Assembly: GCA_963639495.1 (NCBI GenBank) | Contig: CAVHWE010000001.1 | Coordinates: 4,704-68,703, forward strand | Source of the DNA: a bacterium | GTDB lineage: Bacteria > Bacteroidota > Bacteroidia > Bacteroidales > Bacteroidaceae | Direction: 5' to 3' | Length of the DNA: 64,000 nt | Part shown: piece by piece, positions 1 to 64,000 of the stretch | Numbering within the stretch: position 1 is the stretch's first letter | How the letters are laid out: every line of letters begins with the position of its first letter | The notes under the pieces: generated by a model | Databases searched by the model: none | What the model was told of the DNA's origin: nothing | Seen by the model: the letters and a program-made list of their open reading frames with translations, nothing else | Translations under genes and position numbers: made by a program

Positions 1-2
1 AT

Positions 3-1472
3 AAGGCATGGAAAGAGCGGAATATAAGCACATCAGCCTTTACCCCTTCTTTGTCGGCAAACAAGCGCCAGGCTATTGTAGATTATTTCAGAGACGAAGC
101 CGAAATCATGATTGCTACCGAGGCGGCATCCGAAGGTATCAACCTTCAGTTTTGTTCGCTTATCGTAAATTACGATTTGCCGTGGAATCCTCAGCGGGTA
201 GAGCAGCGCATAGGTAGATGCCATCGTTATGGACAGAAGAATGATGTTGTGGTTTTCAACTTCATCAACAAGACAAATGCAGCTGATGTGCGTGTGTTCC
301 AACTGCTTTCTGAGAAATTCCATCTCTTTGATGGTGTCTTCGGTTCGAGTGATGAGGTGTTGGGTAGCATCGAGTCGGGTGTTGACTTCGAGAAGCGGAT
401 GCTCAACATCTATCAGCAGTGCCGTACTCCCGAAGAAATCAATGCTGCTTTCGACCAGATTCAGCAAGAGATGGATGCGAGTATCAAGGCGACCATGCAA
501 GATACCCGCAAGCAACTGCTTGAAAACTTTGATGAGGATGTGGTGGGATTGCTGAAGATTCGCCAAGGCAAGGATATGGGAAATCTGAATAAGTTCCATC
601 GTTGGCTTTGGACGATAACCATAGCTACGCTTGGTAAGGAAAATGTAGAAGTGGTAGATGAAACCAATCTCGTCTTTCGCTTGAAACACAATCCTTATCC
701 TGATGTGGCAGCAGAATGTGGCATGTATCAGATAACGACGCTGCAATCGCAATACATCAATTATCGTTTGTCACATCCTTTGGCTCAAAAGGTCATTGCT
801 TTGTGTAAGCAGAATAAGCAAAGTCTGCAGAATCTCCTCTTCGATTATAGCCTATACCGTTATAAGGTAGCAGATATTGAACAATGTGCTTATGAAAGTG
901 GATGGCTTCAGGCTCATCTTGTTTCTTTTATATCCGAAGGACAGCAGGAACAGCACATTGTGCTGACGGCACTTGCGGAAGATGGAACGGCTTTGGGTCA
1001 GGAGTTTGCTGAAAAACTATTGAATGTACCATCGGTAGTTACAGGAAATGTTTATGTGCAGGAGGAAGCAAGCCGGAAGCTGGCTTCCCTGTATGATAAC
1101 CGGCGAGCAGCCTTGACCGTTCAGATAGAAGAACGAAACAAGGCTTTGCTTGATACCGAAATTCAGCATATCGAGAAGTGGGCAGAAGACCAGCAGCTCT
1201 CTTTGGAGAATGAACTGAAAGATATCAAGGCTAAAATCAAGGAGAAGAAAAGACTTTTGAGTCGTTCGGAGAATGCACAGCAAACTTTGACTCTGGAAAA
1301 GGATTTGAATACCCTCACTCGTCAGCAGAAGCGTAAGCGAGCCGAAATCTTTAATCTGGAAGATGAGATAGAGGAAAAGCGAGACGGAATGATAGACAAA
1401 GTGAAGGCATTTATCCAGCAGCATATTACGGAAGAAGAACTCTTCTGTGTGCATTGGACTTTAAAGAAATGA
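3..1472 (+). CDS. SNF2-family helicase, C-terminal part (5' end outside the window)
   Basis: Frame is open from position 3. Helicase-C motifs ATEAASEGINLQ, NYDLPWNPQRVEQRIGRCHRYGQ are followed by a coiled-coil C-terminus; lies directly upstream of mod/res. Confidence 0.9.
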   Translation, partial: KAWKERNISTSAFTPSLSANKRQAIVDYFRDEAEIMIATEAASEGINLQFCSLIVNYDLPWNPQRVEQRIGRCHRYGQKNDVVVFNFINKTNAADVRVFQLLSEKFHLFDGVFGSSDEVLGSIESGVDFEKRMLNIYQQCRTPEEINAAFDQIQQEMDASIKATMQDTRKQLLENFDEDVVGLLKIRQGKDMGNLNKFHRWLWTITIATLGKENVEVVDETNLVFRLKHNPYPDVAAECGMYQITTLQSQYINYRLSHPLAQKVIALCKQNKQSLQNLLFDYSLYRYKVADIEQCAYESGWLQAHLVSFISEGQQEQHIVLTALAEDGTALGQEFAEKLLNVPSVVTGNVYVQEEASRKLASLYDNRRAALTVQIEERNKALLDTEIQHIEKWAEDQQLSLENELKDIKAKIKEKKRLLSRSENAQQTLTLEKDLNTLTRQQKRKRAEIFNLEDEIEEKRDGMIDKVKAFIQQHITEEELFCVHWTLKK

Positions 1473-1512
1473 AACGGAAACAAAGCAAGATAACATAACT
1501 AAGATAAAAACA

Positions 1513-4443
1513 ATGACACTATACGAACAGAAATTTAGAGATATACTTGCAGAAATACTGCAACTCGACCAAGCCGAACTCGACTTTGGTATATATCGCA
1601 TTATGAATCAGAAGCGTAAGGATATCGAGGCGTTCTTGAACAATCGTCTTGTTCCTGAAATTACAAAGATTTTGAAGGCTCAAACTTCTGCAGGAACGGA
1701 TATTTCTGCCATGGAGAATGAGGTGTTTTCTCATTTGGCTAAATTCTTTAGCCGTTATTATGAGGGTGGCGATTTTATCTCTAAACGTCGCTATAAGGAT
1801 GATGCCTATGCCATTCCTTATAGTGGTGAGGAGGTGAAGTTGTATTGGGCAAATTCCGACCAGTATTACATCAAGACTTCTGAGTATTTCAAGAATTACT
1901 CGTTCGTGTTGCCAACCAGCCGTCGTAAGGTACACTTTGTTCTTCGTGATGCGGATACGGAGCAGAACAACAACAAGGCAGCCAACAATATGGAGCGCCG
2001 TTTCCAACTTTGTGAAGAGGACTGTATCGCAGAGGAAGATGATGAGCTAAACATCTTCTTTACTTATGAGTTGATGCCGAAGACTACCAAGCAGGATGCA
2101 CTTATCAAGGATGCTGAGGCTAAGATCATTTCCTTGTTTGCTGAAGGAAAATATGCAGACTTTGCAGAGGTGGTCAATGAAAAGGTGCCAACAGAAAAGA
2201 ATAAGGAACGCACTTTGCTGATGAAGCATCTGCAAGACTATACGGCAAAGAACAACTTTGATTATTTCATCCACAAAGACCTGGGCGGTTTCCTTCGTAG
2301 AGAACTTGATTTCTATATCAAAAACGAGGTGATGTTCTTGGATGATTTGGATGCCACTCATATCATGGAGCATTTGGCACAAGTGAAAGCCATCAAGCTG
2401 GTAGGAGAGAAGATTATCACCTTTCTTGCCCAGCTCGAAGACTTCCAAAAGAAGTTGTGGCTCAAGAAAAAGTTTGTAGTCGGTTGTGATTATTGTATCA
2501 CGCTCGACCGCATTCCTCGTACCCTTTACTCTGAGATTATAGCCAATGATGCCCAAAGAAAAGAATGGGTTCGCCTCTTTGCTGTCGATGAAATCAAAGG
2601 GAATATGATGACCGAGGGCTATAGTGAGCCATTAACAGAAAAGTTCCTGGAAGACAATCCTTTCCTTGTGCTTGACACCAAGTTCTTTAGTGCCGAGTTC
2701 AAGCATAAACTCGTGGGAAGTATGGAGAAAGTGGATGAGGAGTGTAATGGATTGCTGATAAAAAGTGATAATTATCAAGCATTAAACTTATTGGCAAAAA
2801 AATATAGAAAGAGTATTGATGGTATTTATTCTGACCCTCCTTATAATACTGGTTCTGATGGCTTTTTGTATAAAGATGGCTACCCTCATAGCTCATGGTT
2901 GTCTATGATGAATGATAGATTGGAGTGCACAAACAGTATGGTTAAGGAAGAAGCTCCAACCTTTATTAGTTTGAATTCAAATGAGTTTACAAATTTGGTG
3001 TCCTCATTGAATTCTATTGATACATGGTTTTCTATTAAAGTGAGACATGAAGCACGAATATTGAGAAAGGATATAAAATATCAGGACGTTATAGAATACT
3101 TGATCCAATTAAATCCAAATTTCAATCCATCGAGAATTATGGATGCAGAAGATGATACTCTTAAAGATTACATTTATGAGGTAAAGGAATTGGCAGAACC
3201 GGATGAAGTCTTAGAAATTGCAGATTATAAAATAGAAATGTTTAAAGCAGGTCATTTTGAAGTAAACAAAACAGAGCCAAATGCAAAATCATTAAAGAGA
3301 TATTTAATACGAGGTTCTTTGATTACTCAAAGTGGGTCTGCTAGTGAATTTTATGAAGGTAATCTTAGAAGCCGAAGAGGGCAGGATGGCTATGGTTGTC
3401 TCTATAAAGTTATTGGTATGGGTGAACGTGGTGATGGTTTAGGATATAGATATATTATGCAACCAGAACAAAATGGTGGTGATAATGGTATTTATTTTCA
3501 AGGAGTTCCTTTGAAGCATGAAGATAAGGGATTACCGCGTCCTAATTTGTATGATTTTGAAGCACAATTCAATAACTGTTCTAATGAAGGTGGAGTTAAG
3601 TTCCCTGGCGGCAAGAAGCCTTTAGCATTTCTAGATAAAGTTTTTGAAATATCAAACTTTTCCAAAGATGCTATAATAATGGATTTTTTTGCAGGATCAG
3701 CTTCTACTTTGCATGAAATTATTTGTAGTAATCAAAGAGATAAGGCAAATCGCAAGTATATTATGGTGGAGATGGGAGAGCACTTTGATTTAAAAACAAA
3801 GACACGTTCCTTACGTTCTATTTATTCTTTTGAGAAAAATGCTTGGAAGGATGGCAAGCCTATTTCCCGTAAAGGCATTTCTCAATGCTTCAAGTACATC
3901 CGTCTGGAGCAATATGAGGATACCCTAAATAATTTGCAGCCGAAGAACCAGCGACTCGACTTCGATAGCGAGAATGGCAAGGGAGATTTCGAGGAAACCT
4001 ATTTCCTCCGTTATATGCTCGATACAGAAACCAAGGGAGATCTCTTCAACCTGGAATGGTTTAAGAACCCGTTTGCCATGTCTATCAAGACAACCAAGGA
4101 TAATGAGTTGGTAGATACCCATGTTGATATGGTGGAAACCTTCAACTACCTTATCGGTCTGAATGTAGAGACGCTCCGTTATCCTAAGGATGGTTACTGT
4201 GTGGTGGAAGGAACTACCCATATCGGCAACGAGCGAACCCTTGTGATTTGGAGAAACTGCAACAAGGTGAGCAACGAAGACTTGAATGAATTCTTCCGTA
4301 AGCAAGCCTACTGCACCACAGACTCAGAGTTCGATAAGATTTATGTAAATGGTGATAATACATTACCGAATATCAAGACGGATGAGGAACATTGGAAAGT
4401 GGTACTCATTGAGGAAGAATTTAAGAAGAGAATGTTTGAATAG
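1513..4443 (+). CDS. mod: Type III restriction-modification methyltransferase (Mod, beta-class N6-adenine)
   Basis: Motif IV DPPY (2833-2844), then a variable central region, then motif I DFFAGSA; the N-terminus LDFGIYRIMN is typical of long Mod proteins; adjacent to res. Confidence 0.9.
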   Translation: MTLYEQKFRDILAEILQLDQAELDFGIYRIMNQKRKDIEAFLNNRLVPEITKILKAQTSAGTDISAMENEVFSHLAKFFSRYYEGGDFISKRRYKDDAYAIPYSGEEVKLYWANSDQYYIKTSEYFKNYSFVLPTSRRKVHFVLRDADTEQNNNKAANNMERRFQLCEEDCIAEEDDELNIFFTYELMPKTTKQDALIKDAEAKIISLFAEGKYADFAEVVNEKVPTEKNKERTLLMKHLQDYTAKNNFDYFIHKDLGGFLRRELDFYIKNEVMFLDDLDATHIMEHLAQVKAIKLVGEKIITFLAQLEDFQKKLWLKKKFVVGCDYCITLDRIPRTLYSEIIANDAQRKEWVRLFAVDEIKGNMMTEGYSEPLTEKFLEDNPFLVLDTKFFSAEFKHKLVGSMEKVDEECNGLLIKSDNYQALNLLAKKYRKSIDGIYSDPPYNTGSDGFLYKDGYPHSSWLSMMNDRLECTNSMVKEEAPTFISLNSNEFTNLVSSLNSIDTWFSIKVRHEARILRKDIKYQDVIEYLIQLNPNFNPSRIMDAEDDTLKDYIYEVKELAEPDEVLEIADYKIEMFKAGHFEVNKTEPNAKSLKRYLIRGSLITQSGSASEFYEGNLRSRRGQDGYGCLYKVIGMGERGDGLGYRYIMQPEQNGGDNGIYFQGVPLKHEDKGLPRPNLYDFEAQFNNCSNEGGVKFPGGKKPLAFLDKVFEISNFSKDAIIMDFFAGSASTLHEIICSNQRDKANRKYIMVEMGEHFDLKTKTRSLRSIYSFEKNAWKDGKPISRKGISQCFKYIRLEQYEDTLNNLQPKNQRLDFDSENGKGDFEETYFLRYMLDTETKGDLFNLEWFKNPFAMSIKTTKDNELVDTHVDMVETFNYLIGLNVETLRYPKDGYCVVEGTTHIGNERTLVIWRNCNKVSNEDLNEFFRKQAYCTTDSEFDKIYVNGDNTLPNIKTDEEHWKVVLIEEEFKKRMFE

Positions 4444-4451
4444 GTCTTATT

Positions 4452-7400
4452 ATGGCTAAGAAAATACAGAAGAAAGGAAAACTGCAGCAGGCACTGGTCC
4501 TGTTTCATTATATCTTGCAGCTGTTTGGCTGTAAGGACTTGGAGGCTTTGTCTCGTGATCTCAAGGATCCTGCATACGAAGGATTGAATGATGACCACGA
4601 GTCAAAACTCTATCATGAGCTTTGTCATAAGCTCTATGCTACAGGTCCTTTATCCATGGAACAGTTGTACTTTTACGACCAGCATATCGTGAAGTTTACT
4701 GATGAGATTAACGAGAAGCGGAGTGAACCTATCAAGTGGAAGTACTTCCAGTATCTATCCCTCTTGTTCACGGAAATCTATCTCGACCAGTATTTCAGTA
4801 ATCCGCAGGCACTTTGCGACAACCTGAATCGTTTTCTGCATGATGACTTCAATCATCGTGCAGAAACCTGGCATGAGTTGCCCGACTTTACGGTTGATGA
4901 CTTGAATAAGTTGGCCTATTGGAATGCAACAGGTTCGGGCAAGACTCTGCTGATGCATATCAACATCAAGCAATATCAGGAGTATGCCAGAATCCATCAT
5001 GCCAAGAAACTCAACCGCATCATCGTATTGACTCCGAATGAAGGATTGAGCCGTCAGCATTATGAAGAGTTGAAGGCTTCTAATATGGATGTTGCTATGT
5101 TCAGTAAGCAAGGAATCGGTGGCATGTTTCAAGGCAAGGCTGTAGAAATCATCGACATCAATAAATTGGCAGATAAAGATGGAGATAAAACGGTAGCTGT
5201 TGAGGCTTTCGAGGGCAACAACCTGGTATTGGTAGATGAAGGTCACAAAGGTTCCAGTGGCGATGTCTGGATGGGGTATCGCCAGAAGCTGACCGAGGAA
5301 GGCTTCTCTTTTGAGTATTCCGCTACCTTTGGTCAAGCCATTTCTGCAAAGAGTAATGCCAAAGACCGGAAGGCGATGTTCGACCAATATGGTAAGGCTA
5401 CACTCTTTGATTATTCCTATCGTTATTTCTATGCCGATGGATATGGCAAGGATTATCGTATCATGAATATGAACGACTGGAATGATGATGATCTGCTCAA
5501 TATGTATCTCACGGCATATTTGTTATGTCTTTATGAGCAGACAAAAATCTATCAGAGTGATGTGCGGATTCATAACAGGTTTCTGGTGGAGAAGCCATTG
5601 GGAATATTTGTGGGAAGTAGCGTAAAGGCTGTGAGCAAGGAAAATAAGAATCAGGTATCGGATGTAACTCAGATACTCTTGTTCTTGCAGGATTTTATCC
5701 GGAATCGTACAGAGTTTTCAGGTTATATCCGTCGTTTGCTCAGTTCGGAAGATGGATTGAAAACAAAGAATGGTTATTCTGTTTTTGGCAACTCTTTCCT
5801 GGCGCTTAAAGGTGGTTATCTCGTAGAAGATGACAAACAGAAGTTTGCCGAGAACATCTACGATGCTATCCTGCGGGATCTTTTCCACTCCAATATCCAT
5901 GGTGCCCAACTTCATATCGACCTTCAAAAAGGAGGTTTTGAGGAGATTGGATTGAGAGTAGGAAGTGCTAAGGATTATTTCGGCGTTATCAATGTGGGAG
6001 ATGGTAAGGAATTGCTGAAACTCTTGCAGGATAAAGGATTCCTTTGCGAAACGAAAGCATTCGGAACTTCCAGCCTCTTCAACAATATCAATTCTCAAGA
6101 TTCAACCGTCAACATCCTGATTGGTTCCAAGAAGTTTACCGAGGGATGGAGCAGTTGGCGAGTTTCCGTGATGGGGCTGATGAATGTGGGACGCAGCGAA
6201 GGTTCTGAGATAATTCAGCTTTTCGGTCGTGGCGTTCGTCTGAAGGGATACAGATATTCCCTGAAGCGAAGCAAGATGCTGGATGCCTGCTATCAGGACG
6301 AGATGATTCCAAAGAATTTGTCAACCATCGAGACTCTGAATATCTTTGGCGTGCGGGCTGATTATATGGAAGCCTTCAAGGCATATTTGGAGGATGAAGG
6401 TTTGCCAACCAATGAGATAGACTATGAGAAGATTGTCATCAAAACCATTAAGTCTGTTGATTTAGACGCTCTTCATCTTTCATTGCCGAAAGTCGTGGAT
6501 GGCTATAACTTCAAGAAGTCTGCCGTGGTGGAACCTGCCGAAGAAAGCCTGATGAAAAAGGTGAATGTAAAACTGGACAAATATCCAAAGGTAGATTTGC
6601 TGAGAAGCAACAATGTTCAAACAGCTAATGCTGCAAGTCGCTATATAGGTGTTTTGGGGCAGGAGCATCTGAATTGGATAGACTGGACGGAAGTGTTCTT
6701 TTCCTTGCAAGGTATGAAGGCAGAGCGAGGTTGGTATAATCTGGAGTTGCGATTGGAAGATTTGAAGTATTTGATGGCGAATCCTTTCTGGTACGAATTG
6801 TCTATTCCTGAGGACCGTTTGAATTTTCATGATTTCGGAAAGAATGTGGAGTTGTGGCAGGATATTACAATCAGTCTGCTTCGAGGCTATATGGATATGG
6901 CTTATAAGAAAGCCAAGTCGAAGGAAGAGCAAAAACATCTGAAGGAGACGCGCGTTACCTATTATAATATAGGTATGCCTGATGAATATGAAATAGAGGT
7001 TCGTAACGACCTGCTTAATGTGGTGGATCATTTGAAAAAATTGCAGGCGCAGGTGGAGGCCAATGAATTTGGTAAAGACTTAGTTCTTGATGCTCCTTAT
7101 TTCAAGGCATTGGATGTGAAGGAACATCTGTATAAGCCTTTGGTATTCCTTGCTGAGAAAGATACCAATGGTAATCGTCCTTATATGGATGTTGTAACTG
7201 GTGAGCCAACGTTGAAGGTGTCTCCTGTGGCATTAAACTTAGGAGAACAGAACTTTGTGTCTTCCTTCCGTGAATATTGTAAGGCTCATCAAGACGATGT
7301 GTTAGATGGTAAGCAGGTTTATCTGCTTCGCAATGAGAGCAAGAGGGGATTGGGCTTCTTTGAGGCAAACAACTTCTATCCTGATTTTATCTTATGGATA

Positions 7401-7700
7401 TTGGATGGAGAGAAGCAATACATCACTTTCATCGATCCGAAAGGTATTCGCAATCTTAAAGGATTGGAGGATGATAAGATTCAACTCTTCAAGTATTTAC
7501 AGACAGAAGTGTCTTCTCAGTTGGGCAACGCTCACCTGATGTTGAACAGTTTCATTATCAGCAATACGCCAATGGAGCAGGTTGAGTTTTGGTTGAAGAA
7601 TCCATTTGAGAAAGGTGAATTCCAAAAGAATCATGTGCTGTTTAAGGATAATAAAGTCTATCTGGACACAATGGTGAATATGATTTTGCAGTATATGTAG
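4452..7700 (+). CDS. res: Type III restriction endonuclease (Res): DEAD-like helicase plus PD-(D/E)XK nuclease
   Basis: ATGSGKT, LVDEGH, YSATF, QLFGRGVR helicase motifs; C-terminal FYPDF...FIDPKG nuclease motif. Confidence 0.9.
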   Translation: MAKKIQKKGKLQQALVLFHYILQLFGCKDLEALSRDLKDPAYEGLNDDHESKLYHELCHKLYATGPLSMEQLYFYDQHIVKFTDEINEKRSEPIKWKYFQYLSLLFTEIYLDQYFSNPQALCDNLNRFLHDDFNHRAETWHELPDFTVDDLNKLAYWNATGSGKTLLMHINIKQYQEYARIHHAKKLNRIIVLTPNEGLSRQHYEELKASNMDVAMFSKQGIGGMFQGKAVEIIDINKLADKDGDKTVAVEAFEGNNLVLVDEGHKGSSGDVWMGYRQKLTEEGFSFEYSATFGQAISAKSNAKDRKAMFDQYGKATLFDYSYRYFYADGYGKDYRIMNMNDWNDDDLLNMYLTAYLLCLYEQTKIYQSDVRIHNRFLVEKPLGIFVGSSVKAVSKENKNQVSDVTQILLFLQDFIRNRTEFSGYIRRLLSSEDGLKTKNGYSVFGNSFLALKGGYLVEDDKQKFAENIYDAILRDLFHSNIHGAQLHIDLQKGGFEEIGLRVGSAKDYFGVINVGDGKELLKLLQDKGFLCETKAFGTSSLFNNINSQDSTVNILIGSKKFTEGWSSWRVSVMGLMNVGRSEGSEIIQLFGRGVRLKGYRYSLKRSKMLDACYQDEMIPKNLSTIETLNIFGVRADYMEAFKAYLEDEGLPTNEIDYEKIVIKTIKSVDLDALHLSLPKVVDGYNFKKSAVVEPAEESLMKKVNVKLDKYPKVDLLRSNNVQTANAASRYIGVLGQEHLNWIDWTEVFFSLQGMKAERGWYNLELRLEDLKYLMANPFWYELSIPEDRLNFHDFGKNVELWQDITISLLRGYMDMAYKKAKSKEEQKHLKETRVTYYNIGMPDEYEIEVRNDLLNVVDHLKKLQAQVEANEFGKDLVLDAPYFKALDVKEHLYKPLVFLAEKDTNGNRPYMDVVTGEPTLKVSPVALNLGEQNFVSSFREYCKAHQDDVLDGKQVYLLRNESKRGLGFFEANNFYPDFILWILDGEKQYITFIDPKGIRNLKGLEDDKIQLFKYLQTEVSSQLGNAHLMLNSFIISNTPMEQVEFWLKNPFEKGEFQKNHVLFKDNKVYLDTMVNMILQYM

Positions 7701-7771
7701 GAAAAAGTTTTTCTTTTTTAATGTCACTTCTGCCACGCGGAGTGTAAGTTGTTGATACACAGAAAGAAATG

Positions 7772-7802
7772 GGTGGCAATAAGACGTGTTCTTATTGTCA
7801 CC
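7772..7802. terminator. Hairpin between res and the convergent HEPN relic
   Basis: GGTGGCAATAAGA...TCTTATTGTCACC inverted repeat; no strong U-tract. Confidence 0.45.
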
Positions 7803-7834
7803 TATTGCCACCTAATGCCACGCCTTATTCTTGC

Positions 7835-7963
7835 TTATTCTTCTGTAAACTTCTCAGAATCAAGTAGCTGTTTGATTTGTGGCATCAAAACAGGTATATC
7901 CTTCTCTATGATATTCCAAAGCTGTTTTGGCTTAATTGTATAGTATCCATGCACCAAAACATG
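7835..7963 (-). pseudogene. C-terminal fragment of a HEPN/DUF86 (HepT-like) toxin
   Basis: Translates as HVLVHGYYTIKPKQLWNIIEKDIPVLMPQIKQLLDSEKFTEE*, matching the (R)HxLVHGY...W..I..D.P.L pattern of DUF86; an in-frame TAG precedes it and there is no start. Confidence 0.75.
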
Positions 7964-8062
7964 CTATTTTTCTAGTCTATAAAGTGAAAAAGTGTCTATT
8001 GATAGAAAGAAAAGTCACGCTAAGGCGATGTCCGCTTGTACCCGAGGCGTTGGGCAAATTTG

Positions 8063-8189
8063 CACCAACTACCTTGGTCATCTTTACCCATCGTCTCGGT
8101 CACTCGTACCCATCGTCTCGGTCATGCGTACCCGTGTACGTGGTCACGGATACCCGTGTACGTGGGTATGGATGCTTGTACGTGGGTAG
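8063..8189. repeat. Degenerate 22-bp-period tandem array
   Basis: GGTCA at 8076, 8098, 8120, 8142 (GGGTA at 8164); TACCC at 8085, 8107, 8129, 8151. Confidence 0.85.
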
Positions 8190-8205
8190 AAAATGATGCG
8201 GGTTT

Positions 8206-9072
8206 CTAGAATACGCAAGGCAATGCAGAGAGCTGGTGCATAATGGTCTTTGCCATACGAGCATGACCGGCATCGTTTGGATGAAGACGGTCGGTATCCG
8301 GCTTGTTAAACATCTGGGCACCAGCATCGTAAAGAGGGAAAAGACCGGAAAGAGAGTTGAGGTCGATGACCGGAACTGCCCATACATTGCCTGTTTCCTT
8401 GATAGCCTTTACGTATTCATCGAAGAAAATGCCGCGAGCATTCTCGTACATCTCATCTGGCTGGATGTTCTTGTCACCACTGGCGAAGAGGGCACGGTGC
8501 ACAGGTGTCATCACCACGATTTGCTTGGTAGGATACATCTGCTTCAACTTCGACATGGCGATGTTGATGCGGCCTTTCAAGGTGTTCTTGTCCATACAGA
8601 AGTGGCGGTGGCGGCGCTGTACCATTTCGCTTGGCTTGTGGCGGGCCACTCTCACGCTGTCGAAAGTTTCTGTATACCATTCGCCTACAGGCACACCATT
8701 GTTGTAATCGTTGGTACCCATAAAAATGAGGATGGCATCGAAATCATCACCATGCTCTTGCTGGAGCTGGTCTGCCTGACGGGGAATGTCGTTCCACTGT
8801 CTGCCGCTCACGCCGTAAACATAAGGGGTGATGCCGAGCCATTCCTGCAGGAATCCCCAGTATTTCACCTTCGATGCCTTGATGTTAGGGTCGGTGATGG
8901 AGTCGCCGAAGTAAGCCACCTTCTTTCCCTTCCACGGATGCTGAAGGTTCTTGAAAGCCTTTTCTTTTTCTGCTATTTCCTTCTTGCTCATCGCCTTTTG
9001 GGCGAAGGCGGGTAGGGTTGGCATCGCCAGAGTGAGGGCAAGTGCCAGCGTCATGATTGTCTGTTTCTTCAT
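8206..9072 (-). CDS. SGNH/GDSL hydrolase (secreted esterase)
   Basis: Signal peptide; blocks FGDSIT, GVSG, GTND, DRLHPN. Confidence 0.9.
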   Translation of the reverse strand: MKKQTIMTLALALTLAMPTLPAFAQKAMSKKEIAEKEKAFKNLQHPWKGKKVAYFGDSITDPNIKASKVKYWGFLQEWLGITPYVYGVSGRQWNDIPRQADQLQQEHGDDFDAILIFMGTNDYNNGVPVGEWYTETFDSVRVARHKPSEMVQRRHRHFCMDKNTLKGRINIAMSKLKQMYPTKQIVVMTPVHRALFASGDKNIQPDEMYENARGIFFDEYVKAIKETGNVWAVPVIDLNSLSGLFPLYDAGAQMFNKPDTDRLHPNDAGHARMAKTIMHQLSALPCVF

Positions 9073-9228
9073 AATTCGTTTGTTTTTATTCTTAATTCTG
9101 AGCGCAAAGGTACGTCAAAAATCTCAAACGGCGCAATATTTTTTGTTCAAATGTCGGTCTATTTCTGCTTTTTTTTGTAATTTTGCAGCCGCAAATAGAA
9201 ATGAATATATAAAACAGGTATATTAAGG

Positions 9229-10410
9229 ATGACTGTCAGTTTGGGTAAATTGAGTAATTTTAGTGATTTGGCGCGCAAGCGAGTGGCGGTTGCGGCTTAT
9301 TATTTTGTACCGGGAGTGGTGTTTGCCAGTTGGGCAAGCCGTATTCCGGATGTAAAACAGATGTTGCATCTGAGCAACGGACAGTTGGGAACTGTGCTCT
9401 TTGCCATTCCTATCGGCCAGCTTCTGATGATGGCTTTCTCGGGTATCCTGGTGAGTAGATTTGGCAGCAAGAAGATGCTGGTTCTCTCAGAACTGCTCTA
9501 TGCCCTGGTTCTTTTCTGCATAGGTAGCAGTACTACAGTTTTTCATCTGATTTTGAGTCTTATTGCTTTCGGAATGATGGCGAATCTGATGAATATTGCC
9601 ACCAATACGCAGGCATGTCTGATAGAGAAGATGTATGGGCGCAACATCATGTCGTCGTTTCATGGTCTGTGGAGTCTGGGCGGTTTTTCGGGTGGTATCA
9701 TCGGTGCCATCTTTGCCAATACTTTGCTCCCGATAGATGTCCACTTTGGAACTATCCTGGCTCTGAGTATTCTCATTGTTGCTGTCGGTTTCCGCTTTCT
9801 GGTTAATGATGCCACGGCGAAGGCTGAAGAGGAGGATGTTCCGAAGTTCTCTTTCAAGACCATCGACCCGATTCTGTTCCTCTTGGGACTGATGGGATTT
9901 GCCGGCATGTTCTGTGAAGGTACCGTTTACGATTGGAGTAGCGTATATTTCTCATCAGTAGTAAAACCCGATGAGGCTTTTATCCGTGCGGGTTATGTGG
10001 CTGGTATGGGAGCGATGACGTTGGGTCGTTTCATGGCTGATGGCTTTGTTACGAAATACGGACCAGCCAGAGTCTTGAAGGTTTGTGGTGGTTTGATATT
10101 GGGTGGTTTGTGGATGGCTGCCGCCTTGCCTTATCTGATTCCTGCCACCCTGGGCTTCCTGCTGGTAGGTTTCGGCATCTCTTCGTCGGTTCCAATCTGT
10201 TACAGTATTGCCGGAAAGTTGGGAACCATCAAGGCGAGCATCGCCATTACCATCGTTTCGAGCATCAGTTTCTTCGGTTTCCTGGTAGGACCTCCTGTTA
10301 TCGGATGGCTTGCTGAGGCCACCGGACTTCGTATTGCCATCAGCATCGCCGCCTGCCTGGGGCTGATGATTGCGTTTGTTGCCGCTAAGGTAGGAAAGAG
10401 ATTATCCTGA
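9229..10410 (+). CDS. MFS transporter
   Basis: About 12 hydrophobic segments; WASRIP, MSSFHGLWSLG, CEG..DWS motifs. Confidence 0.88.
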   Translation: MTVSLGKLSNFSDLARKRVAVAAYYFVPGVVFASWASRIPDVKQMLHLSNGQLGTVLFAIPIGQLLMMAFSGILVSRFGSKKMLVLSELLYALVLFCIGSSTTVFHLILSLIAFGMMANLMNIATNTQACLIEKMYGRNIMSSFHGLWSLGGFSGGIIGAIFANTLLPIDVHFGTILALSILIVAVGFRFLVNDATAKAEEEDVPKFSFKTIDPILFLLGLMGFAGMFCEGTVYDWSSVYFSSVVKPDEAFIRAGYVAGMGAMTLGRFMADGFVTKYGPARVLKVCGGLILGGLWMAAALPYLIPATLGFLLVGFGISSSVPICYSIAGKLGTIKASIAITIVSSISFFGFLVGPPVIGWLAEATGLRIAISIAACLGLMIAFVAAKVGKRLS

Positions 10411-10420
10411 ATAAGGAAAC

Positions 10421-10652
10421 GGTTGATGTCTTTTAATGATATGGTTGATGTCGTTTAATGATATGGTTGACGTCGTTTAATGATATGATTGATGTCGTTT
10501 AAGGATATGACATAAGTCTTCCGAACAGTTACTTGAAGTCTTTCAGATATATTGAATAAGTCTTCAGGATATATTAAATAGTAAGCCGCACAACAGCTGA
10601 TGTGCGCTTGCACAACAGGTGTTGTGCAAACGTCGCTCAGCTGTTGTGCGGC
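10421..10652. repeat. Three adjacent 22-bp-period arrays of unrelated sequence; the last forms an inverted repeat
   Basis: GGTTGATGTCGTTTAATGATAT-like unit x4 (10421, 10443, 10465, 10487); AAGTCTT-led units x3 (from 10514); GCCGCACAACAGCTGA...TCAGCTGTTGTGCGGC (10585-10652). Confidence 0.85.
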
Positions 10653-10704
10653 TGTCGTTCAGGTGATGTGCGCCTTTTTACATTCTATTCCTCTTTTGTG
10701 GAAT

Positions 10705-12489
10705 TTATACTTCTTCGCAAACCACCATTTCTGTGCCTTTATACACCACTATGATTTTATGCAGCTGTGTAGTCTTGATGGAAGACGTTACTACTTCACT
10801 TTCTGCATATCTATTCACCTGACTGATGGCTTCCTTTCTGAGTTGTTCTACATGCGCATCGGTATCTTTCGACTTGGCATACTTGAGTTCTACGATGTAG
10901 GAATGCAGCATATCGCTGAAATTATCAACCAATGGACAGAGGAAGATATCGGCATATCCTTCCTGTGTATCCTTTTCGGATATCGGGCGATAGAACTTGT
11001 TGTCGCAGGTCATGGCAAGCGTGAATCCATGTACGAAATATTCTCCCTTCTGATGGTCTCTTTGGGATGAATATTTATGCAGACTATCTGCAATATATTC
11101 AAAATATGGCTTCCATTCTCCACGATATGCCAAGGCACTTTCCAGGTTTCCCTTTTCGTATGAGTCGTATTTCAGATCGTTCTCCTTGTATGTGTCAAGG
11201 AGATATCTGAACAACTGCTCCCGCACTACTTCATTTGGTATTACGAACTTGGTCTTTCCCTGATGAGTTCCGGCGATGGTAACCATGCCGAAGTAGTAAA
11301 GCAGACTCACGAAATTATCCGGGTCGCCTATCTGCTCGGCAGGGAAGCCTGTCTTGAGTTCACCAGCCACAAAGCCGTTCTCTACCAGTTGCTGGATGAT
11401 AGAGGCATCGTGGGCAAACTCCTTGTCCTTACGGATGAGCATGCGGAGCTTGTTGTAATCCAATCGGATATTTTCCTCTATCATATTTTCCGGAAGTCTT
11501 CCTCGATTTCTGATATAATTATCAATGAAATAGAGCACCATGTTTGAGTTGTACATGGTGGTTTCGCCATAAGAAGCTTTCGCAAAGCAATAGTTGTCGT
11601 ACCATGGTTTCATCAGTTCTATCAATTCATCCACAGTGTAGTTGTGGAGATTGAGGGTATCAGTATAGTAAGTGAGCATTTCGCGTACTTCTTCCTCCGT
11701 GAAGCCCGTCATCTCGTTAAACTCGTATGCCAGGGAGTAGTTGGTACCGATGTTGAAACCGCTGGTCAAATCATCCATGGTAACAGGACTAACGCCGGTT
11801 ACGAAGACTCGCTCCAGGGTAGAATCAGTAGCCGACTTGATGGTATCGAAGAACTTACGGAGATAACCCGTGCCATGAGTTTCAGCCTGATAGCTGTTGA
11901 GGCAATCCGGTTCTGCCAGGATGGTATTCGTGAAATGATCGTACTCATCGATGAAGAGATACACCTTCTGTCCGGTCTTCTTACATTCCTTGCAGAGATA
12001 GTCCAGCTGCTCAGCTGCACCATCCTTCTTGTTCATTTCCTCCTTCAAATTGGCTGGTAGATATTGTGCATACACATCGCAGAAGTAGTTAAACTCTGTG
12101 TTGCAATGCGCATCAAGTCCCTTCTTGTAATTCTCAAGATTGGCATCTACCACTGCAAAGTTGAGCGAGATAATCAGATAGGTATTGTGCTCAGGTGTCG
12201 GATTTTCGCCAATATACAATCCTCCAAACAGTTCCTCAAACCTGTCAGCCATATTGATATCGTAATACTGTTTGAGCATGGAGAGGGTAAGGCTCTTGCC
12301 GAAACGACGAGGGCGTATATAGAAGAAATACATGTTTGAATTTTCAATTTCTTCAATAAATGGGGTCTTGTCAACGTAATAACAATTCCTCTCTCTCACG
12401 GTAACGAAGTTCATCATTCCGTAAGGGATGCGCTTGCGATAAATGTATTCGCGCTTGGCAAATTTCTTCTTTGTGATATTATTATCCAT
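10705..12489 (-). CDS. AAA-ATPase-like protein with C-terminal PD-(D/E)XK nuclease domain (Bacteroidetes family)
   Basis: YYVDKT, RPRRFGKSL Walker A, FIDEYD, WYDNY; C-terminal GYADI...IVELKY. Confidence 0.9.
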   Translation of the reverse strand: MDNNITKKKFAKREYIYRKRIPYGMMNFVTVRERNCYYVDKTPFIEEIENSNMYFFYIRPRRFGKSLTLSMLKQYYDINMADRFEELFGGLYIGENPTPEHNTYLIISLNFAVVDANLENYKKGLDAHCNTEFNYFCDVYAQYLPANLKEEMNKKDGAAEQLDYLCKECKKTGQKVYLFIDEYDHFTNTILAEPDCLNSYQAETHGTGYLRKFFDTIKSATDSTLERVFVTGVSPVTMDDLTSGFNIGTNYSLAYEFNEMTGFTEEEVREMLTYYTDTLNLHNYTVDELIELMKPWYDNYCFAKASYGETTMYNSNMVLYFIDNYIRNRGRLPENMIEENIRLDYNKLRMLIRKDKEFAHDASIIQQLVENGFVAGELKTGFPAEQIGDPDNFVSLLYYFGMVTIAGTHQGKTKFVIPNEVVREQLFRYLLDTYKENDLKYDSYEKGNLESALAYRGEWKPYFEYIADSLHKYSSQRDHQKGEYFVHGFTLAMTCDNKFYRPISEKDTQEGYADIFLCPLVDNFSDMLHSYIVELKYAKSKDTDAHVEQLRKEAISQVNRYAESEVVTSSIKTTQLHKIIVVYKGTEMVVCEEV

Positions 12490-12593
12490 GAGCGATACTC
12501 CTTATGATTTATATTTTGTGGCAAAGTTAGCATAAATATTTGGAATAAGCAAGGAATATCGCTGATTTTTTGTTTGTTATTTAGTTTGAAAAC

Positions 12594-12636
12594 AAGAAAG
12601 CCCCTAGACTTCTGTGAAAAGTCTAGGGGCTTTCTT
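12594..12636. terminator. Intrinsic terminator after feoB
   Basis: AAGAAAGCCCCTAGACTT...AAGTCTAGGGGCTTTCTT perfect inverted repeat. Confidence 0.85.
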
Positions 12637-12657
12637 ATGCATAGGAAACTATATTTC

Positions 12658-15189
12658 TTATATAAACAAACTTCCTATCTGGAAGACCAGGGCTGATACT
12701 ACCCATGCCAATAGCGTGGTGTAGCCGGCGGCGAAGCCTGCCCATTTCCAACTGCCCGTCTCGCCCTTGATGGCAGCGATGGTGGCGATGCAAGGGAAGT
12801 AGAGCAATACAAAGAGGAGGAAACAGTAGGCGGTGAGCGTTGCCTTCGCTGCTGCCTCGGCATCGCTGTAACCGTAGGTCTTCTTCAGGTCTGAAGTCAT
12901 CTGCTTCTTCAAGACTTCGTATTTTCCGTCTTCATCGTTGTAATCCTGATCATCAGAGAAACTGTCGTTGTTGCTGTAGAGCACGCCCATCGTTGAGGCT
13001 ACAATCTCCTTGGCACCTACACCGGAAACCAGACCCACATCCAGTTTCCAGTCGAAACCCTGTGGGGTGAAGATAGGCTCGATGGTCTTACCGATTCTGC
13101 CGATATAGCTCTGTTCCTGCTGAGCCTGGTTATCAAGTTCTTCATTATGAGGGAAGTAGCCCAGTGCCCAGACGATGATACTTGCCACGAGGATGATGCC
13201 ACCCATCTTCTTCAAGTACTGCTTACCCTTCTCCCAGGTATGGCGGCCTATCGCCTTCCAGGTAGGGAAGCGGTAAGGAGGCAGCTCCATCACGAATGGG
13301 GTATCTTCACCCTTTACCACGAAACTGGCAAAGATGCGGCTCAATATCACGGCAAGGAAGATGCCGATGAGATAGAGCGATACCATGATGAGTGAACGGT
13401 ATTGGATGGCAAAGAACGTTCCGATGACCATGATGTAGATTGGCAGACGAGCCGAACAGCTCATCAATGGCAATATCAGCATCGTAATCAGACGGGAACG
13501 GTGACTCTCGATGGTTCTCGTTGCCATCACCGCAGGTACGTTACATCCGAATCCCATAATCAGCGGGATGAATGACTTGCCATGCAAGCCCATCTTGTGC
13601 ATCAGCTTATCCATGATGAAGGCGGCACGAGCCATGTATCCCGAATCCTCCATATAAGAGATGAAGAAATACAGAATCAGAATCTGTGGCAGGAATACGA
13701 TAACTGCACCTACACCACCAATCACACCATCTACCAGCATATCCTTTATAGGTCCGTCCGGCATTGTGGTGCTGATGAATTCGCCCAGCCATGCCACGCC
13801 GTCCTCAATCCATCCCTTAGGAATCTCGCCCAGTACGAAGGTGGCTGAGAACATGATGAACAACAGGAGAATGAAGATAGGGAATCCTACATATTTATTG
13901 GTCAGGATGCTGTCGATGAGGTGGGTTACTTGATAGGTATCCTTTGCCTTGCCCGGTTCATAGCCTGCTTCCTGCAATGCTCCATGGATAAAACCATACT
14001 TGGCATCCATGATGGCGGTTTCGCTATCTTCCAGAGTCTCTTCCTTCACACGCTTGGCTGCCTCGTCACGGGCTGCGAAGATTTCCTTAGCAGAGTTCAG
14101 ATGGCTTACGTATTCCTCGGCGTGCTTGTCGTTCTCCAGCAATTTGATGGAGAGATATCGGGTAGAGTAGCGCTGGCGGATGGAATCATCTGCCTTCAGA
14201 TACTTCTGGATATGCTCGATACCATGCTCTATCTCATGTCCGTGGTTGATATGGATATGGCGATAGTGAGCGCTGGAATCTTCCTTGCCTTCGTAAAGTT
14301 CGATGATGGTCTCGAAGAGTTTATCTACGCCTCGGCCATTGGTAAAGACGGTAGGAATCATCGAGATACCGAAGAGTTCTCCCAGTTTGTCGTAGTCGAT
14401 GTTGTCGCCACGCTTCTCGGTTTCATCAAACATGTTGAGAGCGCAGACCATACGGATGTGCATGTCTATCAGCTGGGTAGTGAGATAGAGGTTGCGCTCC
14501 AGGTTGCTGGTGTCGATGACGTTGATGACGATATCTGGCGTGTGCTCGATAAGCTGCTTGCGTACATAAAGCTCTTCCGGAGAATAGGCTGAAAGCGAAT
14601 AGGTGCCTGGCAAATCTACCAGGTTGAAATGATAGCCGTTGAAATCAGCTTCACCTACTTTTGCATCCACGGTTACACCACTATAGTTGCCCACACGTTC
14701 ATGAGCTCCCGATGCAAAGTTGAAGAGGGAAGTCTTTCCACAGTTTGGGTTACCGATCAATGCCACATTGATGACGCGGTGGAGTCGTTCAGCTTCCTGC
14801 TCAGCCAAAGCCTCATTGCTGGCATTGTCTTTTCTTTCAGCTACGAGCATTTTGTCGCCGAGTGCCTGCTCATCGCTATCGTTGGAATCTACTACTTTTG
14901 AGTCAATTACCTGCTGGCGGTCTTCTTCTTCCGCCTTGCTGAGCTTTGCATCGTTCTTGGCTTCATCAATGGAAACCACCTCTATATGGTCGGCTTCGCT
15001 GTGTCGGAGTGAAACCTCATAGCCCATGATTTTGTATTTTACAGGATCCTGGAGTGGGGCGTTGAGAAGTACATCAACCTTCTTGCCCTTGATGAATCCC
15101 ATCTCGATGACTCTCTTGCGGAAGCCACCGTGACCGGATACCTTGACGATAACGCCACTTTCACCTGTTTTAAGTTCTGATAATTTCAT
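12658..15189 (-). CDS. feoB: Ferrous iron transporter FeoB with N-terminal FeoA domain
   Basis: FeoA SH3-like N-terminus; GNPNCGKT, DLPGTYSL; gate motifs GFGCNVP, MSCSARLP, YFPC. Confidence 0.95.
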   Translation of the reverse strand: MKLSELKTGESGVIVKVSGHGGFRKRVIEMGFIKGKKVDVLLNAPLQDPVKYKIMGYEVSLRHSEADHIEVVSIDEAKNDAKLSKAEEEDRQQVIDSKVVDSNDSDEQALGDKMLVAERKDNASNEALAEQEAERLHRVINVALIGNPNCGKTSLFNFASGAHERVGNYSGVTVDAKVGEADFNGYHFNLVDLPGTYSLSAYSPEELYVRKQLIEHTPDIVINVIDTSNLERNLYLTTQLIDMHIRMVCALNMFDETEKRGDNIDYDKLGELFGISMIPTVFTNGRGVDKLFETIIELYEGKEDSSAHYRHIHINHGHEIEHGIEHIQKYLKADDSIRQRYSTRYLSIKLLENDKHAEEYVSHLNSAKEIFAARDEAAKRVKEETLEDSETAIMDAKYGFIHGALQEAGYEPGKAKDTYQVTHLIDSILTNKYVGFPIFILLLFIMFSATFVLGEIPKGWIEDGVAWLGEFISTTMPDGPIKDMLVDGVIGGVGAVIVFLPQILILYFFISYMEDSGYMARAAFIMDKLMHKMGLHGKSFIPLIMGFGCNVPAVMATRTIESHRSRLITMLILPLMSCSARLPIYIMVIGTFFAIQYRSLIMVSLYLIGIFLAVILSRIFASFVVKGEDTPFVMELPPYRFPTWKAIGRHTWEKGKQYLKKMGGIILVASIIVWALGYFPHNEELDNQAQQEQSYIGRIGKTIEPIFTPQGFDWKLDVGLVSGVGAKEIVASTMGVLYSNNDSFSDDQDYNDEDGKYEVLKKQMTSDLKKTYGYSDAEAAAKATLTAYCFLLFVLLYFPCIATIAAIKGETGSWKWAGFAAGYTTLLAWVVSALVFQIGSLFI

Positions 15190-15263
15190 ATATCTTTCCT
15201 TGTTTTAATCTTGTTCTTTTCCTTGAGCACGGCCTTATGGTCTGCTTTTTTTCTTTTTGGCTG

Positions 15264-15271
15264 CAAAGTTA
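15264..15271 (-). promoter_or_regulatory. Bacteroidetes -7 promoter element (TAACTTTG) for feoB
   Basis: Matches the TAnnTTTG consensus ~75 bp upstream of the start codon. Confidence 0.7.
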
Positions 15272-15320
15272 CTAATAAAACTTTGCAACTCAGTAGCAAT
15301 GATGTGGTTTTATAAAAAAA

Positions 15321-15429
15321 TACCTAGAAATGATGAGAGTATCATCAAATCTAGGTATTCTTATCATTATTTCTGATGACGTATGTTCTTATACCTTATT
15401 ATATATAAGAGCATCATCATTTCTTGTGA
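15321..15429. promoter_or_regulatory. Four 16-bp LuxR/NarL-like boxes upstream of feoB; the first two also form the secA terminator hairpin
   Basis: TACCTAGAAATGATGA 15321-15336, TCATCAAATCTAGGTA 15342-15357, TCATTATTTCTGATGA 15364-15379, TCATCATTTCTTGTGA 15414-15429. Confidence 0.55.
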
Positions 15430-18400
15430 TTACAGGTTTCTGCCGTGGCAGTTCTTAAACTTCTTGCCGCTTCCGCATGGACATGGGTCGTTAGGACGTG
15501 GCATGCGCTCAGCACGGTATGGAGTGCGGTTTACTTCTGCGCCCTCTCGGGTGTCCTGGTTAGCAGCTGCCTCCTGTGCCTCACGCTCTGCATCCAGATC
15601 AACCTTGCTCTCTACATAGTTCTGCTGAGTGCGCTGCTCAGGAGCTGCCTCCTGAACTGGCTGCTCTTGCTCCATTACTGGAATCTGACCACGCATCAGA
15701 ATACTTGCAATACGGTCGTACATGTCATTGATCATGGCATCCCAAACCTTGGCACTCTCCAACTTAAAGATGAGGAGAGGATCCTTCTGCTCGTAGCTTG
15801 CATTCTGTACAGAGTGCTTCAGTTCGTCGAGCTTGCGGAGGTTCTCCTTCCAGTCGTCATCGATAATCTGGAGAACAACGCTCTTTTCAAACTCCTTCAC
15901 TACGTTCTTAGCCTCGCTCTCGTATGCCTCCTTGAGGTTGCAAGGAATATTGTACATGCGCTTGCCGTCTGTGATAGGCACCATGATGCGCTCGTATATA
16001 GCACCCTGGTTTTCGTATACCTGCTTGATGATAGGCATAGCTGTAGCCTGGATGCGGTCTGTCTTACGCTTGAATGTAGCCATAGCCTCCTGGAAAGCAC
16101 GCTCTGCCAAATCCTCACGTCTGCCGTTCTCATACTCATCCTCGTTGAATGGAATCTCCATAGCAAGAACTTTCAGGAACTCTTCCTTGGCACCGAAGAA
16201 GTCGTTGTTGTTAACGATGTTCAATACGCGGTCCCAGATGATGTTGGCAATATCCATACCGATACGCTCACCCATGAGGGCGTGGCGACGCTTCTCGTAG
16301 ATAACGGTACGCTGACGGTTCATCACGTCATCATACTCCAAGAGGTGCTTACGGATACCGAAGTTGTTTTCCTCTACCTTGCGCTGGGCACGCTCGATGC
16401 TCTTGCTGATCATTGGGCTTTCGATACGCTCACCATCCTCGAAACCGAGACGGTCCATTACCTTGGCGATACGCTCTGAAGCGAACAGACGCATCAGCTT
16501 ATCCTCCAATGATACGTAGAATACTGAAGAACCTGGGTCACCTTGACGACCGGCACGACCACGGAGCTGACGGTCTACACGACGGCTCTCATGACGCTCT
16601 GTACCGATGATGGCGAGACCACCTGCAGCCTTTACCTCAGGAGTCAGCTTGATATCGGTACCACGACCTGCCATGTTGGTAGCGATGGTTACGGCACCCT
16701 TACCGTTTACTGAGCGACCTGCCTCGGCTACAATCTGAGCCTCCTGCTGGTGCAGCTTAGCGTTCAATACATTATGAGGAATGTTGCGCATCTTCAACAT
16801 CTTGCTCAACAACTCTGAAATCTCGACAGATGTTGTACCTACCAAGACTGGGCGGCCAGCATTACGTGTTTCCTCGATTTCGTCGATAACTGCACGATAT
16901 TTCTCGCGGGCAGTCTTGTATACACGGTCATCCAAGTCCTTACGCTGGATAGGGCGGTTGGTTGGAATCTCAACAACATCGAGTTTGTAGATATCCCAGA
17001 ACTCACCTGACTCTGTACTTGCTGTACCGGTCATACCTGCGAGTTTGTGGTACATACGGAAGTAGTTCTGAAGTGTGATGGTAGCAAAGGTCTGTGTAGC
17101 AGCCTCTACCTTTACGTGCTCCTTAGCTTCAATAGCCTGGTGCAAACCATCGCTCCAGCGACGGCCTTCCATGATACGTCCTGTCTGCTCATCCACAATC
17201 TTCACCTGTCCGTCCATGACAACATATTCGTCGTCCTTATTGAACATGGTGTAACCCTTCAGGAGCTGCTGCAAGGTGTGAACACGTTCGCTCTGTACAC
17301 CATAGTGAGCCAGCATCTCGTCTTTCTTGTCAAGACGCTCCTGGTCGGTAAGGTCTGTGCGTGCCTCGAGTTCACTCATTTCTGTTGTGATATCAGGCAA
17401 TACGAAGAGTTCCTTGTCGTTTACCTGCTTAGCCAACCAGTCGGTTCCCTTATCGGTAAGGTCGGCAGAATTCATTTTCTCGTCTACTACGAAGTACAAT
17501 GGCTCAGTAGCCTTAGGCATCTCACGGTTGTTGTTTGCCATGTAGTATTCCTCGGTCTTCAGCAGACCAGCCTTGATACCTTCCTCAGAAAGATACTTGA
17601 TCAATGGCTTGTTCTTAGGCAATGCCTTGTAAGAACGGAAGAGTGCGAGGAAGCCTTCATCAAGGAGTTCCTGATTCTTAGCTTTTGTACCTTCGTTAAT
17701 CTTCTGCTTAGCCTCGGCGAGCAATTCTGTAGCCTGCTTGCGCTGTACCTCATAAAGTTTCTCAACCAATGGCTGATACTGCTCAAACATCTGGTCGTCG
17801 CCCTTTGGAATAGGACCAGAGATGATCAATGGGGTACGGGCATCATCAATCAATACTGAGTCGACCTCATCGACGATGGCGTAGTTGTGCTGGCGCTGTA
17901 CCAGATCGGCTGGGTTGGTAGCCATGTTATCACGAAGATAATCGAAACCGAACTCGTTGTTGGTACCGAAGGTGATATCTGCCAGGTATGCCTTGCGACG
18001 CTCGTCGGAATTAGGACGGTGCTTGTCGATACAATCTACAGAGAGACCATGGAACATATAGAGAGGTCCCATCCACTCAGAGTCACGCTTAGCCAAATAG
18101 TCGTTCACGGTAACGACGTGAACACCATTACCAGTCAAGGCATTCAGGAAGATAGGTGTTGTACCTACAAGGGTTTTACCCTCACCGGTAGCCATCTCGG
18201 CAATCTTACCCTGATGGAGAACAACACCACCGAAGAGCTGTACATCGTAGTGAATCATTTCCCACTTCATATCATTACCGCCGGCTGTCCAGTGGTTGTG
18301 ATAGATAGCCTTGTCGCCATCGATGGTAACGAAGTCGTTAGCTGGATTAGAAGCCAGCTCGCGGTCGAAGTCGGTAGCAGTAACTATTGTTTCCTCGTTC

Positions 18401-18768
18401 TCTGCGAAACGGCGAGCAGTATCCTTAACGATAGCGAAAACCTGAGGCAAAACCTCGTTGAGGGCTTCCTCATACTTGTCGAGTGCTTCCTGCTCTAACT
18501 TGTCGATCTGGTTGAAGATACCTTCACGCTCATCGATAGGAGTGTCTTCAATTTTAGCCTTGAGTTCAGCAATCTTAGCCTTCTCTTCCTTGGCGTACTC
18601 CTGTACGTACTTCTGAAGTTCTTTTGTTTTTGCACGAAGTTCGTCATTGCTTAAGGCCTGCATCTTAGGATACTCTGCCTTGATCTTTTCTACGATTGGC
18701 TGGATCAACTTCATATCGCGAGTTGACTTGTTGCCAAACAATGACTGGAGAATTTTGTTAAAGTTCAT
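15430..18768 (-). CDS. secA: Preprotein translocase ATPase SecA
   Basis: [29 protein letters not shown]-terminal SEC-C zinc motif [13 protein letters not shown]. Confidence 0.98.
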
Positions 18769-18939
18769 TGTATATTTATTTTTTTTATTATTATTCGATG
18801 ATATTTGGGAGTAAAATCTCCTGTTGTTTATTACTAGCTTGCAAATTTACTAAAAATATCTGTAAATCTGCAAGGAATTGCCAATTATTACCTGTTTTTA
18901 TGGCAAATCTTCTGAGTTTTGCTTACAGAAAGCATAAAA

Positions 18940-19299
18940 TCAGCAGTTTGGACCTCGAATAACAATACTCCCATACGGAACTTTGTATCTATGCTCCGTA
19001 GGGGAATCATAATAAATATGTGAATGAATGTCTGTCAGAATGTCAGAAGAATTGGCGGCAAGTGTTGCCGACAGGATAGGATGATGCGTTGCGATGTTCT
19101 CATCTTCTGATGCCGCTTTGATGGCTTTGAGCACGCAGAGAATGTCCTCCTCCAATGCCTTCGCCTCCGGTTGCTGGATGAATTCATCGTAGGATATATC
19201 CGTAAGCGCAAACTTCAGCGCCTGCTGATAAGTCTGCGCCTCCATGCCGGTTGCCGCCAGAACAACCAAAAGGGCTGTGATATATCTGTTTACCATCAT
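18940..19299 (-). CDS. Short exported hypothetical protein, possibly an eroded alkaline-phosphatase-family gene
   Basis: Signal peptide NRYITALLVVLAATGMEAQ; occupies the slot between the DUF4105 gene and secA. Confidence 0.45.
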   Translation of the reverse strand: MMVNRYITALLVVLAATGMEAQTYQQALKFALTDISYDEFIQQPEAKALEEDILCVLKAIKAASEDENIATHHPILSATLAANSSDILTDIHSHIYYDSPTEHRYKVPYGSIVIRGPNC

Positions 19300-19366
19300 T
19301 GTTGTTTATCTTCTTCTGTTCGGAAACGATGTTGTGCCAATCGTTTCCTTACGTATATTTTAATGT

Positions 19367-20737
19367 CTATTTATTCTTTCTGAATTTCTTTACGATATGC
19401 TTCTGCAAACCATAATTGTTTGGACTTAAATCCATCATGGTCGACTTGACGCAGTATCTCGCTAGCAAAGAAAGTGCCAAAATACTCATACCCTCAGCAT
19501 AGTTCTGCCATATCTGCATGAACAGGGCAATGAGCAGAAGCCATCCCAGGAGTTCGAAATACCAATACTGACGACCTGCTTTCATCCTCTTGACAGTCTT
19601 CCAGGCAAAGATGAGGTTGAGCGGATTCAGTATCAGGATCTGGAAATTTATCTGTACAGTAGGATGCTGCGAGAAGATCATGGTAAAGAGAATCAGTCCC
19701 GGTAATCCTGTCAGGACAAGCAGAATGGCATCAAACCACCAGTAGTTTTTCTTTTTTACACATTCTCTTACCGTTGTTCCTATGATGATGATTGCCAGAA
19801 CTATGGCTATCATTTGTGGTGTAACAGGAGCATCGTCTGTTATTTGTGCCTGGGCAGGGATAATATCGGATGTTTCATCTACCAGAGTGATATAGCCGCT
19901 GGCACTTGTTGCATTGGTTTTGCCGTCTGCAATCTGAGATGCATCAATAAAGTCGGTTCTTCCTTCTGTGGCGAAGTCTTTGCTCAGATTGTCTGGCAAG
20001 AATTCCCATTCTCTTTGTGTGATAGGGCGGTCTGCCTGACAACCCAAAAGAAGGTCATTGCCGAATCTTGCCCAGCGGTGCTGTCCGTTGAGTTTGTGAA
20101 TCTCTTCCCTGTAGGTAGAAGTGGTAGGGATATCTTTAAAGTTGGTACTCTGGTTCCCAATGTTGGAGAGAATCATCTCGCGTGCCCGGGTCGTACAGTT
20201 GTCATAGAAGAAATTGTAGCGGTATACGCGGTTCTCCGGCTGTGCATTCTTGTCGATGCTTCTCAGAATTCCCAGTTTCTCTGTACGGGAGAGGCGGAGG
20301 CGCTGCTGTCTTACCCATCTGCCTTCATGTGCATATTCGGCAATGAAGTCGCTCATAGGGTAGATGCCAATCTGATAATCGGTGAGTCCGAAAACAAAAC
20401 GGAGTACGAAGCAACTTTGGTTAAAACTGAACATACCCCAGTTGACGGCAACATCCGTTCCCATAGCTTTGTTCTGGATGCGTAGAGCGGTATGTCCATA
20501 ATACGACCACACCTCCTGACCTGGTCCGCAAGTCAGGAGAGAAATGTCAACAGAATCGAGCCACGCAGTAGCTTCTTCATTGACACGACTGTTCTGCACA
20601 GAAATATCAGAGTCCTTGTCTCTTGAAAAATCCTGTGCAGCCACTTCAGTAGTTAAATTGATTAAAATTACTGCTAAAATGGCACTAAAAATATGCTTAA
20701 AACGTTTCACGATGCAAAAATACCTTATTATTTTCAA
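19367..20737 (-). CDS. DUF4105 membrane protein, lipoprotein N-acyltransferase Lnb-like (true start probably GTG at 20710)
   Basis: SLLTCGPG..YGHTAL, YNFFYDNC catalytic-type motifs and about five C-terminal TM helices; TATTTTTG -7 element at 20715-20722. Confidence 0.75.
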   Translation of the reverse strand: MKIIRYFCIVKRFKHIFSAILAVILINLTTEVAAQDFSRDKDSDISVQNSRVNEEATAWLDSVDISLLTCGPGQEVWSYYGHTALRIQNKAMGTDVAVNWGMFSFNQSCFVLRFVFGLTDYQIGIYPMSDFIAEYAHEGRWVRQQRLRLSRTEKLGILRSIDKNAQPENRVYRYNFFYDNCTTRAREMILSNIGNQSTNFKDIPTTSTYREEIHKLNGQHRWARFGNDLLLGCQADRPITQREWEFLPDNLSKDFATEGRTDFIDASQIADGKTNATSASGYITLVDETSDIIPAQAQITDDAPVTPQMIAIVLAIIIIGTTVRECVKKKNYWWFDAILLVLTGLPGLILFTMIFSQHPTVQINFQILILNPLNLIFAWKTVKRMKAGRQYWYFELLGWLLLIALFMQIWQNYAEGMSILALSLLARYCVKSTMMDLSPNNYGLQKHIVKKFRKNK

Positions 20738-20809
20738 TTATCCTTCTTTTTTCTAGATTTTTTTTAATACTTTTGCACTCTGAATATAATTTTGAATGAT
20801 TATTAAAGA

Positions 20810-22090
20810 ATGAGAAAGCTTTTTTTAGCAACCCTATTGTTGGGGTCAGCCCTTATGGTTAATGCCCAAAGTGGTACTAATTCGCCATACAGCCAGTATG
20901 GTCTTGGCATCTTGTCAGACCAGACTTCTGGTTTTAATCGCGGTATGAATGGAGTCGGTCTTGGCTTTCATGAGCATAATCAGGTAAACTATCTCAACCC
21001 TGCATCTTATGCTTCGATTGATTCGATGACTTTCATCCTTGATGCCGGTATCTCTGGTCAGGTGACAAATTTTGAAGAGAATGGTGTGAAGAAGAATGCC
21101 AACAACTCAAATTTTGAGTATGTTGTTGCAGGCTTCCGCTTGCTGCCACATGTAGGTATGAGCTTCGGTATCATTCCTTTTACCAATGTGGGCTATAATT
21201 ATTCTGCATCAGAATGGGTGAATGCTGACAAGGAAGCTTACTATACTAATACCTATTCCGGCGATGGTGGTTTGCATCAGGCATACATCGGTGCGGGTTG
21301 GCAACCGGTAAAGGGCTTAGCCGTAGGTGCCAACTTCTCATATCTCTGGGGTAGTATAGACAGGAGTGTATCAAACAGCTACAGCAATTCTTATTACAAG
21401 ACCCTCACCCGCTACTATTCTATGCAGGTGAACAGCTATAAGGTTGATTTCGGTGTACAGTATACCCATCAGTTCTCAAAGAAAGATTGGGCTACCGTAG
21501 GTGTTACCTTCTCACCAGGACATGGTTTGGGAGCTTCTGCTGATATGAAAATCATTTCTAATGATACCCAGAACGGTGTTACCGATACTACCGCTTACTC
21601 TATTGACAAAGCTTATAAGTTGCCTACCATGATTGGTGCGGGTGTGATGTGGAATCATAACAACCAGTGGAAGGTTGGCTTTGATTACAGTCTGCAGAAG
21701 TGGGGTAGCTTGGGTTATCCTAGTTTCGATGGAACCAACTACGCCTTGAAAAATGGTATCTACAAGGATAGAAGCAAGTTCAATCTCGGTGCCCAGTATT
21801 GCTATGGAGAGCGCAGCCGTGCTTTCTTCAAGCGTGTTCAGTATCGTGTAGGTGCCAGCTACGCCACACCTTATTATAAGATGAATGGTGTTGATGGTCC
21901 GAAGGAAATCTCTGTAAGTGCCGGTTTCGGTATTCCTATCATGAACTCTTACAACAACCGCTCTATGCTGAATATCAGCGGTCAGTGGGTGAAGAGTTCG
22001 GCTAAGGATCTGATTAAGGAAAATTCTTTCCGTATCAATATCGGATTCACATTCAACGAGGATTGGTTTAAGAAGTGGAAGATGGATTAA
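20810..22090 (+). CDS. Outer-membrane beta-barrel protein (FadL/long-chain fatty acid transporter-like)
   Basis: Signal peptide; NSPYSQYGLG, NPASY; alternating beta-strand pattern; C-terminal FNEDWF. Confidence 0.75.
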   Translation: MRKLFLATLLLGSALMVNAQSGTNSPYSQYGLGILSDQTSGFNRGMNGVGLGFHEHNQVNYLNPASYASIDSMTFILDAGISGQVTNFEENGVKKNANNSNFEYVVAGFRLLPHVGMSFGIIPFTNVGYNYSASEWVNADKEAYYTNTYSGDGGLHQAYIGAGWQPVKGLAVGANFSYLWGSIDRSVSNSYSNSYYKTLTRYYSMQVNSYKVDFGVQYTHQFSKKDWATVGVTFSPGHGLGASADMKIISNDTQNGVTDTTAYSIDKAYKLPTMIGAGVMWNHNNQWKVGFDYSLQKWGSLGYPSFDGTNYALKNGIYKDRSKFNLGAQYCYGERSRAFFKRVQYRVGASYATPYYKMNGVDGPKEISVSAGFGIPIMNSYNNRSMLNISGQWVKSSAKDLIKENSFRINIGFTFNEDWFKKWKMD

Positions 22091-22099
22091 TCTTCCGCT

Positions 22100-22144
22100 T
22101 ATATATAATAATGTATAGAATCTATATATAATAATGTATAGAAT
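22100..22144. repeat. 23-bp tandem duplication overlapping the lptC start
   Basis: TATATATAATAATGTATAGAAT(C) x2. Confidence 0.85.
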
Positions 22145-22799
22145 AAAAGGCTCTTATGTTGTCGGTATCCTGATGTTCCTGATTTTGGCTGGTTGCCAGA
22201 ACCAGGTAGAACATACTGCGCCCGCCATCCGTCCGCAAGACTCGGTGGCGATGATGACGTCGTATGGTGTAAATACATTGGTAAGCGACTCGGGAGTTAT
22301 GAAATATCGCATCGTAACAGAACGGTGGGAGGTGAATACCAGCAAGAATCCATCTTTGTGGATCTTTGATAAGGGACTTTTGCTGGAGCAGTTTGATGAG
22401 AAATTCCATATTAATAGTTATATCCAGTGTGATACAGCTTATTATTATGATCAGCAGAAGATATGGAAACTTTATGGTAGGGTGAGTATCCTGACCAAAG
22501 ATGGTTTGCGCTTCAATAGTGAGCAACTTACCTGGGACCAGAATAAGCACGAATTGTCAAGTAACGTATTCAGTAAACTTGTTACTCCTGAAAGAACGCT
22601 ACAGGGTTCTCATTTCTGGAGTGATGAAAAGATGACGCGCTATTATGTGAGCAATTCGAAGGGTAGCTTTGAAAAGGGAGACCTGACAGGAGGTGGTGGT
22701 GGTGCCGATACTTTGAGCAGCCAGCCTGATTCTGTCAAGAATAACTTCCGTCAGCCGGCTACACCAGTCAGAGCCACTACGATTCCTATCATGCACTAA
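22134..22799 (+). CDS. lptC: LPS export protein LptC
   Basis: Lipoprotein signal LAGC; TLVSDSG, CDTAYY, SEQLTWD beta-jellyroll pattern of Bacteroidetes LptC. Confidence 0.8.
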   Translation: MYRIKGSYVVGILMFLILAGCQNQVEHTAPAIRPQDSVAMMTSYGVNTLVSDSGVMKYRIVTERWEVNTSKNPSLWIFDKGLLLEQFDEKFHINSYIQCDTAYYYDQQKIWKLYGRVSILTKDGLRFNSEQLTWDQNKHELSSNVFSKLVTPERTLQGSHFWSDEKMTRYYVSNSKGSFEKGDLTGGGGGADTLSSQPDSVKNNFRQPATPVRATTIPIMH

Positions 22800-22818
22800 T
22801 TAAAAAGAAAAAGATATA

Positions 22819-24090
22819 ATGAATGAACAGGTGGATATGAGTTTAGTCGTAGGCATTCTCATTACGATGGTCTTCTCAGCATTCTTCAGCGGAATGGAGA
22901 TTGCCTTCGTCTCTTCCAACCGTATGTTGGCGGAGATGGATAAGGAGAAAAACGGCCTTACGCAACGACTGTTATCTTTGTTTTATAATCATCCGAATGG
23001 CTTTGTCAGTACCATGCTCGTGGGCAACAATATAGCCCTTGTAGTTTATGGTATCCTGATAGCCCGTCTTTTCGACAATACGATTTTCGCAGGTTTTGAT
23101 GCAGCCTTTACGGTGCCTGCAGATACCATTCTGTCTACGCTGATAGTACTCTTTACAGGTGAGTTTCTGCCAAAGACGCTTTTCAAGTCTAATCCGAACC
23201 GCTTGCTTTCTATCTTCAGTCCGATAGCTTATCTGTGCTATGTGGTATTGTGGCCTATCAGCAAGTTCAGTACTTTTTTGAGTAAGTGCCTGCTGCGTCT
23301 GGTAGGTATGAAGATGGATACTGAGGGGGCGGATGAAGGCTTTTCTAAGGTAGACCTTGATTATCTTGTGCAGTCAAGTATCGATAACGCTACCAATGAA
23401 GATGAAATTAATGATGAGGTGAAGATATTCCAGAATGCCCTTGATTTCTCCGATACTAAAGTACGCGACTGTATGGTGCCCCGTACTGAGATTCAGGCTG
23501 TTGAAATGGATACTTCTCTCGAAGAACTGCAGCAGAAATTCATAGAGAGTGGTAATTCGAAAATCATTGTATATGAAGAGGATATAGACCATATTGCGGG
23601 ATATATTCACAGTTCCGAACTGTTCCATCATCCTTCACGTTGGCAGGATCATATCCGTACACTTCCTTTTGTGCCGGAAACGATGCAGGCACAGAAACTG
23701 ATGCAGACTTTTTTGCAGCAGAAGAAGTCTTTAGGTATCGTTGTAGATGAGTTTGGCGGTACCAGCGGTTTGGTGAGTCTGGAAGATATCGTGGAGGAAA
23801 TCTTCGGTGATATAGAAGATGAGCACGATTCAGCCAAGTATGTGGCCAAGAAAACCGATGATGGTGACTATCTCCTTTCTGCACGACTGGAGATTGATAA
23901 GGTGAACGATATGTTTGGTCTTGAACTGCCGGAAAGTGATGAATATATGACTGTAGGTGGTTTAATTCTGCATGAATATCAGAGTTTTCCTAAACTCAAT
24001 GAGGTGATCAAGTTTGATAACTTCGAGTTCAAGATTATCAAGTCAACATCCCGTAAAATAGAGCTTGTTAAACTCCACATCATCAAATAG
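22819..24090 (+). CDS. Hemolysin/CorC-HlyC family (CNNM + CBS + CorC) transporter
   Basis: SAFFSGMEIAF, GEFLPK, MVPRTEI, VVDEFGGTSG, EDIVEEIFGDIEDEHD. Confidence 0.92.
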   Translation: MNEQVDMSLVVGILITMVFSAFFSGMEIAFVSSNRMLAEMDKEKNGLTQRLLSLFYNHPNGFVSTMLVGNNIALVVYGILIARLFDNTIFAGFDAAFTVPADTILSTLIVLFTGEFLPKTLFKSNPNRLLSIFSPIAYLCYVVLWPISKFSTFLSKCLLRLVGMKMDTEGADEGFSKVDLDYLVQSSIDNATNEDEINDEVKIFQNALDFSDTKVRDCMVPRTEIQAVEMDTSLEELQQKFIESGNSKIIVYEEDIDHIAGYIHSSELFHHPSRWQDHIRTLPFVPETMQAQKLMQTFLQQKKSLGIVVDEFGGTSGLVSLEDIVEEIFGDIEDEHDSAKYVAKKTDDGDYLLSARLEIDKVNDMFGLELPESDEYMTVGGLILHEYQSFPKLNEVIKFDNFEFKIIKSTSRKIELVKLHIIK

Positions 24091-24097
24091 CTGAGTT

Positions 24098-24164
24098 AGA
24101 AAAGGGAATTTTTTGCTTTTTTTGAGGTAATAGTCAAAAAAGATAGCAAAAAATTCCCTTTTCT
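24098..24164. terminator. Long inverted repeat, probable terminator
   Basis: AGAAAAGGGAATTTTTTGCT...AGCAAAAAATTCCCTTTTCT. Confidence 0.65.
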
Positions 24165-24266
24165 CGTATTATTTTTGTATTTTTGCAGACAATTGGCTAC
24201 TAGCATCAAAAGTGGTTCAATCTAAACTTAGGAAAAAATAAAAATAATAATAATAATTAAAACGTA

Positions 24267-26417
24267 ATGGCAGCATTAGGAACAATTAGAAAAAGAGGCG
24301 TGATACTGGTTTGTATCATCAGTTTCGGCCTTTTCGCCTTTATTGCCGAGGAAGCTTTCCGCTCTTGCGATTCAGCAAAGAATAATGAGCGCCAGCAGAT
24401 TGGTGAGGTTTTGGGCGAAAAAATCAGCGTGCAGGATTTCCAGAAGCTCGTTGATGAGTATTCAGAAGTTATTAAAATGCAACAGGGTCAGGAAAATCTT
24501 CCTGAAGAGCAGATGAATCAGGTGAAGGACATGGTATGGAATACCTACATCCAGAACCAGATTATCGCTAAGGAAGCTAGCAAGTTGGGTCTCACTGTGA
24601 CCGACGAAGAGCTTCAGGACATCTTGAAGACAGGTACTAACCCTATGCTTCAGCAGACTCCTTTCGTTAATCAGCAGACTGGTCGTTTCGACGCATCTTC
24701 TCTCCAGAAGTTCTTGGCAGACTACAAGGCACAGAAGGCTAACCCATCTGCTAACGCACAGATGATGGATCAGTATACCAAGATTTACAACTACTGGTCA
24801 TTCATCGAGAAGACTCTTCGTCAGCAGACTTTGGCTCAGAAGTATCAGGCTCTTCTCGCCGGTTGCTTCCTGTCAAACCCTGTAGAGGCAAAGATGGCTT
24901 TCAAGGAGGAGAATGAAGAGAGCCAGATTCAGTTGGCTGCTTTCCCTTACTCTGACATCCAGGATGATAAGGTGAAGATTTCTGAAAGCGATCTGAAGGC
25001 TAAGTATGATGAAATCAAGGCACGCTTCAAGCAGCCTGTTGAGAGCCGCGACATCAAGTTCGTTGATATCGAGGTTCAGGCTTCAAATGCTGACCGTGCT
25101 GCTCTTAACAAGGAATTTGCAGGTTATCACTCACAGTTGGCTGCTGCAGCAGATCCTACTGAGGTTGTTCGTAAGTCTGCTTCTACTGTAGCTTACCTCG
25201 GTATTCCTGTTTCAAAAGATGCTTTCCCACGTGATATCGCTGCTCAGCTCGATTCTATGGCTGTAGGTTCTACTTCTGCTGTAAAGGCTAATGCAGGTGA
25301 CAATACATTGAACATCGTTAAGTTGGTATCTAAGCAGGAATTGCCAGATTCTGTACAGTATCGTGTTATTCAGGTTGCTGCAAACTCAGTAGCTGAAGCT
25401 AAGACTAAGGCAGATTCTATTCAGGGTGCTCTTGCCGGTGGTGCTGATTTCGAGGCTATTGCTAAGAAGTATGGTCAGACTGGTGACAAGGCTTGGATGA
25501 CTACTAAGCAGTATGAGTATGCTCAGTCTATGGATAAGGACAATAAGACATTCATCAATACATTGAACACTGCAGCTGTTAATTCTTTGAACCAGCTTCA
25601 GTTGGGTCAGGGTTATGTAGTTCTTCAGGTCCTCGACCGCAAGGCAATGGTAAGCAAGTATACTGCTGCCGTTATCAAGAAGCCTATCGACTTCTCTCAG
25701 GGTACTTACCGTACAGCTTACAACAAGTTCTCTAGCTTCGTAAGTGCTAATCCTAAGTCAGAGGATCTCTTGAAGAATGCAGCTAAGGAAGGTTACAAGG
25801 TTCAGGACTTGAAGGATATTACAACTTCTGTTCACTATGTAGCAAACATCCATTCTACCCGTGAGGCTCTGAAGTGGATCTTCGATAGCAAGGAAGGCGA
25901 GATTTCTCCTCTCTATGAGTGTGGTGATAACAACCACCTGTTAGTTGTAGTTCTTGATAAGATTCATCGCATCGGTTATCGTGATTTGAACGATGCTGTT
26001 GTCAAGGAGACTGTTAAGGCTGAGGTTATCAAAGACAAGAAGGCTGAGATGATTGAGGCTAAGTTGAATGGTGTTAAGAACATCGCAGCTGCTAAGGCAA
26101 AGGGTGGTAAGGTTTCTTCTGTAAACCAGATTACTTTCGCTGCTCCTGTATTCATCGCAGCTACTGGTGCTAGCGAGCCTGCTCTCTCTGGTGCTGTTGC
26201 AGGTACTAAGAAGGGTGCTTTCTCTGCTCATGCTGTGAAGGGTAACGCTGGTGTTTATCTCTTCCAGGTTACTAACAAGACTAACCGTCCTGTTAAGTTC
26301 GATGACAAGACATACGAGCAGAAGTGCCGTCAGAAGGCTATGCAGTATGCAGGTAACTTCATGAATGAGCTTTATCTGAACGCTCATGTAGTTGATAACC
26401 GCTACTTGTTCTTCTAA
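24267..26417 (+). CDS. PpiD/SurA-N-domain periplasmic chaperone (peptidylprolyl isomerase family)
   Basis: N-terminal anchor MAALGTIRKR..LFAF; SurA-N-like helical region; rotamase-like ADFEAIAKKY; C-terminal VVDNRYLFF. Confidence 0.85.
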   Translation: MAALGTIRKRGVILVCIISFGLFAFIAEEAFRSCDSAKNNERQQIGEVLGEKISVQDFQKLVDEYSEVIKMQQGQENLPEEQMNQVKDMVWNTYIQNQIIAKEASKLGLTVTDEELQDILKTGTNPMLQQTPFVNQQTGRFDASSLQKFLADYKAQKANPSANAQMMDQYTKIYNYWSFIEKTLRQQTLAQKYQALLAGCFLSNPVEAKMAFKEENEESQIQLAAFPYSDIQDDKVKISESDLKAKYDEIKARFKQPVESRDIKFVDIEVQASNADRAALNKEFAGYHSQLAAAADPTEVVRKSASTVAYLGIPVSKDAFPRDIAAQLDSMAVGSTSAVKANAGDNTLNIVKLVSKQELPDSVQYRVIQVAANSVAEAKTKADSIQGALAGGADFEAIAKKYGQTGDKAWMTTKQYEYAQSMDKDNKTFINTLNTAAVNSLNQLQLGQGYVVLQVLDRKAMVSKYTAAVIKKPIDFSQGTYRTAYNKFSSFVSANPKSEDLLKNAAKEGYKVQDLKDITTSVHYVANIHSTREALKWIFDSKEGEISPLYECGDNNHLLVVVLDKIHRIGYRDLNDAVVKETVKAEVIKDKKAEMIEAKLNGVKNIAAAKAKGGKVSSVNQITFAAPVFIAATGASEPALSGAVAGTKKGAFSAHAVKGNAGVYLFQVTNKTNRPVKFDDKTYEQKCRQKAMQYAGNFMNELYLNAHVVDNRYLFF

Positions 26418-26437
26418 TTCAGACTAGTAAATTCATT

Positions 26438-26493
26438 CCAATAAATAAAAAAGGTGTATTGCCAATGAGCAATACACCTTTTTTATTTATTGG
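26438..26493. terminator. Bidirectional intrinsic terminator
   Basis: CCAATAAATAAAAAAGGTGTATTGC...GCAATACACCTTTTTTATTTATTGG between convergent genes. Confidence 0.9.
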
Positions 26494-26549
26494 GATATCT
26501 TTTATTGTATCTATTATGATATCTTTTGGAGAAATATCTTCTTTATCTG

Positions 26550-26978
26550 TTATCTGCGGCTCCACCAATGTTTCTTTTTGGGAGCTTCCTGCTGTTCGCC
26601 GAACTTCTGTTTCAGTACTCTGCGATAACTGGTATGGTTGGTGATAATCTGATAAATCTCCCCCCAATCAGGCAAACCGCCGATACCTCGGTCGTCAATG
26701 AACCAGTCGGCTTTGAGCTTGCGGGAGAAGTGGTTATTGTTCTCCAGACTCTCTTCAGGATAATCCTTGTTTACAGCCCAGAATTCAACTCCTCTTTCTC
26801 TACACCATTCTACTGCCTCGTCCAGGAGTTTTCCTTCGCGTACGCTCCATAGAATAAGCTTGTGGTGGTCTCTAATCAACATCTTTAATGTTTCTGTGGC
26901 GAAAGGTAGCTCTGTACCAATCTTCGGGTACTCGTGGGTTACGATTGTACCATCAAAATCTACTGCAATTGTTGCCAT
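26550..26978 (-). CDS. BT0820-family HAD-type phosphatase
   Basis: IAVDFDGT motif I, WSVR, SRKLKADWFIDDR. Confidence 0.85.
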   Translation of the reverse strand: MATIAVDFDGTIVTHEYPKIGTELPFATETLKMLIRDHHKLILWSVREGKLLDEAVEWCRERGVEFWAVNKDYPEESLENNNHFSRKLKADWFIDDRGIGGLPDWGEIYQIITNHTSYRRVLKQKFGEQQEAPKKKHWWSRR

Positions 26979-27002
26979 ATAGTCTTAATGTTTTTAAAAT
27001 CT

Positions 27003-27038
27003 AAAAGAGTCTTCCTATCTGGATAGAAAGACTCTTTT
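27003..27038. terminator. Hairpin downstream of wzc
   Basis: AAAAGAGTCTT...AAGACTCTTTT. Confidence 0.7.
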
Positions 27039-27061
27039 CTTTGTTGTATGTATGTTCTTGA

Positions 27062-29605
27062 TTACTTCTTGATACTGTTGTCGTTTGCATTGCCATAGTG
27101 GCTGTTGCTATAGTTGCCATAGCTGCCATACTGGCCGTAAGTTCCATATTTGCCATATTTACCATATGATCCATAAGAACCATAGTTGCCATATTTACCA
27201 TATTTGCCGTACTTACCAACACCATAATAGAAGCTGTGCTTCTTCTTAGAGAGGTCGACACCATTGAGTACTAAGCACATGTTAGGCAATTTATTCTCGG
27301 CTTTCAAACCATTGATCATGCCGAAACTAGCCTTTGGAGTATAATCTGCGCGGCAGACGTATACACAGAGATTAGCCAGACGTCCAAGCTGCAAACTGTC
27401 GTTTACAAGACCTACAGGAGCCGTATCGAGGATAACATAGTCGTAATGTTCCTTCAACTGACTGATAATGTCGTCAAGGCTTGCTCTGGTTACTAACTCT
27501 CCTGGGTTAGGAGGAACAGGACCAGCCATAAGGAGGTCGAGTTTACTGTTGATACCCGAAGAGAGAATCTGTTTCTGAATGTCATCCCATGTATTATGGT
27601 CGTGTATAATCAGATTGGTGATACCATTATGGTGGTTGTCAATCTCGAAGAGCTCTGCCAGACGTGGCTTGCGGATATCCAGACCTACCATGATAACCTT
27701 CTTGCCCAGCAAGGCGAGCGAGATACCGATATTGGATGCCACGAATGTTTTACCTTCACCTGATGTAGAAGAGGTAAACATCATCACCTTCTCACCTTCT
27801 TTCAGCATAAACTGAATATTGGTACGCAGGCCACGGAAAATCTCCTCCATCAGGTTGTTTACATTCTGGTGAACCACAATGTCAGCCTTTCCTTCCTTCT
27901 TGGCAGCGTCGCTTGCCACAGGAATATCGGCAATGACAGGTATCTGAGTGAGTTTCATCACGTCTTCATGTCCCTCAATCTTGTACTTGAAGAATTCTCT
28001 CAGGAAGAGGATGCCGGCAGGGATTGCAATACCCAGTACCAGTGCTATCAGCATAATGATCGGATTCTTAGGACTAACCTTTCCTTCCAATGAAGGAGCA
28101 TCGATAACCTTACCCTTGTCTGCCGTTGCTGCTAGCGAAATGGAGTTTTCCTCACGTTTCTGAAGAAGCATCAGGTAAAGACCAGATTTTACTTCCTGCT
28201 GGCGACCAATCTGTGTAAGAACTCGCTCTTGCTCTGGCGAGTTACCTATTTGGTTGGCATACATGGCAGCTTGTTTGGCAATGCTGTTACGCTGGATTTC
28301 CATACCTAGCTTAGCTTGTCTCATGGCACGTTTGATAGATGTTGTGAGTGCATCCAACTGTGCGGTCAGAGGAGTTATTGTAGGAGAAGTCTCGCTGGCT
28401 GCATGCAAGGCGTTGTTGCGATCCAGGGCTATTTTGTTGTACTGGTTGATGAGTTCTGTTGAACTTTCATCAGTCAAACCTACGTTGGATGGGATTGGCT
28501 GATATCTGTTGCCAGGTTCGTTCATGTATTTGCCAAGCTCATTCAGAAGTTCAACCTGTGTGTTAGCCTCCTGGAGTTTCTGGGCGTATGTGTCTGAGTT
28601 AGCGATGGCAGCTGTTGCGTTGAGCTTCATCTCTACAACATTGTTACGCTTCTTGTAGCTTTCGAGCTGGCCTTCTGTATTGCCCAGTTCGTTGTTGATC
28701 TTCTCCAGACGCTGGTTGATGAACTGTTCTGTGCGGAAAGAAATTTCATTCTTGTCCTCGTTGGCCTGGCGGTTATAAACATTTACCAGAGTTCTCAGAT
28801 AGTCGATGCTGCGCTGAGGATCTTCATCTTTCATCACCAGTTCGGCTATGGTTGTAGTCTTTGAAGTCTGGCTGACAGTCAGTGCTTTTGTATAGCCCTT
28901 AGCCGCCATTTCTGGTGACACGATAATCACCTTCAGGCTCTCACCGTCTTTTAATGCGTATTTGCCGTTCTGAGTGAAGCGGAGGGTTCCTACACGTGTA
29001 TTGATGCTTGCTGGCAAACCAGCTAAAGTCTTTTCAATCTTTACAGGATCCTTCTGATAGGAAAAGGCATCTACAGGTATGTAGTATGAACCTGTTACCT
29101 GATACTGGCTGCCAGTTTTCTCTATAAGAAGCTTGATAGGAGCATTCAGCTTCTTGAGATGAGCCAGGTCTAAGTCAACGCTGACCTCCTGCTCTTTGTA
29201 GACTAACTGATCCCTGAAGGTTCCTTTATGGTAATAGTTCACGTAGCATTTCATGTCTACTACAGCCTGGTTAGCCAAGTCTTGAGCCGAAAGAATTTCA
29301 ATCTCATTGTCTATACCGTTTGAGTTTGAAATAAAACCGAGGTTTGCAGCATTTTGAATCATGCTGTTACCCATTCCTCTGTTCTTTCTCTGGTCATCAT
29401 CCTTTATCAGTACCTTAGCGGTTGCCTGGTATTGCGGTCTTGCATGGCGTATGTAGAGATATCCCAATCCCAAACATACAATGAGTGATAGAACGAACCA
29501 TTTCCAGTTGAGGATAAGAGTAGAATAAATCAGCTGGAAGTCAATAGATGACTTTTCTTCCTGCTCTTGATCACGTCCTAAATCAAAGTTCTTTGTTTCT
29601 TCCAT
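27062..29605 (-). CDS. wzc: Polysaccharide co-polymerase/tyrosine autokinase (Wzc/GumC)
   Basis: Two TM helices, Walker A SGEGKT, LDIRKP, ILDTAP, C-terminal Tyr-Gly cluster. Confidence 0.92.
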   Translation of the reverse strand: MEETKNFDLGRDQEQEEKSSIDFQLIYSTLILNWKWFVLSLIVCLGLGYLYIRHARPQYQATAKVLIKDDDQRKNRGMGNSMIQNAANLGFISNSNGIDNEIEILSAQDLANQAVVDMKCYVNYYHKGTFRDQLVYKEQEVSVDLDLAHLKKLNAPIKLLIEKTGSQYQVTGSYYIPVDAFSYQKDPVKIEKTLAGLPASINTRVGTLRFTQNGKYALKDGESLKVIIVSPEMAAKGYTKALTVSQTSKTTTIAELVMKDEDPQRSIDYLRTLVNVYNRQANEDKNEISFRTEQFINQRLEKINNELGNTEGQLESYKKRNNVVEMKLNATAAIANSDTYAQKLQEANTQVELLNELGKYMNEPGNRYQPIPSNVGLTDESSTELINQYNKIALDRNNALHAASETSPTITPLTAQLDALTTSIKRAMRQAKLGMEIQRNSIAKQAAMYANQIGNSPEQERVLTQIGRQQEVKSGLYLMLLQKREENSISLAATADKGKVIDAPSLEGKVSPKNPIIMLIALVLGIAIPAGILFLREFFKYKIEGHEDVMKLTQIPVIADIPVASDAAKKEGKADIVVHQNVNNLMEEIFRGLRTNIQFMLKEGEKVMMFTSSTSGEGKTFVASNIGISLALLGKKVIMVGLDIRKPRLAELFEIDNHHNGITNLIIHDHNTWDDIQKQILSSGINSKLDLLMAGPVPPNPGELVTRASLDDIISQLKEHYDYVILDTAPVGLVNDSLQLGRLANLCVYVCRADYTPKASFGMINGLKAENKLPNMCLVLNGVDLSKKKHSFYYGVGKYGKYGKYGNYGSYGSYGKYGKYGTYGQYGSYGNYSNSHYGNANDNSIKK

Positions 29606-29669
29606 TATTTTATATTCTATTGTGTTTACTCCTTTTTATATTCGTATAAGATAAATGATAGAATCTGTG

Positions 29670-30545
29670 CTATCTGCTTGCCGCAAGTTCTTTCAGGTAC
29701 TGTCCGTAACCGTTTTTGAGCATTGGTTGGGCAAGTTTCAGCAACTGTTCCTTATCAATCCATCCTTGTTTGAATGCGATTTCTTCCAGACATGCCACTT
29801 TCAGACCTTGTCTCTTTTCGATGACTTCTATAAAGGTACTTGCTTCCGAAAGACTGTCGTGGGTGCCAGTGTCAAGCCAGGCAAAACCGCGCTGTAAGGT
29901 TCTTACCTTCAGTGTTTTTTCTGTCAGATAGTGCTGGTTTACTGTCGTTATCTCCAGTTCCCCTCTAGCGCTAGGCTTGATGTTCTTTGCCACATCCACC
30001 ACGCTGTTAGGATAGAAATAGAGTCCTACAACAGCATAGTTGCTCTTAGGCTTTTCAGGTTTCTCTTCGATGCTCAGGCAGTTGCCGTTTTCATCAAACT
30101 CAGCCACACCATATCTCTCTGGGTCGTTGACATAATAGCCAAATACGCTTGCCACCCCTTCTTCTGCAGCTTTCACGCTATCCTTGAGTAAACCGGTAAA
30201 ACCGGCTCCATAGAAAATGTTGTCACCCAAAACCAGACAGGCTGTATCATTACCGATAAACTTCTCGCCAATGATGAAGGCTTGAGCCAGACCATCGGGT
30301 GATGGCTGTTCTGCATATTCGAAGTGTACACCCAATTCGCTGCCGTCGCCTAACAGACGTTTGAAACCAGGCAAGTCGAATGGGGTAGATATAATCAAAA
30401 TCTCCTTGATTCCAGCCAACATTAGCACGGAAACAGGGTAGTATATCATTGGCTTATCAAAAATTGGTATCAATTGCTTACTGATACCTTTGGTAATAGG
30501 GTAAAGTCTTGTACCCGAACCTCCCGCTAATACGATTCCTTTCAT
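29670..30545 (-). CDS. rfbA: Glucose-1-phosphate thymidylyltransferase
   Basis: [38 protein letters not shown]. Confidence 0.97.
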
Positions 30546-30772
30546 ATCTTCTCTATTTCTAATATAATAAAGTTGGATAGTCTTATCTTAAAAACGCGGC
30601 AAAGTTACTAAAAAAAGTTGAATGAGTGAAATCATAAGCCATAAAAATGCATTTTTTGATAAAAAAAGCACCTTTTTATATAAAAAACGTCGCTTTGATT
30701 TGGGTATTTACTGATTTTATTGTATTTTTGCAGAACAATTTAAATAGATATAGAAAATAAAATAATAAAGGA

Positions 30773-31423
30773 ATGGGAATTTTTGCTAAACTATTCGGTC
30801 GTAAGGACGACGATAAAAAGGTAGGTGGAATGGAAGATTACATGACCTTGGTCCGTGTATACTTTCAGGCTGCACTTGCTTCTCAGTTAGGTATCACCAA
30901 TTTGGCCATGTTGCCAGACTTGCGTGTCTTCAAGACAAGTCTGCATGTTCCGACGGTCAACAACCGTCTGGGTATTGGTGAAAAGGCACAGGTGAAGAAA
31001 ATGATGAAGAATATCTATGATACGGATGATGCCTTCTTCAAGGAAATAGATTCCAGTATCCGTAAGAACTGCCACAAACTGCAGGATGTCAATGTATATC
31101 TCATCCAGTTCCAAAACTTTACGCAGGATCTGATGATGCTGATGGGCAATCTGATGAAGTTTAAACTCCGTTTGCCTAGCTTCATGAAGAATTCGCTATA
31201 TAAGATGACTGCTAAAACGGTAGAAGATATCTTTACCAAGAACGATTTCTCTGATGCCAGTGTGCTGAAAACCGTGCTTCAGTTGCGCCAGTTCAACAAG
31301 CGCTTGGCATTCAGCCAGCAATGGGTAACCGACTTTACCTTCCAGGTATTGATGCTTGCCAAAAAAGAGCCACGTCCATCAGATGAAGACGTAGAAAAGG
31401 CAAAGCAGAAGATGGGAAAGTAA
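30773..31423 (+). CDS. Conserved hypothetical protein
   Basis: 216-aa ORF with host-like codon usage and an upstream TAnnTTTG element. Confidence 0.75.
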   Translation: MGIFAKLFGRKDDDKKVGGMEDYMTLVRVYFQAALASQLGITNLAMLPDLRVFKTSLHVPTVNNRLGIGEKAQVKKMMKNIYDTDDAFFKEIDSSIRKNCHKLQDVNVYLIQFQNFTQDLMMLMGNLMKFKLRLPSFMKNSLYKMTAKTVEDIFTKNDFSDASVLKTVLQLRQFNKRLAFSQQWVTDFTFQVLMLAKKEPRPSDEDVEKAKQKMGK

Positions 31424-31511
31424 CAAATGTTGCGCCCAAAATGAAAAAAAATAGCAGAATATTTGTTTTATTCAAATAATTCTCTTAAATTTGTAGCCAA
31501 AAATAATAGTC

Positions 31512-31805
31512 ATGAGTGCAAATGAGAAAACAATTAATACGTTTGCCACAAGAGTAAGGCAGATGATTCTTAAGTTTGACGAGGTCAAGCAGGAGAATGC
31601 TGAACTCTATGCGATGGTGGATGAGCGCGATGCCAAAATTAAGGCATTGGAGGAAAAGTTGGCTCAAGCGCAGAGTGATTACGACAGCTTGAAGATGGCA
31701 AAGATGATGACGATTTCTGACAATGATATGGAAGCTACTCAGAAGCGCATCGCCAAGCTCATCAGAGATGTCAATAAGTGTATCACACTATTGGGTGAAA
31801 AGTAA
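31512..31805 (+). CDS. Coiled-coil protein, ZapB-like
   Basis: 97-aa coiled coil immediately upstream of zapA. Confidence 0.65.
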   Translation: MSANEKTINTFATRVRQMILKFDEVKQENAELYAMVDERDAKIKALEEKLAQAQSDYDSLKMAKMMTISDNDMEATQKRIAKLIRDVNKCITLLGEK

Positions 31806-31816
31806 AAATCGGAACG

Positions 31817-32116
31817 ATGGCAGAACAAGAACAAGATAAATTACTCATACGATTACACGTCTATGATACAGATCTTTCGGTAAGAATACCTAGGGAAGAC
31901 GAGGAGTATTATCGTAAATCAGCTAAGCTGATAGATGATATTGTAAACTCATATACCAAGATTTTCAAAGGCAGAAAGAGCGATAAGGAAATCCTGTATA
32001 TGGCGCTCATTGATGTGGCATTGAGATATGAGAAGGAATCGGATCGGAATGATACGAAACCTTATGATGATATTCTTGAGAAGCTTACCTCCGAGATTGA
32101 AGACGCTTTGAAATAA
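31817..32116 (+). CDS. zapA: Cell division protein ZapA
   Basis: I.L..Y....[12 protein letters not shown] pattern, ILYMAL; zapA-rny synteny. Confidence 0.8.
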
Positions 32117-32144
32117 GAATATTAATAAACATATATATAATATA

Positions 32145-33680
32145 ATGATAGTAACTATTATAGCAGCCTTGGTGGCGCTTGTTATCGGCGGTGCTGCTGG
32201 GTATTTCATTTTCCGTTATGTCATTAAGGGAAAATATAATGAAATGATAGAAGCTGCCAACAAAGAGGCAGAAGTAGTAAAAGAGAAGAAGCTTTTGGAA
32301 GTGAAGGAGAAATTCCTCAACAAGAAGGCGGAACTCGAAAAAGAAGTGCAGCAGCGTAATTCTCGCATCCAGCAGAATGAGAATAAGTTGAAGCAGCGCG
32401 AGATTTCTCTCAATCAGCGTCAGGAAGACCTCGGTCGACGCAAGATGGAGATTGATCAGTATCAGCAGCGTGTTGACAACGAGAAGAAACTCTTGTCTGT
32501 CAAGCAGCAGGATCTCGAAAAAATGCAGAAGCAGGAGCAGGCTAAACTGGAAGAACTTTCTGGTCTGAGTGCTGAAGAGGCTAAGCAGAGATTGATTGAG
32601 AGTCTGAAAGATCAGGCTAAACTCGATGCTGCAAGCTATGTGAATGAGATTATGGATGATGCCAAACTCAATGCTAACCAGCAGGCTAAGAAGATTGTGA
32701 TTCAGACAATCCAGCGTGTTGCTACTGAAACAGCCATTGAGAACTCTGTCAGCGTTTTCCATATTGATAATGATGAGGTGAAGGGACGTATTATCGGTCG
32801 TGAAGGTCGCAATATCCGTGCTCTGGAAGCAGCAACTGGTGTAGAAATCGTTGTGGATGATACTCCTGAGGCAATCGTTATCTCAGCCTTCGACCCTGTT
32901 CGTCGTGAGGTTTGCCGTCTGGCTCTCCATCAGTTGGTTGCTGACGGCCGTATCCACCCAGCCCGTATTGAGGAGGTGGTAGCCAAGGTGAAGAAGCAGT
33001 TGGATAATGAAATCATCGAGACTGGTAAGCGTACAGCTATCGACCTCGGTATCCATGGTCTGCACCCAGAGTTGATTCGTATCATCGGTAAGATGAAGTA
33101 CCGTTCTTCTTATGGTCAGAACCTCTTGCAGCATGCCCGTGAAACCGCTAACCTCTGTGCGGTTATGGCTTCTGAATTGGGATTGAATCCAAAGAAGGCT
33201 AAGCGTGCCGGTCTTTTGCACGATATTGGTAAGGTGCCTGATGAGGAGAGTGAATTGCCACACGCATTGTATGGTGCCAAGATTGCAGAGAAGTATAAGG
33301 AAAAACCTGATATCTGCAATGCCATCGGTGCTCACCATGATGAGATGGAGATGAACACATTATTGGCTCCTATCGTACAGGTTTGTGATGCTATCTCTGG
33401 TGCTCGTCCTGGTGCCCGTCGTGAGATTGTAGAGGCTTATATCAAGCGTTTGAACGATCTTGAAGCTATCGCCATGAGTTATCCTGGCGTAACCAAGACT
33501 TACGCTATCCAGGCAGGTCGTGAACTCCGTGTCATCGTGGGTGCGGATAAGATGAACGATGAAGAGAGCATCAAGCTTTCTGATGAAATCGCAACCAAGA
33601 TTCAGAATGAGATGACTTATCCTGGTCAGGTTAAGATTACTGTAATTCGTGAGACTCGTAGTGTAGCTTACGCTAAGTAA
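32145..33680 (+). CDS. rny: Ribonuclease Y
   Basis: N-terminal TM, coiled coil, KH domain ([13 protein letters not shown]), HD domain (LLHDIGK). Confidence 0.97.
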
Positions 33681-33746
33681 GATAGAATTATATTTGAAGT
33701 TTAAATTGTCGTTTCTCTTCTGCAAGGTAGAGAGATGTATCTTGAT

Positions 33747-33784
33747 AAAGCCGTACTCTGGAAAAAGGGTGCGGCTTTTCTTTT
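33747..33784 (+). terminator. Intrinsic terminator after rny
   Basis: AAAGCCGTACTCT...AGGGTGCGGCTTTT plus T-run. Confidence 0.7.
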
Positions 33785-33797
33785 CCCTTTTCAGAAT

Positions 33798-34496
33798 ATG
33801 ATGAAAGCAGAACAGAAAGTATTAAAGCGATTCAATAAAGGATGTGTTGACTATCATCTTTTGGAGGATGGTGACCATATTCTTATAGCCTTGAGCGGCG
33901 GAAAGGATTCTCTGGAACTGGTGCGCCTCTTGGCTCAGCGTGCCCGTATCTATAAACCTCATATCGAAGTGGAGGCGGCTCATATCATCATGGATAACAT
34001 TCCTTACGTAACCGACCGCTCTTATCTGCAGGATTTCTGTGCAGAGAATGGCATCAAGCTCCATATCCTTCATAGTTCGTTCGATGAATCGACCGATCCC
34101 CGTAAGACCCGTTGCTTCCTTTGTGCCTGGAACCGCCGCAAGACGCTCTTCGAGTTTGCGGTAAATAATGGTTTTAACAAGATAGCCTTGGGCCATCATA
34201 TGGATGATATCCTCGTTACCCTGCTGATGAATATCACCTTCGAGGGTTCTCATTCCACCATGCAGCCCAGTCTTCCCTTGAAACATTATCCGCTTACCAT
34301 TATCCGTCCGCTTTGCCTGGTGCATGAGGCGGATATCCGGCATGTAGCAGAAGAATTGCATTTCACTAGGCAGAAAGTGCTGTGTCCTTACGAAGAGACT
34401 ACCCGACGTGCCGATATGCAAGCCGTCTTCCAGCATTTGGAGCAGTTGAACCCTGAAGCCCGCTATAGTCTTTGGCGTTCCGTCTTTGGGGAATAA
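33798..34496 (+). CDS. ttcA: tRNA 2-thiocytidine biosynthesis TtcA family protein (start moved to ATG 33798)
   Basis: PP-loop SGGKDS, CFLC, ALGHHMDD, IIRPL; the longer ORF start runs through the rny terminator. Confidence 0.82.
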   Translation: MMKAEQKVLKRFNKGCVDYHLLEDGDHILIALSGGKDSLELVRLLAQRARIYKPHIEVEAAHIIMDNIPYVTDRSYLQDFCAENGIKLHILHSSFDESTDPRKTRCFLCAWNRRKTLFEFAVNNGFNKIALGHHMDDILVTLLMNITFEGSHSTMQPSLPLKHYPLTIIRPLCLVHEADIRHVAEELHFTRQKVLCPYEETTRRADMQAVFQHLEQLNPEARYSLWRSVFGE

Positions 34497-34523
34497 AATA
34501 TAGTAGAAAAAGCAATAAAAAAT

Positions 34524-34608
34524 GAAAGTAGTTGCATGTGCTCATGCAGCTACTTTCGTTGGACAATGCAATAGGCTTCATTTGCCATTGAAGCCTATTG
34601 CATTTTTT
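34524..34608. terminator. Two tandem hairpins between convergent ttcA and ccsA
   Basis: GAAAGTAGTTGCATG...CATGCAGCTACTTTC and AATGCAATAGGCTTCA...TGAAGCCTATTGCATTTTTT. Confidence 0.8.
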
Positions 34609-36821
34609 TATGCATACGAGTGCATACCTGGCAAGAAATAGTTTACGCCAAAATAGGTCATCAGTACGCTGAGGAAGGCGAGAAGCATATAGATATGTAT
34701 ATGCAGCGGCTTATGCATCCATCTGATGTCGTTATGAAGAGGAGCTGCATAGATGAGCATGGTGATGAGAGCCCATGTTTCCTTGGCATCCCAACTCCAA
34801 TATTTACCCCAACTGACATTTGCCCAGATGGCACCGATGAAGATGCCTACAGCTATCAGGGCAACGGCAGGGTAGAGTAGAAACTGAGAGAGGGCTGCAA
34901 GCTTTGACTCCGATGCTGTGTCCTGTCTGATATGGGCGATGATACCCTGGATGCCTATTAATGCCATCAGACCGAAGAGGGCATAAGAGAACATGATAAC
35001 CATGACATGTACCGACAGCAACGGTGACTGTAATACCGGCATCAACTGGGTGAGCTGTGGATTACTGTCTGTAATCATGGCTACCAATAATGCGAATGCT
35101 GCCAATAAAGGTCCGTACTGCAGGATGATGCTGAATCGTCTTCTCATAGATAAGGTAATCAACAATACCGACCATGACAGGAACTGCATCGTCTCATAAC
35201 CATTGGATAGAGGAAGATGTCCGGAAATATACCATCTCAATCCGATAACAACGGTAGTTTGCAGAAGCATGATTCCTGCCAGGGATGTACTGATCGTCAG
35301 CAGAATCTTCCGCTTTCTGTCATTGAGCCTGAGGGTAGAAGCGATGACTGCAAGGAGTGCCACGGTAAGATAGAGCATGATAGGCCAGCGCTGGGTGTTG
35401 ATGATATTGTATGCCAGTTCTGCATAGATGGCTGTCTGCGAAGGTATCACCTTTTTTCCGCGGATGTGCTGGTAGTCGTATATCTTGCTTATCAGAGTAG
35501 CTGCCCGCCCCTCATTGTTCATGATGATACTTTCGGCAAGATAATCCATGGATTTTCTGACGAAGTACCACTCCTTAGGCGGCAGGTAGCCATGGATGTT
35601 CTTTTCGCCCGGTGCCAGCCAGGTAATGTTGCCCTTCTTGTCGGTATAAGGATACATTCTAAGCAACTCGCCATTATAAAGCATTCTGATGATGTTGAAT
35701 TTCTCGTCAGCATCCCGGAGACTCTTCTGCAGTTCCTTGTTGCCGCTGCGGTAAGCCTCTTTCAGCGGCTTGTCAAGCTTGTACTCGTTGTATTGATTCC
35801 AAAAATCTGAAAAACTAGCCCACTTGCCTGTTATTCCCAGTACCTGCTGTGCTTCCTTGCTTTTCACTTCTATCATCCTGGCATTTTCCCAGTTGGCTAC
35901 ATCAAATACCCAGCCGCAGAAAATCTGGTTGGCTGTCATCCCGTTCCAAGAAGGTTTACCACTGAGTTTGGTGACGAATGTGGTGGCTACGGTATTGATT
36001 GGGCAGATGCGACTGTTGTAGAGTACGCAGATCTTTCCAAAGTCATCAGCTATCTTATTGTCAACTTTTCTCAGTTCCTGTGCCTGTAGGGGCGCCATAA
36101 ATGTCGGCATAGCCAGCAATACAGCAAGAAGAAGTGCTTTGGCTGCCTGCTGATCTACGGCAAGATGATAGAATTTGCGCATGCGGGTCCGCTTGCTGAT
36201 AAGTGTGTTGAGCAGGGCTATGAATAGAATGAAGTAGCCTATGTAGGTAATGGCTATCCCGTAAGGATCATAATATACCCCCAGGTGAGTGCCCTTCATG
36301 TCTTCATCATAGCCAGCCTGGGTGAATCTGTAGCCTTGATACTGTCCGATATTGTTCATTGAGATATTCAAGGGCTCGTTGTCGGCTGTGATTTCCGAAA
36401 CATAATCCATCGGTGCATCGGTACCCGGATAGTTGATGACCTTGAAGTCCTTTAACTTCAGGGTGAAGCCAAGCTGTTCGGTGGTCTTGTCTTTCAGCAC
36501 CAATTCCTTGATTGGTACTCCCTGGCGCAGATAAATATCGCCGCTCTTGGAGGTAAGCCAGGAGGTAAGTGCCCCCAGCAGGATGAGAAGGAATGCCATG
36601 TGGACCATCCATACAGAGATGCGACGGAACAGGCGATGCTTCAGCATATAGATGAAGCTGACCACAGCCAGGATACCCCATGCTATGACAAACCACAGCG
36701 AACTGTATATATGGGTCTGTGCAAATGCTGTTCCCTTGGAATTCTCAACAAAGGTAGCTGCCATCATCACAATGATGATGATGGTGGCTAAACTGATAAT
36801 AAAACTCTTAAGTTTGTTCAT
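34608..36821 (-). CDS. ccsA: System II cytochrome c biogenesis protein (ResB/CcsB-CcsA fusion)
   Basis: WWD domain WANVSWGKYWSWDAKETW; conserved His in VHMAF, SGHLP, SVHV, GMHSY. Confidence 0.9.
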   Translation of the reverse strand: MNKLKSFIISLATIIIIVMMAATFVENSKGTAFAQTHIYSSLWFVIAWGILAVVSFIYMLKHRLFRRISVWMVHMAFLLILLGALTSWLTSKSGDIYLRQGVPIKELVLKDKTTEQLGFTLKLKDFKVINYPGTDAPMDYVSEITADNEPLNISMNNIGQYQGYRFTQAGYDEDMKGTHLGVYYDPYGIAITYIGYFILFIALLNTLISKRTRMRKFYHLAVDQQAAKALLLAVLLAMPTFMAPLQAQELRKVDNKIADDFGKICVLYNSRICPINTVATTFVTKLSGKPSWNGMTANQIFCGWVFDVANWENARMIEVKSKEAQQVLGITGKWASFSDFWNQYNEYKLDKPLKEAYRSGNKELQKSLRDADEKFNIIRMLYNGELLRMYPYTDKKGNITWLAPGEKNIHGYLPPKEWYFVRKSMDYLAESIIMNNEGRAATLISKIYDYQHIRGKKVIPSQTAIYAELAYNIINTQRWPIMLYLTVALLAVIASTLRLNDRKRKILLTISTSLAGIMLLQTTVVIGLRWYISGHLPLSNGYETMQFLSWSVLLITLSMRRRFSIILQYGPLLAAFALLVAMITDSNPQLTQLMPVLQSPLLSVHVMVIMFSYALFGLMALIGIQGIIAHIRQDTASESKLAALSQFLLYPAVALIAVGIFIGAIWANVSWGKYWSWDAKETWALITMLIYAAPLHNDIRWMHKPLHIHIYMLLAFLSVLMTYFGVNYFLPGMHSYA

Positions 36822-36941
36822 TTAAATTGAATCTACAAATTTAATAACTTGTTGGCGCTGTTCTTTGCTCAGCTTTCGGAAGTTTTCTACTGCCCAGTGC
36901 ACATCGCTCTTGCCTCCTTCTCAGCAATAATCATGCCACAT
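36822..36941 (-). pseudogene. Relic C-terminus of a second di-heme oxidoreductase allele
   Basis: MWHDYC*EGGKSDVHWAVENFRKLSKEQRQQVIKFVDSI*; the last 30 aa are 14/30 identical to the end of 36993-38684; its stop abuts the ccsA ATG. Confidence 0.8.
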
Positions 36942-36992
36942 GCTTCTTCTCCCAGATGGGGTAGAAAGCATGTGGCTTTTTATGATAGAAGT

Positions 36993-38684
36993 TTAAATGG
37001 ATTCACAGAAGAAGATGATGGCAGCTCGCTGATTTGAAGTGAGGTTGCGGAACTTCTCGATAGCGAAACGGGCATCACTCTTGGCATTGCCATGCCACAT
37101 GATAGCCTCCAGCGTGTTGCGGGCACGGCAGTCGTGCAAGCGATCTTCGGCTCCGGTACAGAGTTTAGACAATCCGCGGCCCCAGAGTGGAGTGGTGCGG
37201 CACCAGCCAGTACGGATGTCGTTCTCCATGAAGAGACGGTGCTGTACAAAGTCGGTGTATGGCCAGATCTTCTGGTTGGCATAGCGAGGCATATCGCTGT
37301 TAGTCAGATACTTGTTTGGATCCTGGATATTGTCATCGCCTGTTGTCCATGATGGACGGTGGCAGGATGCACAACCAATCTCAGAGAAGAGTTTCTTGCC
37401 CTGCTCGTATTTTTCGGTACCCACATTGCGGGCTGCAGGAACAGCCAGACCACGATGCCATACCATGAAGTTCTTATACTGCTCGCCGGTCATCTCTACA
37501 TCGAGGTCTTTTGCCATCAAGTAGTTGTAGATGTTCTGCTTTACATCGTCGGTGTGCCAGTCGGCATGCTTCTTCTCAGGGTCAATCTTGTTGATATACT
37601 CAGGGAAACCCTTCTGTACATCAGCATCGTTCATGGCAGTGGTTGCATAAATCTTGCCATCAAGACTCAGGTAATGGTAGCGACGGTCTGGACGGGTAAC
37701 GTTGGTGATGTTCCAGATGGCGTTGGCACCGGCAGCATCAAGCAACGGACCACGGCTCAAAGCGTATGTATAGCGGCGAACATACTTGGTTCCGTCTCCC
37801 TGCAAAGAGTTGGAATAGTAGCTGTTCCACTTGTTCTCAGCCTGGTTCCACATCGCTGGGTTCAAAGCATCAGTCTTTCCCACGGAATTGAAATACTTGC
37901 TCTCAGATTCCCACTGCTTGGTGATTTCCTCATCAGGGATGGCATCAGTAAGACCTGTGCCATAGATACCGATTGTAGATTCGAGACGTATTCCGATTTC
38001 GTCTGCTACCTGATCGTTTGGAATCACTACTTCCTTGCCGTTTCTCATCACGGTAACTGGTGAGTAATAGGCATCTGCAGGGATGGTTACCTCAGGATAA
38101 ATCAGGTCGTAAGTCTCGCCATCAGCAAACTTGTTGCCCCATTCGTCTGTATAGTGCTTCCACTCGATATTGATTTTCTTTTCATCAATCTGTGGCTTGA
38201 ATGGCTCAACAGCACCTGTCTGTGGCATACCTGCTACAGAGTAGATGTAGGCGTTGGTCTTCTTGTCGTAGATAACCAGCAGGTATCCGTTACCCATATC
38301 AGAGTATCTGTAACGCTCCTGACGCTTGCCATGGCCGTATGCTGGATGGCAATAGAGGCATCCCTGACGTACATAGAGAGGACCAAGACCAGCGAATGCT
38401 CCATCGGTATTGGTATTGAAGTCGCGCTCAAAGAGTGCTTCACCAATCTGGAAGGCTGCTCCGAAACCTTGCTGCTCTACGGCAGGAGTAGGCTGCTTGT
38501 AGGCATTGGCACCCTGGAGTGTCGTTGTACCGAGCACACCACCAGCATAATACTCTTCTGACTTTTCTGAAGTACTGCCGCCTCCACCGAGATCAATCAC
38601 ATCATCTACTGTTGATTTGCTGTCGCTACAGCTCATCATAGCCAGAGCGGCGCAAAACAATGGAATTAATTGTCTTTTTTTCAT
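36993..38684 (-). CDS. Di-heme oxidoreductase (DHOR)-family c-type cytochrome lipoprotein
   Basis: Lipoprotein signal MMSC-SD; two CxxCH motifs (CLYCH, CASCH); GLGPLY, RTTPLWG, LHDCRAR, EAIMWH. Confidence 0.88.
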   Translation of the reverse strand: MKKRQLIPLFCAALAMMSCSDSKSTVDDVIDLGGGGSTSEKSEEYYAGGVLGTTTLQGANAYKQPTPAVEQQGFGAAFQIGEALFERDFNTNTDGAFAGLGPLYVRQGCLYCHPAYGHGKRQERYRYSDMGNGYLLVIYDKKTNAYIYSVAGMPQTGAVEPFKPQIDEKKINIEWKHYTDEWGNKFADGETYDLIYPEVTIPADAYYSPVTVMRNGKEVVIPNDQVADEIGIRLESTIGIYGTGLTDAIPDEEITKQWESESKYFNSVGKTDALNPAMWNQAENKWNSYYSNSLQGDGTKYVRRYTYALSRGPLLDAAGANAIWNITNVTRPDRRYHYLSLDGKIYATTAMNDADVQKGFPEYINKIDPEKKHADWHTDDVKQNIYNYLMAKDLDVEMTGEQYKNFMVWHRGLAVPAARNVGTEKYEQGKKLFSEIGCASCHRPSWTTGDDNIQDPNKYLTNSDMPRYANQKIWPYTDFVQHRLFMENDIRTGWCRTTPLWGRGLSKLCTGAEDRLHDCRARNTLEAIMWHGNAKSDARFAIEKFRNLTSNQRAAIIFFCESI

Positions 38685-38825
38685 AATGTTGTAAGTTTAT
38701 TTTATATGATTCATGTATTCTGCTACGTTTCTTCTTGTTTCTGTTTTATTACGCAAAAGGTTGGTAGTCTTTTTTCAAAGGCTACCAACAATTTATCTAT
38801 ATAATATCTTTCTTAGAAACAGGAA

Positions 38826-40022
38826 TTACTTCTTCCAGGTAATCTTCTTCAAAGAGTTGAGGAGCTTCAAGTCATTGTCAGCAAGAGCACGGTAAGTTGG
38901 GATTACGGTGTTCTTGACGAATGCTTCGTTCACCTTCTTGAACTCAGCCTCGAGTTTAGCGTTACCTGAGAATTTCTCGATCTCAGCATCGAGTGCATCG
39001 AGTGCAGCTTCAAGCTCATCAAGTGCAGCCATTGCATCCTTTGCACTCTGGTCTGTGTAGTAGAGTACGAATGGCTTCTTCATGTTGCTGATTTTGTTGA
39101 GGGCTGCATCCAACTTGGTCTGTGCATTCTGTGCTGCTGCCTTCATGTCAGCATCGCTTACCTTGAGGCAAACACCCAGAAGTGATGTTCCTGTTGGCTG
39201 GTCAACTACATTCCAACCGCCATAGAGTGCATGCTTGCAAGACATGATGTTATCATAGAAGTCAACGATAGAGTTGTGAGCAAATGGAGACTCGATATAG
39301 TTGACGTCCTCACCAGTAGCAGGAGCACCGATCTTAGAGTCACGTACCTCACCGATGATTTCGTTGGCACCTGCAATGATTTCACGGGTTGCCAAGGTGA
39401 TAGATGAGTACTTGGAACCTGGCTCACCTGCAGTCATGAAATCCTCACCATAGTTCTTTGATTCAAACTCTGCATCATCAAGAATCTTCTGCTCTGCATC
39501 TGACAAATCTCCACCCCATGCGTTGACCAACTTCAAAGAGCTGAGATACAAATCCTGTGCTGCGCTCTGTGCGAAGTAAACTTCGTTGGCTGTCATATCC
39601 TTGATCTTGCGAGCCTCACCATCACGGAAAATCAGATACTCCACAGCATGGAAACCTGTCAGGTTCTGACCGTTAGCAATCGCATCATCAATCAAGGCTG
39701 CATCATCCTCATCGGTTGCTGGATTGTATTTCTTCATGTATTTATCAAACTGTACGCGGTCGAATGGCCATGTGTCGGTGTGTGGGTCGAGTCCGAAGTC
39801 TGTAGCTGGACCGAAGAGGAATGCCTCAGACCACTCCCAGTCCTGACGAGCCTCTTTCCAGTTGGCACAAGCTTCTGATACCATTGCATCAGTACCATTC
39901 AAGTCAGGATTTACGCTTGATGGAGTCTCTGGCTCATCATTGTCATCACTGCAGCTTGCAAAACCTAATGATAATGTCAAGGCAGCTGCAAAAAGCATTG
40001 AATACTTAAAAATCTTTTTCAT
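38826..40022 (-). CDS. Imelysin-family iron-regulated lipoprotein
   Basis: Lipoprotein signal ASC-SDD; WEWSEAFLFGP, GFHAVEY (GxHxxE), IESPFAHNS. Confidence 0.88.
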   Translation of the reverse strand: MKKIFKYSMLFAAALTLSLGFASCSDDNDEPETPSSVNPDLNGTDAMVSEACANWKEARQDWEWSEAFLFGPATDFGLDPHTDTWPFDRVQFDKYMKKYNPATDEDDAALIDDAIANGQNLTGFHAVEYLIFRDGEARKIKDMTANEVYFAQSAAQDLYLSSLKLVNAWGGDLSDAEQKILDDAEFESKNYGEDFMTAGEPGSKYSSITLATREIIAGANEIIGEVRDSKIGAPATGEDVNYIESPFAHNSIVDFYDNIMSCKHALYGGWNVVDQPTGTSLLGVCLKVSDADMKAAAQNAQTKLDAALNKISNMKKPFVLYYTDQSAKDAMAALDELEAALDALDAEIEKFSGNAKLEAEFKKVNEAFVKNTVIPTYRALADNDLKLLNSLKKITWKK

Positions 40023-40065
40023 TGTTTTTTTTGTTTTATTCTTGTTTTTGACTTTATAATAGAAC

Positions 40066-41484
40066 TTACTTCTTAACCTGTTTTTTCAACTCCTGGAGTT
40101 CCTTGGTGAGCTGGTTGATACGTTCCATCTGGAATTTATCTATCTCCTGGGTCTTCTTGAACTTCTTGTTGATCCAAGTTGTAGTATCGAAGAGACCGAA
40201 GAAAGTGACGCCCAGGTTGAGGCTAGGCTCATTGTTGTAAGCGCTCTCCAGGAATCGGTGGCTATACTCAGCCTTAATGGTGATAGGCTTGATAGGAGAA
40301 TAGTTGATACCGGCACCCATTCTCTTCACGTGGTCGTACTCGTAAGCTACCTTCTTGTTGCCACTGGCGTATGTGTTGTAATCCTCGTAGCGGCCGAAGA
40401 CATAGAACTTCTGCTTGTTTCGGAGACTTTCTATCTGGGAAAAAACATTATAACCGGCTTCGATACCTACAGAATAAGCACTGCTGGCAATAGGAGAGTG
40501 CTTCGAAGGAGAGCCATCCTGCGCATTGTGCTTAGGGAAGGTATTCATGAAGGCTGTCATCTTGGTAGCATCGTCCAGATGCGCATAGGTAGCATTACCA
40601 CGTACTATCCAGTTCCAGCGGTTCAACTCGAAACCAAAGCTGCCGATAGACAAGGCGCCATGTACATCTTTGTATGATGCGCTTGCTTTCTTTTCTGTAT
40701 TCTTGAAAGTATAGCCATAGTAGCCGCTCAAACTGAGTCGCAAACCTGGTATAGAATAGTTGTCAATGCGGGCTGCACCGGCATATACATTACCAATCTT
40801 GTATTCATAAGGACTTGTTGCTCCATAATGAACGAAACAGTTGTGCCCGAAACGCTCTGCATCGAGACCCGATGTGAAGATGGCCTCATAGCGCCAATCC
40901 TTCAACTTACCCCACAGGGAAACACCCACCTGGTGCCAGGTGTTAGGAAGCATTTTGGCTTCACCCTCTGAACGATAGACAGAGAAGAAATTGTTTGGCA
41001 TGTGATAGGCATTGATTTCGCCCACAGGAATGATGATTTCACCAGCCTTGATATTGAACTTGCCACCCCAGAAAGCTTTGTTGAGCCAGAACTGCTCAAG
41101 GGCAACCTCGCCGCCACGCTCTGTCTCAGCCTCATATTCGCCACTTTCATCAGCATCGATTTCTACAGCATTTTCTGTTCCACCATGCTCGAACTCTATT
41201 TCCATTCCCATGGTCCAACCCTGTCCGAAATCATAGCCCAGATTGAGGGTTACGTGTGGCAAGTCGAAACGTCCATGGCTGTCATCGTCCTTATAGGTGG
41301 CAGGGTCTCTGTAACGGTTGAAATGCTGGCTATAGAAGTTGCGGCTCATCACGGCCTCTCCATAACCACCGATGGTAAATCGGGGTTTTGCTGCAGTACT
41401 GTCTGCGCAACACTGTTGTGCATTTGCCGTTGCCAAACCGGCAACTAGGGCAGCGGACATCAATCCAATTCTTAAACTGTTCAT
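40066..41484 (-). CDS. Outer-membrane beta-barrel (porin-like) associated with imelysin operons
   Basis: Signal peptide; IGGYGE, EIEFEHGG, GEVALEQFW, PNTWHQ; beta-strand pattern. Confidence 0.75.
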   Translation of the reverse strand: MNSLRIGLMSAALVAGLATANAQQCCADSTAAKPRFTIGGYGEAVMSRNFYSQHFNRYRDPATYKDDDSHGRFDLPHVTLNLGYDFGQGWTMGMEIEFEHGGTENAVEIDADESGEYEAETERGGEVALEQFWLNKAFWGGKFNIKAGEIIIPVGEINAYHMPNNFFSVYRSEGEAKMLPNTWHQVGVSLWGKLKDWRYEAIFTSGLDAERFGHNCFVHYGATSPYEYKIGNVYAGAARIDNYSIPGLRLSLSGYYGYTFKNTEKKASASYKDVHGALSIGSFGFELNRWNWIVRGNATYAHLDDATKMTAFMNTFPKHNAQDGSPSKHSPIASSAYSVGIEAGYNVFSQIESLRNKQKFYVFGRYEDYNTYASGNKKVAYEYDHVKRMGAGINYSPIKPITIKAEYSHRFLESAYNNEPSLNLGVTFFGLFDTTTWINKKFKKTQEIDKFQMERINQLTKELQELKKQVKK

Positions 41485-41671
41485 TTTTATCTGTTTTGAA
41501 ATGTTATCTGTTTATTATCCTAAAAATAAAAAGAAAAGAGCGCAGATATCTGCTTGCTTTCTCGACACTTTAGAGACCTAGTATCTCCTTAAAAGCCCTA
41601 TAGACTTAATAAGGAATTACGCAGCTCTGCCGCTCGGGAGTGGCAATCATCACCGCGCTCTTTCTCGATTT
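41485..41671 (-). promoter_or_regulatory. Long structured 5' leader of the porin-imelysin operon (candidate cis-regulatory RNA)
   Basis: An 11-bp closing stem (41663-41653 with 41545-41535) encloses several hairpins and is followed by a U-rich tract; -7 element TACCTTTG at 41678-41685. Confidence 0.5.
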
Positions 41672-41677
41672 CGGGTG

Positions 41678-41781
41678 CAAAGGTACGGTGTTTTAAAATA
41701 TCTTGCAATACCTAAAAATCGGTAAACTGCCGCATCCCCATTTCTAGGTATTGCGAGTTTCGAAACTTTTTTGTATATTTG
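41678..41781. promoter_or_regulatory. Symmetric divergent promoter with two 16-bp LuxR-type boxes
   Basis: -7 elements at 41678-41685 (-) and 41774-41781 (+); boxes TACCTAAAAATCGGTA 41709-41724 and TCCCCATTTCTAGGTA 41735-41750. Confidence 0.65.
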
Positions 41782-41847
41782 CAACCGAAATAGAAACATT
41801 ATGAATGTTCTTGATACAAGGATGTTTTCATTTAAGGAGAAAGAAAG

Positions 41848-42804
41848 ATGAAAAATCAGAAGATGTATGAAGCTGATGACAAGATGATCAGCATCATTAG
41901 AGACAATTATAACATTTTACAGAGCCTCGGCAGCTTCGGCATCAACCTGGGCTTTGGTGATAAAACTGTGCGCGAAGTTTGCGACGAGCAGAAGGTGGAT
42001 ACTTATACATTTCTGGCTGTGGTAAACTTTACAATTAATGGTTACAAGGAGTATGACAATGCCGACCGCTTGTCGTTGCCAACTTTGTTGCATTATCTCA
42101 AGGCATCCCACGTTTATTATATTGATTTCCAGTTGCCTTTCATCCGTAAGGAACTCGTTGAGGCTTTGGATGAAACGGATAATCTTGCCCGTCTTATCCT
42201 CAAACTTTATGATGATTATGCCCATAGCATTACCAATCACATGCGGTATGAGGAAAAGATGGTATTCCCTTATGTTCAGGCACTTATAGACGGTAATGCT
42301 AATGCAAACTTTGATATAGAAACCTTCTCGAAGCATCATGCTCAGGTAGATATGAAGCTGAAGGAACTCAAGAGCATCATCATCAAGTATCTGCCTTCAG
42401 ATGGTTTGCATAACAATCAGTTGAGTGCTACCCTTTATGATATATATAATAATGAGGAATGGCTGAGGCATCATTCTGAGGTTGAGGAAGAAATCTTTAT
42501 TCCTGCTGTAAGAAATGCGGAACGTAAGCTGAAGCAGAATGATGTGAGTGCCAAGATTTCGAGCATGATAAATCAGACTCCGATGAGTGACGAGCAGTTG
42601 AGCGACCGAGAGAAAGATGTGATTGTGGCTTTGGTTCAGGGAATGACCAACAAGGAGATTGCTGACCACCTGTTTATCTCTATCAATACGGTCATTACGC
42701 ATCGCAGAAACATCGCCCGAAAGCTTCAGATTCACTCTCCTGCAGGTCTTACAATTTATGCCATCGTGAACAATTTGGTTGATATTTCTTCTGTAAAGCT
42801 GTAG
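41848..42804 (+). CDS. Hemerythrin-like (ScdA/RIC-type) domain fused to a LuxR HTH regulator
   Basis: ScdA_N-like GFGDKTVREVC; His/Glu ligands SHVYY, HMRYEE, HHAQ, HHSEVEE; LuxR HTH LSDREKDV...TVITHRRNI. Confidence 0.85.
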   Translation: MKNQKMYEADDKMISIIRDNYNILQSLGSFGINLGFGDKTVREVCDEQKVDTYTFLAVVNFTINGYKEYDNADRLSLPTLLHYLKASHVYYIDFQLPFIRKELVEALDETDNLARLILKLYDDYAHSITNHMRYEEKMVFPYVQALIDGNANANFDIETFSKHHAQVDMKLKELKSIIIKYLPSDGLHNNQLSATLYDIYNNEEWLRHHSEVEEEIFIPAVRNAERKLKQNDVSAKISSMINQTPMSDEQLSDREKDVIVALVQGMTNKEIADHLFISINTVITHRRNIARKLQIHSPAGLTIYAIVNNLVDISSVKL

Positions 42805-42847
42805 TTTATCTGTGGAATATCAGTTTAAATAATGTTATTTTTTATAA

Positions 42848-42891
42848 AATGATAGCGCCTTTCTCCTAGTCTGGAGGAAGGCGCTATCATT
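42848..42891. terminator. Bidirectional terminator between the two LuxR genes
   Basis: AATGATAGCGCCTT...AAGGCGCTATCATT. Confidence 0.8.
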
Positions 42892-42936
42892 ATATTTAGG
42901 TATGTGATAATTCAGCATCACTATTTATGGTGAAGG

Positions 42937-43566
42937 CTAAATCATATTGATGTCAACAAAACCATGCATCACAGCATAAATGGTGAGTGAAGACACACTT
43001 TTTAATCCCAGTTTTTCCTGTATTTTCTTGCGATGGGTAATCACGGTAGTCAGTCCGATACAGAGTTGGTCGGCTATCTCTTTGTTGATTTTCCCTTGTG
43101 CTACCAGCGATAATACTTCTATTTCTCTATCCGACAGAACTTTTTCCTGAGTAACCGGGGGCATGGCAGGGATATGCTCGCCATGGGGATGACCGGAATG
43201 CTGCAGGTTGAGAAGCTCTTTTATCAGGTATCCCTCTGGTACATTGACGCAGAGACAATGAAATTCGGCAAGTTGCGAATTGGGATCGTTGCTGGGTGTC
43301 AGAACGATGACGTGGCGGTTTCTGTTGCCCTGTGTGAAGAAGTAACGGTGCTCCAACACAATGTGCATAGATACAAAGCTATGAACAAAATGGTCAGGAT
43401 TGTTTGCCTCATACTGACGGAACGAACCGAAGGTCGAGATTTTCATCATAGGCATCACCGACTCAAGCAGTTGTCTGAGTCCCATTGCGGCAAGCGTATT
43501 GCTCTCTACTATTGCCATCTCCGGCATCTGTTTGCCAGCCATGGCTTTCATCATTTCTTCATTCAT
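42937..43566 (-). CDS. LuxR-family regulator with a degenerate receiver-like N-terminal domain
   Basis: LSDREIEVL...NKEIADQL...TVITHRKKI. Confidence 0.88.
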   Translation of the reverse strand: MNEEMMKAMAGKQMPEMAIVESNTLAAMGLRQLLESVMPMMKISTFGSFRQYEANNPDHFVHSFVSMHIVLEHRYFFTQGNRNRHVIVLTPSNDPNSQLAEFHCLCVNVPEGYLIKELLNLQHSGHPHGEHIPAMPPVTQEKVLSDREIEVLSLVAQGKINKEIADQLCIGLTTVITHRKKIQEKLGLKSVSSLTIYAVMHGFVDINMI

Positions 43567-43620
43567 CTCTGTTTATTTTACTTCTGCTACTGAAAGTTGG
43601 GTTATACTTATATCTTGTTT

Positions 43621-44892
43621 TTATAAGAATGGAGTGAGTACCTTTGCTGCAAACCAGCCTTTGAATCTCTGCCAGCCCGTACGCCACTCCCGCCAGTTCT
43701 TCTCATTGAGTAAGAAACTGTCTTTCTTTTCCCCATCAAAGAGCTGTACCAGTTGTTGGGTGGTACAAGAATCTACAATCACAGCATTCTCCTCATAGTC
43801 CCAGCGTAGGCTTCGGGCATTGAGATTGGCACTGCCCACGGTACAGAACTTGCCGTCTACCATGATAATCTTGGTATGGTGGAAACCCGGTGTATACATC
43901 CATACATTGCATCCTGCCTTCATCAGTTTGTGGGCATTATAGAAGCCGCAGTCTGGAGTCAGTGGAATATCGCTCTTGGTAGATAGCATGATTTCTACTT
44001 TCACTCCTCTTTTCACAGCATTCTTCAATGCTTTTTTGAGCTTATGACTCAAGGTGAAGTAGGGGCTGATGATTTTGATACTGTCCTGTGCATCATTGAT
44101 GGCATTCACATAGAAATATCGGATGATATCCTTTGTTACATGAGGCTCGCGGTTGATGATGCCTACCATCTTTTTGTAGGCAGTTGCTGTTGTATCTGGC
44201 TTGAGATTCTCTACCAGATAATCCTTCTTCTTGTATCTCCAGAACTCAGTGCCGTGCACATTCTGTCCGCTCACCTTGTTCCACATCTTGAGGAATATCT
44301 TCTGCAGGGTATTCACTTCACTTCCGTCGATGCGGCAGTGCATATCGTGCCATTCGCCTACTACCTTAGTACCTTTTATATAATAGTCGGCAACGTTCAT
44401 ACCGCCTGTGTAGGCAATCTGTCCGTCAATGACTACGATTTTGCGGTGATCACGGTTGAATACAGCATTGATCCATGGAAATTTCATGGGCTTGTATTCA
44501 TAGATTTCTATGCCTTTTGCCCGTATTTCTTTAAGATGTTTCTTTCGCAGAGGCTTGTTGTTGCTGGCATTTCCGAATCCGTCATATAGGGCTCTCACCT
44601 TTACACCCTCCTTAACCTTCTGTGCAAGAATATCAAAGAGGAGGGAGGCGATGCTGTCGTTGCGAAAGTTGAAGTATTCCAAGTGTACACTATGTTTAGC
44701 CTGTCGGATTGCCTGGAACATATCATCAAACTTTTCCTGACCGTTCATCAGAAGGGTCACGGAATTATCGTGAGAAAAACTCACACCTTTCCCACGAAGC
44801 TGATTAACGATCAATGAATCGCTAGTCTGTGCGCTGCACAGCGAACTGGCAAGCATCAGTGTTATCGTCGTTATTATCTCTCTGAGTCTCAT
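43621..44892 (-). CDS. cls: Cardiolipin synthase (phospholipase D family)
   Basis: Two HKD motifs: HRKIVVID and HTKIIMVD. Confidence 0.9.
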   Translation of the reverse strand: MRLREIITTITLMLASSLCSAQTSDSLIVNQLRGKGVSFSHDNSVTLLMNGQEKFDDMFQAIRQAKHSVHLEYFNFRNDSIASLLFDILAQKVKEGVKVRALYDGFGNASNNKPLRKKHLKEIRAKGIEIYEYKPMKFPWINAVFNRDHRKIVVIDGQIAYTGGMNVADYYIKGTKVVGEWHDMHCRIDGSEVNTLQKIFLKMWNKVSGQNVHGTEFWRYKKKDYLVENLKPDTTATAYKKMVGIINREPHVTKDIIRYFYVNAINDAQDSIKIISPYFTLSHKLKKALKNAVKRGVKVEIMLSTKSDIPLTPDCGFYNAHKLMKAGCNVWMYTPGFHHTKIIMVDGKFCTVGSANLNARSLRWDYEENAVIVDSCTTQQLVQLFDGEKKDSFLLNEKNWREWRTGWQRFKGWFAAKVLTPFL

Positions 44893-44949
44893 GTCAACTC
44901 CTAATAATCTATTTGCTATAAATTATTAATTATAAATTATTAATTAAAA

Positions 44950-45930
44950 TCACACCATACATGCATAGTGGTCTACGATTCCTTTCAGATGATTATCCTT
45001 GTCTACAACCAGTACCGTATGCACCTTATATTGGTGCATGATGCGCTGAATCTCCGAAATCTTGGTCTTCGGAGTCACCATCTTCGGAGTGGTAGTCATG
45101 ATGTCGCTTACTGTCTTGTTGAAGAACTCAGCCTGCCATTTCTCCATGGCACGGCGGATATCGCCATCGGTAATCAGACCGATCACGCGGTTGTCTTCAT
45201 CCAATGAGATACCCAATCCCAGTTTGCCCTTGCTTACGTGGATAATAGCCTCGCCCAGGTGCATTTCCTTAGGAATGATAGGCATGTCATCGCTGCGCAT
45301 CACATCTTCTGCTGTGGTCAGCAGTCGTTTGCCTAATTCTCCGCCTGGATGGAACTGTGCAAAATCACGAGGCTTGAAGTGGCGTACCTGCATCAGGGAG
45401 ATAGCCAGTGCATCGCCCATAGCCAAGGCTGCAGTTGTACTGCTGGTAGGGGCGAGGTTCAGCGGACATGCCTCCTTCTTTACCTTCACGGTGATATGAT
45501 GGTTAGAGTATTTTGCCAACAGGGAATTTGGATTTCCTGTGATGGAGATGATAGGTACATTCATGTGAAGTACCATCGGGATGAAACGGAGCAGTTCATC
45601 AGTCTGACCGCTGTTGCTCAGTGCCAGAACCACATCCTTGTCGGTCATCACACCTAAGTCGCCGTGATACACATCCAGTGGATTGATGTAGAAAGCTGGT
45701 GTGCCTGTAGAGGCAAGTGTAGCGGCAATCTTGGCACCTACGTGTCCACTCTTGCCCACACCCGTAACGATAATCTTGCCTTGGCAATGATACATCATGT
45801 CGACAGCTTTCTCAAAGTTGTCGTCCAGATAAGGTATCTGGTCAAGGATGGCTTGCGCCTCGTCTCTAAGAGCCTGTTCGCCATAACCGCGAACAATCTT
45901 ATCATCTATATTGTTATTTTTATCGGTCAT
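44950..45930 (-). CDS. kdsD: Arabinose-5-phosphate isomerase KpsF/GutQ (SIS + CBS)
   Basis: GVGKSGH, HGDLG, EACPLNLAPTSST, FHPGGELG; next to kdsA. Confidence 0.92.
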   Translation of the reverse strand: MTDKNNNIDDKIVRGYGEQALRDEAQAILDQIPYLDDNFEKAVDMMYHCQGKIIVTGVGKSGHVGAKIAATLASTGTPAFYINPLDVYHGDLGVMTDKDVVLALSNSGQTDELLRFIPMVLHMNVPIISITGNPNSLLAKYSNHHITVKVKKEACPLNLAPTSSTTAALAMGDALAISLMQVRHFKPRDFAQFHPGGELGKRLLTTAEDVMRSDDMPIIPKEMHLGEAIIHVSKGKLGLGISLDEDNRVIGLITDGDIRRAMEKWQAEFFNKTVSDIMTTTPKMVTPKTKISEIQRIMHQYKVHTVLVVDKDNHLKGIVDHYACMV

Positions 45931-45991
45931 TTCTAAATCATTTGAATTGGCTTTCCCTTCGGACGCCGAACGTTGTTTCTTCGTTCTTCAC

Positions 45992-46741
45992 TTACAGGAG
46001 TTCTTCTATAAGTGATTCCAACTTGTTTAATTCCAGCATATTGGCAGCATCGCTCTTGCCCTGGTCTGGGTCTGGATGTACTTCAAAGAAGTAGCCGGTA
46101 GCTCCGAAAGCTTTAGCCGCCTTTGCCATTGCTGGAACGAACTTACGGTCGCCTACCGTCTTGCCGTCACCTGCACTCGGTCGCTGAACGCTATGGGTAC
46201 AGTCCATAATGACATTTTGCACAATCTCCTTCATGTCAGGGATGTTTCTGAAATCTACCACGAGATTGTTATAGCCGAAACAGTTGCCGCGTTCTGTGAG
46301 CCAAACTTCCTTGGCACCGCTCTCCAAAGCTTTTTCTACAGGATATTTCATATCTCTACCGCTCAGGAACTGTGCCTTCTTGATGTTGACAGTTTTACCA
46401 GTCTTGGCTGCAGAAACCAGAAGGTCGGTCTGTCGGCAGAGGAAGGCTGGAATCTGGAGAATATCACAAACTTCGCCTGCTGCTGAAGCCTGATAACTCT
46501 CATGAATATCTGTTGTAACCTGAAGGTTGTACTTCTCCCTGATATCTCCCAGCATCTGGAGTCCTTTCTCCAGTCCTGGACCACGGAAAGAGTGGATGCT
46601 GGTGCGGTTGGCTTTGTCGAATGAAGCCTTGAATATGATTTGGGTTCCTAACTTTTCGTTGATGCGGACGAGTTCCTGAGCTACTGTTTCCAATAGTTCC
46701 ATTGACTCGATGACGCAAGGACCTGCTATGAATGTTGCCAT
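45992..46741 (-). CDS. kdsA: 3-deoxy-8-phosphooctulonate synthase
   Basis: AGPCVIE, KASFDKANRTS, QIPAFLCRQTDL, DCTHSVQ. Confidence 0.96.
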   Translation of the reverse strand: MATFIAGPCVIESMELLETVAQELVRINEKLGTQIIFKASFDKANRTSIHSFRGPGLEKGLQMLGDIREKYNLQVTTDIHESYQASAAGEVCDILQIPAFLCRQTDLLVSAAKTGKTVNIKKAQFLSGRDMKYPVEKALESGAKEVWLTERGNCFGYNNLVVDFRNIPDMKEIVQNVIMDCTHSVQRPSAGDGKTVGDRKFVPAMAKAAKAFGATGYFFEVHPDPDQGKSDAANMLELNKLESLIEELL

Positions 46742-46747
46742 ATTTTT

Positions 46748-46775
46748 TATAGTTTATAGTTTATAGTTTATAGTT
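46748..46775. repeat. Heptamer tandem repeat (TATAGTT)x4 upstream of kdsA
   Basis: Four exact units; an inverted copy AAACTATA lies near 46804. Confidence 0.85.
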
Positions 46776-46816
46776 AATAGGAAGTAAACCTGATATTAAC
46801 TGTAAACTATAACCTG

Positions 46817-49177
46817 TTAATTATTAACTTGTTTGATTGTAATTTCACGCTGTGGGAATGGAATCTCTATGTTGTGATCGTTGAGCGTATCGTAGATGCA
46901 CTCCATGATGGTGGCATCATCGATGGCTTGGGTAAGCACGTTGACCCATACAACAATCTTGAGGGTGATGCAGCTGTCATCGAAACTCTTCAGTAACACC
47001 TTCACCCCTTTGTCCTGATAGATACAGTCCAGTTTCATGAGGGCATCAATCAGAATCTGTTTCACTTCCTTCACATTACTGCCATAAGCAATACCTACCT
47101 CCAGAATATCCAGCTCATAACCATGATTCTTGGTCATGTTCTTGTAGTTCTTCGAGAAGAGTTGCGAGTTCTGGAAGGCTATGACCGAACCGTCGGTAGC
47201 CTCCAGCATCGTAGAGGTATAACTGATACTGCTCACCTTACCACGGGTGCCGTCACAGATGATATAATCACCCACCTTCACACGGCCCATCATCAGAGAG
47301 ATGCCGTAGTAGATGTTCTCGAGAATATCCTTTGATGCAAAACCCAGACCGGTTGATAAGCCGGCAAAGATAGCAAGCAGCCATGATTTTCCTACCTGGA
47401 ACACGTTCAGGGCTATCATCAGCCAGATACTCCAGATAATCACCTGCATCACGTTCTTGAACATCACAATCTTTGAAGCAGCCGACCTCGGGTCTGCCTT
47501 CTCGAAGTGATGACGCATGAAATCTACAGAAGTAATGTTGATGTAGTTGAACAGGAAGTACAGACAAGCTACCACTGAAATACTGAAAAGCGATGCAGTG
47601 AAGTTGCTGGTCTTGATGTAATCCTTGTTGAATATCTCCCATGTCGTATCACTCATGTTGAATACATCTGCTGCCCAATAGATAGAGATGATGAACGAGA
47701 GTACGCCTGAAATAGGGAGCAATACCTTATAGATAAAGCGATACAGCCATTTGTCGGTAATCGCCTTGTCTGCCAGTTTTTTACGCTTGGCATATACGCT
47801 GAGCCATCCTTCGCAGCAGGTGATGGTAAGCACGCAGGTAAGCTGCATGGTCCACCAGATGATAAGCTGGACGGCAAGCAGTGTGAAACCTGTCCAAGCA
47901 AAAATGGTACTTACTCCGAATACGGCAAGCGATATGAATGCGTATGTCTTGTCGGTACGCAATACCTGGTTGTGCTTTCTGCCTATCACATTCCACTGCC
48001 AGAGAGCGCAGAGCAGAAGGACTGGTGGAAAGATGAGGTTTACCAGGTCGTTTGGTATCAGGATGATACGGAACACGATAACGATGAAACCTACCAGCAT
48101 CAATGGCGAATAGATACGGAAGGTATTCTTGATCTTATCGTTGTCTACGCGTAGCAAGATAGATACCAAGATGACGCCAACCAACCAGGAATATTCTACC
48201 AGCAGCTGGCTTGCCATAATCACGAAGTTCTGGGTAACCGCCATTCTTACGATACCGAGAATAACTGCGAAGGTTACTACTGTCATAGCCATGATAAGGC
48301 ATGGTCGTTTTGCCATAAAACTTTCCTTTCTGCTCTCGAACATACCATGCTTCATGAGTTGGGTAATTACGATGCGGATGGTAAAGAGATTGAGGAAGAT
48401 GGAGATGAGACCCCAGAAGATGATGATACCAAAGAGGATGAAGATGATACGAACATCCCATTGCGACATCATGCCCGGTACGGGCTTGTATTTCTCGGTT
48501 ACAGACGTCTTCGCCTCCTTATAGTTCATGCTGAAGTTACGGAGTATGCGCAGATAGTTGTCGCCTCCATTATTGAAGATGCTGTTCTGGATATCTTCGT
48601 ATCTGCGGTTGGCATAGTCGTTGAGTGCCTGCAGCTTACGGTCGGTTCTGTCGTATGCTTGCACATAGGCTTGCAGCTGTTTCTGTTTCTCTACCAGCTG
48701 GCGGCGGATATTGACAGCCAGAGTCAGGTCAACGTTTCGGTTCACCTGTGCTTCTTCGCTGAGAAACATGGTGTTCATGCCGTAGAGATAGTTGATGAGT
48801 GAATCGAAACGCGCCACCTCAACATTGTTCTTCTTGATCATCTGGCGGAAAGGAACAGCCTTCGACTTAAACTTCTTAAACTGCTCTGTAGCCTCATGAC
48901 AGGCATACGTCATGTCGAAAATATACCCATTGCGCTGCGAATAGAGCATGATGGAGTTCTGGTCAGCCTGTTTCACAATACTGATGAGTTCCTGAATCAC
49001 AGCTAACTGTTGAGCCTTGGCTGCTTGGTTCTGTTTCTCCAAGTCTATGTGATAGTTGGTCAATTCTGTGCGCAGCATATAGAGTGTTGTGTCCAGGTTG
49101 GCTTCCTTGAGCACAGCGTTGCTTGGCAGCACGAATGCCACCATCAGCAGAATTATGATGTATAGTCTCTTCTTCAT
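46817..49177 (-). CDS. Large MscS-family mechanosensitive channel (start moved to MKKRLY at 49177)
   Basis: Signal peptide, periplasmic coiled coil, multiple TMs, GLGFASKDILEN, KVGDYI, IEIPFPQR; TAACTTTG just upstream of 49177. Confidence 0.85.
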   Translation of the reverse strand: MKKRLYIIILLMVAFVLPSNAVLKEANLDTTLYMLRTELTNYHIDLEKQNQAAKAQQLAVIQELISIVKQADQNSIMLYSQRNGYIFDMTYACHEATEQFKKFKSKAVPFRQMIKKNNVEVARFDSLINYLYGMNTMFLSEEAQVNRNVDLTLAVNIRRQLVEKQKQLQAYVQAYDRTDRKLQALNDYANRRYEDIQNSIFNNGGDNYLRILRNFSMNYKEAKTSVTEKYKPVPGMMSQWDVRIIFILFGIIIFWGLISIFLNLFTIRIVITQLMKHGMFESRKESFMAKRPCLIMAMTVVTFAVILGIVRMAVTQNFVIMASQLLVEYSWLVGVILVSILLRVDNDKIKNTFRIYSPLMLVGFIVIVFRIILIPNDLVNLIFPPVLLLCALWQWNVIGRKHNQVLRTDKTYAFISLAVFGVSTIFAWTGFTLLAVQLIIWWTMQLTCVLTITCCEGWLSVYAKRKKLADKAITDKWLYRFIYKVLLPISGVLSFIISIYWAADVFNMSDTTWEIFNKDYIKTSNFTASLFSISVVACLYFLFNYINITSVDFMRHHFEKADPRSAASKIVMFKNVMQVIIWSIWLMIALNVFQVGKSWLLAIFAGLSTGLGFASKDILENIYYGISLMMGRVKVGDYIICDGTRGKVSSISYTSTMLEATDGSVIAFQNSQLFSKNYKNMTKNHGYELDILEVGIAYGSNVKEVKQILIDALMKLDCIYQDKGVKVLLKSFDDSCITLKIVVWVNVLTQAIDDATIMECIYDTLNDHNIEIPFPQREITIKQVNN

Positions 49178-49353
49178 ATTTAGTAAATTTGACTGCAAAG
49201 TTATTAATAATTCGTGAAAAAGCAAAGAGAAAATCGCCTTTTTTGATATATTAGCACCTTTACGTTCGATTTTTAGGGTTATCTTTTGCATTTTTCATAT
49301 AATTTGATTACATTTGCAACGTCAATGGATACGTTAATTAATCAGATAAGAAA

Positions 49354-50304
49354 ATGAAGATACTCATAGCAGATAGTGGCAGTACCAAGACCGATTGGGT
49401 TCTGGTTGATGAACAGGGTAACGTGATGGTTACCTGTAAGACGCAGGGCATCAGTCCGATTCATCAGAGTGATACCGAGATTTTGGATGTATTGTGTAAG
49501 GAACTTGTTCTGTCAGAACAGCCTCAGGAGGTTTTCTTTTATGGCAGTGGAGTAACCGAGGCGATGAAGTCTCGCATGAAATCACTCTTGCAGCAATCTT
49601 TTCCCGAAGCCAAGGTTGAGGCAGAAGGTGATATGCTGGGAGCAGCCCGTGCCCTCTTTGGCAAGAAACCGGGTATCGCCTGTATTTTGGGAACCGGTGC
49701 CAACAGTTGTCTTTACGATGGAGAGAAGATTGTGATGAACACGCCTCCGTTGGGATATATCCTGGGCGATGAGGGTAGTGGGGCAGTAATCGGCAAACTT
49801 TTCCTCAATGGTATCTTCAAGGGCACATTGCCTGTATCGCTAAAGAATAAATATCTTGCCTGGTCGGGCTTGGATTATCCTACTATTATTAATAAGGTGT
49901 ACAGACAGCCGCTTGCCAATCGCTTCTTGGCTTCCATCTGTCCTTTTATCTCAGAACAGATAGCAGAAGGTGAGAAACACGAGAATGGAACCGACGAACT
50001 GAATGAAGCCATGTCACTCTATCGTATGATACTGGAGAGTTTCAATCAGTTCTACGCAAAGAATCTCACACCTTATATTAAATATGTCAAGGCGAGCACC
50101 GAGGATATAAGTCAGTTGGAGCCAGGCATGAAGGCATGGCATTCATCTTTGGAAGAAGAAATCCCGATGCTTGGTTTTGTTGGAAGCATAGCTCATTACT
50201 TTGAATCACCTTTGAGAAATGTGATGGAGGATGAGTTTCATCTCAAGATTTCCCAGATTTTGAAAGCTCCGATGCCGGGGTTGATAAAATATCATATTAA
50301 TTAA
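49354..50304 (+). CDS. BadF/BadG/BcrA/BcrD-type ATPase (N-acetylglucosamine kinase-like)
   Basis: IADSGSTKTDW, ACILGTGANS, GYILGDEGSG. Confidence 0.85.
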   Translation: MKILIADSGSTKTDWVLVDEQGNVMVTCKTQGISPIHQSDTEILDVLCKELVLSEQPQEVFFYGSGVTEAMKSRMKSLLQQSFPEAKVEAEGDMLGAARALFGKKPGIACILGTGANSCLYDGEKIVMNTPPLGYILGDEGSGAVIGKLFLNGIFKGTLPVSLKNKYLAWSGLDYPTIINKVYRQPLANRFLASICPFISEQIAEGEKHENGTDELNEAMSLYRMILESFNQFYAKNLTPYIKYVKASTEDISQLEPGMKAWHSSLEEEIPMLGFVGSIAHYFESPLRNVMEDEFHLKISQILKAPMPGLIKYHIN

Positions 50305-50318
50305 GCAATTTTTGCACC

Positions 50319-50382
50319 AAAATGTATTTTATGCTACATTTTGGTGCTTTTTCGTTAAAAAATGTAGGTTGCGAAACATTTT
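50319..50382. promoter_or_regulatory. Two palindromic AAAATGT-N10-ACATTTT boxes upstream of the susC promoter
   Basis: 50319-50342 and 50359-50382; -7 element TATCTTTG at 50432-50439. The first box is also inside the terminator hairpin of the upstream gene. Confidence 0.6.
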
Positions 50383-50593
50383 ATACGTAATTGATTAACC
50401 AAAACATACCCCATTGTGTCTGTTTTTTATCTATCTTTGCCAACGAAAAGTAAATGTAAACAACGATAAATCGAGGCAATCCTCATAACCGAGGCTTATA
50501 CCTTATTTATATAAAGGCAATATTCGACCTATGTTACATAGGACCTATATTACACCTAGAAGCAACAATTATTAATTTAAACCTAAAGTAATT

Positions 50594-53500
50594 ATGAGAA
50601 AAACATCTCAGAAATTCTCGCAGAGCCACATGCTCTGCAAAGTTGTTCTGGTAGCCATCATGTTGGTGTTCCAGGCAATGTTAGGAATCGGAGCGGGTGT
50701 CCTCAATGCTCAGACGGTTAAGGGTACTGTCATCTCTGGCAGTGACAATGAACCATTGATTGGTGCAAGTGTCATGGTGCAGGGTACAAAGACGGGTGCC
50801 GTTACTGACCTGGATGGTAACTTTACCATTGAAGCAAAGAATGGACAAACACTCGAAGTTTCGTATCTGGGCTTTATCACCCAAAAGATTAAAGTCACAG
50901 GTTCGACAATCAACGTAACCTTAAACGAAGACAAGCAGTCACTTGATGAAGTTGTCGTAGTAGGTTACGGTGTTCAGAAGAAAAAGCTGGTGACGGGTGC
51001 TACCGTTCAGTTGAAGGGTGACGACATCGCCAAGCTTAACACCACCAATCCTCTTTCTGCCATGCAGGGACAGACACCTGGTGTTAACATCGTTTCTACT
51101 TCTGGTCAGCCAGGTGCTGCCATGAGTGTTACCATTCGTGGTTTGGGTACCGTTGGAAACTCTCAGCCTCTTTACTTGATTGATGGTGTGGGTGGTGATA
51201 TCACCACCTTGAACCCAGCCGACATCGAGAGCATCGACGTATTGAAGGATGCCGCTTCTGCTGCTATCTATGGTGCGCAGGCTGCCAATGGTGTAGTCCT
51301 CGTTACAACCAAGAGCGGTAAGGAAGGTTCTTCCAAGATTACGTACGATGGTTATGTAGGTTGGCAGACGCTGGGACGCCAGATAAGTATGCTCAATGCC
51401 TCTGAGTATATGACAATTATGGATGAGGCTCGCCTCAACTCAGGTATGTCTCCTGTTGATTGGATGTCTTTGAGAGGTATTCGTAATGCAGAAGGTGTTA
51501 TCAATAATACAGACTGGATTGACCAGGCTGTAGATAATGGTGCCTTGACTACCAGCCACAGCTTGGCTTTCACTGGTGGTAGCAAAACTTCTACTTATTC
51601 TATTTCTGGTGGTTATACAGGACAGGACGGTCTCATTGGCGGTTCTGACGTTTCTTATTATAAGAGGTATAACCTTCGTGCCAATTCAGAGCACAAGATG
51701 TTCAATGGTTTGGTTACTGTAGGTGAGCATGTAGGCTTCGTCTATAAGGATAGCCGTGGCATGAACACAGGTAATATCTATAACAATAACCTTCGTGGTG
51801 CTTTCACAACTTCTCCTTTGGTTCCTGTTTATGATGCCAATGGAAACTTTAATTCTACAGAGAGTTCTGACTGGAATGTGAATGATGGTAACCCTTATGG
51901 TACCATGATGATGAACCGTTACAATCAGAGCAAGTCTACTTCTGTTGATGCAAACGTATATGTTCAGATTGAACCTATCAAGAATTTGAAGTTCAAGACA
52001 GTCTTTGCTGTTAATTACGGTGGTTCAGACTATCGTTCTTATTCTCCTGTTTATAAGTTTACTCCACAGAGTGGTAATGGTATCACTAAGGTTAGCCAGA
52101 GTGATGGTAGCGGTATCTCACTGGTTTGGACTAATACCCTGACTTATGATTTCAATATCAAGGAACATCATATCAATGCCTTGATTGGTAGCGAGACTTC
52201 TAAGTATGATGGTAGCTCTTCTGGTAGTACCGGTTATGGCTTGACCGCTGGTTTCAATGATTGGGATCATGCTTATGTCAAGAATACCGATCAGAGTTCA
52301 AGCGACCGTACTATCAGCGGTGCTCCATATAACCCTACTCGTGGACAGTCTTTCTTCGCTCGTTTGGGCTGGTCTTGGAAAGACCGTTATATGGTTAACG
52401 CAACCATGCGTGCCGATGGATCTTCTAAGTTTGCAAGAGGCAACCGTTGGGGTTACTTCCCATCTGTTTCTGCAGGTTGGACACTGACAGAGGAAAAGTT
52501 CATGAAGTCTACAGCTTCTTGGTTGGATTTCTTGAAACTCCGTCTCTCTTGGGGTCAGGTTGGTAATGCCAATGTTAACTGCTTCCAGTATTTAGCTCCT
52601 GTTACAACTTCAAAGACTAACTATAACTTTGGTGCTACTGGTGGTACAGATGCCTGGGTAATGGGTGCATATACCAGCCGCTTGGCAAATGAGAAAGTGA
52701 AGTGGGAGACTTCTGAACAGTACAACCTCGGTATCGATGCCCGTTTCCTCCGTCAGCGTCTTTCTCTGACATTCGATACTTATATCAAGAATACCAAGGA
52801 TTGGTTGGTACAGGCTCCTGTTCTTGCAACAGCCGGTACTCAAGGTCCAGTCATCAATGGTGGTGATGTAAAGAATAAGGGTGTCGAACTTGGTCTTTCC
52901 TGGAATGATCAGATTGGCAAGGACTTTGTTTATAGTGTAGGTGCCAACTTCGCTTACAACCACAATGAAGTAGGTAATATTCCTACATTGGATGGTATCA
53001 TCCATGGTGCTACCAACCAGATTTATCAGAATGCAGAAGAGTTCTATCGTGCAGAGAATGGTCATGCAATCGGTTACTTCTGGGGTTACAAGACAGCAGG
53101 CATCTTCCAGAGCCAGCAGGATATCAATAATTGGATTGCTGCCGGTAATGGTGTGCTCCAGTCAAATGTACAGCCTGGTGATGTAAAGTATGTTGATGTT
53201 AACCATGATGGTGCTATCAATGCTAATGATAAGGTTGATCTGGGTAATGGTCTTCCTAAGTATACTTTCGGCTTCAATTTTACCCTTGGTTATAAGGGCT
53301 TTGATTTGAGTGCAAACTTCACTGGCGCTGCCGGTTTCCAGATTGCACAGTCTTATCGTGATCCTAGTGGTTCACAGGGCAATTACAGTCATCGCATTTT
53401 AGGCAGATGGACAGGTGAGGGTACAACCAATGAGATGCCTCGTGTTACATACGGAGACGTAGGTAACTGGTTGTTCTCAGACCTCTATTTGCAGGATGGT

Positions 53501-53758
53501 GACTACATCCGTTTGCAGAACCTTACCTTGGGTTATGATTTCAAGAAACTTATCTCTTGGAAGGGTCTCTCTAAGTTGCGCCTCTATTTCCAGGTGCAGA
53601 ATCTCTTTACTTTGACCAAGTATGATGGTATGGATCCTGAAATTGGTTCATACAATGGTACAGATGGTAACAGCAGCGACTCTTGGGTATCAGGAGTTGA
53701 TATGGGTTACTATCCACACCCACGTACTTTCATTGTAGGTGTAAATGTTGCATTCTAA
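50594..53758 (+). CDS. susC: SusC/RagA TonB-dependent transporter
   Basis: LDEVVVVGYG, IESIDVLKDAASAAIYG, KWETSEQ, C-terminal YPHPRTFIVGVNVAF. Confidence 0.97.
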   Translation: MRKTSQKFSQSHMLCKVVLVAIMLVFQAMLGIGAGVLNAQTVKGTVISGSDNEPLIGASVMVQGTKTGAVTDLDGNFTIEAKNGQTLEVSYLGFITQKIKVTGSTINVTLNEDKQSLDEVVVVGYGVQKKKLVTGATVQLKGDDIAKLNTTNPLSAMQGQTPGVNIVSTSGQPGAAMSVTIRGLGTVGNSQPLYLIDGVGGDITTLNPADIESIDVLKDAASAAIYGAQAANGVVLVTTKSGKEGSSKITYDGYVGWQTLGRQISMLNASEYMTIMDEARLNSGMSPVDWMSLRGIRNAEGVINNTDWIDQAVDNGALTTSHSLAFTGGSKTSTYSISGGYTGQDGLIGGSDVSYYKRYNLRANSEHKMFNGLVTVGEHVGFVYKDSRGMNTGNIYNNNLRGAFTTSPLVPVYDANGNFNSTESSDWNVNDGNPYGTMMMNRYNQSKSTSVDANVYVQIEPIKNLKFKTVFAVNYGGSDYRSYSPVYKFTPQSGNGITKVSQSDGSGISLVWTNTLTYDFNIKEHHINALIGSETSKYDGSSSGSTGYGLTAGFNDWDHAYVKNTDQSSSDRTISGAPYNPTRGQSFFARLGWSWKDRYMVNATMRADGSSKFARGNRWGYFPSVSAGWTLTEEKFMKSTASWLDFLKLRLSWGQVGNANVNCFQYLAPVTTSKTNYNFGATGGTDAWVMGAYTSRLANEKVKWETSEQYNLGIDARFLRQRLSLTFDTYIKNTKDWLVQAPVLATAGTQGPVINGGDVKNKGVELGLSWNDQIGKDFVYSVGANFAYNHNEVGNIPTLDGIIHGATNQIYQNAEEFYRAENGHAIGYFWGYKTAGIFQSQQDINNWIAAGNGVLQSNVQPGDVKYVDVNHDGAINANDKVDLGNGLPKYTFGFNFTLGYKGFDLSANFTGAAGFQIAQSYRDPSGSQGNYSHRILGRWTGEGTTNEMPRVTYGDVGNWLFSDLYLQDGDYIRLQNLTLGYDFKKLISWKGLSKLRLYFQVQNLFTLTKYDGMDPEIGSYNGTDGNSSDSWVSGVDMGYYPHPRTFIVGVNVAF

Positions 53759-53777
53759 CTCTAAAATTGAAAGTGAT

Positions 53778-55454
53778 ATGAAAAGAAAACATATATTCAT
53801 GAGTGCGTTGATTTTGTCAGCCTTGACACTTACTTCGTGCGATGATTTCTTAGATACAGAGTCCAAGACCGACCTCAACTCTGAAACTGCTTACAGTAAT
53901 GCAGAGACAGCAGAGATTGATCTCGTGGGCTGTTATGATGGATGGCAACGTACCTATACAGATGCGGGTGTCGGCATGTATCTGATGGCTGAGTTTGCTT
54001 CAGATCAGGCTTTTGCAGGTTTGGGTCTCTCTGATGCCAAGAATAACAATGTGATTGACCAGTTTGATATTAGCATTGCTCCTTCGTATAACGACTTGTT
54101 CAATACAGATTGGAAGAACTATTATGCAGCTATCTTTCGCTGTAATCAGTTGATTGCTGCAGAGAGTACCATCAATTGGGGTGGTAATGACAAGGTGAAG
54201 GGTCGCATTCTCGGTGAGGCTCGCGCTATCCGTGCCATCCTGTATTTTGATATGGCTCGCCTGTTCGGTGATGTGCCTTTGCTGTTGACACCATCTGAGG
54301 AAAACATTCCTCGTACACCGGTTAAGGATGTTTACCAGGCTATCTTTGATGACTTCAAGTATGCTATCGCCAATATTCCTGTCGATGCTTATCCGCTCGA
54401 CAATCGTGATAGCAATGATGGTCGTATTACCAAGTATGCTGCCGAGGCTATGATGGCTCGCGCGTACCTCTATTATACAGGTTACTATGGTGAGGAGCAT
54501 CCTGCTTGCTCTAAGTCGGATGCTGTTGTTGCAATCAATGATGTGGTTGTAAATGGTGGATATGAGTTGGAGGCCAACTACAAGAATCTCTGGATGCCTG
54601 CTTGTACTAAGGATGCTTCTTCTAACGGAGAGTATGCATGGAGTACAACTTATGCAGGTAAGTGGTATGATGGTAAGACCTGGAAAGCTGGTCAGGGTAG
54701 TCTCTCTAAAGAGATAGTGCTCAACATGAAGTTCAATTCTACCCACGACTATAATGGAAATGGTGATGGTAACACCTTCTCTGTTTATCTGGGTCCTCGT
54801 AACCGCAGTGCTGCTGATATTTGCATCGCTAGTGGATGGGGAGCTTGCTCAGTTACTCCTTCTTTCGTAGAGCAGTTTAAGAACGATACTCGTTTCTCTG
54901 CCTGTGCATGGAGCTGCAAGGAAGCAGGATTCACTCCTGACTTGAGTGATACCTACGAATACACAGGTTACTATACTCGCAAGTATGCACCTATGTGTTT
55001 TGCAGATGGTACCCGTCAGGAGGTAGGTTTCAAACTCGGTGAACAGCACCAGAATATCACCTACTATCAGGATTATACCATCATGCGTTATGCTGATGTT
55101 CTCTTGATGCAGTCTGAGTTGACAGGTTCTAACTCTGGTTTGAATCAGGTTCGTGCCCGTGCCGGTGAACTCCCAGAGGAGTATAGCATTGACAATATCC
55201 GTAAGGAGCGTGCTATTGAGTTTGCTTTCGAAGGTCTTCGCTATTGGGATCTGATGCGCTACGAAAAGGACGGAGCTTTTGCTGCTAAGACAATTGCTGA
55301 GGCTCAGAATGGTGCTTCTGTCCAGAATGGTGGTGCTGCTGCAAAGACCAAGTTCGTGGAGTCAAACTTTACGACCAAGAAGGGCTTGATGCAGATTCCT
55401 AATACTCAGATTACACTTTCTGGTAATGTCTTGACACAGAACCCAGGATGGTAA
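53778..55454 (+). CDS. susD: SusD/RagB glycan-binding lipoprotein (start at ATG 53778)
   Basis: LTSC-DDFLD lipoprotein signal, GEARAIRA, RYADVLL, ERAIEFAFEGLRYWDL, QNPGW. Confidence 0.95.
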   Translation: MKRKHIFMSALILSALTLTSCDDFLDTESKTDLNSETAYSNAETAEIDLVGCYDGWQRTYTDAGVGMYLMAEFASDQAFAGLGLSDAKNNNVIDQFDISIAPSYNDLFNTDWKNYYAAIFRCNQLIAAESTINWGGNDKVKGRILGEARAIRAILYFDMARLFGDVPLLLTPSEENIPRTPVKDVYQAIFDDFKYAIANIPVDAYPLDNRDSNDGRITKYAAEAMMARAYLYYTGYYGEEHPACSKSDAVVAINDVVVNGGYELEANYKNLWMPACTKDASSNGEYAWSTTYAGKWYDGKTWKAGQGSLSKEIVLNMKFNSTHDYNGNGDGNTFSVYLGPRNRSAADICIASGWGACSVTPSFVEQFKNDTRFSACAWSCKEAGFTPDLSDTYEYTGYYTRKYAPMCFADGTRQEVGFKLGEQHQNITYYQDYTIMRYADVLLMQSELTGSNSGLNQVRARAGELPEEYSIDNIRKERAIEFAFEGLRYWDLMRYEKDGAFAAKTIAEAQNGASVQNGGAAAKTKFVESNFTTKKGLMQIPNTQITLSGNVLTQNPGW

Positions 55455-55493
55455 TAAGTATAGTTGATTTTAATCATTTAAAAATCGGAAAAT

Positions 55494-57593
55494 ATGAAAT
55501 TATTCAATCATATATATATGGTACTTGCCATATTTGCTACATTCTTGATGGCGGCTTGTTCGCCAGACGACTTGAGCATGGGCGGCAAGTCTTACTCTCC
55601 TGAGGAATTGGTGGAGGGAAAGGCTTATACCGTGACCATTAATGGCAATGTTGTGACCTTGACATCCAATATTCCTGATTGTACGGCTCTTTGGATTACT
55701 CCTTCAGGTCGTTCTCAGAAACCGGTTCAGAAATTGGAGTTGCCATTTGCTGGTGACTACGAGGTTACTTTTGGTGTTGAGACCAATGGTGGTGTGGTTT
55801 ATGGTGAACCATACAAGTTTAATCTTCCACAGAACGACTTCTCGCTCTTGAACGATAACAAGTGGTTCTACCTGGCTGATCAGAATTATAAGGGCGGTCA
55901 GTTCCCTGATGCTGAGACTTTGGCTGCTGGTGTCAAGAAAAGATGGATTCCTTGCTATGCAAGTTTTGGCATCGGTCAGTGTTCTGGTCCTGTGATGTAT
56001 GCATACCCTTATGACCCTGATGGTGATGGCAAGGGATTTACTGAGGATGATAAGCTCGGCAATGTTTACAAGGATATTCTCTTTGAGAACTTTAAGCCAA
56101 ACTGGGATCCTGGATTCCAGAGCTGGTTGATTCCTGAGACTGACCCTTATATGGATTCATATATGGAGTTCAGTATGGATGCCAAGAATGGTTGTGTGGC
56201 TACGATGTATCGTGGTGAGGCTGGAACTAAGGGAGCTAGTACTGGCTCTAATCTCATTGGTAAGTTCAACATGAACTTGGAAGAGAAGACCATGCCTAAG
56301 ATTTCGTTCTCTGATTGTTATGCCATGCACAACGTAGGCTTTGATGCAGTTTGCTCTAACTATACCCAGGATATCTCTATAGTTGAACTGACTCCTTATA
56401 TGCTTCAGTTGGCTACTCGTCGTACAAACTCAGAGGGTAACTGGTATATCATCTGGAACTTCGTTTCTGAGGAAGTTAAGACTACTAATGGTAAGTGTAT
56501 CCCTGCTGCCGACAAGCTCTTGGATGTTGTTTCTCCTAAACTTCCTGAGTATCCTAACTTGGCAACAGATTTGTTCACTATCGAACATAATGATGTATGT
56601 TATGTTGGTAATAAGGCTACATTCATTCTCGATTCAGAAAAGCCTTACGATATCTTGTGGTGGAACAATTCTCCATTTAAATACGAAACATCGAATACGA
56701 ATGGTGTACCTAGCAAGCAGGAGATGGCTGTTCAGAATGCGGCTCGCTGGAAGTCTGTAATAGGTGATAAGTATAACAATACATGGGCTCCTAAGCCAGC
56801 AGACGCTGTAGTGGATAACTTCCAGCTTTCTATTGAGAAGATTACGGGTCAGGATTTCTACAAGTTCACTTGTACAGACTGCGAAGGCCAGGAACTCGAA
56901 GGTAGAATGGAAATCAAGGATGGCAACAAGCTGGTATTCAACAAGTATATCAATATCATTGCAGCTTCTAGCGATAAGCGTACTATCAAGTTGAGAACTC
57001 GTGAGTTTACAGTCTTGGGCGAGGATGCTGCTGGTCAGTTGATGATTGGTGTTCCTGAAGCAAAGGATGCTGATGGTAATGTCAATACTTATCTCGTAGC
57101 TTGCCTTAACCATAAGGCTATTGGTGGTGGACAGACTGGTCCTACCATCGTGGGTATTGACGCAACTAAGATTCCTGACAAACTTTGGACAGAGAATGGT
57201 TGTCTCCGTTTAGGTTTCTGGCATTACGGAGCTTCTGGTTCTGGTATCTTCAAGGATGAAATTGGCAAAATTAAATTGAAAAAGAATCAGACTATCACAG
57301 TAGTCTTCAAGATTAATAGTGGTATTACATGGTCTACTACTCCAAAATGTGCTTTGATTACTGATAATAAGACTATAGGTGGTACTTGGGAACCAAAGCG
57401 CTTTGAACAGGCTGATGCAGTTGAACTGAATACTAATGGAGAGACAACTGTCTCTTTGAGAAATACGTCAGGTTCAACAGTTACCTTTACTGACACCTGC
57501 CTCGACCTTTCTATACAGTTGGATGGTTATGGCACTTTGGATGGTGATGCCTCAGCTGTAGGTTTGGAGATTGTTTCTTGTACGATTCAATAA
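55494..57593 (+). CDS. Surface lipoprotein, probable glycan-binding protein
   Basis: MAAC-SPDD lipoprotein signal; position after susD; Trp/Tyr-rich. Confidence 0.7.
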   Translation: MKLFNHIYMVLAIFATFLMAACSPDDLSMGGKSYSPEELVEGKAYTVTINGNVVTLTSNIPDCTALWITPSGRSQKPVQKLELPFAGDYEVTFGVETNGGVVYGEPYKFNLPQNDFSLLNDNKWFYLADQNYKGGQFPDAETLAAGVKKRWIPCYASFGIGQCSGPVMYAYPYDPDGDGKGFTEDDKLGNVYKDILFENFKPNWDPGFQSWLIPETDPYMDSYMEFSMDAKNGCVATMYRGEAGTKGASTGSNLIGKFNMNLEEKTMPKISFSDCYAMHNVGFDAVCSNYTQDISIVELTPYMLQLATRRTNSEGNWYIIWNFVSEEVKTTNGKCIPAADKLLDVVSPKLPEYPNLATDLFTIEHNDVCYVGNKATFILDSEKPYDILWWNNSPFKYETSNTNGVPSKQEMAVQNAARWKSVIGDKYNNTWAPKPADAVVDNFQLSIEKITGQDFYKFTCTDCEGQELEGRMEIKDGNKLVFNKYINIIAASSDKRTIKLRTREFTVLGEDAAGQLMIGVPEAKDADGNVNTYLVACLNHKAIGGGQTGPTIVGIDATKIPDKLWTENGCLRLGFWHYGASGSGIFKDEIGKIKLKKNQTITVVFKINSGITWSTTPKCALITDNKTIGGTWEPKRFEQADAVELNTNGETTVSLRNTSGSTVTFTDTCLDLSIQLDGYGTLDGDASAVGLEIVSCTIQ

Positions 57594-57611
57594 CTTTAAT
57601 AGAATTCAATT

Positions 57612-60263
57612 ATGAAGAATAAAATATTATTTGGAATAATGGCATTTGTCATGAGCATCTTCTTCGCAGGATGCTCTGACGATGACTATTCTCCTAGCAC
57701 AACCCCATTGCTGGATGAAAATTCCGTTGTTACGGGGTCTGCTGACGTTACAGCCTCTTCTGCTATCTTCCATGGTACGGTGAAGGGACTCGAAAGTCAG
57801 TCGTCCGGATCTTACACTGTAGGATTCATGTATGGTGATGCCGAGGACAATCTTTCTGAGAAGGTAACCGGCGAAAGTACCTCTGAGTTCAGTGCATCTA
57901 TCTCTGGTACTCCTGGTCAGGTGGTTTACTATCAGGCTTTCGTTACCTTGCAGGGTCATGTTACTTATACGGGTACTGTATCCAGTGCAGTCTTGACCGA
58001 TTCCAAGGCTATCACTGGTGAAGTGAAAGATCTGACAGCTACCACAGTTACTTTCCAGGCTTCTTTGGAGAAAGCTCCTGCTGATGCCGTAAGCGGTATT
58101 ATCCTGTCACCTGATACAAAGACAGAGAAAATCCGCAAGGGTGTACGAATTCAGGCTGATGGTATCAACGACAACTATGAGGTGAAGACAGAAGGTTTGT
58201 TGCCTAATACTACTTATCATTACACAGCTTACCTCGACTTGGGTAATGGTGTTGTCTATGGTGAGGAAAGAGAGTTTACAACTCCTGAGTCTAACTTTGA
58301 TCCTGATAATGATCTTGTAGACCTTGGTCTCTCTACCAAGTGGGCTAAGTATAATGTAGGTGCTACTAAGGAAACTGAACTTGGTGGTCTCTTCGGCTTT
58401 GGTGATATGACAGGTTTCAAGACCAGCGTTTTAATGGAAGATTATGCTTCAGAAGACATCTATAAGACTGATCGTGATGTTGCCAACAAGGCTTATGGCT
58501 CTTGGTTGACAATGCCAACTGTGGAAGAGTTTGAGGAGTTGTTTAATGAGTGTAAGAAAGAATGGGTAGAACAGGCAGGTGTAGCTGGTTACAAGCTTAC
58601 AGGTCCTAATGGTAACTCCATCTTCTTGCCTGCTGCAGGTTCTCGTACTCAGCAGACCGTTTCTGGTCAGGGTATCAATGGTCTCTATCTCTCTGGTTCT
58701 ATCAATCCTGCTGACAAGCAGTTTGCTTTGGGCTACAGTTTCGACCGTAATTCAGACCGTCGTACTTCTACTCCAGTTTATCAGGCATTGGCTATCCGCC
58801 CTGTATCTGTGGCTAAGAACGTGAAGTTTGACAAGGCTAAGCTGATTGGTCAGACTTGGGAGATTGACCTCCGCTTGGATGGTTCTCACTATAAGTTTGA
58901 TGGACCTACCTATTTCTATGGAAATGATGATAGTTGGGCTACTGTCACCAACAACCAGCCTGTAGTAGGCAACAGTTGGTGCTGGGCTGCTGACTATGCA
59001 CGTAATCAGTGGGCAGTAGGTGGCTCTGACAAGGATGACTTTGGTGTAAAGAACTGCCAGGGCACTATGACTTTCAATGAGGATGGTACCGTTAAGGTTC
59101 ATCAATATGTTGCTGGTGCCGATGGCGCTGAGGGAACTTTCCAGGATACGGAAGGTACCTATACCATCGATGAGAAGAATAAAACCGTGAAGTTAAGCAT
59201 CATGCCATTGATGCCAGCTAACTTTATTGGTGCTGTGAAGGAAACGGCTAATTCTGAGATTCGTATCTTGTCTTTGACAGATGAAACCCTACAGTTGGCA
59301 GTTACTCGTGCAAGTGACAACCAGTACATGAGTATCAACTTTGTAACCTCTGATGCCAAGAATGGCTATCCGGTCGAGTTCCGTTGCGCTGGCGAAGAGG
59401 GTGATTGGACAATTGTTCCAAGTGTAGTAAAGGGTGGTTCAAAGGCTGTTGGTGATTATACAGTAACGTTTAACGCCTCAAAACCTCATAAGAACGCTCA
59501 GGTGGTTTATTTGGATATAGATGGATTTAGTGAAAAATACCCTAAAGCTTTAGTTAGAATTAATTCTATTAAGGCAGATGGTAAGGAAGTGAAGTTTGAT
59601 GCTAATAAATTCCACTATGGTGATATTGAGGGTAAAGGTAATTATCGTGTAGAATTGTTTAATATTTATGGTTCTGGTACGAACGTTAATTCTCCTTTCC
59701 GTAAAGAAGGTGGAGGTAACAATGAACCTGCTCTTGACTTTAATAAAACGTTAGAGATTTCATATACTGTAGTTTCTACAACTAGTGATGGTACTGGCGT
59801 CTACACTCCTACATTCAATGCCGTTCGTGGCTGGGGTGAAGGTGAGGCTCAGTTGTGGGGATATAACGATGGTTCTACTTTGAAAGTTGTTAAGAGTGAC
59901 AAGGGTCAATACTCTCTCGAGAACAATCAATTCGATATGACTTATGAAGGTTCTGGCTTTGAAGGTGGTACTATCATGACCTTTATCGAGTTTGCTGACC
60001 TTTATGGTTTCTTCCCAGGCACACACAGTACTTTGGATGAGTTCTATCTTGACGGTCAGGCTGTTTCTTACGATAAGTCTAAGGTGATTGACTCCAATGA
60101 GAATCCTAAGTATCGTTTGGAATTATTTAATTGCTATGGTGCTACAAAGGATAATTGTGCATTTGGTGTCAAGGATGGTGATTTGATGCGAGAGCTGGGC
60201 TTTAAGAAGTCTATGCGCGCTAAGTTCACTGTTCATAGCCTCTTCCCAGTACCACAGTGGTAA
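57612..60263 (+). CDS. Multidomain surface lipoprotein, probable glycan-binding protein
   Basis: FAGC-SDDD signal; two Fn3-like repeats, a VDLGLSTKWA...IFLPAAG module, and two C-terminal repeats containing YR.ELFN.YG. Confidence 0.7.
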   Translation: MKNKILFGIMAFVMSIFFAGCSDDDYSPSTTPLLDENSVVTGSADVTASSAIFHGTVKGLESQSSGSYTVGFMYGDAEDNLSEKVTGESTSEFSASISGTPGQVVYYQAFVTLQGHVTYTGTVSSAVLTDSKAITGEVKDLTATTVTFQASLEKAPADAVSGIILSPDTKTEKIRKGVRIQADGINDNYEVKTEGLLPNTTYHYTAYLDLGNGVVYGEEREFTTPESNFDPDNDLVDLGLSTKWAKYNVGATKETELGGLFGFGDMTGFKTSVLMEDYASEDIYKTDRDVANKAYGSWLTMPTVEEFEELFNECKKEWVEQAGVAGYKLTGPNGNSIFLPAAGSRTQQTVSGQGINGLYLSGSINPADKQFALGYSFDRNSDRRTSTPVYQALAIRPVSVAKNVKFDKAKLIGQTWEIDLRLDGSHYKFDGPTYFYGNDDSWATVTNNQPVVGNSWCWAADYARNQWAVGGSDKDDFGVKNCQGTMTFNEDGTVKVHQYVAGADGAEGTFQDTEGTYTIDEKNKTVKLSIMPLMPANFIGAVKETANSEIRILSLTDETLQLAVTRASDNQYMSINFVTSDAKNGYPVEFRCAGEEGDWTIVPSVVKGGSKAVGDYTVTFNASKPHKNAQVVYLDIDGFSEKYPKALVRINSIKADGKEVKFDANKFHYGDIEGKGNYRVELFNIYGSGTNVNSPFRKEGGGNNEPALDFNKTLEISYTVVSTTSDGTGVYTPTFNAVRGWGEGEAQLWGYNDGSTLKVVKSDKGQYSLENNQFDMTYEGSGFEGGTIMTFIEFADLYGFFPGTHSTLDEFYLDGQAVSYDKSKVIDSNENPKYRLELFNCYGATKDNCAFGVKDGDLMRELGFKKSMRAKFTVHSLFPVPQW

Positions 60264-60293
60264 AAATAACGTAGTACGTAAAAATATACGATT

Positions 60294-61859
60294 ATGAAGA
60301 AAGTAAAATTGATATTTGCAACTATGCTTGCCTTATGTTTTTGTTTCGTGATGGCGGCATGTAGTGATGACGATAATGATGTTACTGAAATCTTCCATGT
60401 TGAGGGCACAGAGTTTGCCCTCAGCAACGAAGCTGCTACAGGAACATTCTCGGTGACGGCATCCAGTAAACCGCTCGTTGTGGTCAGAGACAAGGATGAC
60501 GCCGGTAAGAAAGTGGATGTCTCTTGGCTTACCTTGACAGAGGGTAGTACAGAGGGAAATGTATATAACTATTCTTTCGCAGTTTCTACGAACAAGAAAG
60601 ATGATTCTCGCAGCCTTCTCATCAAGGTGACACAGGGTACCAACATGAAGGAGATTTCTATCACTCAGGCAGGTGAACCTCTTGTTGTTCCTGAAGGAGA
60701 GATGGCTCACAATGCCAAGGAACTGGCAAGCATGATGTATGCCGGCATCAACCTCGGCAACTTGTTGGAGGCTCCATCAGGTGAGGGTTCTTGGAGAAAT
60801 GATGGTAAAATTTCTGAGGAGTATATCAAGAGTTTGAAGAATGCTGGTTTCAATACCGTCCGTATTCCTTGCGCTTGGGCAGCTCACTTTACTCATCGTT
60901 CTACAGATCCTGCTTACACCATTGATACCAAATGGCTTCATCGTGTAAAGAAAGTCATCAGCTGGTGTGTTCAGAATGATATGTATGTTATCCTCAATTG
61001 TCATTATGATAAGGATAGTGATACTGATAGCAATGGCGGTTGGCTTGAAGATAATATCTTCAACGATCTGTTGGAACCATCTATCATTGCAAGACAGAAG
61101 GCTATCTGGACTCAAGTGGCTTCTTACATGAAGGACTTTGATGAGCACCTCCTCTTTGCTGCTTGTAATGAGCCAGGTATGAACGAAACTTCTGGTAAAC
61201 CGGAAATGTGGGGTGATAAATATGCTGTGGAGCGTGTGGTTAGATATGAGCAGACCATGATAGATGCTGTTCGAGCTACTGGTGGTAATAATGCTTCTCG
61301 TACTATCATCGTTCAGGGACTCGGTGCTGATATCTCAAATACCTGCAACTATATGGATAACGCAAATGAAACAGATGTGGCAACATTCCCTACCGACAAG
61401 GTGCCAGACCGTCTGATGGTAGAGGTTCACTTCTATGAGCCATATCAGTTCTGTTTGATGGATAAGGATGAGAATTGGGGTAATATGTATTATTACTGGG
61501 GCAAGGATAATAAACTTGCTGGCAGCAACCGTAATACTCCTGACTCTTCTGCTGAGGCATGGGTTGACGCTCAGATGGCTAAGATGAAGGCTAAGTTCGT
61601 AGACAAGGGCATCCCTGTTCTTCTTGGTGAGTATGCCGCTACCTTCCGTACATTAGGAGAAGGTGAAAATCAGGAATTGCACGATAAGTCTGTGGCTTAC
61701 TACGACGAGTATGTTACCAAGGTTGCCAAGGATAATGGTTGTGTGCCTTGCTACTGGGAGACTGGTGACGTGATAGATTGCACCAATGGCGTAGTGAAGA
61801 AACAGTATATCTTTGATGCCATCATGAAGGGTGCAAGCCAGGGTAAATACCCATGGTAA
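60294..61859 (+). CDS. BACON-domain GH5 endoglycanase lipoprotein (likely GH5_4, xyloglucan/mixed-linkage glucan type)
   Basis: AAC-SDDD signal; BACON-like ISITQAG; GINLGN, RIPCAW, LNCH, NEP acid/base, HFYEPY, LGEY nucleophile. Confidence 0.88.
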   Translation: MKKVKLIFATMLALCFCFVMAACSDDDNDVTEIFHVEGTEFALSNEAATGTFSVTASSKPLVVVRDKDDAGKKVDVSWLTLTEGSTEGNVYNYSFAVSTNKKDDSRSLLIKVTQGTNMKEISITQAGEPLVVPEGEMAHNAKELASMMYAGINLGNLLEAPSGEGSWRNDGKISEEYIKSLKNAGFNTVRIPCAWAAHFTHRSTDPAYTIDTKWLHRVKKVISWCVQNDMYVILNCHYDKDSDTDSNGGWLEDNIFNDLLEPSIIARQKAIWTQVASYMKDFDEHLLFAACNEPGMNETSGKPEMWGDKYAVERVVRYEQTMIDAVRATGGNNASRTIIVQGLGADISNTCNYMDNANETDVATFPTDKVPDRLMVEVHFYEPYQFCLMDKDENWGNMYYYWGKDNKLAGSNRNTPDSSAEAWVDAQMAKMKAKFVDKGIPVLLGEYAATFRTLGEGENQELHDKSVAYYDEYVTKVAKDNGCVPCYWETGDVIDCTNGVVKKQYIFDAIMKGASQGKYPW

Positions 61860-61876
61860 TAAGAAATAAGATATTA

Positions 61877-61948
61877 AGTCTTTAGGTTTAATATAAAGTG
61901 TGTGGACGCATATCGGGGGAATCTTTCTCTGATGTGCGTCCTTTTTTT
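61877..61948 (+). ncRNA. PUL 3'-UTR element and terminator, candidate sRNA copy 1
   Basis: Near-identical to 63936-64000; CTTTAGGTTTAA (61880-61891) is the reverse complement of 50577-50588; GGACGCATATCGG...CTGATGTGCGTCC hairpin plus T7. Confidence 0.55.
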
Positions 61949-61975
61949 GTGCAAATATCGTACATCCTAACATAA

Positions 61976-62107
61976 TATACCTATCCTTTTATCAAAAGTG
62001 AAACTGCTAATCTGCCCGTAAAAGCTTATAATCTTCAAGGGCAGTTGGTTACTCCAAATACAAAAGGAATTGTGATAATTAATGGTAAAAAATATTTCAA
62101 TCGTTAA
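61976..62107 (+). pseudogene. Orphan T9SS (Por) C-terminal sorting-domain fragment
   Basis: ...PVKAYNLQGQLVTPNTKGIVIINGKKYFNR*; in-frame stop at 61973-61975 and no start codon. Confidence 0.7.
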
Positions 62108-62142
62108 TTGTAAAGATTCGTATAGCAGTGTAAATAAATAGA

Positions 62143-62182
62143 AAAGGCGCACATGTTCGTAGATCACGAGATGTGCGCCTTT
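62143..62182. terminator. Bidirectional terminator
   Basis: AAAGGCGCACAT...ATGTGCGCCTTT. Confidence 0.8.
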
Positions 62183-62187
62183 CGCTT

Positions 62188-63768
62188 TTAGTTATTTATT
62201 AAATGATAAGTTCTGTTTCTGAACGTGCCTGTTGTTTGAATTCTATTCTCGGCAACCAATTCTGAAAGATACTTTTTTGTCAATGTAATCTTTATACCTA
62301 TAGCGTTGCTAATTTCTGACGAACTCAGTTGTTTTTCTCTTGTTAGCAGTTTGAGAATTTGACTCTTCCTATTTTCTTTTGATACCTTTTTTACCGCCAT
62401 ATTCTCCGGATTTACCGCCATATTCTCTGGATTTACCGCCACATTCTCCGGATTTACCGCCACATTCTCGTCTTTTACCGATGGTGAAACCTCATTTACC
62501 GCCACAAGTGGCTTCTTGATATGATTCTCACTTACAAATCCTTCTCTCATCTTCGGAACAAACATTTCTGTGCGATCTGGATTGTGCATGTCTATAAGTG
62601 TTGGCTTGAGGTCGAAGGCATTTTCCCAAGCGTAATATATGCTAGGTATTCCTGTGCCAGCTCGTTCGCCTAAATCTACTAGAGAAAACATACTGAAGAT
62701 GGTCGAGTTTCTTGGGTCTGATATGCCGCCACTCAATGCCTCTTTTTGAGAAATACGTAAACATCCAGGGTTGGCAAACTTGTAACCTTCTAGTGACTTG
62801 ATGATGACCAATCCCCTAGGACCATAATAGTCTGCATTGACAAGGGTGTTGAGTAATGCTTCTCGTATGGCCTCTGCTACGGGAGTCTCATCAACTCTTG
62901 TGATTCCATCAAGTTTAAATGGTCTCGGCAAATCAACAGTCAACTTATTAACAATGAGAAAGTAAAAGTCGAAGAGGTTACCACTCCATTCGCCAGAGTT
63001 GGAGACAATTCTATCAACCCATCGCAATCTGATGTCCTTCACTTCACGATAATCCAGAAAGTATTGGTTGTATTCCCTTGTAATCTCATATTCGTAGCCA
63101 AACATCAACAAACCAGCTGCTGTGGGATGGAGCTGGTTCTCTTTATCAAAAGCAACTGCTCCGATTTTGCGAAGAAAAACGAAATCTTCATCTTCTTGCC
63201 ATGCGTGTCGAGGATGAACCACGTTGAATCTGTTGCGATAGCTATGTACGGTGTCGAGGCAGATAGCATCGAGTGCTATATCTGATAATACTTTCTTGTC
63301 TTGTGTGATTTGATATGCATCTCTAAACATGGCCGACATATCGTAAGGCGAGCAGTGATAGTCGCCTTCATGGTTTCTTCGGAAAGTTCCCTTGCGAGGG
63401 TCTGTACCGATATATACAGGTCGGATGGATCGTTCTGCTCTTGGTACATGGATGATAATGACATCTTTGCCATCGATGTTTTCTACTGTGACATCTTTTT
63501 CTGTGAGTATGTTGATGCTGACCTTCTGTCGGTTGTTGATAATGTTCCAAAAGTCTTTAATCAACTTGTCTGCATCATTTACACCTGTGACGGTCAAGTT
63601 ACCTCTTTTGTCTTCATCTACGCCGAGGAGTATGGCGCCTCCATCGGTGTTCGCGAAAGAAGAGTATGTCTCCCATAGCGAACTTGGCAACCCATTGGAT
63701 GCCCTTTTGGCTTCCAATCTGTTGTCTTCTCGGTACTCTACAACTTTGGTGATGTCAATCGTTCTCAT
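62188..63768 (-). CDS. AlbA_2 (Schlafen-like) + HATPase_c_4 + wHTH protein
   Basis: EDNRLEAK, YSSFANTDGG, AIREALLN, NPG, PRN, GERAGTGI, C-terminal HTH; canonical promoter TTTG(63833-63836)-N20-TAACTTTG(63805-63812). Confidence 0.85.
   Translation of the reverse strand: MRTIDITKVVEYREDNRLEAKRASNGLPSSLWETYSSFANTDGGAILLGVDEDKRGNLTVTGVNDADKLIKDFWNIINNRQKVSINILTEKDVTVENIDGKDVIIIHVPRAERSIRPVYIGTDPRKGTFRRNHEGDYHCSPYDMSAMFRDAYQITQDKKVLSDIALDAICLDTVHSYRNRFNVVHPRHAWQEDEDFVFLRKIGAVAFDKENQLHPTAAGLLMFGYEYEITREYNQYFLDYREVKDIRLRWVDRIVSNSGEWSGNLFDFYFLIVNKLTVDLPRPFKLDGITRVDETPVAEAIREALLNTLVNADYYGPRGLVIIKSLEGYKFANPGCLRISQKEALSGGISDPRNSTIFSMFSLVDLGERAGTGIPSIYYAWENAFDLKPTLIDMHNPDRTEMFVPKMREGFVSENHIKKPLVAVNEVSPSVKDENVAVNPENVAVNPENMAVNPENMAVKKVSKENRKSQILKLLTREKQLSSSEISNAIGIKITLTKKYLSELVAENRIQTTGTFRNRTYHLINN
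62390..62469. repeat. 21-bp coding tandem repeat (ENxAVNP, about four units)
   Basis: TTTACCGCCAYATTCTCYGGA units; protein ENVAVNPENVAVNPENMAVNPENMAV. Confidence 0.9.
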
Positions 63769-63935
63769 GTTTTGCCTTTTTATGATTGTATTTTGTTAAT
63801 TTGGCAAAGTTACATCTTTTTTCCGTGACGTGCAAATATTTCATTGCTTTTTTCTCTTTTTACCGAATAATATAGATAATCTGCAAAAAAGTAAAAGGCT
63901 TTGTGGGCTTTTTTGCGAACTTTGCCAGAAAAATT

Positions 63936-64000
63936 AGTCTTTAGGTTTGATATAAAGTAGGTGTGGACGCATATCGGGGAATCTTTCTCTGATGTGCGTC
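63936..64000 (+). ncRNA. Candidate stand-alone sRNA copy 2 (3' end runs off the window)
   Basis: Repeat of 61877-61940 with one substitution and two small indels; an imperfect -7 element GAACTTTG (63917-63924) lies just upstream. Confidence 0.5.

Follow-up and report, generated by a model that had tools for sequence, protein, structure and literature searches.

A position-fixed 16-bp palindrome at iron genes of Prevotella, the predicted operator of a hemerythrin-LuxR regulator

A 16-bp palindrome is a real, conserved and position-fixed promoter motif of Prevotella iron genes, and, as the original prediction had it, feoAB, the imelysin/di-heme operon and a hemerythrin-LuxR gene have this NarL/LuxR-type operator in common. 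The position of the box relative to the TAnnTTTG (-7) promoter element, as defined in an excerpt of PMC7366714, predicts the sign of iron regulation, in agreement with low-iron RNA-seq of Prevotella intermedia. The candidate reader of the box is likely a RIC/hemerythrin-LuxR fusion, acting as a homodimer and encoded in the window, that is, the whole stretch of 64,000 nucleotides analysed (Table 1). The regulator itself is already known; no description of the operator, or of its dual activation and repression logic, was found in the literature searched.

Table 1. Features of the window, with strand and supporting evidence
Feature	Position	Strand	Evidence or score
feoA-feoB fusion gene for uptake of ferrous iron; predicted to be activated	12658..15189	-	Pfam FeoA, FeoB_N, Gate, FeoB_C
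TAnnTTTG (-7) promoter element of feoAB	15264..15271	-	
Operator box, conserved feoAB site, offset 65 from feoAB -7 element	15321..15336		14.0 bits
Second box, 21 nt farther upstream	15342..15357		13.2 bits
Weak box-like 16-mer, doubtful	15364..15379		9.3 bits
Weak box-like 16-mer beside secA stop, doubtful	15414..15429		8.6 bits
secA, upstream neighbour, outside regulon	15430..18768	-	Pfam
ResB-CcsA cytochrome c biogenesis fusion, likely last imelysin-operon gene	34608..36821	-	Pfam
Di-haem oxidoreductase (DHOR)	36993..38684	-	Pfam PF06537
Imelysin (peptidase M75)	38826..40022	-	Pfam PF09375; weak EfeO match
First imelysin-operon gene, probable outer-membrane protein	40066..41484	-	no Pfam match
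TAnnTTTG element, imelysin operon promoter	41678..41685	-	
Operator box, offset 39 for imelysin operon, 65 for regulator gene	41709..41724		13.7 bits
Operator box, offset 39 for regulator gene, 65 for imelysin operon	41735..41750		18.5 bits
TAnnTTTG element, regulator promoter	41774..41781	+	
Fusion of RIC(ScdA/YtfE)-like hemerythrin domain with LuxR/GerE HTH, CdhR-type regulator	41848..42804	+	Pfam
Terminator-like hairpin between two convergent LuxR genes	42849..42890	.	fold
Box downstream of regulator	42887..42902		15.0 bits; overlaps terminator hairpin arm
Second downstream box, 31 nt from the 42887 box	42918..42933		15.3 bits
Second LuxR, receiver-like N-terminal domain and GerE HTH	42937..43566	-	Pfam

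The best palindromic frame is TACCTAW-NN-WTAGGTA, an inverted repeat of TAC-initiated heptamers with the NarL-type 7-2-7 shape, and the operator consensus is TMCYYAW-NN-WTRRKKA. TAC-initiated 7-2-7 sites are the operator shape known for NarL/LuxR HTHs, the consensus of NarL itself included. All eight 16-mers first listed lie where they had been placed, TACCTAGAAATG is the same at 15321 (+) and 41750 (-), and the spacings of 50 and 24 bp between box edges and the TAnnTTTG elements at 15271 (-), 41685 (-) and 41774 (+) hold. With a scoring matrix built from 39 training sites, all from other genomes, six of the eight score well, and 15364 and 15414 are called weak because of their scores.

Intergenic matches to this matrix in the genome number 25, 16, 10 and 6 at 12, 14, 16 and 18 bits, against means of 6.8, 2.1, 0.5 and 0.09 for column-permuted palindromic matrices; none of 300 permutations reached the observed counts, which are thus above chance. 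These genome-wide matches fall at iron genes, and the family-wide excess of the pattern is modest (299 vs 163). Some sites in S. copri precede non-iron genes (recJ, enolase and a Rid-like gene); recJ (1/5) and the Rid-like gene (1/3) were not kept as conserved direct targets beyond S. copri.

Conservation in orthologous promoters, proposed at the outset as a check, was found for feoB, the imelysin operon and the regulator gene, though one should bear in mind that these counts are non-independent because orthologs are related: a box precedes feoB in 22 of 23 distant orthologs (19 of these at offsets 65-67) and the imelysin operon in 25 of 26 distant loci (at offset 39 in 22/26), and the regulator gene has one at offset 39±1 in 24 of the 30 distant orthologs having TAnnTTTG, a set partly used in training. 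In the regulator promoter, position alone gives an information peak at -39 (7.5 bits vs at most 6.3 elsewhere), and the 41735 box is the predicted autoregulation slot. The 41709 box abuts TTGC, a -33-like element of the imelysin operon; a gene similar to the first one of this operon, in locus L222, has a weak match to an OMP beta-barrel.

The commonest slot is that of the 24-bp edge, equal to offset 39 from TAnnTTTG. Boxes start 39 or about 65 nt upstream of this element at genes with uptake or iron-free roles, namely feoAB, the imelysin operon, flavodoxin, TonB receptors and the regulator gene, the further upstream slots being about 11 bp apart (54, 65, 76); at iron-using genes there is another class of sites, which overlap the promoter itself. 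Among 58 sites at 40 loci chosen by pattern alone in 7 genomes, an offset of exactly 39 accounts for 21 pairings, most of which stand upstream of TonB receptors, PepSY, flavodoxin, TetR and the imelysin-operon gene; pairings at offset 4 were left uncounted as a slot because TAnnTTTG occurs within the box.

Promoter sets outside the training data follow the same scheme. Flavodoxin has the box at offset 39 or 64-67 in 22 of 29 cases, ferredoxin has it over the -33 element (offsets 31-34) in 29/30, the NifU-like gene at offsets 34-35 in 12/30, and sdhC gave 26 matches 27-30 nt downstream of the promoter in 30 loci; the shuffle controls given beside these sets have means of at most 0.19, where 10-21 were observed. 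The spacing between box and promoter is fixed across five gene families. Outside the genus, ferredoxin promoters have the box at 31-34 in 0/15, and the repression arm looks genus-specific.

Published low-iron responses of P. intermedia (PMC10434189) include fldA at about +160x, TonB, TetR and hmu loci up and the FeoB locus at +2.4-8.6x, with ferredoxin at -8.9x and sdh at about -9x; a CcsA/peptidase-M75 locus of B. thetaiotaomicron rises 63-324x (PMC10434189). Rubrerythrin is the P. intermedia gene with the strongest repression (-22x); its 8 examined loci are without a box, and it was dropped as a conserved direct target.

The fusion is a protein of 318 aa with a hemerythrin domain (PF01814) and a C-terminal LuxR/GerE HTH (PF00196, E 4e-18). 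Its whole N-terminal part of 223 residues is homologous to the RIC proteins ScdA/YtfE, with the same fold and aligned His/Glu positions; here, in contrast to those proteins, the RIC domain is the input domain of a transcription factor. The match to the ScdA profile covers profile positions 7-223 (E 2e-9), and a structure model of the fusion aligns with ScdA over 151 residues (Z 15.8, rmsd 3.4). In the profile alignment a ScdA-type N domain and a hemerythrin-like bundle with the His/Glu ligand positions are present, the first His shifted by one residue; H88, H131, E135, H209 and E213 are invariant and H163/H164 near-invariant. The score against the TIGR03652 RIC equivalog (55.5 bits) is far below its cut-off of 204.7, and a FUR domain gave no match (PF01475, E 0.1). 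Sequence and model show a di-iron-type fold in the sensor domain, and the conserved residues point to a di-iron centre.

A hemerythrin and a LuxR occur both split and fused across genera. In an HTH tree (quick IQ-TREE, 74 columns), which took in no P. gingivalis PG1237, the fusion groups with LuxRs behind hemerythrin genes (45-row clade, SH-aLRT 97), and it is from these hemerythrin-adjacent LuxRs that the CdhR-type label is taken. The fusion lacks the receiver-like domain found N-terminally in the 200-aa CdhR-type protein, and we therefore file it as a fused variant and not as CdhR proper. This fused form has been noted before, as PIN17_RS10465 of P. intermedia (PMC10434189 Fig 3E legend), and is not named in the table of P. 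intermedia genes up at least 2-fold in low iron.

We consider it probable that the palindrome is the operator of this CdhR-type fusion, which is predicted to bind as a dimer when iron is scarce and so to switch on an iron-saving mode. The iron-poor form of the RIC domain would permit DNA binding. From a position beside the -33 element (offset 39), or farther upstream by at least one helical turn (54, 65, 76), the dimer would recruit RNA polymerase and activate feoAB, the imelysin/DHOR/CcsA operon, flavodoxin-DUF2023, hmu/cobN, TonB receptors, TetR/MMPL loci and its own gene. Where the box covers the -33 element (offsets 31-35) or falls just within the transcribed region (27-30 nt downstream), the dimer bound to it would instead repress ferredoxin, the NifU-like gene and sdhCAB/frd, by which iron would be spared.

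The rival that survives best, though unlikely, is that the fusion and the second LuxR read the box together as a heterodimer, as first suggested, or that the second LuxR is a competitor for these sites. By sequence, the second LuxR is a paralog of the split-system CdhR: it matches hemerythrin-adjacent LuxRs (hhalign 99.9%), forms a separate clade in the HTH tree, is present in 56/70 family genomes and retains the receiver-like domain that the split CdhR has and the fusion lost. The two proteins share the recognition-helix motif TVITHR[RK], with nearly identical helices, their genes are often close (30/45 distant loci) and sometimes tandem, and the half-sites of the box are often unequal. However, at the 39 slot of the regulator gene the strong half points away from the promoter, while at other 39 slots it mostly points toward it (12 vs 3 of 24), so half-site orientation is not fixed, and an oriented heterodimer read from the asymmetry was dropped. 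Many sites, ferredoxin boxes among them, have two strong halves, the second LuxR has no upstream box (0/30 loci), and the motif excess persists in 11 genomes where its gene was not found (30 vs 13 control matches). The non-genus ferredoxin promoters are uninformative for separating the two LuxRs because the box is absent from that slot there. As for the two boxes between the LuxR genes, neither lies at any fixed distance from a TAnnTTTG, and boxes within 200 nt of the regulator stop occur in 31/33 S. copri-like loci and 0/45 distant ones.

Roles in NO stress and Fe-S repair are ascribed to RIC proteins. The sensor being a full RIC (ScdA/YtfE) homolog, the same regulator and box might answer to NO/O2 damage or Fe-S cluster status instead of the iron level, a reading that comes next and that we also think improbable. 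NO induces PG1236-cdhR, and mutants are NO-sensitive (PMC11018363). The targets, however, are iron uptake and sparing genes, published iron-chelation responses match box position, and rubrerythrin is without a box; iron and NO/O2 signals are not exclusive.

More doubtful still is the proposal that a different factor, such as a regulator of the Fur family or an ECF-linked one, reads the box, with the LuxR genes as mere targets. Fur-family genes are found in 68/70 family genomes, and effects on hmuY have also been reported for SigCH, PgFur and HaeR (PMC13403362). Against this, in the promoter of the regulator itself the box occupies a slot of activator type, its shape suits LuxR/NarL HTHs, and in two other genera a different palindrome overlaps the feoB promoter. 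Genus g35 has Fur-family genes (3/3) but shows the motif at background (1 vs 3 control), with the hemerythrin regulator and the feoB box each in 0/3 genomes, although, being a single lineage without the second LuxR too, it cannot separate the fusion from that protein; in one genome of g35 a site of 11.8 bits lies near ferredoxin. An absence of Fur from Prevotella was considered and rejected: although this 76%-complete genome yielded no Fur-family gene, one is present in 4/4 other genomes of the genus.

The earlier caveat that 15321-15357 might simply be the secA terminator holds in part. The 15321/15342 pair forms a hairpin of -23.6 kcal/mol followed by T7 on the secA (minus) strand, and on this evidence it probably doubles as the secA terminator; a simple terminator scan gave no call. 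The paired second box was seen in the 7 S. copri-like loci among 30, and secA adjoins feoB in 10/30. At distant feoB loci, by contrast, the single box stays at offset 65 without secA (adjacent in 3/23) and mostly without a strong hairpin, which together with the fixed spacing in the five families largely refutes, and leaves very remote, the idea that the 16-mers are terminator arms (as at this hairpin and the 42887 overlap) or a dispersed repeat, such as the unrelated AT-rich repeat present in 26 copies in the genome.

There are several known systems with which the proposed one can be compared. NarL and NarP bind 7-2-7 operators, and CRP and LuxR activate in class I and class II modes. The slots resemble the latter, one abutting the upstream promoter element and the others spaced by about 11 bp, whereas the fusion differs from NarL/NarP in having no phospho-receiver or kinase and in acting at the Bacteroidota -7/-33 promoter. 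Irr of alphaproteobacteria, a heme-controlled member of the Fur family, is active in low iron, activating uptake and repressing iron-using genes; the fusion would likewise be one factor of both signs, active in low iron, with unrelated domains.

CdhR (PG1237) with hemerythrin PG1236 of Porphyromonas gingivalis, and BT_0519-0520, share the hemerythrin plus LuxR architecture, but the present proposal has a regulon that spans the genome, with iron-using genes among its members as repressed targets. The CdhR literature examined holds no operator consensus, and the mechanism has been called unclear (PMC10434189). Iron sensing in Bacteroidota is described as unresolved in recent papers; according to a 2025 preprint no Fur-type iron control had been reported there until then, and a 2026 review states that iron homeostasis is not controlled by PgFur.

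The broader claim, on which we place about even weight, is that Bacteroidales have their missing master regulator of iron in RIC-LuxR/CdhR, which by one 16-bp box and position alone would govern both uptake and sparing, without Fur or a RyhB-like RNA. If true, a di-iron repair-protein fold has been repurposed as an iron gauge, with flavodoxin on and ferredoxin and sdh off, and one regulator would account for a large part of the low-iron stimulon published for dominant anaerobes of the gut, rumen and mouth. An operator with position-dependent sign makes base changes, direct targets and the DNA-binding metal state directly testable, and would supply an iron-responsive promoter part for the engineering of gut commensals.

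The same claim would have the box explain CdhR control of P. gingivalis hmuY. Deletion of cdhR lowers hmuY 9.7x, as well as the PG1178-81 TetR locus and PG1236, in keeping with CdhR acting positively on hmuY and on the TetR/MMPL locus (PMC11018363 Table 3); binding of CdhR to the hmuY promoter was reported by an earlier study and unconfirmed by Boutrin 2023. The box is found at a P. gingivalis-type hmuY promoter: within 8 kb at the hmuY-hmuR-cobN locus L353 there is a single strong copy, lying 39 nt ahead of CAACTTTG.

A shared 16-bp palindrome (hereafter, the box) had been proposed from sequence as an operator joining feoAB, an imelysin operon and a gene for a hemerythrin-LuxR fusion. On re-checking the sequence, the eight 16-mers, the identical 12-mer and the three TAnnTTTG elements were all present as described, and the gene labels (feoA-feoB, secA, CcsA/ResB, DHOR, imelysin, hemerythrin-GerE and a second GerE protein) were confirmed. 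The window, on contig C1, comes from a genome that is 76% complete and whose regulator shares 99% identity with Segatella copri proteins. Here, offset is counted from the first base of a box to the initial T of TAnnTTTG; the 24-bp and 50-bp edges noticed originally correspond to offsets 39 and 65.

Coordinates of the features in the window
Feature	Position	Strand
feoA-feoB	12658-15189	-
TAnnTTTG (-7 element)	15271	-
Boxes between feoB and secA	15321, 15342, 15364, 15414	
Copy of AT-rich repeat	15390-15405	
secA	15430-18768	-
Imelysin operon	34608-41484	-
TAnnTTTG (-7 element)	41685	-
Boxes in divergent promoter	41709, 41735	
TAnnTTTG (-7 element)	41774	+
RIC-LuxR fusion (CdhR-type)	41848-42804	+
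Post-regulator boxes	42887, 42918	
Second LuxR	42937-43566	-

A matrix built from these eight sites gave 12 genome matches of at least 17 bits, 11 of them intergenic, although intergenic DNA makes up about 10% of the sequence. Retraining on 39 sites taken from orthologs of the regulator and of feoB, in other genomes only, produced the consensus TMCYYAW-NN-WTRRKKA; six of the original sites then score 13.2-18.5 bits, and those at 15364 and 15414 score 9.3 and 8.6 bits. Intergenic matches exceeded every one of 300 permuted palindromic matrices at four thresholds, and in five near-complete Prevotella genomes the strand matches to a fixed pattern numbered 14, 13, 7, 8 and 18, versus 2, 4, 2, 0 and 1 for the reversed control. 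At 12 bits, regions with a box numbered 19/23 for feoB, 10/22 for fldA, 21/24 for fdx, 16/22 for sdhC and 11/27 for regulators of other genera or families, against shuffle (dinucleotide) means of at most 0.19.

Upstream of uptake genes the box occupies fixed slots. Across 31 distinct promoter windows from distant orthologs of the regulator, selected purely by position, the peak of palindromic information is at offset 39, where the box directly adjoins TTGC/TTGT, a -33-like element. TAnnTTTG lies no more than 130 nt away in 30 of 63 regulator regions, and the box stands at 39±1 in 24 of these 30, part of which belong to the training set. Conservation before orthologous feoB and imelysin genes had been anticipated, and both are borne out: among the best 30 loci drawn from 41 matching genomes, 22 of the 23 distant feoB loci (<80% identity) carry a box (offset 65 in 16, 66 in two, 67 in one, 54 in two and 76 in one), as do 25 of 26 distant imelysin promoters (offset 39 in 22). 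Flavodoxin-DUF2023, absent from the training set, has a box at 39 or 64-67 in 22/29 loci, and the window's genome holds more sites before fldA, a CobN chelatase and an OprB-like porin. Genome-wide matches were likewise expected at iron genes; a pattern-only sample (40 loci, seven genomes, 58 sites) contained 21 pairings at exactly 39, the genes behind them being mostly those for TonB receptors, PepSY proteins, flavodoxin, TetR/MMPL and the imelysin-operon protein. The TAnnTTTG element is located at about -7 (PMC7366714, part of text). Box centres would therefore fall around -44 and -70, much like the sites from which class II and class I activators work.

The 15321/15342 pair also folds as a hairpin with a U-tract 3' of secA. 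A single box is retained in distant relatives where secA does not adjoin feoB, so what is conserved is the proposed operator, to which a terminator function was probably added locally.

A second class of sites is associated with genes that use iron. For the 2x[4Fe-4S] ferredoxin, 29 of the 30 loci examined (from 45 genomes with a match) carry a box at 31-34, on top of the -33 position, as do 0/15 ferredoxin promoters outside the genus. At sdhC, the box lies 27-30 nt downstream of the T of TAnnTTTG (26 matches, 30 loci), and a NifU-like gene has one at 34-35 in 12/30, seven of these being near-identical S. copri-like copies. Of 12 rubrerythrin loci retrieved, 8 were examined, and none of these carried a box. 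Boxes at recJ (1/5) and a Rid-like gene (1/3), checked beyond S. copri, appear confined to that species in this small sample. Boxes precede enolase in S. copri at offsets 49 and 77, and genome G052, where flavodoxin precedes enolase, has one at 39 (G000:C9:8848-8891, in the window's genome; loci L209 and L236). An 18.8-bit box on another contig (G000:C2:40361), at offset 24 from a minus-strand TAnnTTTG, has no ORF behind it; this promoter is a candidate for a repressed small or antisense RNA.

Which protein reads the box? Homology to the RIC proteins ScdA and YtfE extends over residues 1-223 of the fusion (profile E 2e-9), the model of the fusion aligns with ScdA (Z 15.8, rmsd 3.4, 151 aligned), and fused and split forms alike keep the His/Glu positions with little or no variation. 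On a quick tree (support 97), its HTH clusters with the LuxRs that follow hemerythrin genes in split-gene genera, which share their hemerythrin-then-LuxR arrangement with PG1236-cdhR and BT_0519-0520; the fused form was noted previously in P. intermedia (PMC10434189, part of text). Of 70 family genomes, 67 were found to have the hemerythrin-regulator domain. In the three genomes of genus g35, a single lineage in which the second LuxR was not found either, we found neither the domain nor a feoB box, and the pattern is at background. G121:C63 and G134:C110 each carry two copies of the hemerythrin regulator, with spacings of about 8 kb and 31 kb.

A published PG1549 primer led to one metagenome locus with hmuY-hmuR-cobN, where 8 kb contain one strong box, then TTGC, 39 nt before CAACTTTG; this is the most direct link of the box to the CdhR system. 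According to the available part of PMC11018363, deletion of cdhR lowers hmuY 9.7x and deletion of PG1236 alone, possibly polar, 15x; CdhR binding to the hmuY promoter is attributed there to Wu 2009, could not be confirmed and comes with no consensus.

The original prediction suggested that the fusion might act as a heterodimer with the second LuxR on asymmetric half-sites. The latter, which has a receiver-like domain, is paralogous to split CdhR (hhalign 99.9%), and since it shares the TVITHR helix with the fusion and is frequently encoded nearby, cross-binding is plausible. However, it lacks an upstream box (0/30), the motif excess persists (30 vs 13) in 11 genomes where it was not found, and many boxes have two strong halves, the orientation of the strong half being variable. 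A homodimer of the fusion is the simpler reading.

Published responses, from the available part of PMC10434189, can be set beside the slots. In P. intermedia at low iron, fldA-DUF2023 rises about 160x, the FeoB locus 2.4-8.6x, and TonB, TetR/MMPL and hmu loci are up; ferredoxin falls 8.9x, sdh/frd about 9x and rubrerythrin 22x. The signs match the box slots, with rubrerythrin as a miss. A B. thetaiotaomicron CcsA/thiol-oxidoreductase/peptidase-M75 locus rises 63-324x.

Motif, slots, target classes and sensor fold are the established part of the mechanism. Beyond them, we consider it probable that an iron-poor fusion dimer binds the box and that position sets activation or repression. The RIC domain in its iron-poor state would give a dimer able to bind; a box upstream of -33 would activate, one over -33 or within the leader would repress, and one in the regulator's own promoter would provide positive feedback. 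The alternatives are NO/O2 as the signal, the heterodimer, or another factor reading the box. The regulator and the iron stimulon are already in print, and in the full-text literature searched, judged by listings and passages, we found no description of the operator or its dual positional logic, although Wu 2009, Chawla 2010, RegPrecise and supplements may contain part of the motif; the available parts of a 2025 IroR preprint and a 2026 review consider transcriptional control open.

Some further sequence features should be recorded. Several boxes, one at 39, precede the OprB-like porin gene 3' of a P-type ATPase gene (G000:C160:477-600; L208). Another palindrome, ATTTA-N9-TAAAT, which we take to be Fur-like, lies near the promoter upstream of feoB in genera g22 and g19 (L202, L204) and similarly in L347, and L204 carries the 16-bp box as well. 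An AT-rich repeat, TATACCTTATTATATA, has 26 copies genome-wide, one within the feoB-secA spacer.

The boxes at 42887 and 42918 lack a promoter at any slot and are conserved solely within the S. copri group. Boxes just past the regulator stop or terminator occur in 31/33 S. copri-like loci (L040-L073) versus 0/45 distant ones, frequently paired at a spacing of 20-21 or 31 nt, also where the second LuxR was not found; they are possibly a looping partner, roadblock or decoy. Finally, imelysin-operon proteins often share just 29-55% identity with their counterparts in S. copri relatives (L040-L074) that have a 95-99% identical regulator, a pattern suggesting that alleles of the operon were exchanged behind a promoter that stayed conserved.

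Follow-up and report, generated by a model that had tools for sequence, protein, structure and literature searches.

Close to the right-hand end of the window (the whole stretch of DNA analysed here, 64,000 nucleotides) lies a PUL of five genes, followed by a terminator, a strain-variable insert and a second copy of the terminator region. The features to which the argument refers are these:

50577..50588, + strand: 12-nt site in the susC initiation region, containing AACCUAA, at -17 to -6 from the ATG at 50594
50594..53758, + strand: susC, SusC/RagA TonB-dependent transporter, first gene of the PUL (TIGR04056, 940 bits)
53745..55454, + strand: susD homologue (PF07980, PF14322)
55494..57593, + strand: 699-aa protein with no Pfam match; from its position, a probable surface glycan-binding protein (layout as in PMC11784079)
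57612..60263, + strand: 883-aa protein; from its position, a probable surface glycan-binding protein (weak lipocalin-like match)
60294..61859, + strand: GH5a, GH5 plus BACON domain, last gene ahead of the terminator (PF00150, PF13004)
61808..61815, + strand: perfect -7-type box inside the end of GH5a (in 5/33 loci with this GH5a allele, 0/41 with the other)
61877..62000, + strand: copy 1 of a direct repeat of ~124 bp; probable native 3' trailer, terminator, then 60 bp
61880..61891, + strand: candidate seed with the word UUAGGUU, in a weak hairpin (arms 61871-61880 and 61885-61894)
61904..61948, + strand: intrinsic terminator, 17-bp stem and U-tract, from fold and allele alignment, with group II introns directly behind in some contigs
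62001..63935, no strand: strain-variable insert, 40% G+C against 44%, missing from the orthologous site in most relatives
62188..63768, - strand: 526-aa SLFN_AlbA_2 / HATPase_c_4 / weak HTH protein (domain matches), cargo of the insert
63917..63924, + strand: imperfect -7-like box (G, not T, at position 1), apparently arrived with the insert and known from this genome alone
63936..64000, on to 64060, + strand: copy 2 of the repeat, probably a displaced allele of the native trailer, with a second GH5 promoter and gene downstream

The locus is best explained as a Segatella copri-type xyloglucan PUL, and the element at its end as that PUL's own trailer and intrinsic terminator. Xyloglucanases are among the closest solved relatives of GH5a, which exists as two alleles with a mutual identity of just 37%; the trailer is retained while the gene upstream of it switches between them. 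Trailer and terminator would end the core PUL transcript, setting it apart from the separately promoted second GH5 gene; in the matching published PUL the second GH5_4 is weakly induced (PMC11784079).

Termination at the element is suggested by its fold. A strong hairpin and U-tract close each copy (z = -5.4 and -5.3), the hairpin of copy 1 making 17 pairs at 61904-61941. Over 14 alleles the stem is paired in 154 of 154 cells; its changes are one-sided throughout, so that two-sided covariation is absent, and pairing is not above a shuffle control (290/500). Group II introns, some of which target terminators, sit directly behind the U-tract in two contigs (L166, L191). The original prediction had placed a single-stranded AU-rich segment ahead of this hairpin: the hairpin is as strong as was supposed, but the copy-1 seed is not clearly single-stranded, folding as a weak 10-bp hairpin (-3.4 kcal/mol) that 34 of 200 shuffles equal. 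The single A-to-G change that distinguishes the seed of copy 2 preserves the seed hairpin as well (U-A to U-G). No conserved internal promoter for copy 1 was found, a -7 box being present in 5 of the 74 loci compared, and assembled RNA contigs from four runs, with patchy cover and no pile-ups of starts or ends, tell neither way.

The duplication is real, and the repeat, at first put at ~65 nt, measures ~124 bp (61877-62000 and 63936-64060, the second copy overrunning the end of the window at 64000), extending 60 bp beyond the terminator. Between the copies lie 1,935 bp with the AlbA_2/HATPase_c_4 gene, whose product has its nearest relatives within the genus at 45-55% identity and to which PADLOC gave no defence family. 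No transposase or integrase was found inside the insert, nor any plasmid match for it; the trailer element had no match among viral contigs. Copy 2 had been described as free-standing behind a -7 element: the imperfect box is there, with a G at its first position as in 9 of 375 boxes, but copy 2 is not isolated, since just outside the window comes a second GH5-like gene, served by a perfect -7 box of its own. (A side observation: the 15-mer at the copy-2 box is also found upstream of a gene on contig C2.)

What do relatives have at this site? When 400 genomes were searched (two candidates scored in each), 14 other genomes gave one strong match apiece, as did each of four other genomes in a covariance-model search; with 15 of the 400 genomes positive, the trailer is limited to the S. 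copri complex. The empty site, with one trailer copy, is seen in genome G036. Among 77 distinct metagenome contigs (two duplicate loci removed beforehand), 61 run directly from GH5a through the trailer to GH5b and the cassette is present in 5; 11 first or single copies, whose downstream side is cut or different, were not scored as empty sites, and neither was copy 2 of L154. The genome-wide search proposed for a family of paralogues returned one copy per relative (14 genomes, 61 metagenome contigs), and the notion of a paralogous sRNA pair is not supported: by comparison with these relatives, the two copies are evidently two population alleles of one trailer locus. The G of copy 2 is the commoner allele among single copies (34/61), and the G-U-preserving change is, on the same comparison, apparently a population polymorphism, not covariation between paralogues. 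Where the right junction can be seen in other cassette contigs (three of them), copy 2 stands behind ~70 bp of the coding end of the other GH5a allele; the promoter-like junction that precedes copy 2 here was found in 0 of 84 metagenome matches. Since the repeat is ~124 bp long and its copies seem to be different population alleles, it is read as a recombination scar and not as the short target duplication of a transposon. Recombination, in a minority of strains, would have brought in a segment comprising one GH5a allele, its trailer and the AlbA_2 gene, by a route that is conjectural; this segment would have displaced the resident trailer downstream, leaving two alleles of one locus side by side.

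The complementarity between the trailer and the start of susC is also real. The copy-1 segment 61880-61891 and the site 50577-50588 are exact reverse complements, and copy 2 (63939-63950) differs by the one A-to-G change, which retains a G-U pair and the same duplex energy (-12.3 kcal/mol); these two elements of the original prediction stand as made. The exact complement of the 12-mer occurs in one of 1,622 initiation regions, and a match of at least 10 nt to an operon's own first gene is the sole case among 227 terminated operons (0.043 expected for at least 12 nt), counted with a simple ORF caller (at least 150 aa, first ATG) on a 76%-complete assembly of 360 contigs. Matches of at least 12 nt to some initiation region occur in 47 of the 227 trailers, and own-head matches show no genome-wide excess (1 observed at p<=0.01 against 2.3 expected). 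Against the -12.3 kcal/mol of the copy-1 duplex must be set opening costs of 3.8 (seed) and 1.7 kcal/mol (target); opening the copy-2 seed costs 1.4 kcal/mol, making it the more accessible. Copy 1 pairs at -17 to -6 only, leaving the AUG uncovered, and the 12-nt match is the best partner for neither strand. In a comparison of susC sites and trailers over 37 loci (7 close loci lacking a susC start and 24 distant ones, L047-L070, left out; start codons re-chosen in 4), of 19 orthologous loci with the target word, 10 have no match in the trailer, 3 of these showing the identical 12-nt site, and no covariation of seed and target was seen across the loci compared. Setting the seed against its flanks, another check that had been proposed, gives a divided answer: the one diverged allele (L085, n=1) favours the seed, keeping 11/12 positions with a change that gives G-U, against 13/19 and 6/12 in the flanks, and has its susC site intact; the 17 close alleles do not discriminate, non-transcribed DNA past the terminator being as invariant as the seed. 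The copy-1 segment favours carbohydrate-gene starts at the 7-mer level (0/200 and 4/100 shuffles); the preference is lost at the 8-mer level (13/100; 21/200), and copy 2 has none (36/200 shuffles).

The seed word has a wider distribution. UUAGGUU recurs ahead of terminators and in promoter-driven arrays, also in tandem; 12 sites have a hairpin no more than 25 nt away, and 7 of them are at carbohydrate loci. AACCUA marks carbohydrate genes: it is found in 15/23 of them against 13/79 random operon heads (hand-classified; p = 1.5e-5), and among homologues not used as seeds in 4/65 against 10/1,531 (p = 0.002). The 7-letter word alone has no significant target preference (1/65 against 2/1,531, p = 0.12), nor do most arrays. 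(An enrichment of the trailers at carbohydrate genes, 5/43, was discarded as circular because the genes had been seeds.) For 4 of 9 UUAGGUU trailers the top predicted partner is a susC-like start, and for the amylase trailer it is the very susC considered here (-20.6, rank 1/1,622); in the amylase and SusE/F trailers the word is retained in close relatives only. Promoter-array-terminator units are present in 5/5 related genomes (7-10 matches against 0-1 in the control). Across 150 other genomes, the exact tandem pattern mostly fails to exceed its control, and arrays are accordingly not claimed outside the S. copri complex. (The array on contig C41 was tried as BTnc231; at 22.6 bits, against a cut-off of 80.4, membership was not accepted.) As a source of susC-directed RNA the trailer retains something of what was first claimed for it, a word complementary to one enriched at carbohydrate starts and kept across the GH5a allele swap, but any pairing action would not be specific to its own susC.

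Membership in the FopS family (RF04319), with which a comparison had been proposed, was not borne out. Neither copy matches at E<=5 or E<=10, nor is there a FopS match among 9 own-genome matches (150 of 185 candidates scored; the Rfam gathering threshold is 56 bits, and the positive controls reached 65 bits for C336 and 70-79 bits for related loci). The copies lack the R1/R1' seed over the start codon: a search with the 25-nt core (at most 5 mismatches; consensus from the supplement of PMC11697453) finds C31 and C336 only in this genome. The similarity of the element to local FopS is not above shuffles (630/1,000). The genome has its true FopS genes at other loci; for these, predicted pairing with this susC start comes to -14.8 kcal/mol, against -13.7 for copy 1. 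The FopS core is present in 140 of 151 genomes of the genus, and true FopS genes occur genus-wide, including at least some genomes without RRM proteins. It is comparison, then, that has brought out the single-copy state, the apparent allelic origin of the copies, the insertion, the non-membership in FopS and the recurrence of the motif.

On balance we lean toward this account: the two copies are the PUL's terminator and trailer, doubled by a recombination insert, and there is no dedicated feedback sRNA pair. An insertion-associated duplication of a terminator is what the original prediction had named as its own undoing, and it fits the comparison with relatives. The 12-nt match would then arise because the trailer has UUAGGUU and carbohydrate-gene starts are enriched in its complement; true FopS RNAs, encoded elsewhere, plausibly shaped that complement and may be the force conserving the target site. 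Evidence against so plain a reading comes from the own-head match in 1 of 227 operons, from the L085 seed, kept better than its flanks, from the 7-mer preference of copy 1, and from the 7 carbohydrate loci among 12 terminator-proximal UUAGGUU sites, which plain termination leaves unexplained. Could the native trailer act in trans as a single copy? Plausibly, though we think it less likely than not: released as a 3' fragment by processing or decay, its UUAGGUU seed would repress AACCUAA-type starts of several carbohydrate mRNAs, its own susC included, making it one of a loose class of carbohydrate trailers and promoter-driven arrays, FopS-like in action and not members of FopS. The AACCUA enrichment at carbohydrate genes, holding among homologues not used as seeds, speaks for this proposal, as do the susC-like partners (that of the amylase trailer above all), the arrays in all five related genomes, an own-head match at p ~0.04, and the absence of RRM_1 proteins from these five genomes, which leaves no obvious reader for a protein-binding role. 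It has to contend with weak net pairing, an uncovered AUG, the want of a conserved internal promoter and of seed-target covariation, a target preference that fails for 8-mers, for the 7-letter word and for most arrays, and the restriction of the amylase and SusE/F words to close relatives. Extending it to a lineage-specific translational cross-silencing in S. copri, operating without RRM chaperones, is more doubtful still: UUAGGUU trailers and multi-seed RNAs would pair with the shared AACCUAA in susC, glycosidase and sugar-transporter starts, the trailer members, on such a reading, being those of the xyloglucan PUL, amylase, SusE/F, a second susCD and a GH2 operon, joined by several promoter-driven multi-seed RNAs.

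The full initial model, in which this susC is repressed both by a 3'-derived feedback sRNA and by a paralogue under selection with transcription of its own, is very improbable and largely refuted by the single-copy relatives. The -7-like box ahead of copy 2 would yield an RNA of ~80 nt, its 15-mer recurs upstream of the C2 gene, and the copy-2 seed is the more accessible; the junction is private to this genome, the G in the box is rare, and copy 2 has no preference for carbohydrate starts. Accidental transcription of copy 2 in this strain is possible and would not make a conserved system. UUAGGUU might instead be a protein-binding or RNase-processing signal for transcript stability, its complementarity to starts incidental, an explanation that we consider improbable. 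The word stands close to a hairpin (at 12 sites no more than 25 nt away) and also occurs in tandem, as in protein-sponge RNAs. RbpB, moreover, binds the 5' part of FopS, where there is a related word (PMC11697453). No RRM_1 protein was found in 5/5 genomes in a search that did recover the B. thetaiotaomicron positive control, a preprint reports no homologues of known RNA-binding proteins in S. copri (bioRxiv 10.1101/2024.04.05.588293), and such a signal would leave unexplained why carbohydrate starts are enriched in the complement. A cis-acting role has as little to recommend it as the sRNA pair. The two 12-mers do form a perfect inverted repeat around the five genes, and might pair 5' to 3' in an 11-kb mRNA or permit inversion of the PUL coding block as DNA; no inverted junction was seen in the 14 genomes aligned over the trailer, the other motif-bearing trailers do not match their own operons (ranks 340-1,402 of 1,622), and no recombinase is among 13 proteins scanned around the PUL.

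On the preferred reading, a terminator doubled by insertion, the locus is ordinary. The residual lead bears on direct sRNA targets and mechanisms in S. copri, which is dominant among fibre degraders and has neither Shine-Dalgarno signals nor known RNA chaperones. With seed and target both defined as words, and candidate RNAs narrowed to a short list, the post-transcriptional ranking of polysaccharides would become directly testable, and genus-wide FopS, some of it in genomes without RRM proteins, offers a second handle. Were cross-silencing true, expressing one PUL would dampen itself and its competitors, alongside true FopS, and this trailer, as a self-limiting member, could contribute to the reported sharp post-induction drop of the xyloglucan PUL transcript.

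Feedback sRNAs derived from 3'-UTRs exist in enterobacteria. Like FopS-14 (PMC11697453), a 3'-UTR-derived RNA of this kind, the trailer lies at an operon end, shares the operon's terminator and is complementary to a functionally related mRNA; it differs in having no conserved internal promoter. FopS RNAs in general (RF04319; PMC11697453) resemble it in size (~70-80 nt), in running from an AU-rich 5' part into an intrinsic terminator, in complementarity to susC initiation regions and, loosely, in a U-rich AGGUU word; they differ in having a segment that spans the AUG in duplexes predicted in PMC11697453, and in being multicopy, mostly with canonical -7 promoters of their own, where the trailer is single-copy and has no conserved promoter. 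DonS-type cis-antisense PUL RNAs, as described in PMC7366714 and PMC13750123, would share the repression of a PUL's susC, but DonS is read from the strand opposite the 5' end of susC, whereas the trailer is a sense-strand element at a distance of 11 kb, complementary over 12 nt. SrcF (bioRxiv 10.1101/2024.04.05.588293) also belongs to the S. copri complex and affects PUL expression; at 272 nt and intergenic, it is set apart by its description. (A unit at L237-L241, combining a UUAGGUU array and a terminator with a structured 5' part, was considered as SrcF and dropped: it has no -7 box at 272 nt and follows small ORFs.) A short transposon target duplication is unlike the ~124-bp repeat found here, with copies that appear to be different alleles and no transposase or integrase between them. 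With an intrinsic terminator doubled by an insertion or allelic replacement the element shares a 17-bp stem and U-tract behind the last gene, strain-variable cargo bracketed by a direct repeat, and empty sites in relatives.

The PUL operon (susC, susD, two uncharacterised proteins, GH5) has its closest SusD relatives, 98-99%, in Segatella copri records, and its layout matches, in an assignment by architecture only, the S. copri core xyloglucan PUL, which the relevant passages of PMC11784079 describe as a transporter, three binding proteins and two GH5_4 enzymes, the second weakly induced. The last gene, GH5a (60294-61859; compare L008:16555-18105), is a strongly diverged interchangeable allele (37% identity), and SusD likewise swaps between strongly diverged alleles (about 80% identity), the PUL being otherwise conserved. 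(A separate repeat class, heptameric TAGTTTA/TAGTTAA tandem repeats often forming inverted arms, is found at 46750-46776 and at some 25 further intergenic sites, and adjoins stop or start codons genome-wide.)

The original prediction saw a ~65-nt element twice, at the PUL 3' end and again beyond it. The repeat is in reality a direct one of ~124 bp (61877-62000 and 63936-64060) that extends 60 bp behind the terminator. Separating its copies is a 1,935-bp segment, the cassette, with a single minus-strand gene of the SLFN_AlbA_2/HATPase_c_4 type; downstream of copy 2, outside the window, lie a perfect -7 box and then a second GH5-like gene, GH5b. Each copy was thought to expose a single-stranded AU-rich segment before a terminator hairpin: the terminator is indeed strong by fold analysis, but the 12-nt "seed" of copy 1 falls within a weak hairpin, itself not above shuffles. 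Every cell of the terminator stem is paired in the 14 alleles compared; all changes are one-sided, and the signal does not exceed the shuffle control. The same trailer (the terminator-bearing operon end) is common to GH5a alleles with only 37% identity.

The supposed paralogous pair is an insertion scar, the insertion-associated terminator duplication that the original prediction had set against itself: relatives show the single-copy, empty-site state, as in the related genome G036. Strong matches occur in 15 of 400 genus genomes; the 14 other than the window's own have one each (two candidates scored per genome), and a covariance model built on 14 alleles gives one strong match in each of four other genomes and two in this one. 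A metagenome scan yielded 84 matches on 77 distinct contigs: 61 run directly from GH5a through the trailer to GH5b, 5 contain the cassette, and the remaining 11 are truncated or continue differently downstream. The G allele with copy 2's 2-nt insertion is present in 34 of the 61 single-copy trailers. In three cassette contigs the right junction can be seen, and there ~70 bp of the other GH5a allele's coding end precede copy 2, a junction that points to copy 2 as the resident trailer, probably pushed aside by incoming DNA. Here those ~70 bp are replaced by 64 bp including an imperfect -7 box. The -7-like element noted before copy 2 exists, but not as a conserved promoter: it is private to this genome, and a first-position G is rare (9 of 375 -7 boxes). 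The same 15-mer does lie upstream of a gene on another contig, C2, and accidental transcription of copy 2 in this genome is therefore possible.

Some group II introns target terminators. Group II introns lie directly behind the terminator U-tract at loci L166 and L191 (with the start of a similar sequence at L195), and together with the AlbA cassette they make this site look like an insertion hot spot. Behind the AlbA_2 gene lies a further hairpin (62142-62183), probably its terminator, with a stem resembling that of the repeat's terminator. Another group II intron of ~700 nt (C1:70260-70960, L341; about 65560-66255 in window numbering, outside the window), too short for a reverse-transcriptase gene, lies within the third GH5-region gene's leader and is absent there in G036, whose susC upstream region holds an IS982-family transposase (L004:1184-2083) ~100 nt before the start codon.

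The seed word recurs as a class motif. TTAGGTT occurs at 84 intergenic sites, 16 of them just before a hairpin with a U-tract; once copy 2 and three sites lying on the other strand from their neighbouring gene are set aside, 12 remain, of which seven belong to carbohydrate loci. In the amylase and SusE/F trailers the word is retained among close relatives only. Other sites form arrays within ~170-450-nt units running from -7 box to terminator; such units recur in five of five relatives, and arrays are not above control across the order. Free-standing array units of tandem UUAGGUU/UUAGUU/UUAGAUU words, each with a perfect -7 box and a terminator (coordinates approximate):

C5:6586-6760, plus strand, array unit
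C41:8354-8177, minus strand, array unit
C76:900-675, minus strand, array unit
C81:5788-5340, minus strand, array unit
C140:1908-1738, minus strand, array unit

Three are at GH5, GH115 or HTCS loci, and none has an Rfam match over the cut-off; they are candidate multi-seed sRNAs or sponges. Locus L237 (960-1260 and 1480-1635) holds, behind a -7 box, two very small hydrophobic ORFs of about 30 and 26 aa, then hairpins, a UUAGGUU array and a terminator, an arrangement present in the four loci examined and not found in the G000 (window genome) assembly.

At gene starts, AACCUA is strand-biased (AAACCTA 14 versus 1) and marks carbohydrate genes, 15 of 23 versus 13 of 79 random operon heads (p = 1.5e-5, by our own classification); in a non-circular set the figures are 4/65 versus 10/1,531, and the top-enriched word there is TCTAA, which is complementary to part of FopS. 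Tested against shuffles, target preference gave a mixed picture: at 7 letters copy 1 passed (0/200 and 4/100 shuffles) and at 8 it failed, FopS did the same, copy 2 failed, and among ten other units one passed at 7 letters and three at 8. An alpha-amylase 3' trailer (C110:357-290, minus strand; L242), its pre-terminator part identical in eight related genomes, is predicted to pair with the window susC start as far as the AUG, at -19 to -21 kcal/mol, and so more strongly than the PUL's own trailer does.

Is the 12-nt match, then, pairing or coincidence? The complementarity is exact as first reported (61880-61891 against 50577-50588, -17 to -6 from the susC ATG), as is the single A-to-G difference in copy 2. 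The native trailer might survive as a 3' fragment that prevents several carbohydrate mRNAs, among them its own susC, from initiating translation; we rank this second, as a tentative alternative. The PUL alone among 227 terminated operons matches its own first gene over at least 10 nt (0.043 expected for 12 nt), and in the one diverged allele the seed retains 11 of 12 bases, versus 13/19 and 6/12 in the flanks, with the target intact. After induction, the xyloglucan transporter transcript is reported to drop steeply, which would fit feedback, but the authors of that finding explain it by catabolite repression. Over the whole genome, own-head matches are not in excess among the 227 operons, and 47 of their trailers match some start over at least 12 nt. 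The copy-1 seed/susC duplex is worth -12.3 kcal/mol before an opening cost of 5.5; the best predicted partner is another susC (C3:12481), its own ranking 11-17 of 1,622 by segment used. Across 17 close alleles the seed is no more constant than the DNA behind the terminator, and of 74 loci only 5 have the perfect internal -7 box seen at 61808. Four RNA-library contig sets were examined, assembled contigs being such as could not reveal a short RNA.

AACCUAA stands at the susC start in 19 of 37 orthologous loci, nine with homologous trailer and seed (one lineage, not independent cases) and ten without, three of these with the identical 12-nt site. We think it rather probable that the element is a terminator plus an insertion scar: the native terminator would end the PUL transcript, insertion would have doubled the trailer, and the match would be a by-product of shared words. 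That UUAGGUU is a protein or processing signal, as its recurrence before terminators might suggest, is improbable; a selected paralogous pair, given the single-copy relatives, is very improbable, and we give equally little credence to cis pairing or inversion.

Kinship with FopS did not hold up: neither copy matches the Rfam family, RF04319, and local similarity is not above shuffles. This genome does have true FopS genes with a -7 box promoter and a terminator (C336:1-66, minus strand, 65 bits; C31:1-37, minus strand, cut by the contig end), and each of four relatives has three above cut-off; L332, L333, L334 and L338 are further true FopS loci, the scores overall being 65-79 bits. The 20-nt FopS core was found in 140 of the 151 genus genomes, against 0 control matches. 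(At L336:1257-1472, FopS-like sequences below cut-off, 39.8 bits, are interleaved with tRNA genes, each of two tRNA copies being followed by one.) No RRM_1 protein turned up in the five genomes tested, and FopS apparently occurs here without RbpB. None of the papers listed in the literature searches describes this element, the class of UUAGGUU words or a Segatella FopS, and the passages of two FopS texts do not mention Prevotella; an S. copri preprint, in the part available, counts 63 ncRNAs, 30 of them UTR-derived, among which the trailer or arrays may already be catalogued. FopS RNAs are described in PMC11697453 as pairing across the start codon, and those of this genome and its relatives are predicted to do so at the PUL susC (-14.8 kcal/mol); such pairing might be the reason that conservation reaches deeper for the target than for the trailer. 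As a pair, the headline copies are ordinary, and the remaining candidate would represent a previously undescribed variant of FopS-type regulation.
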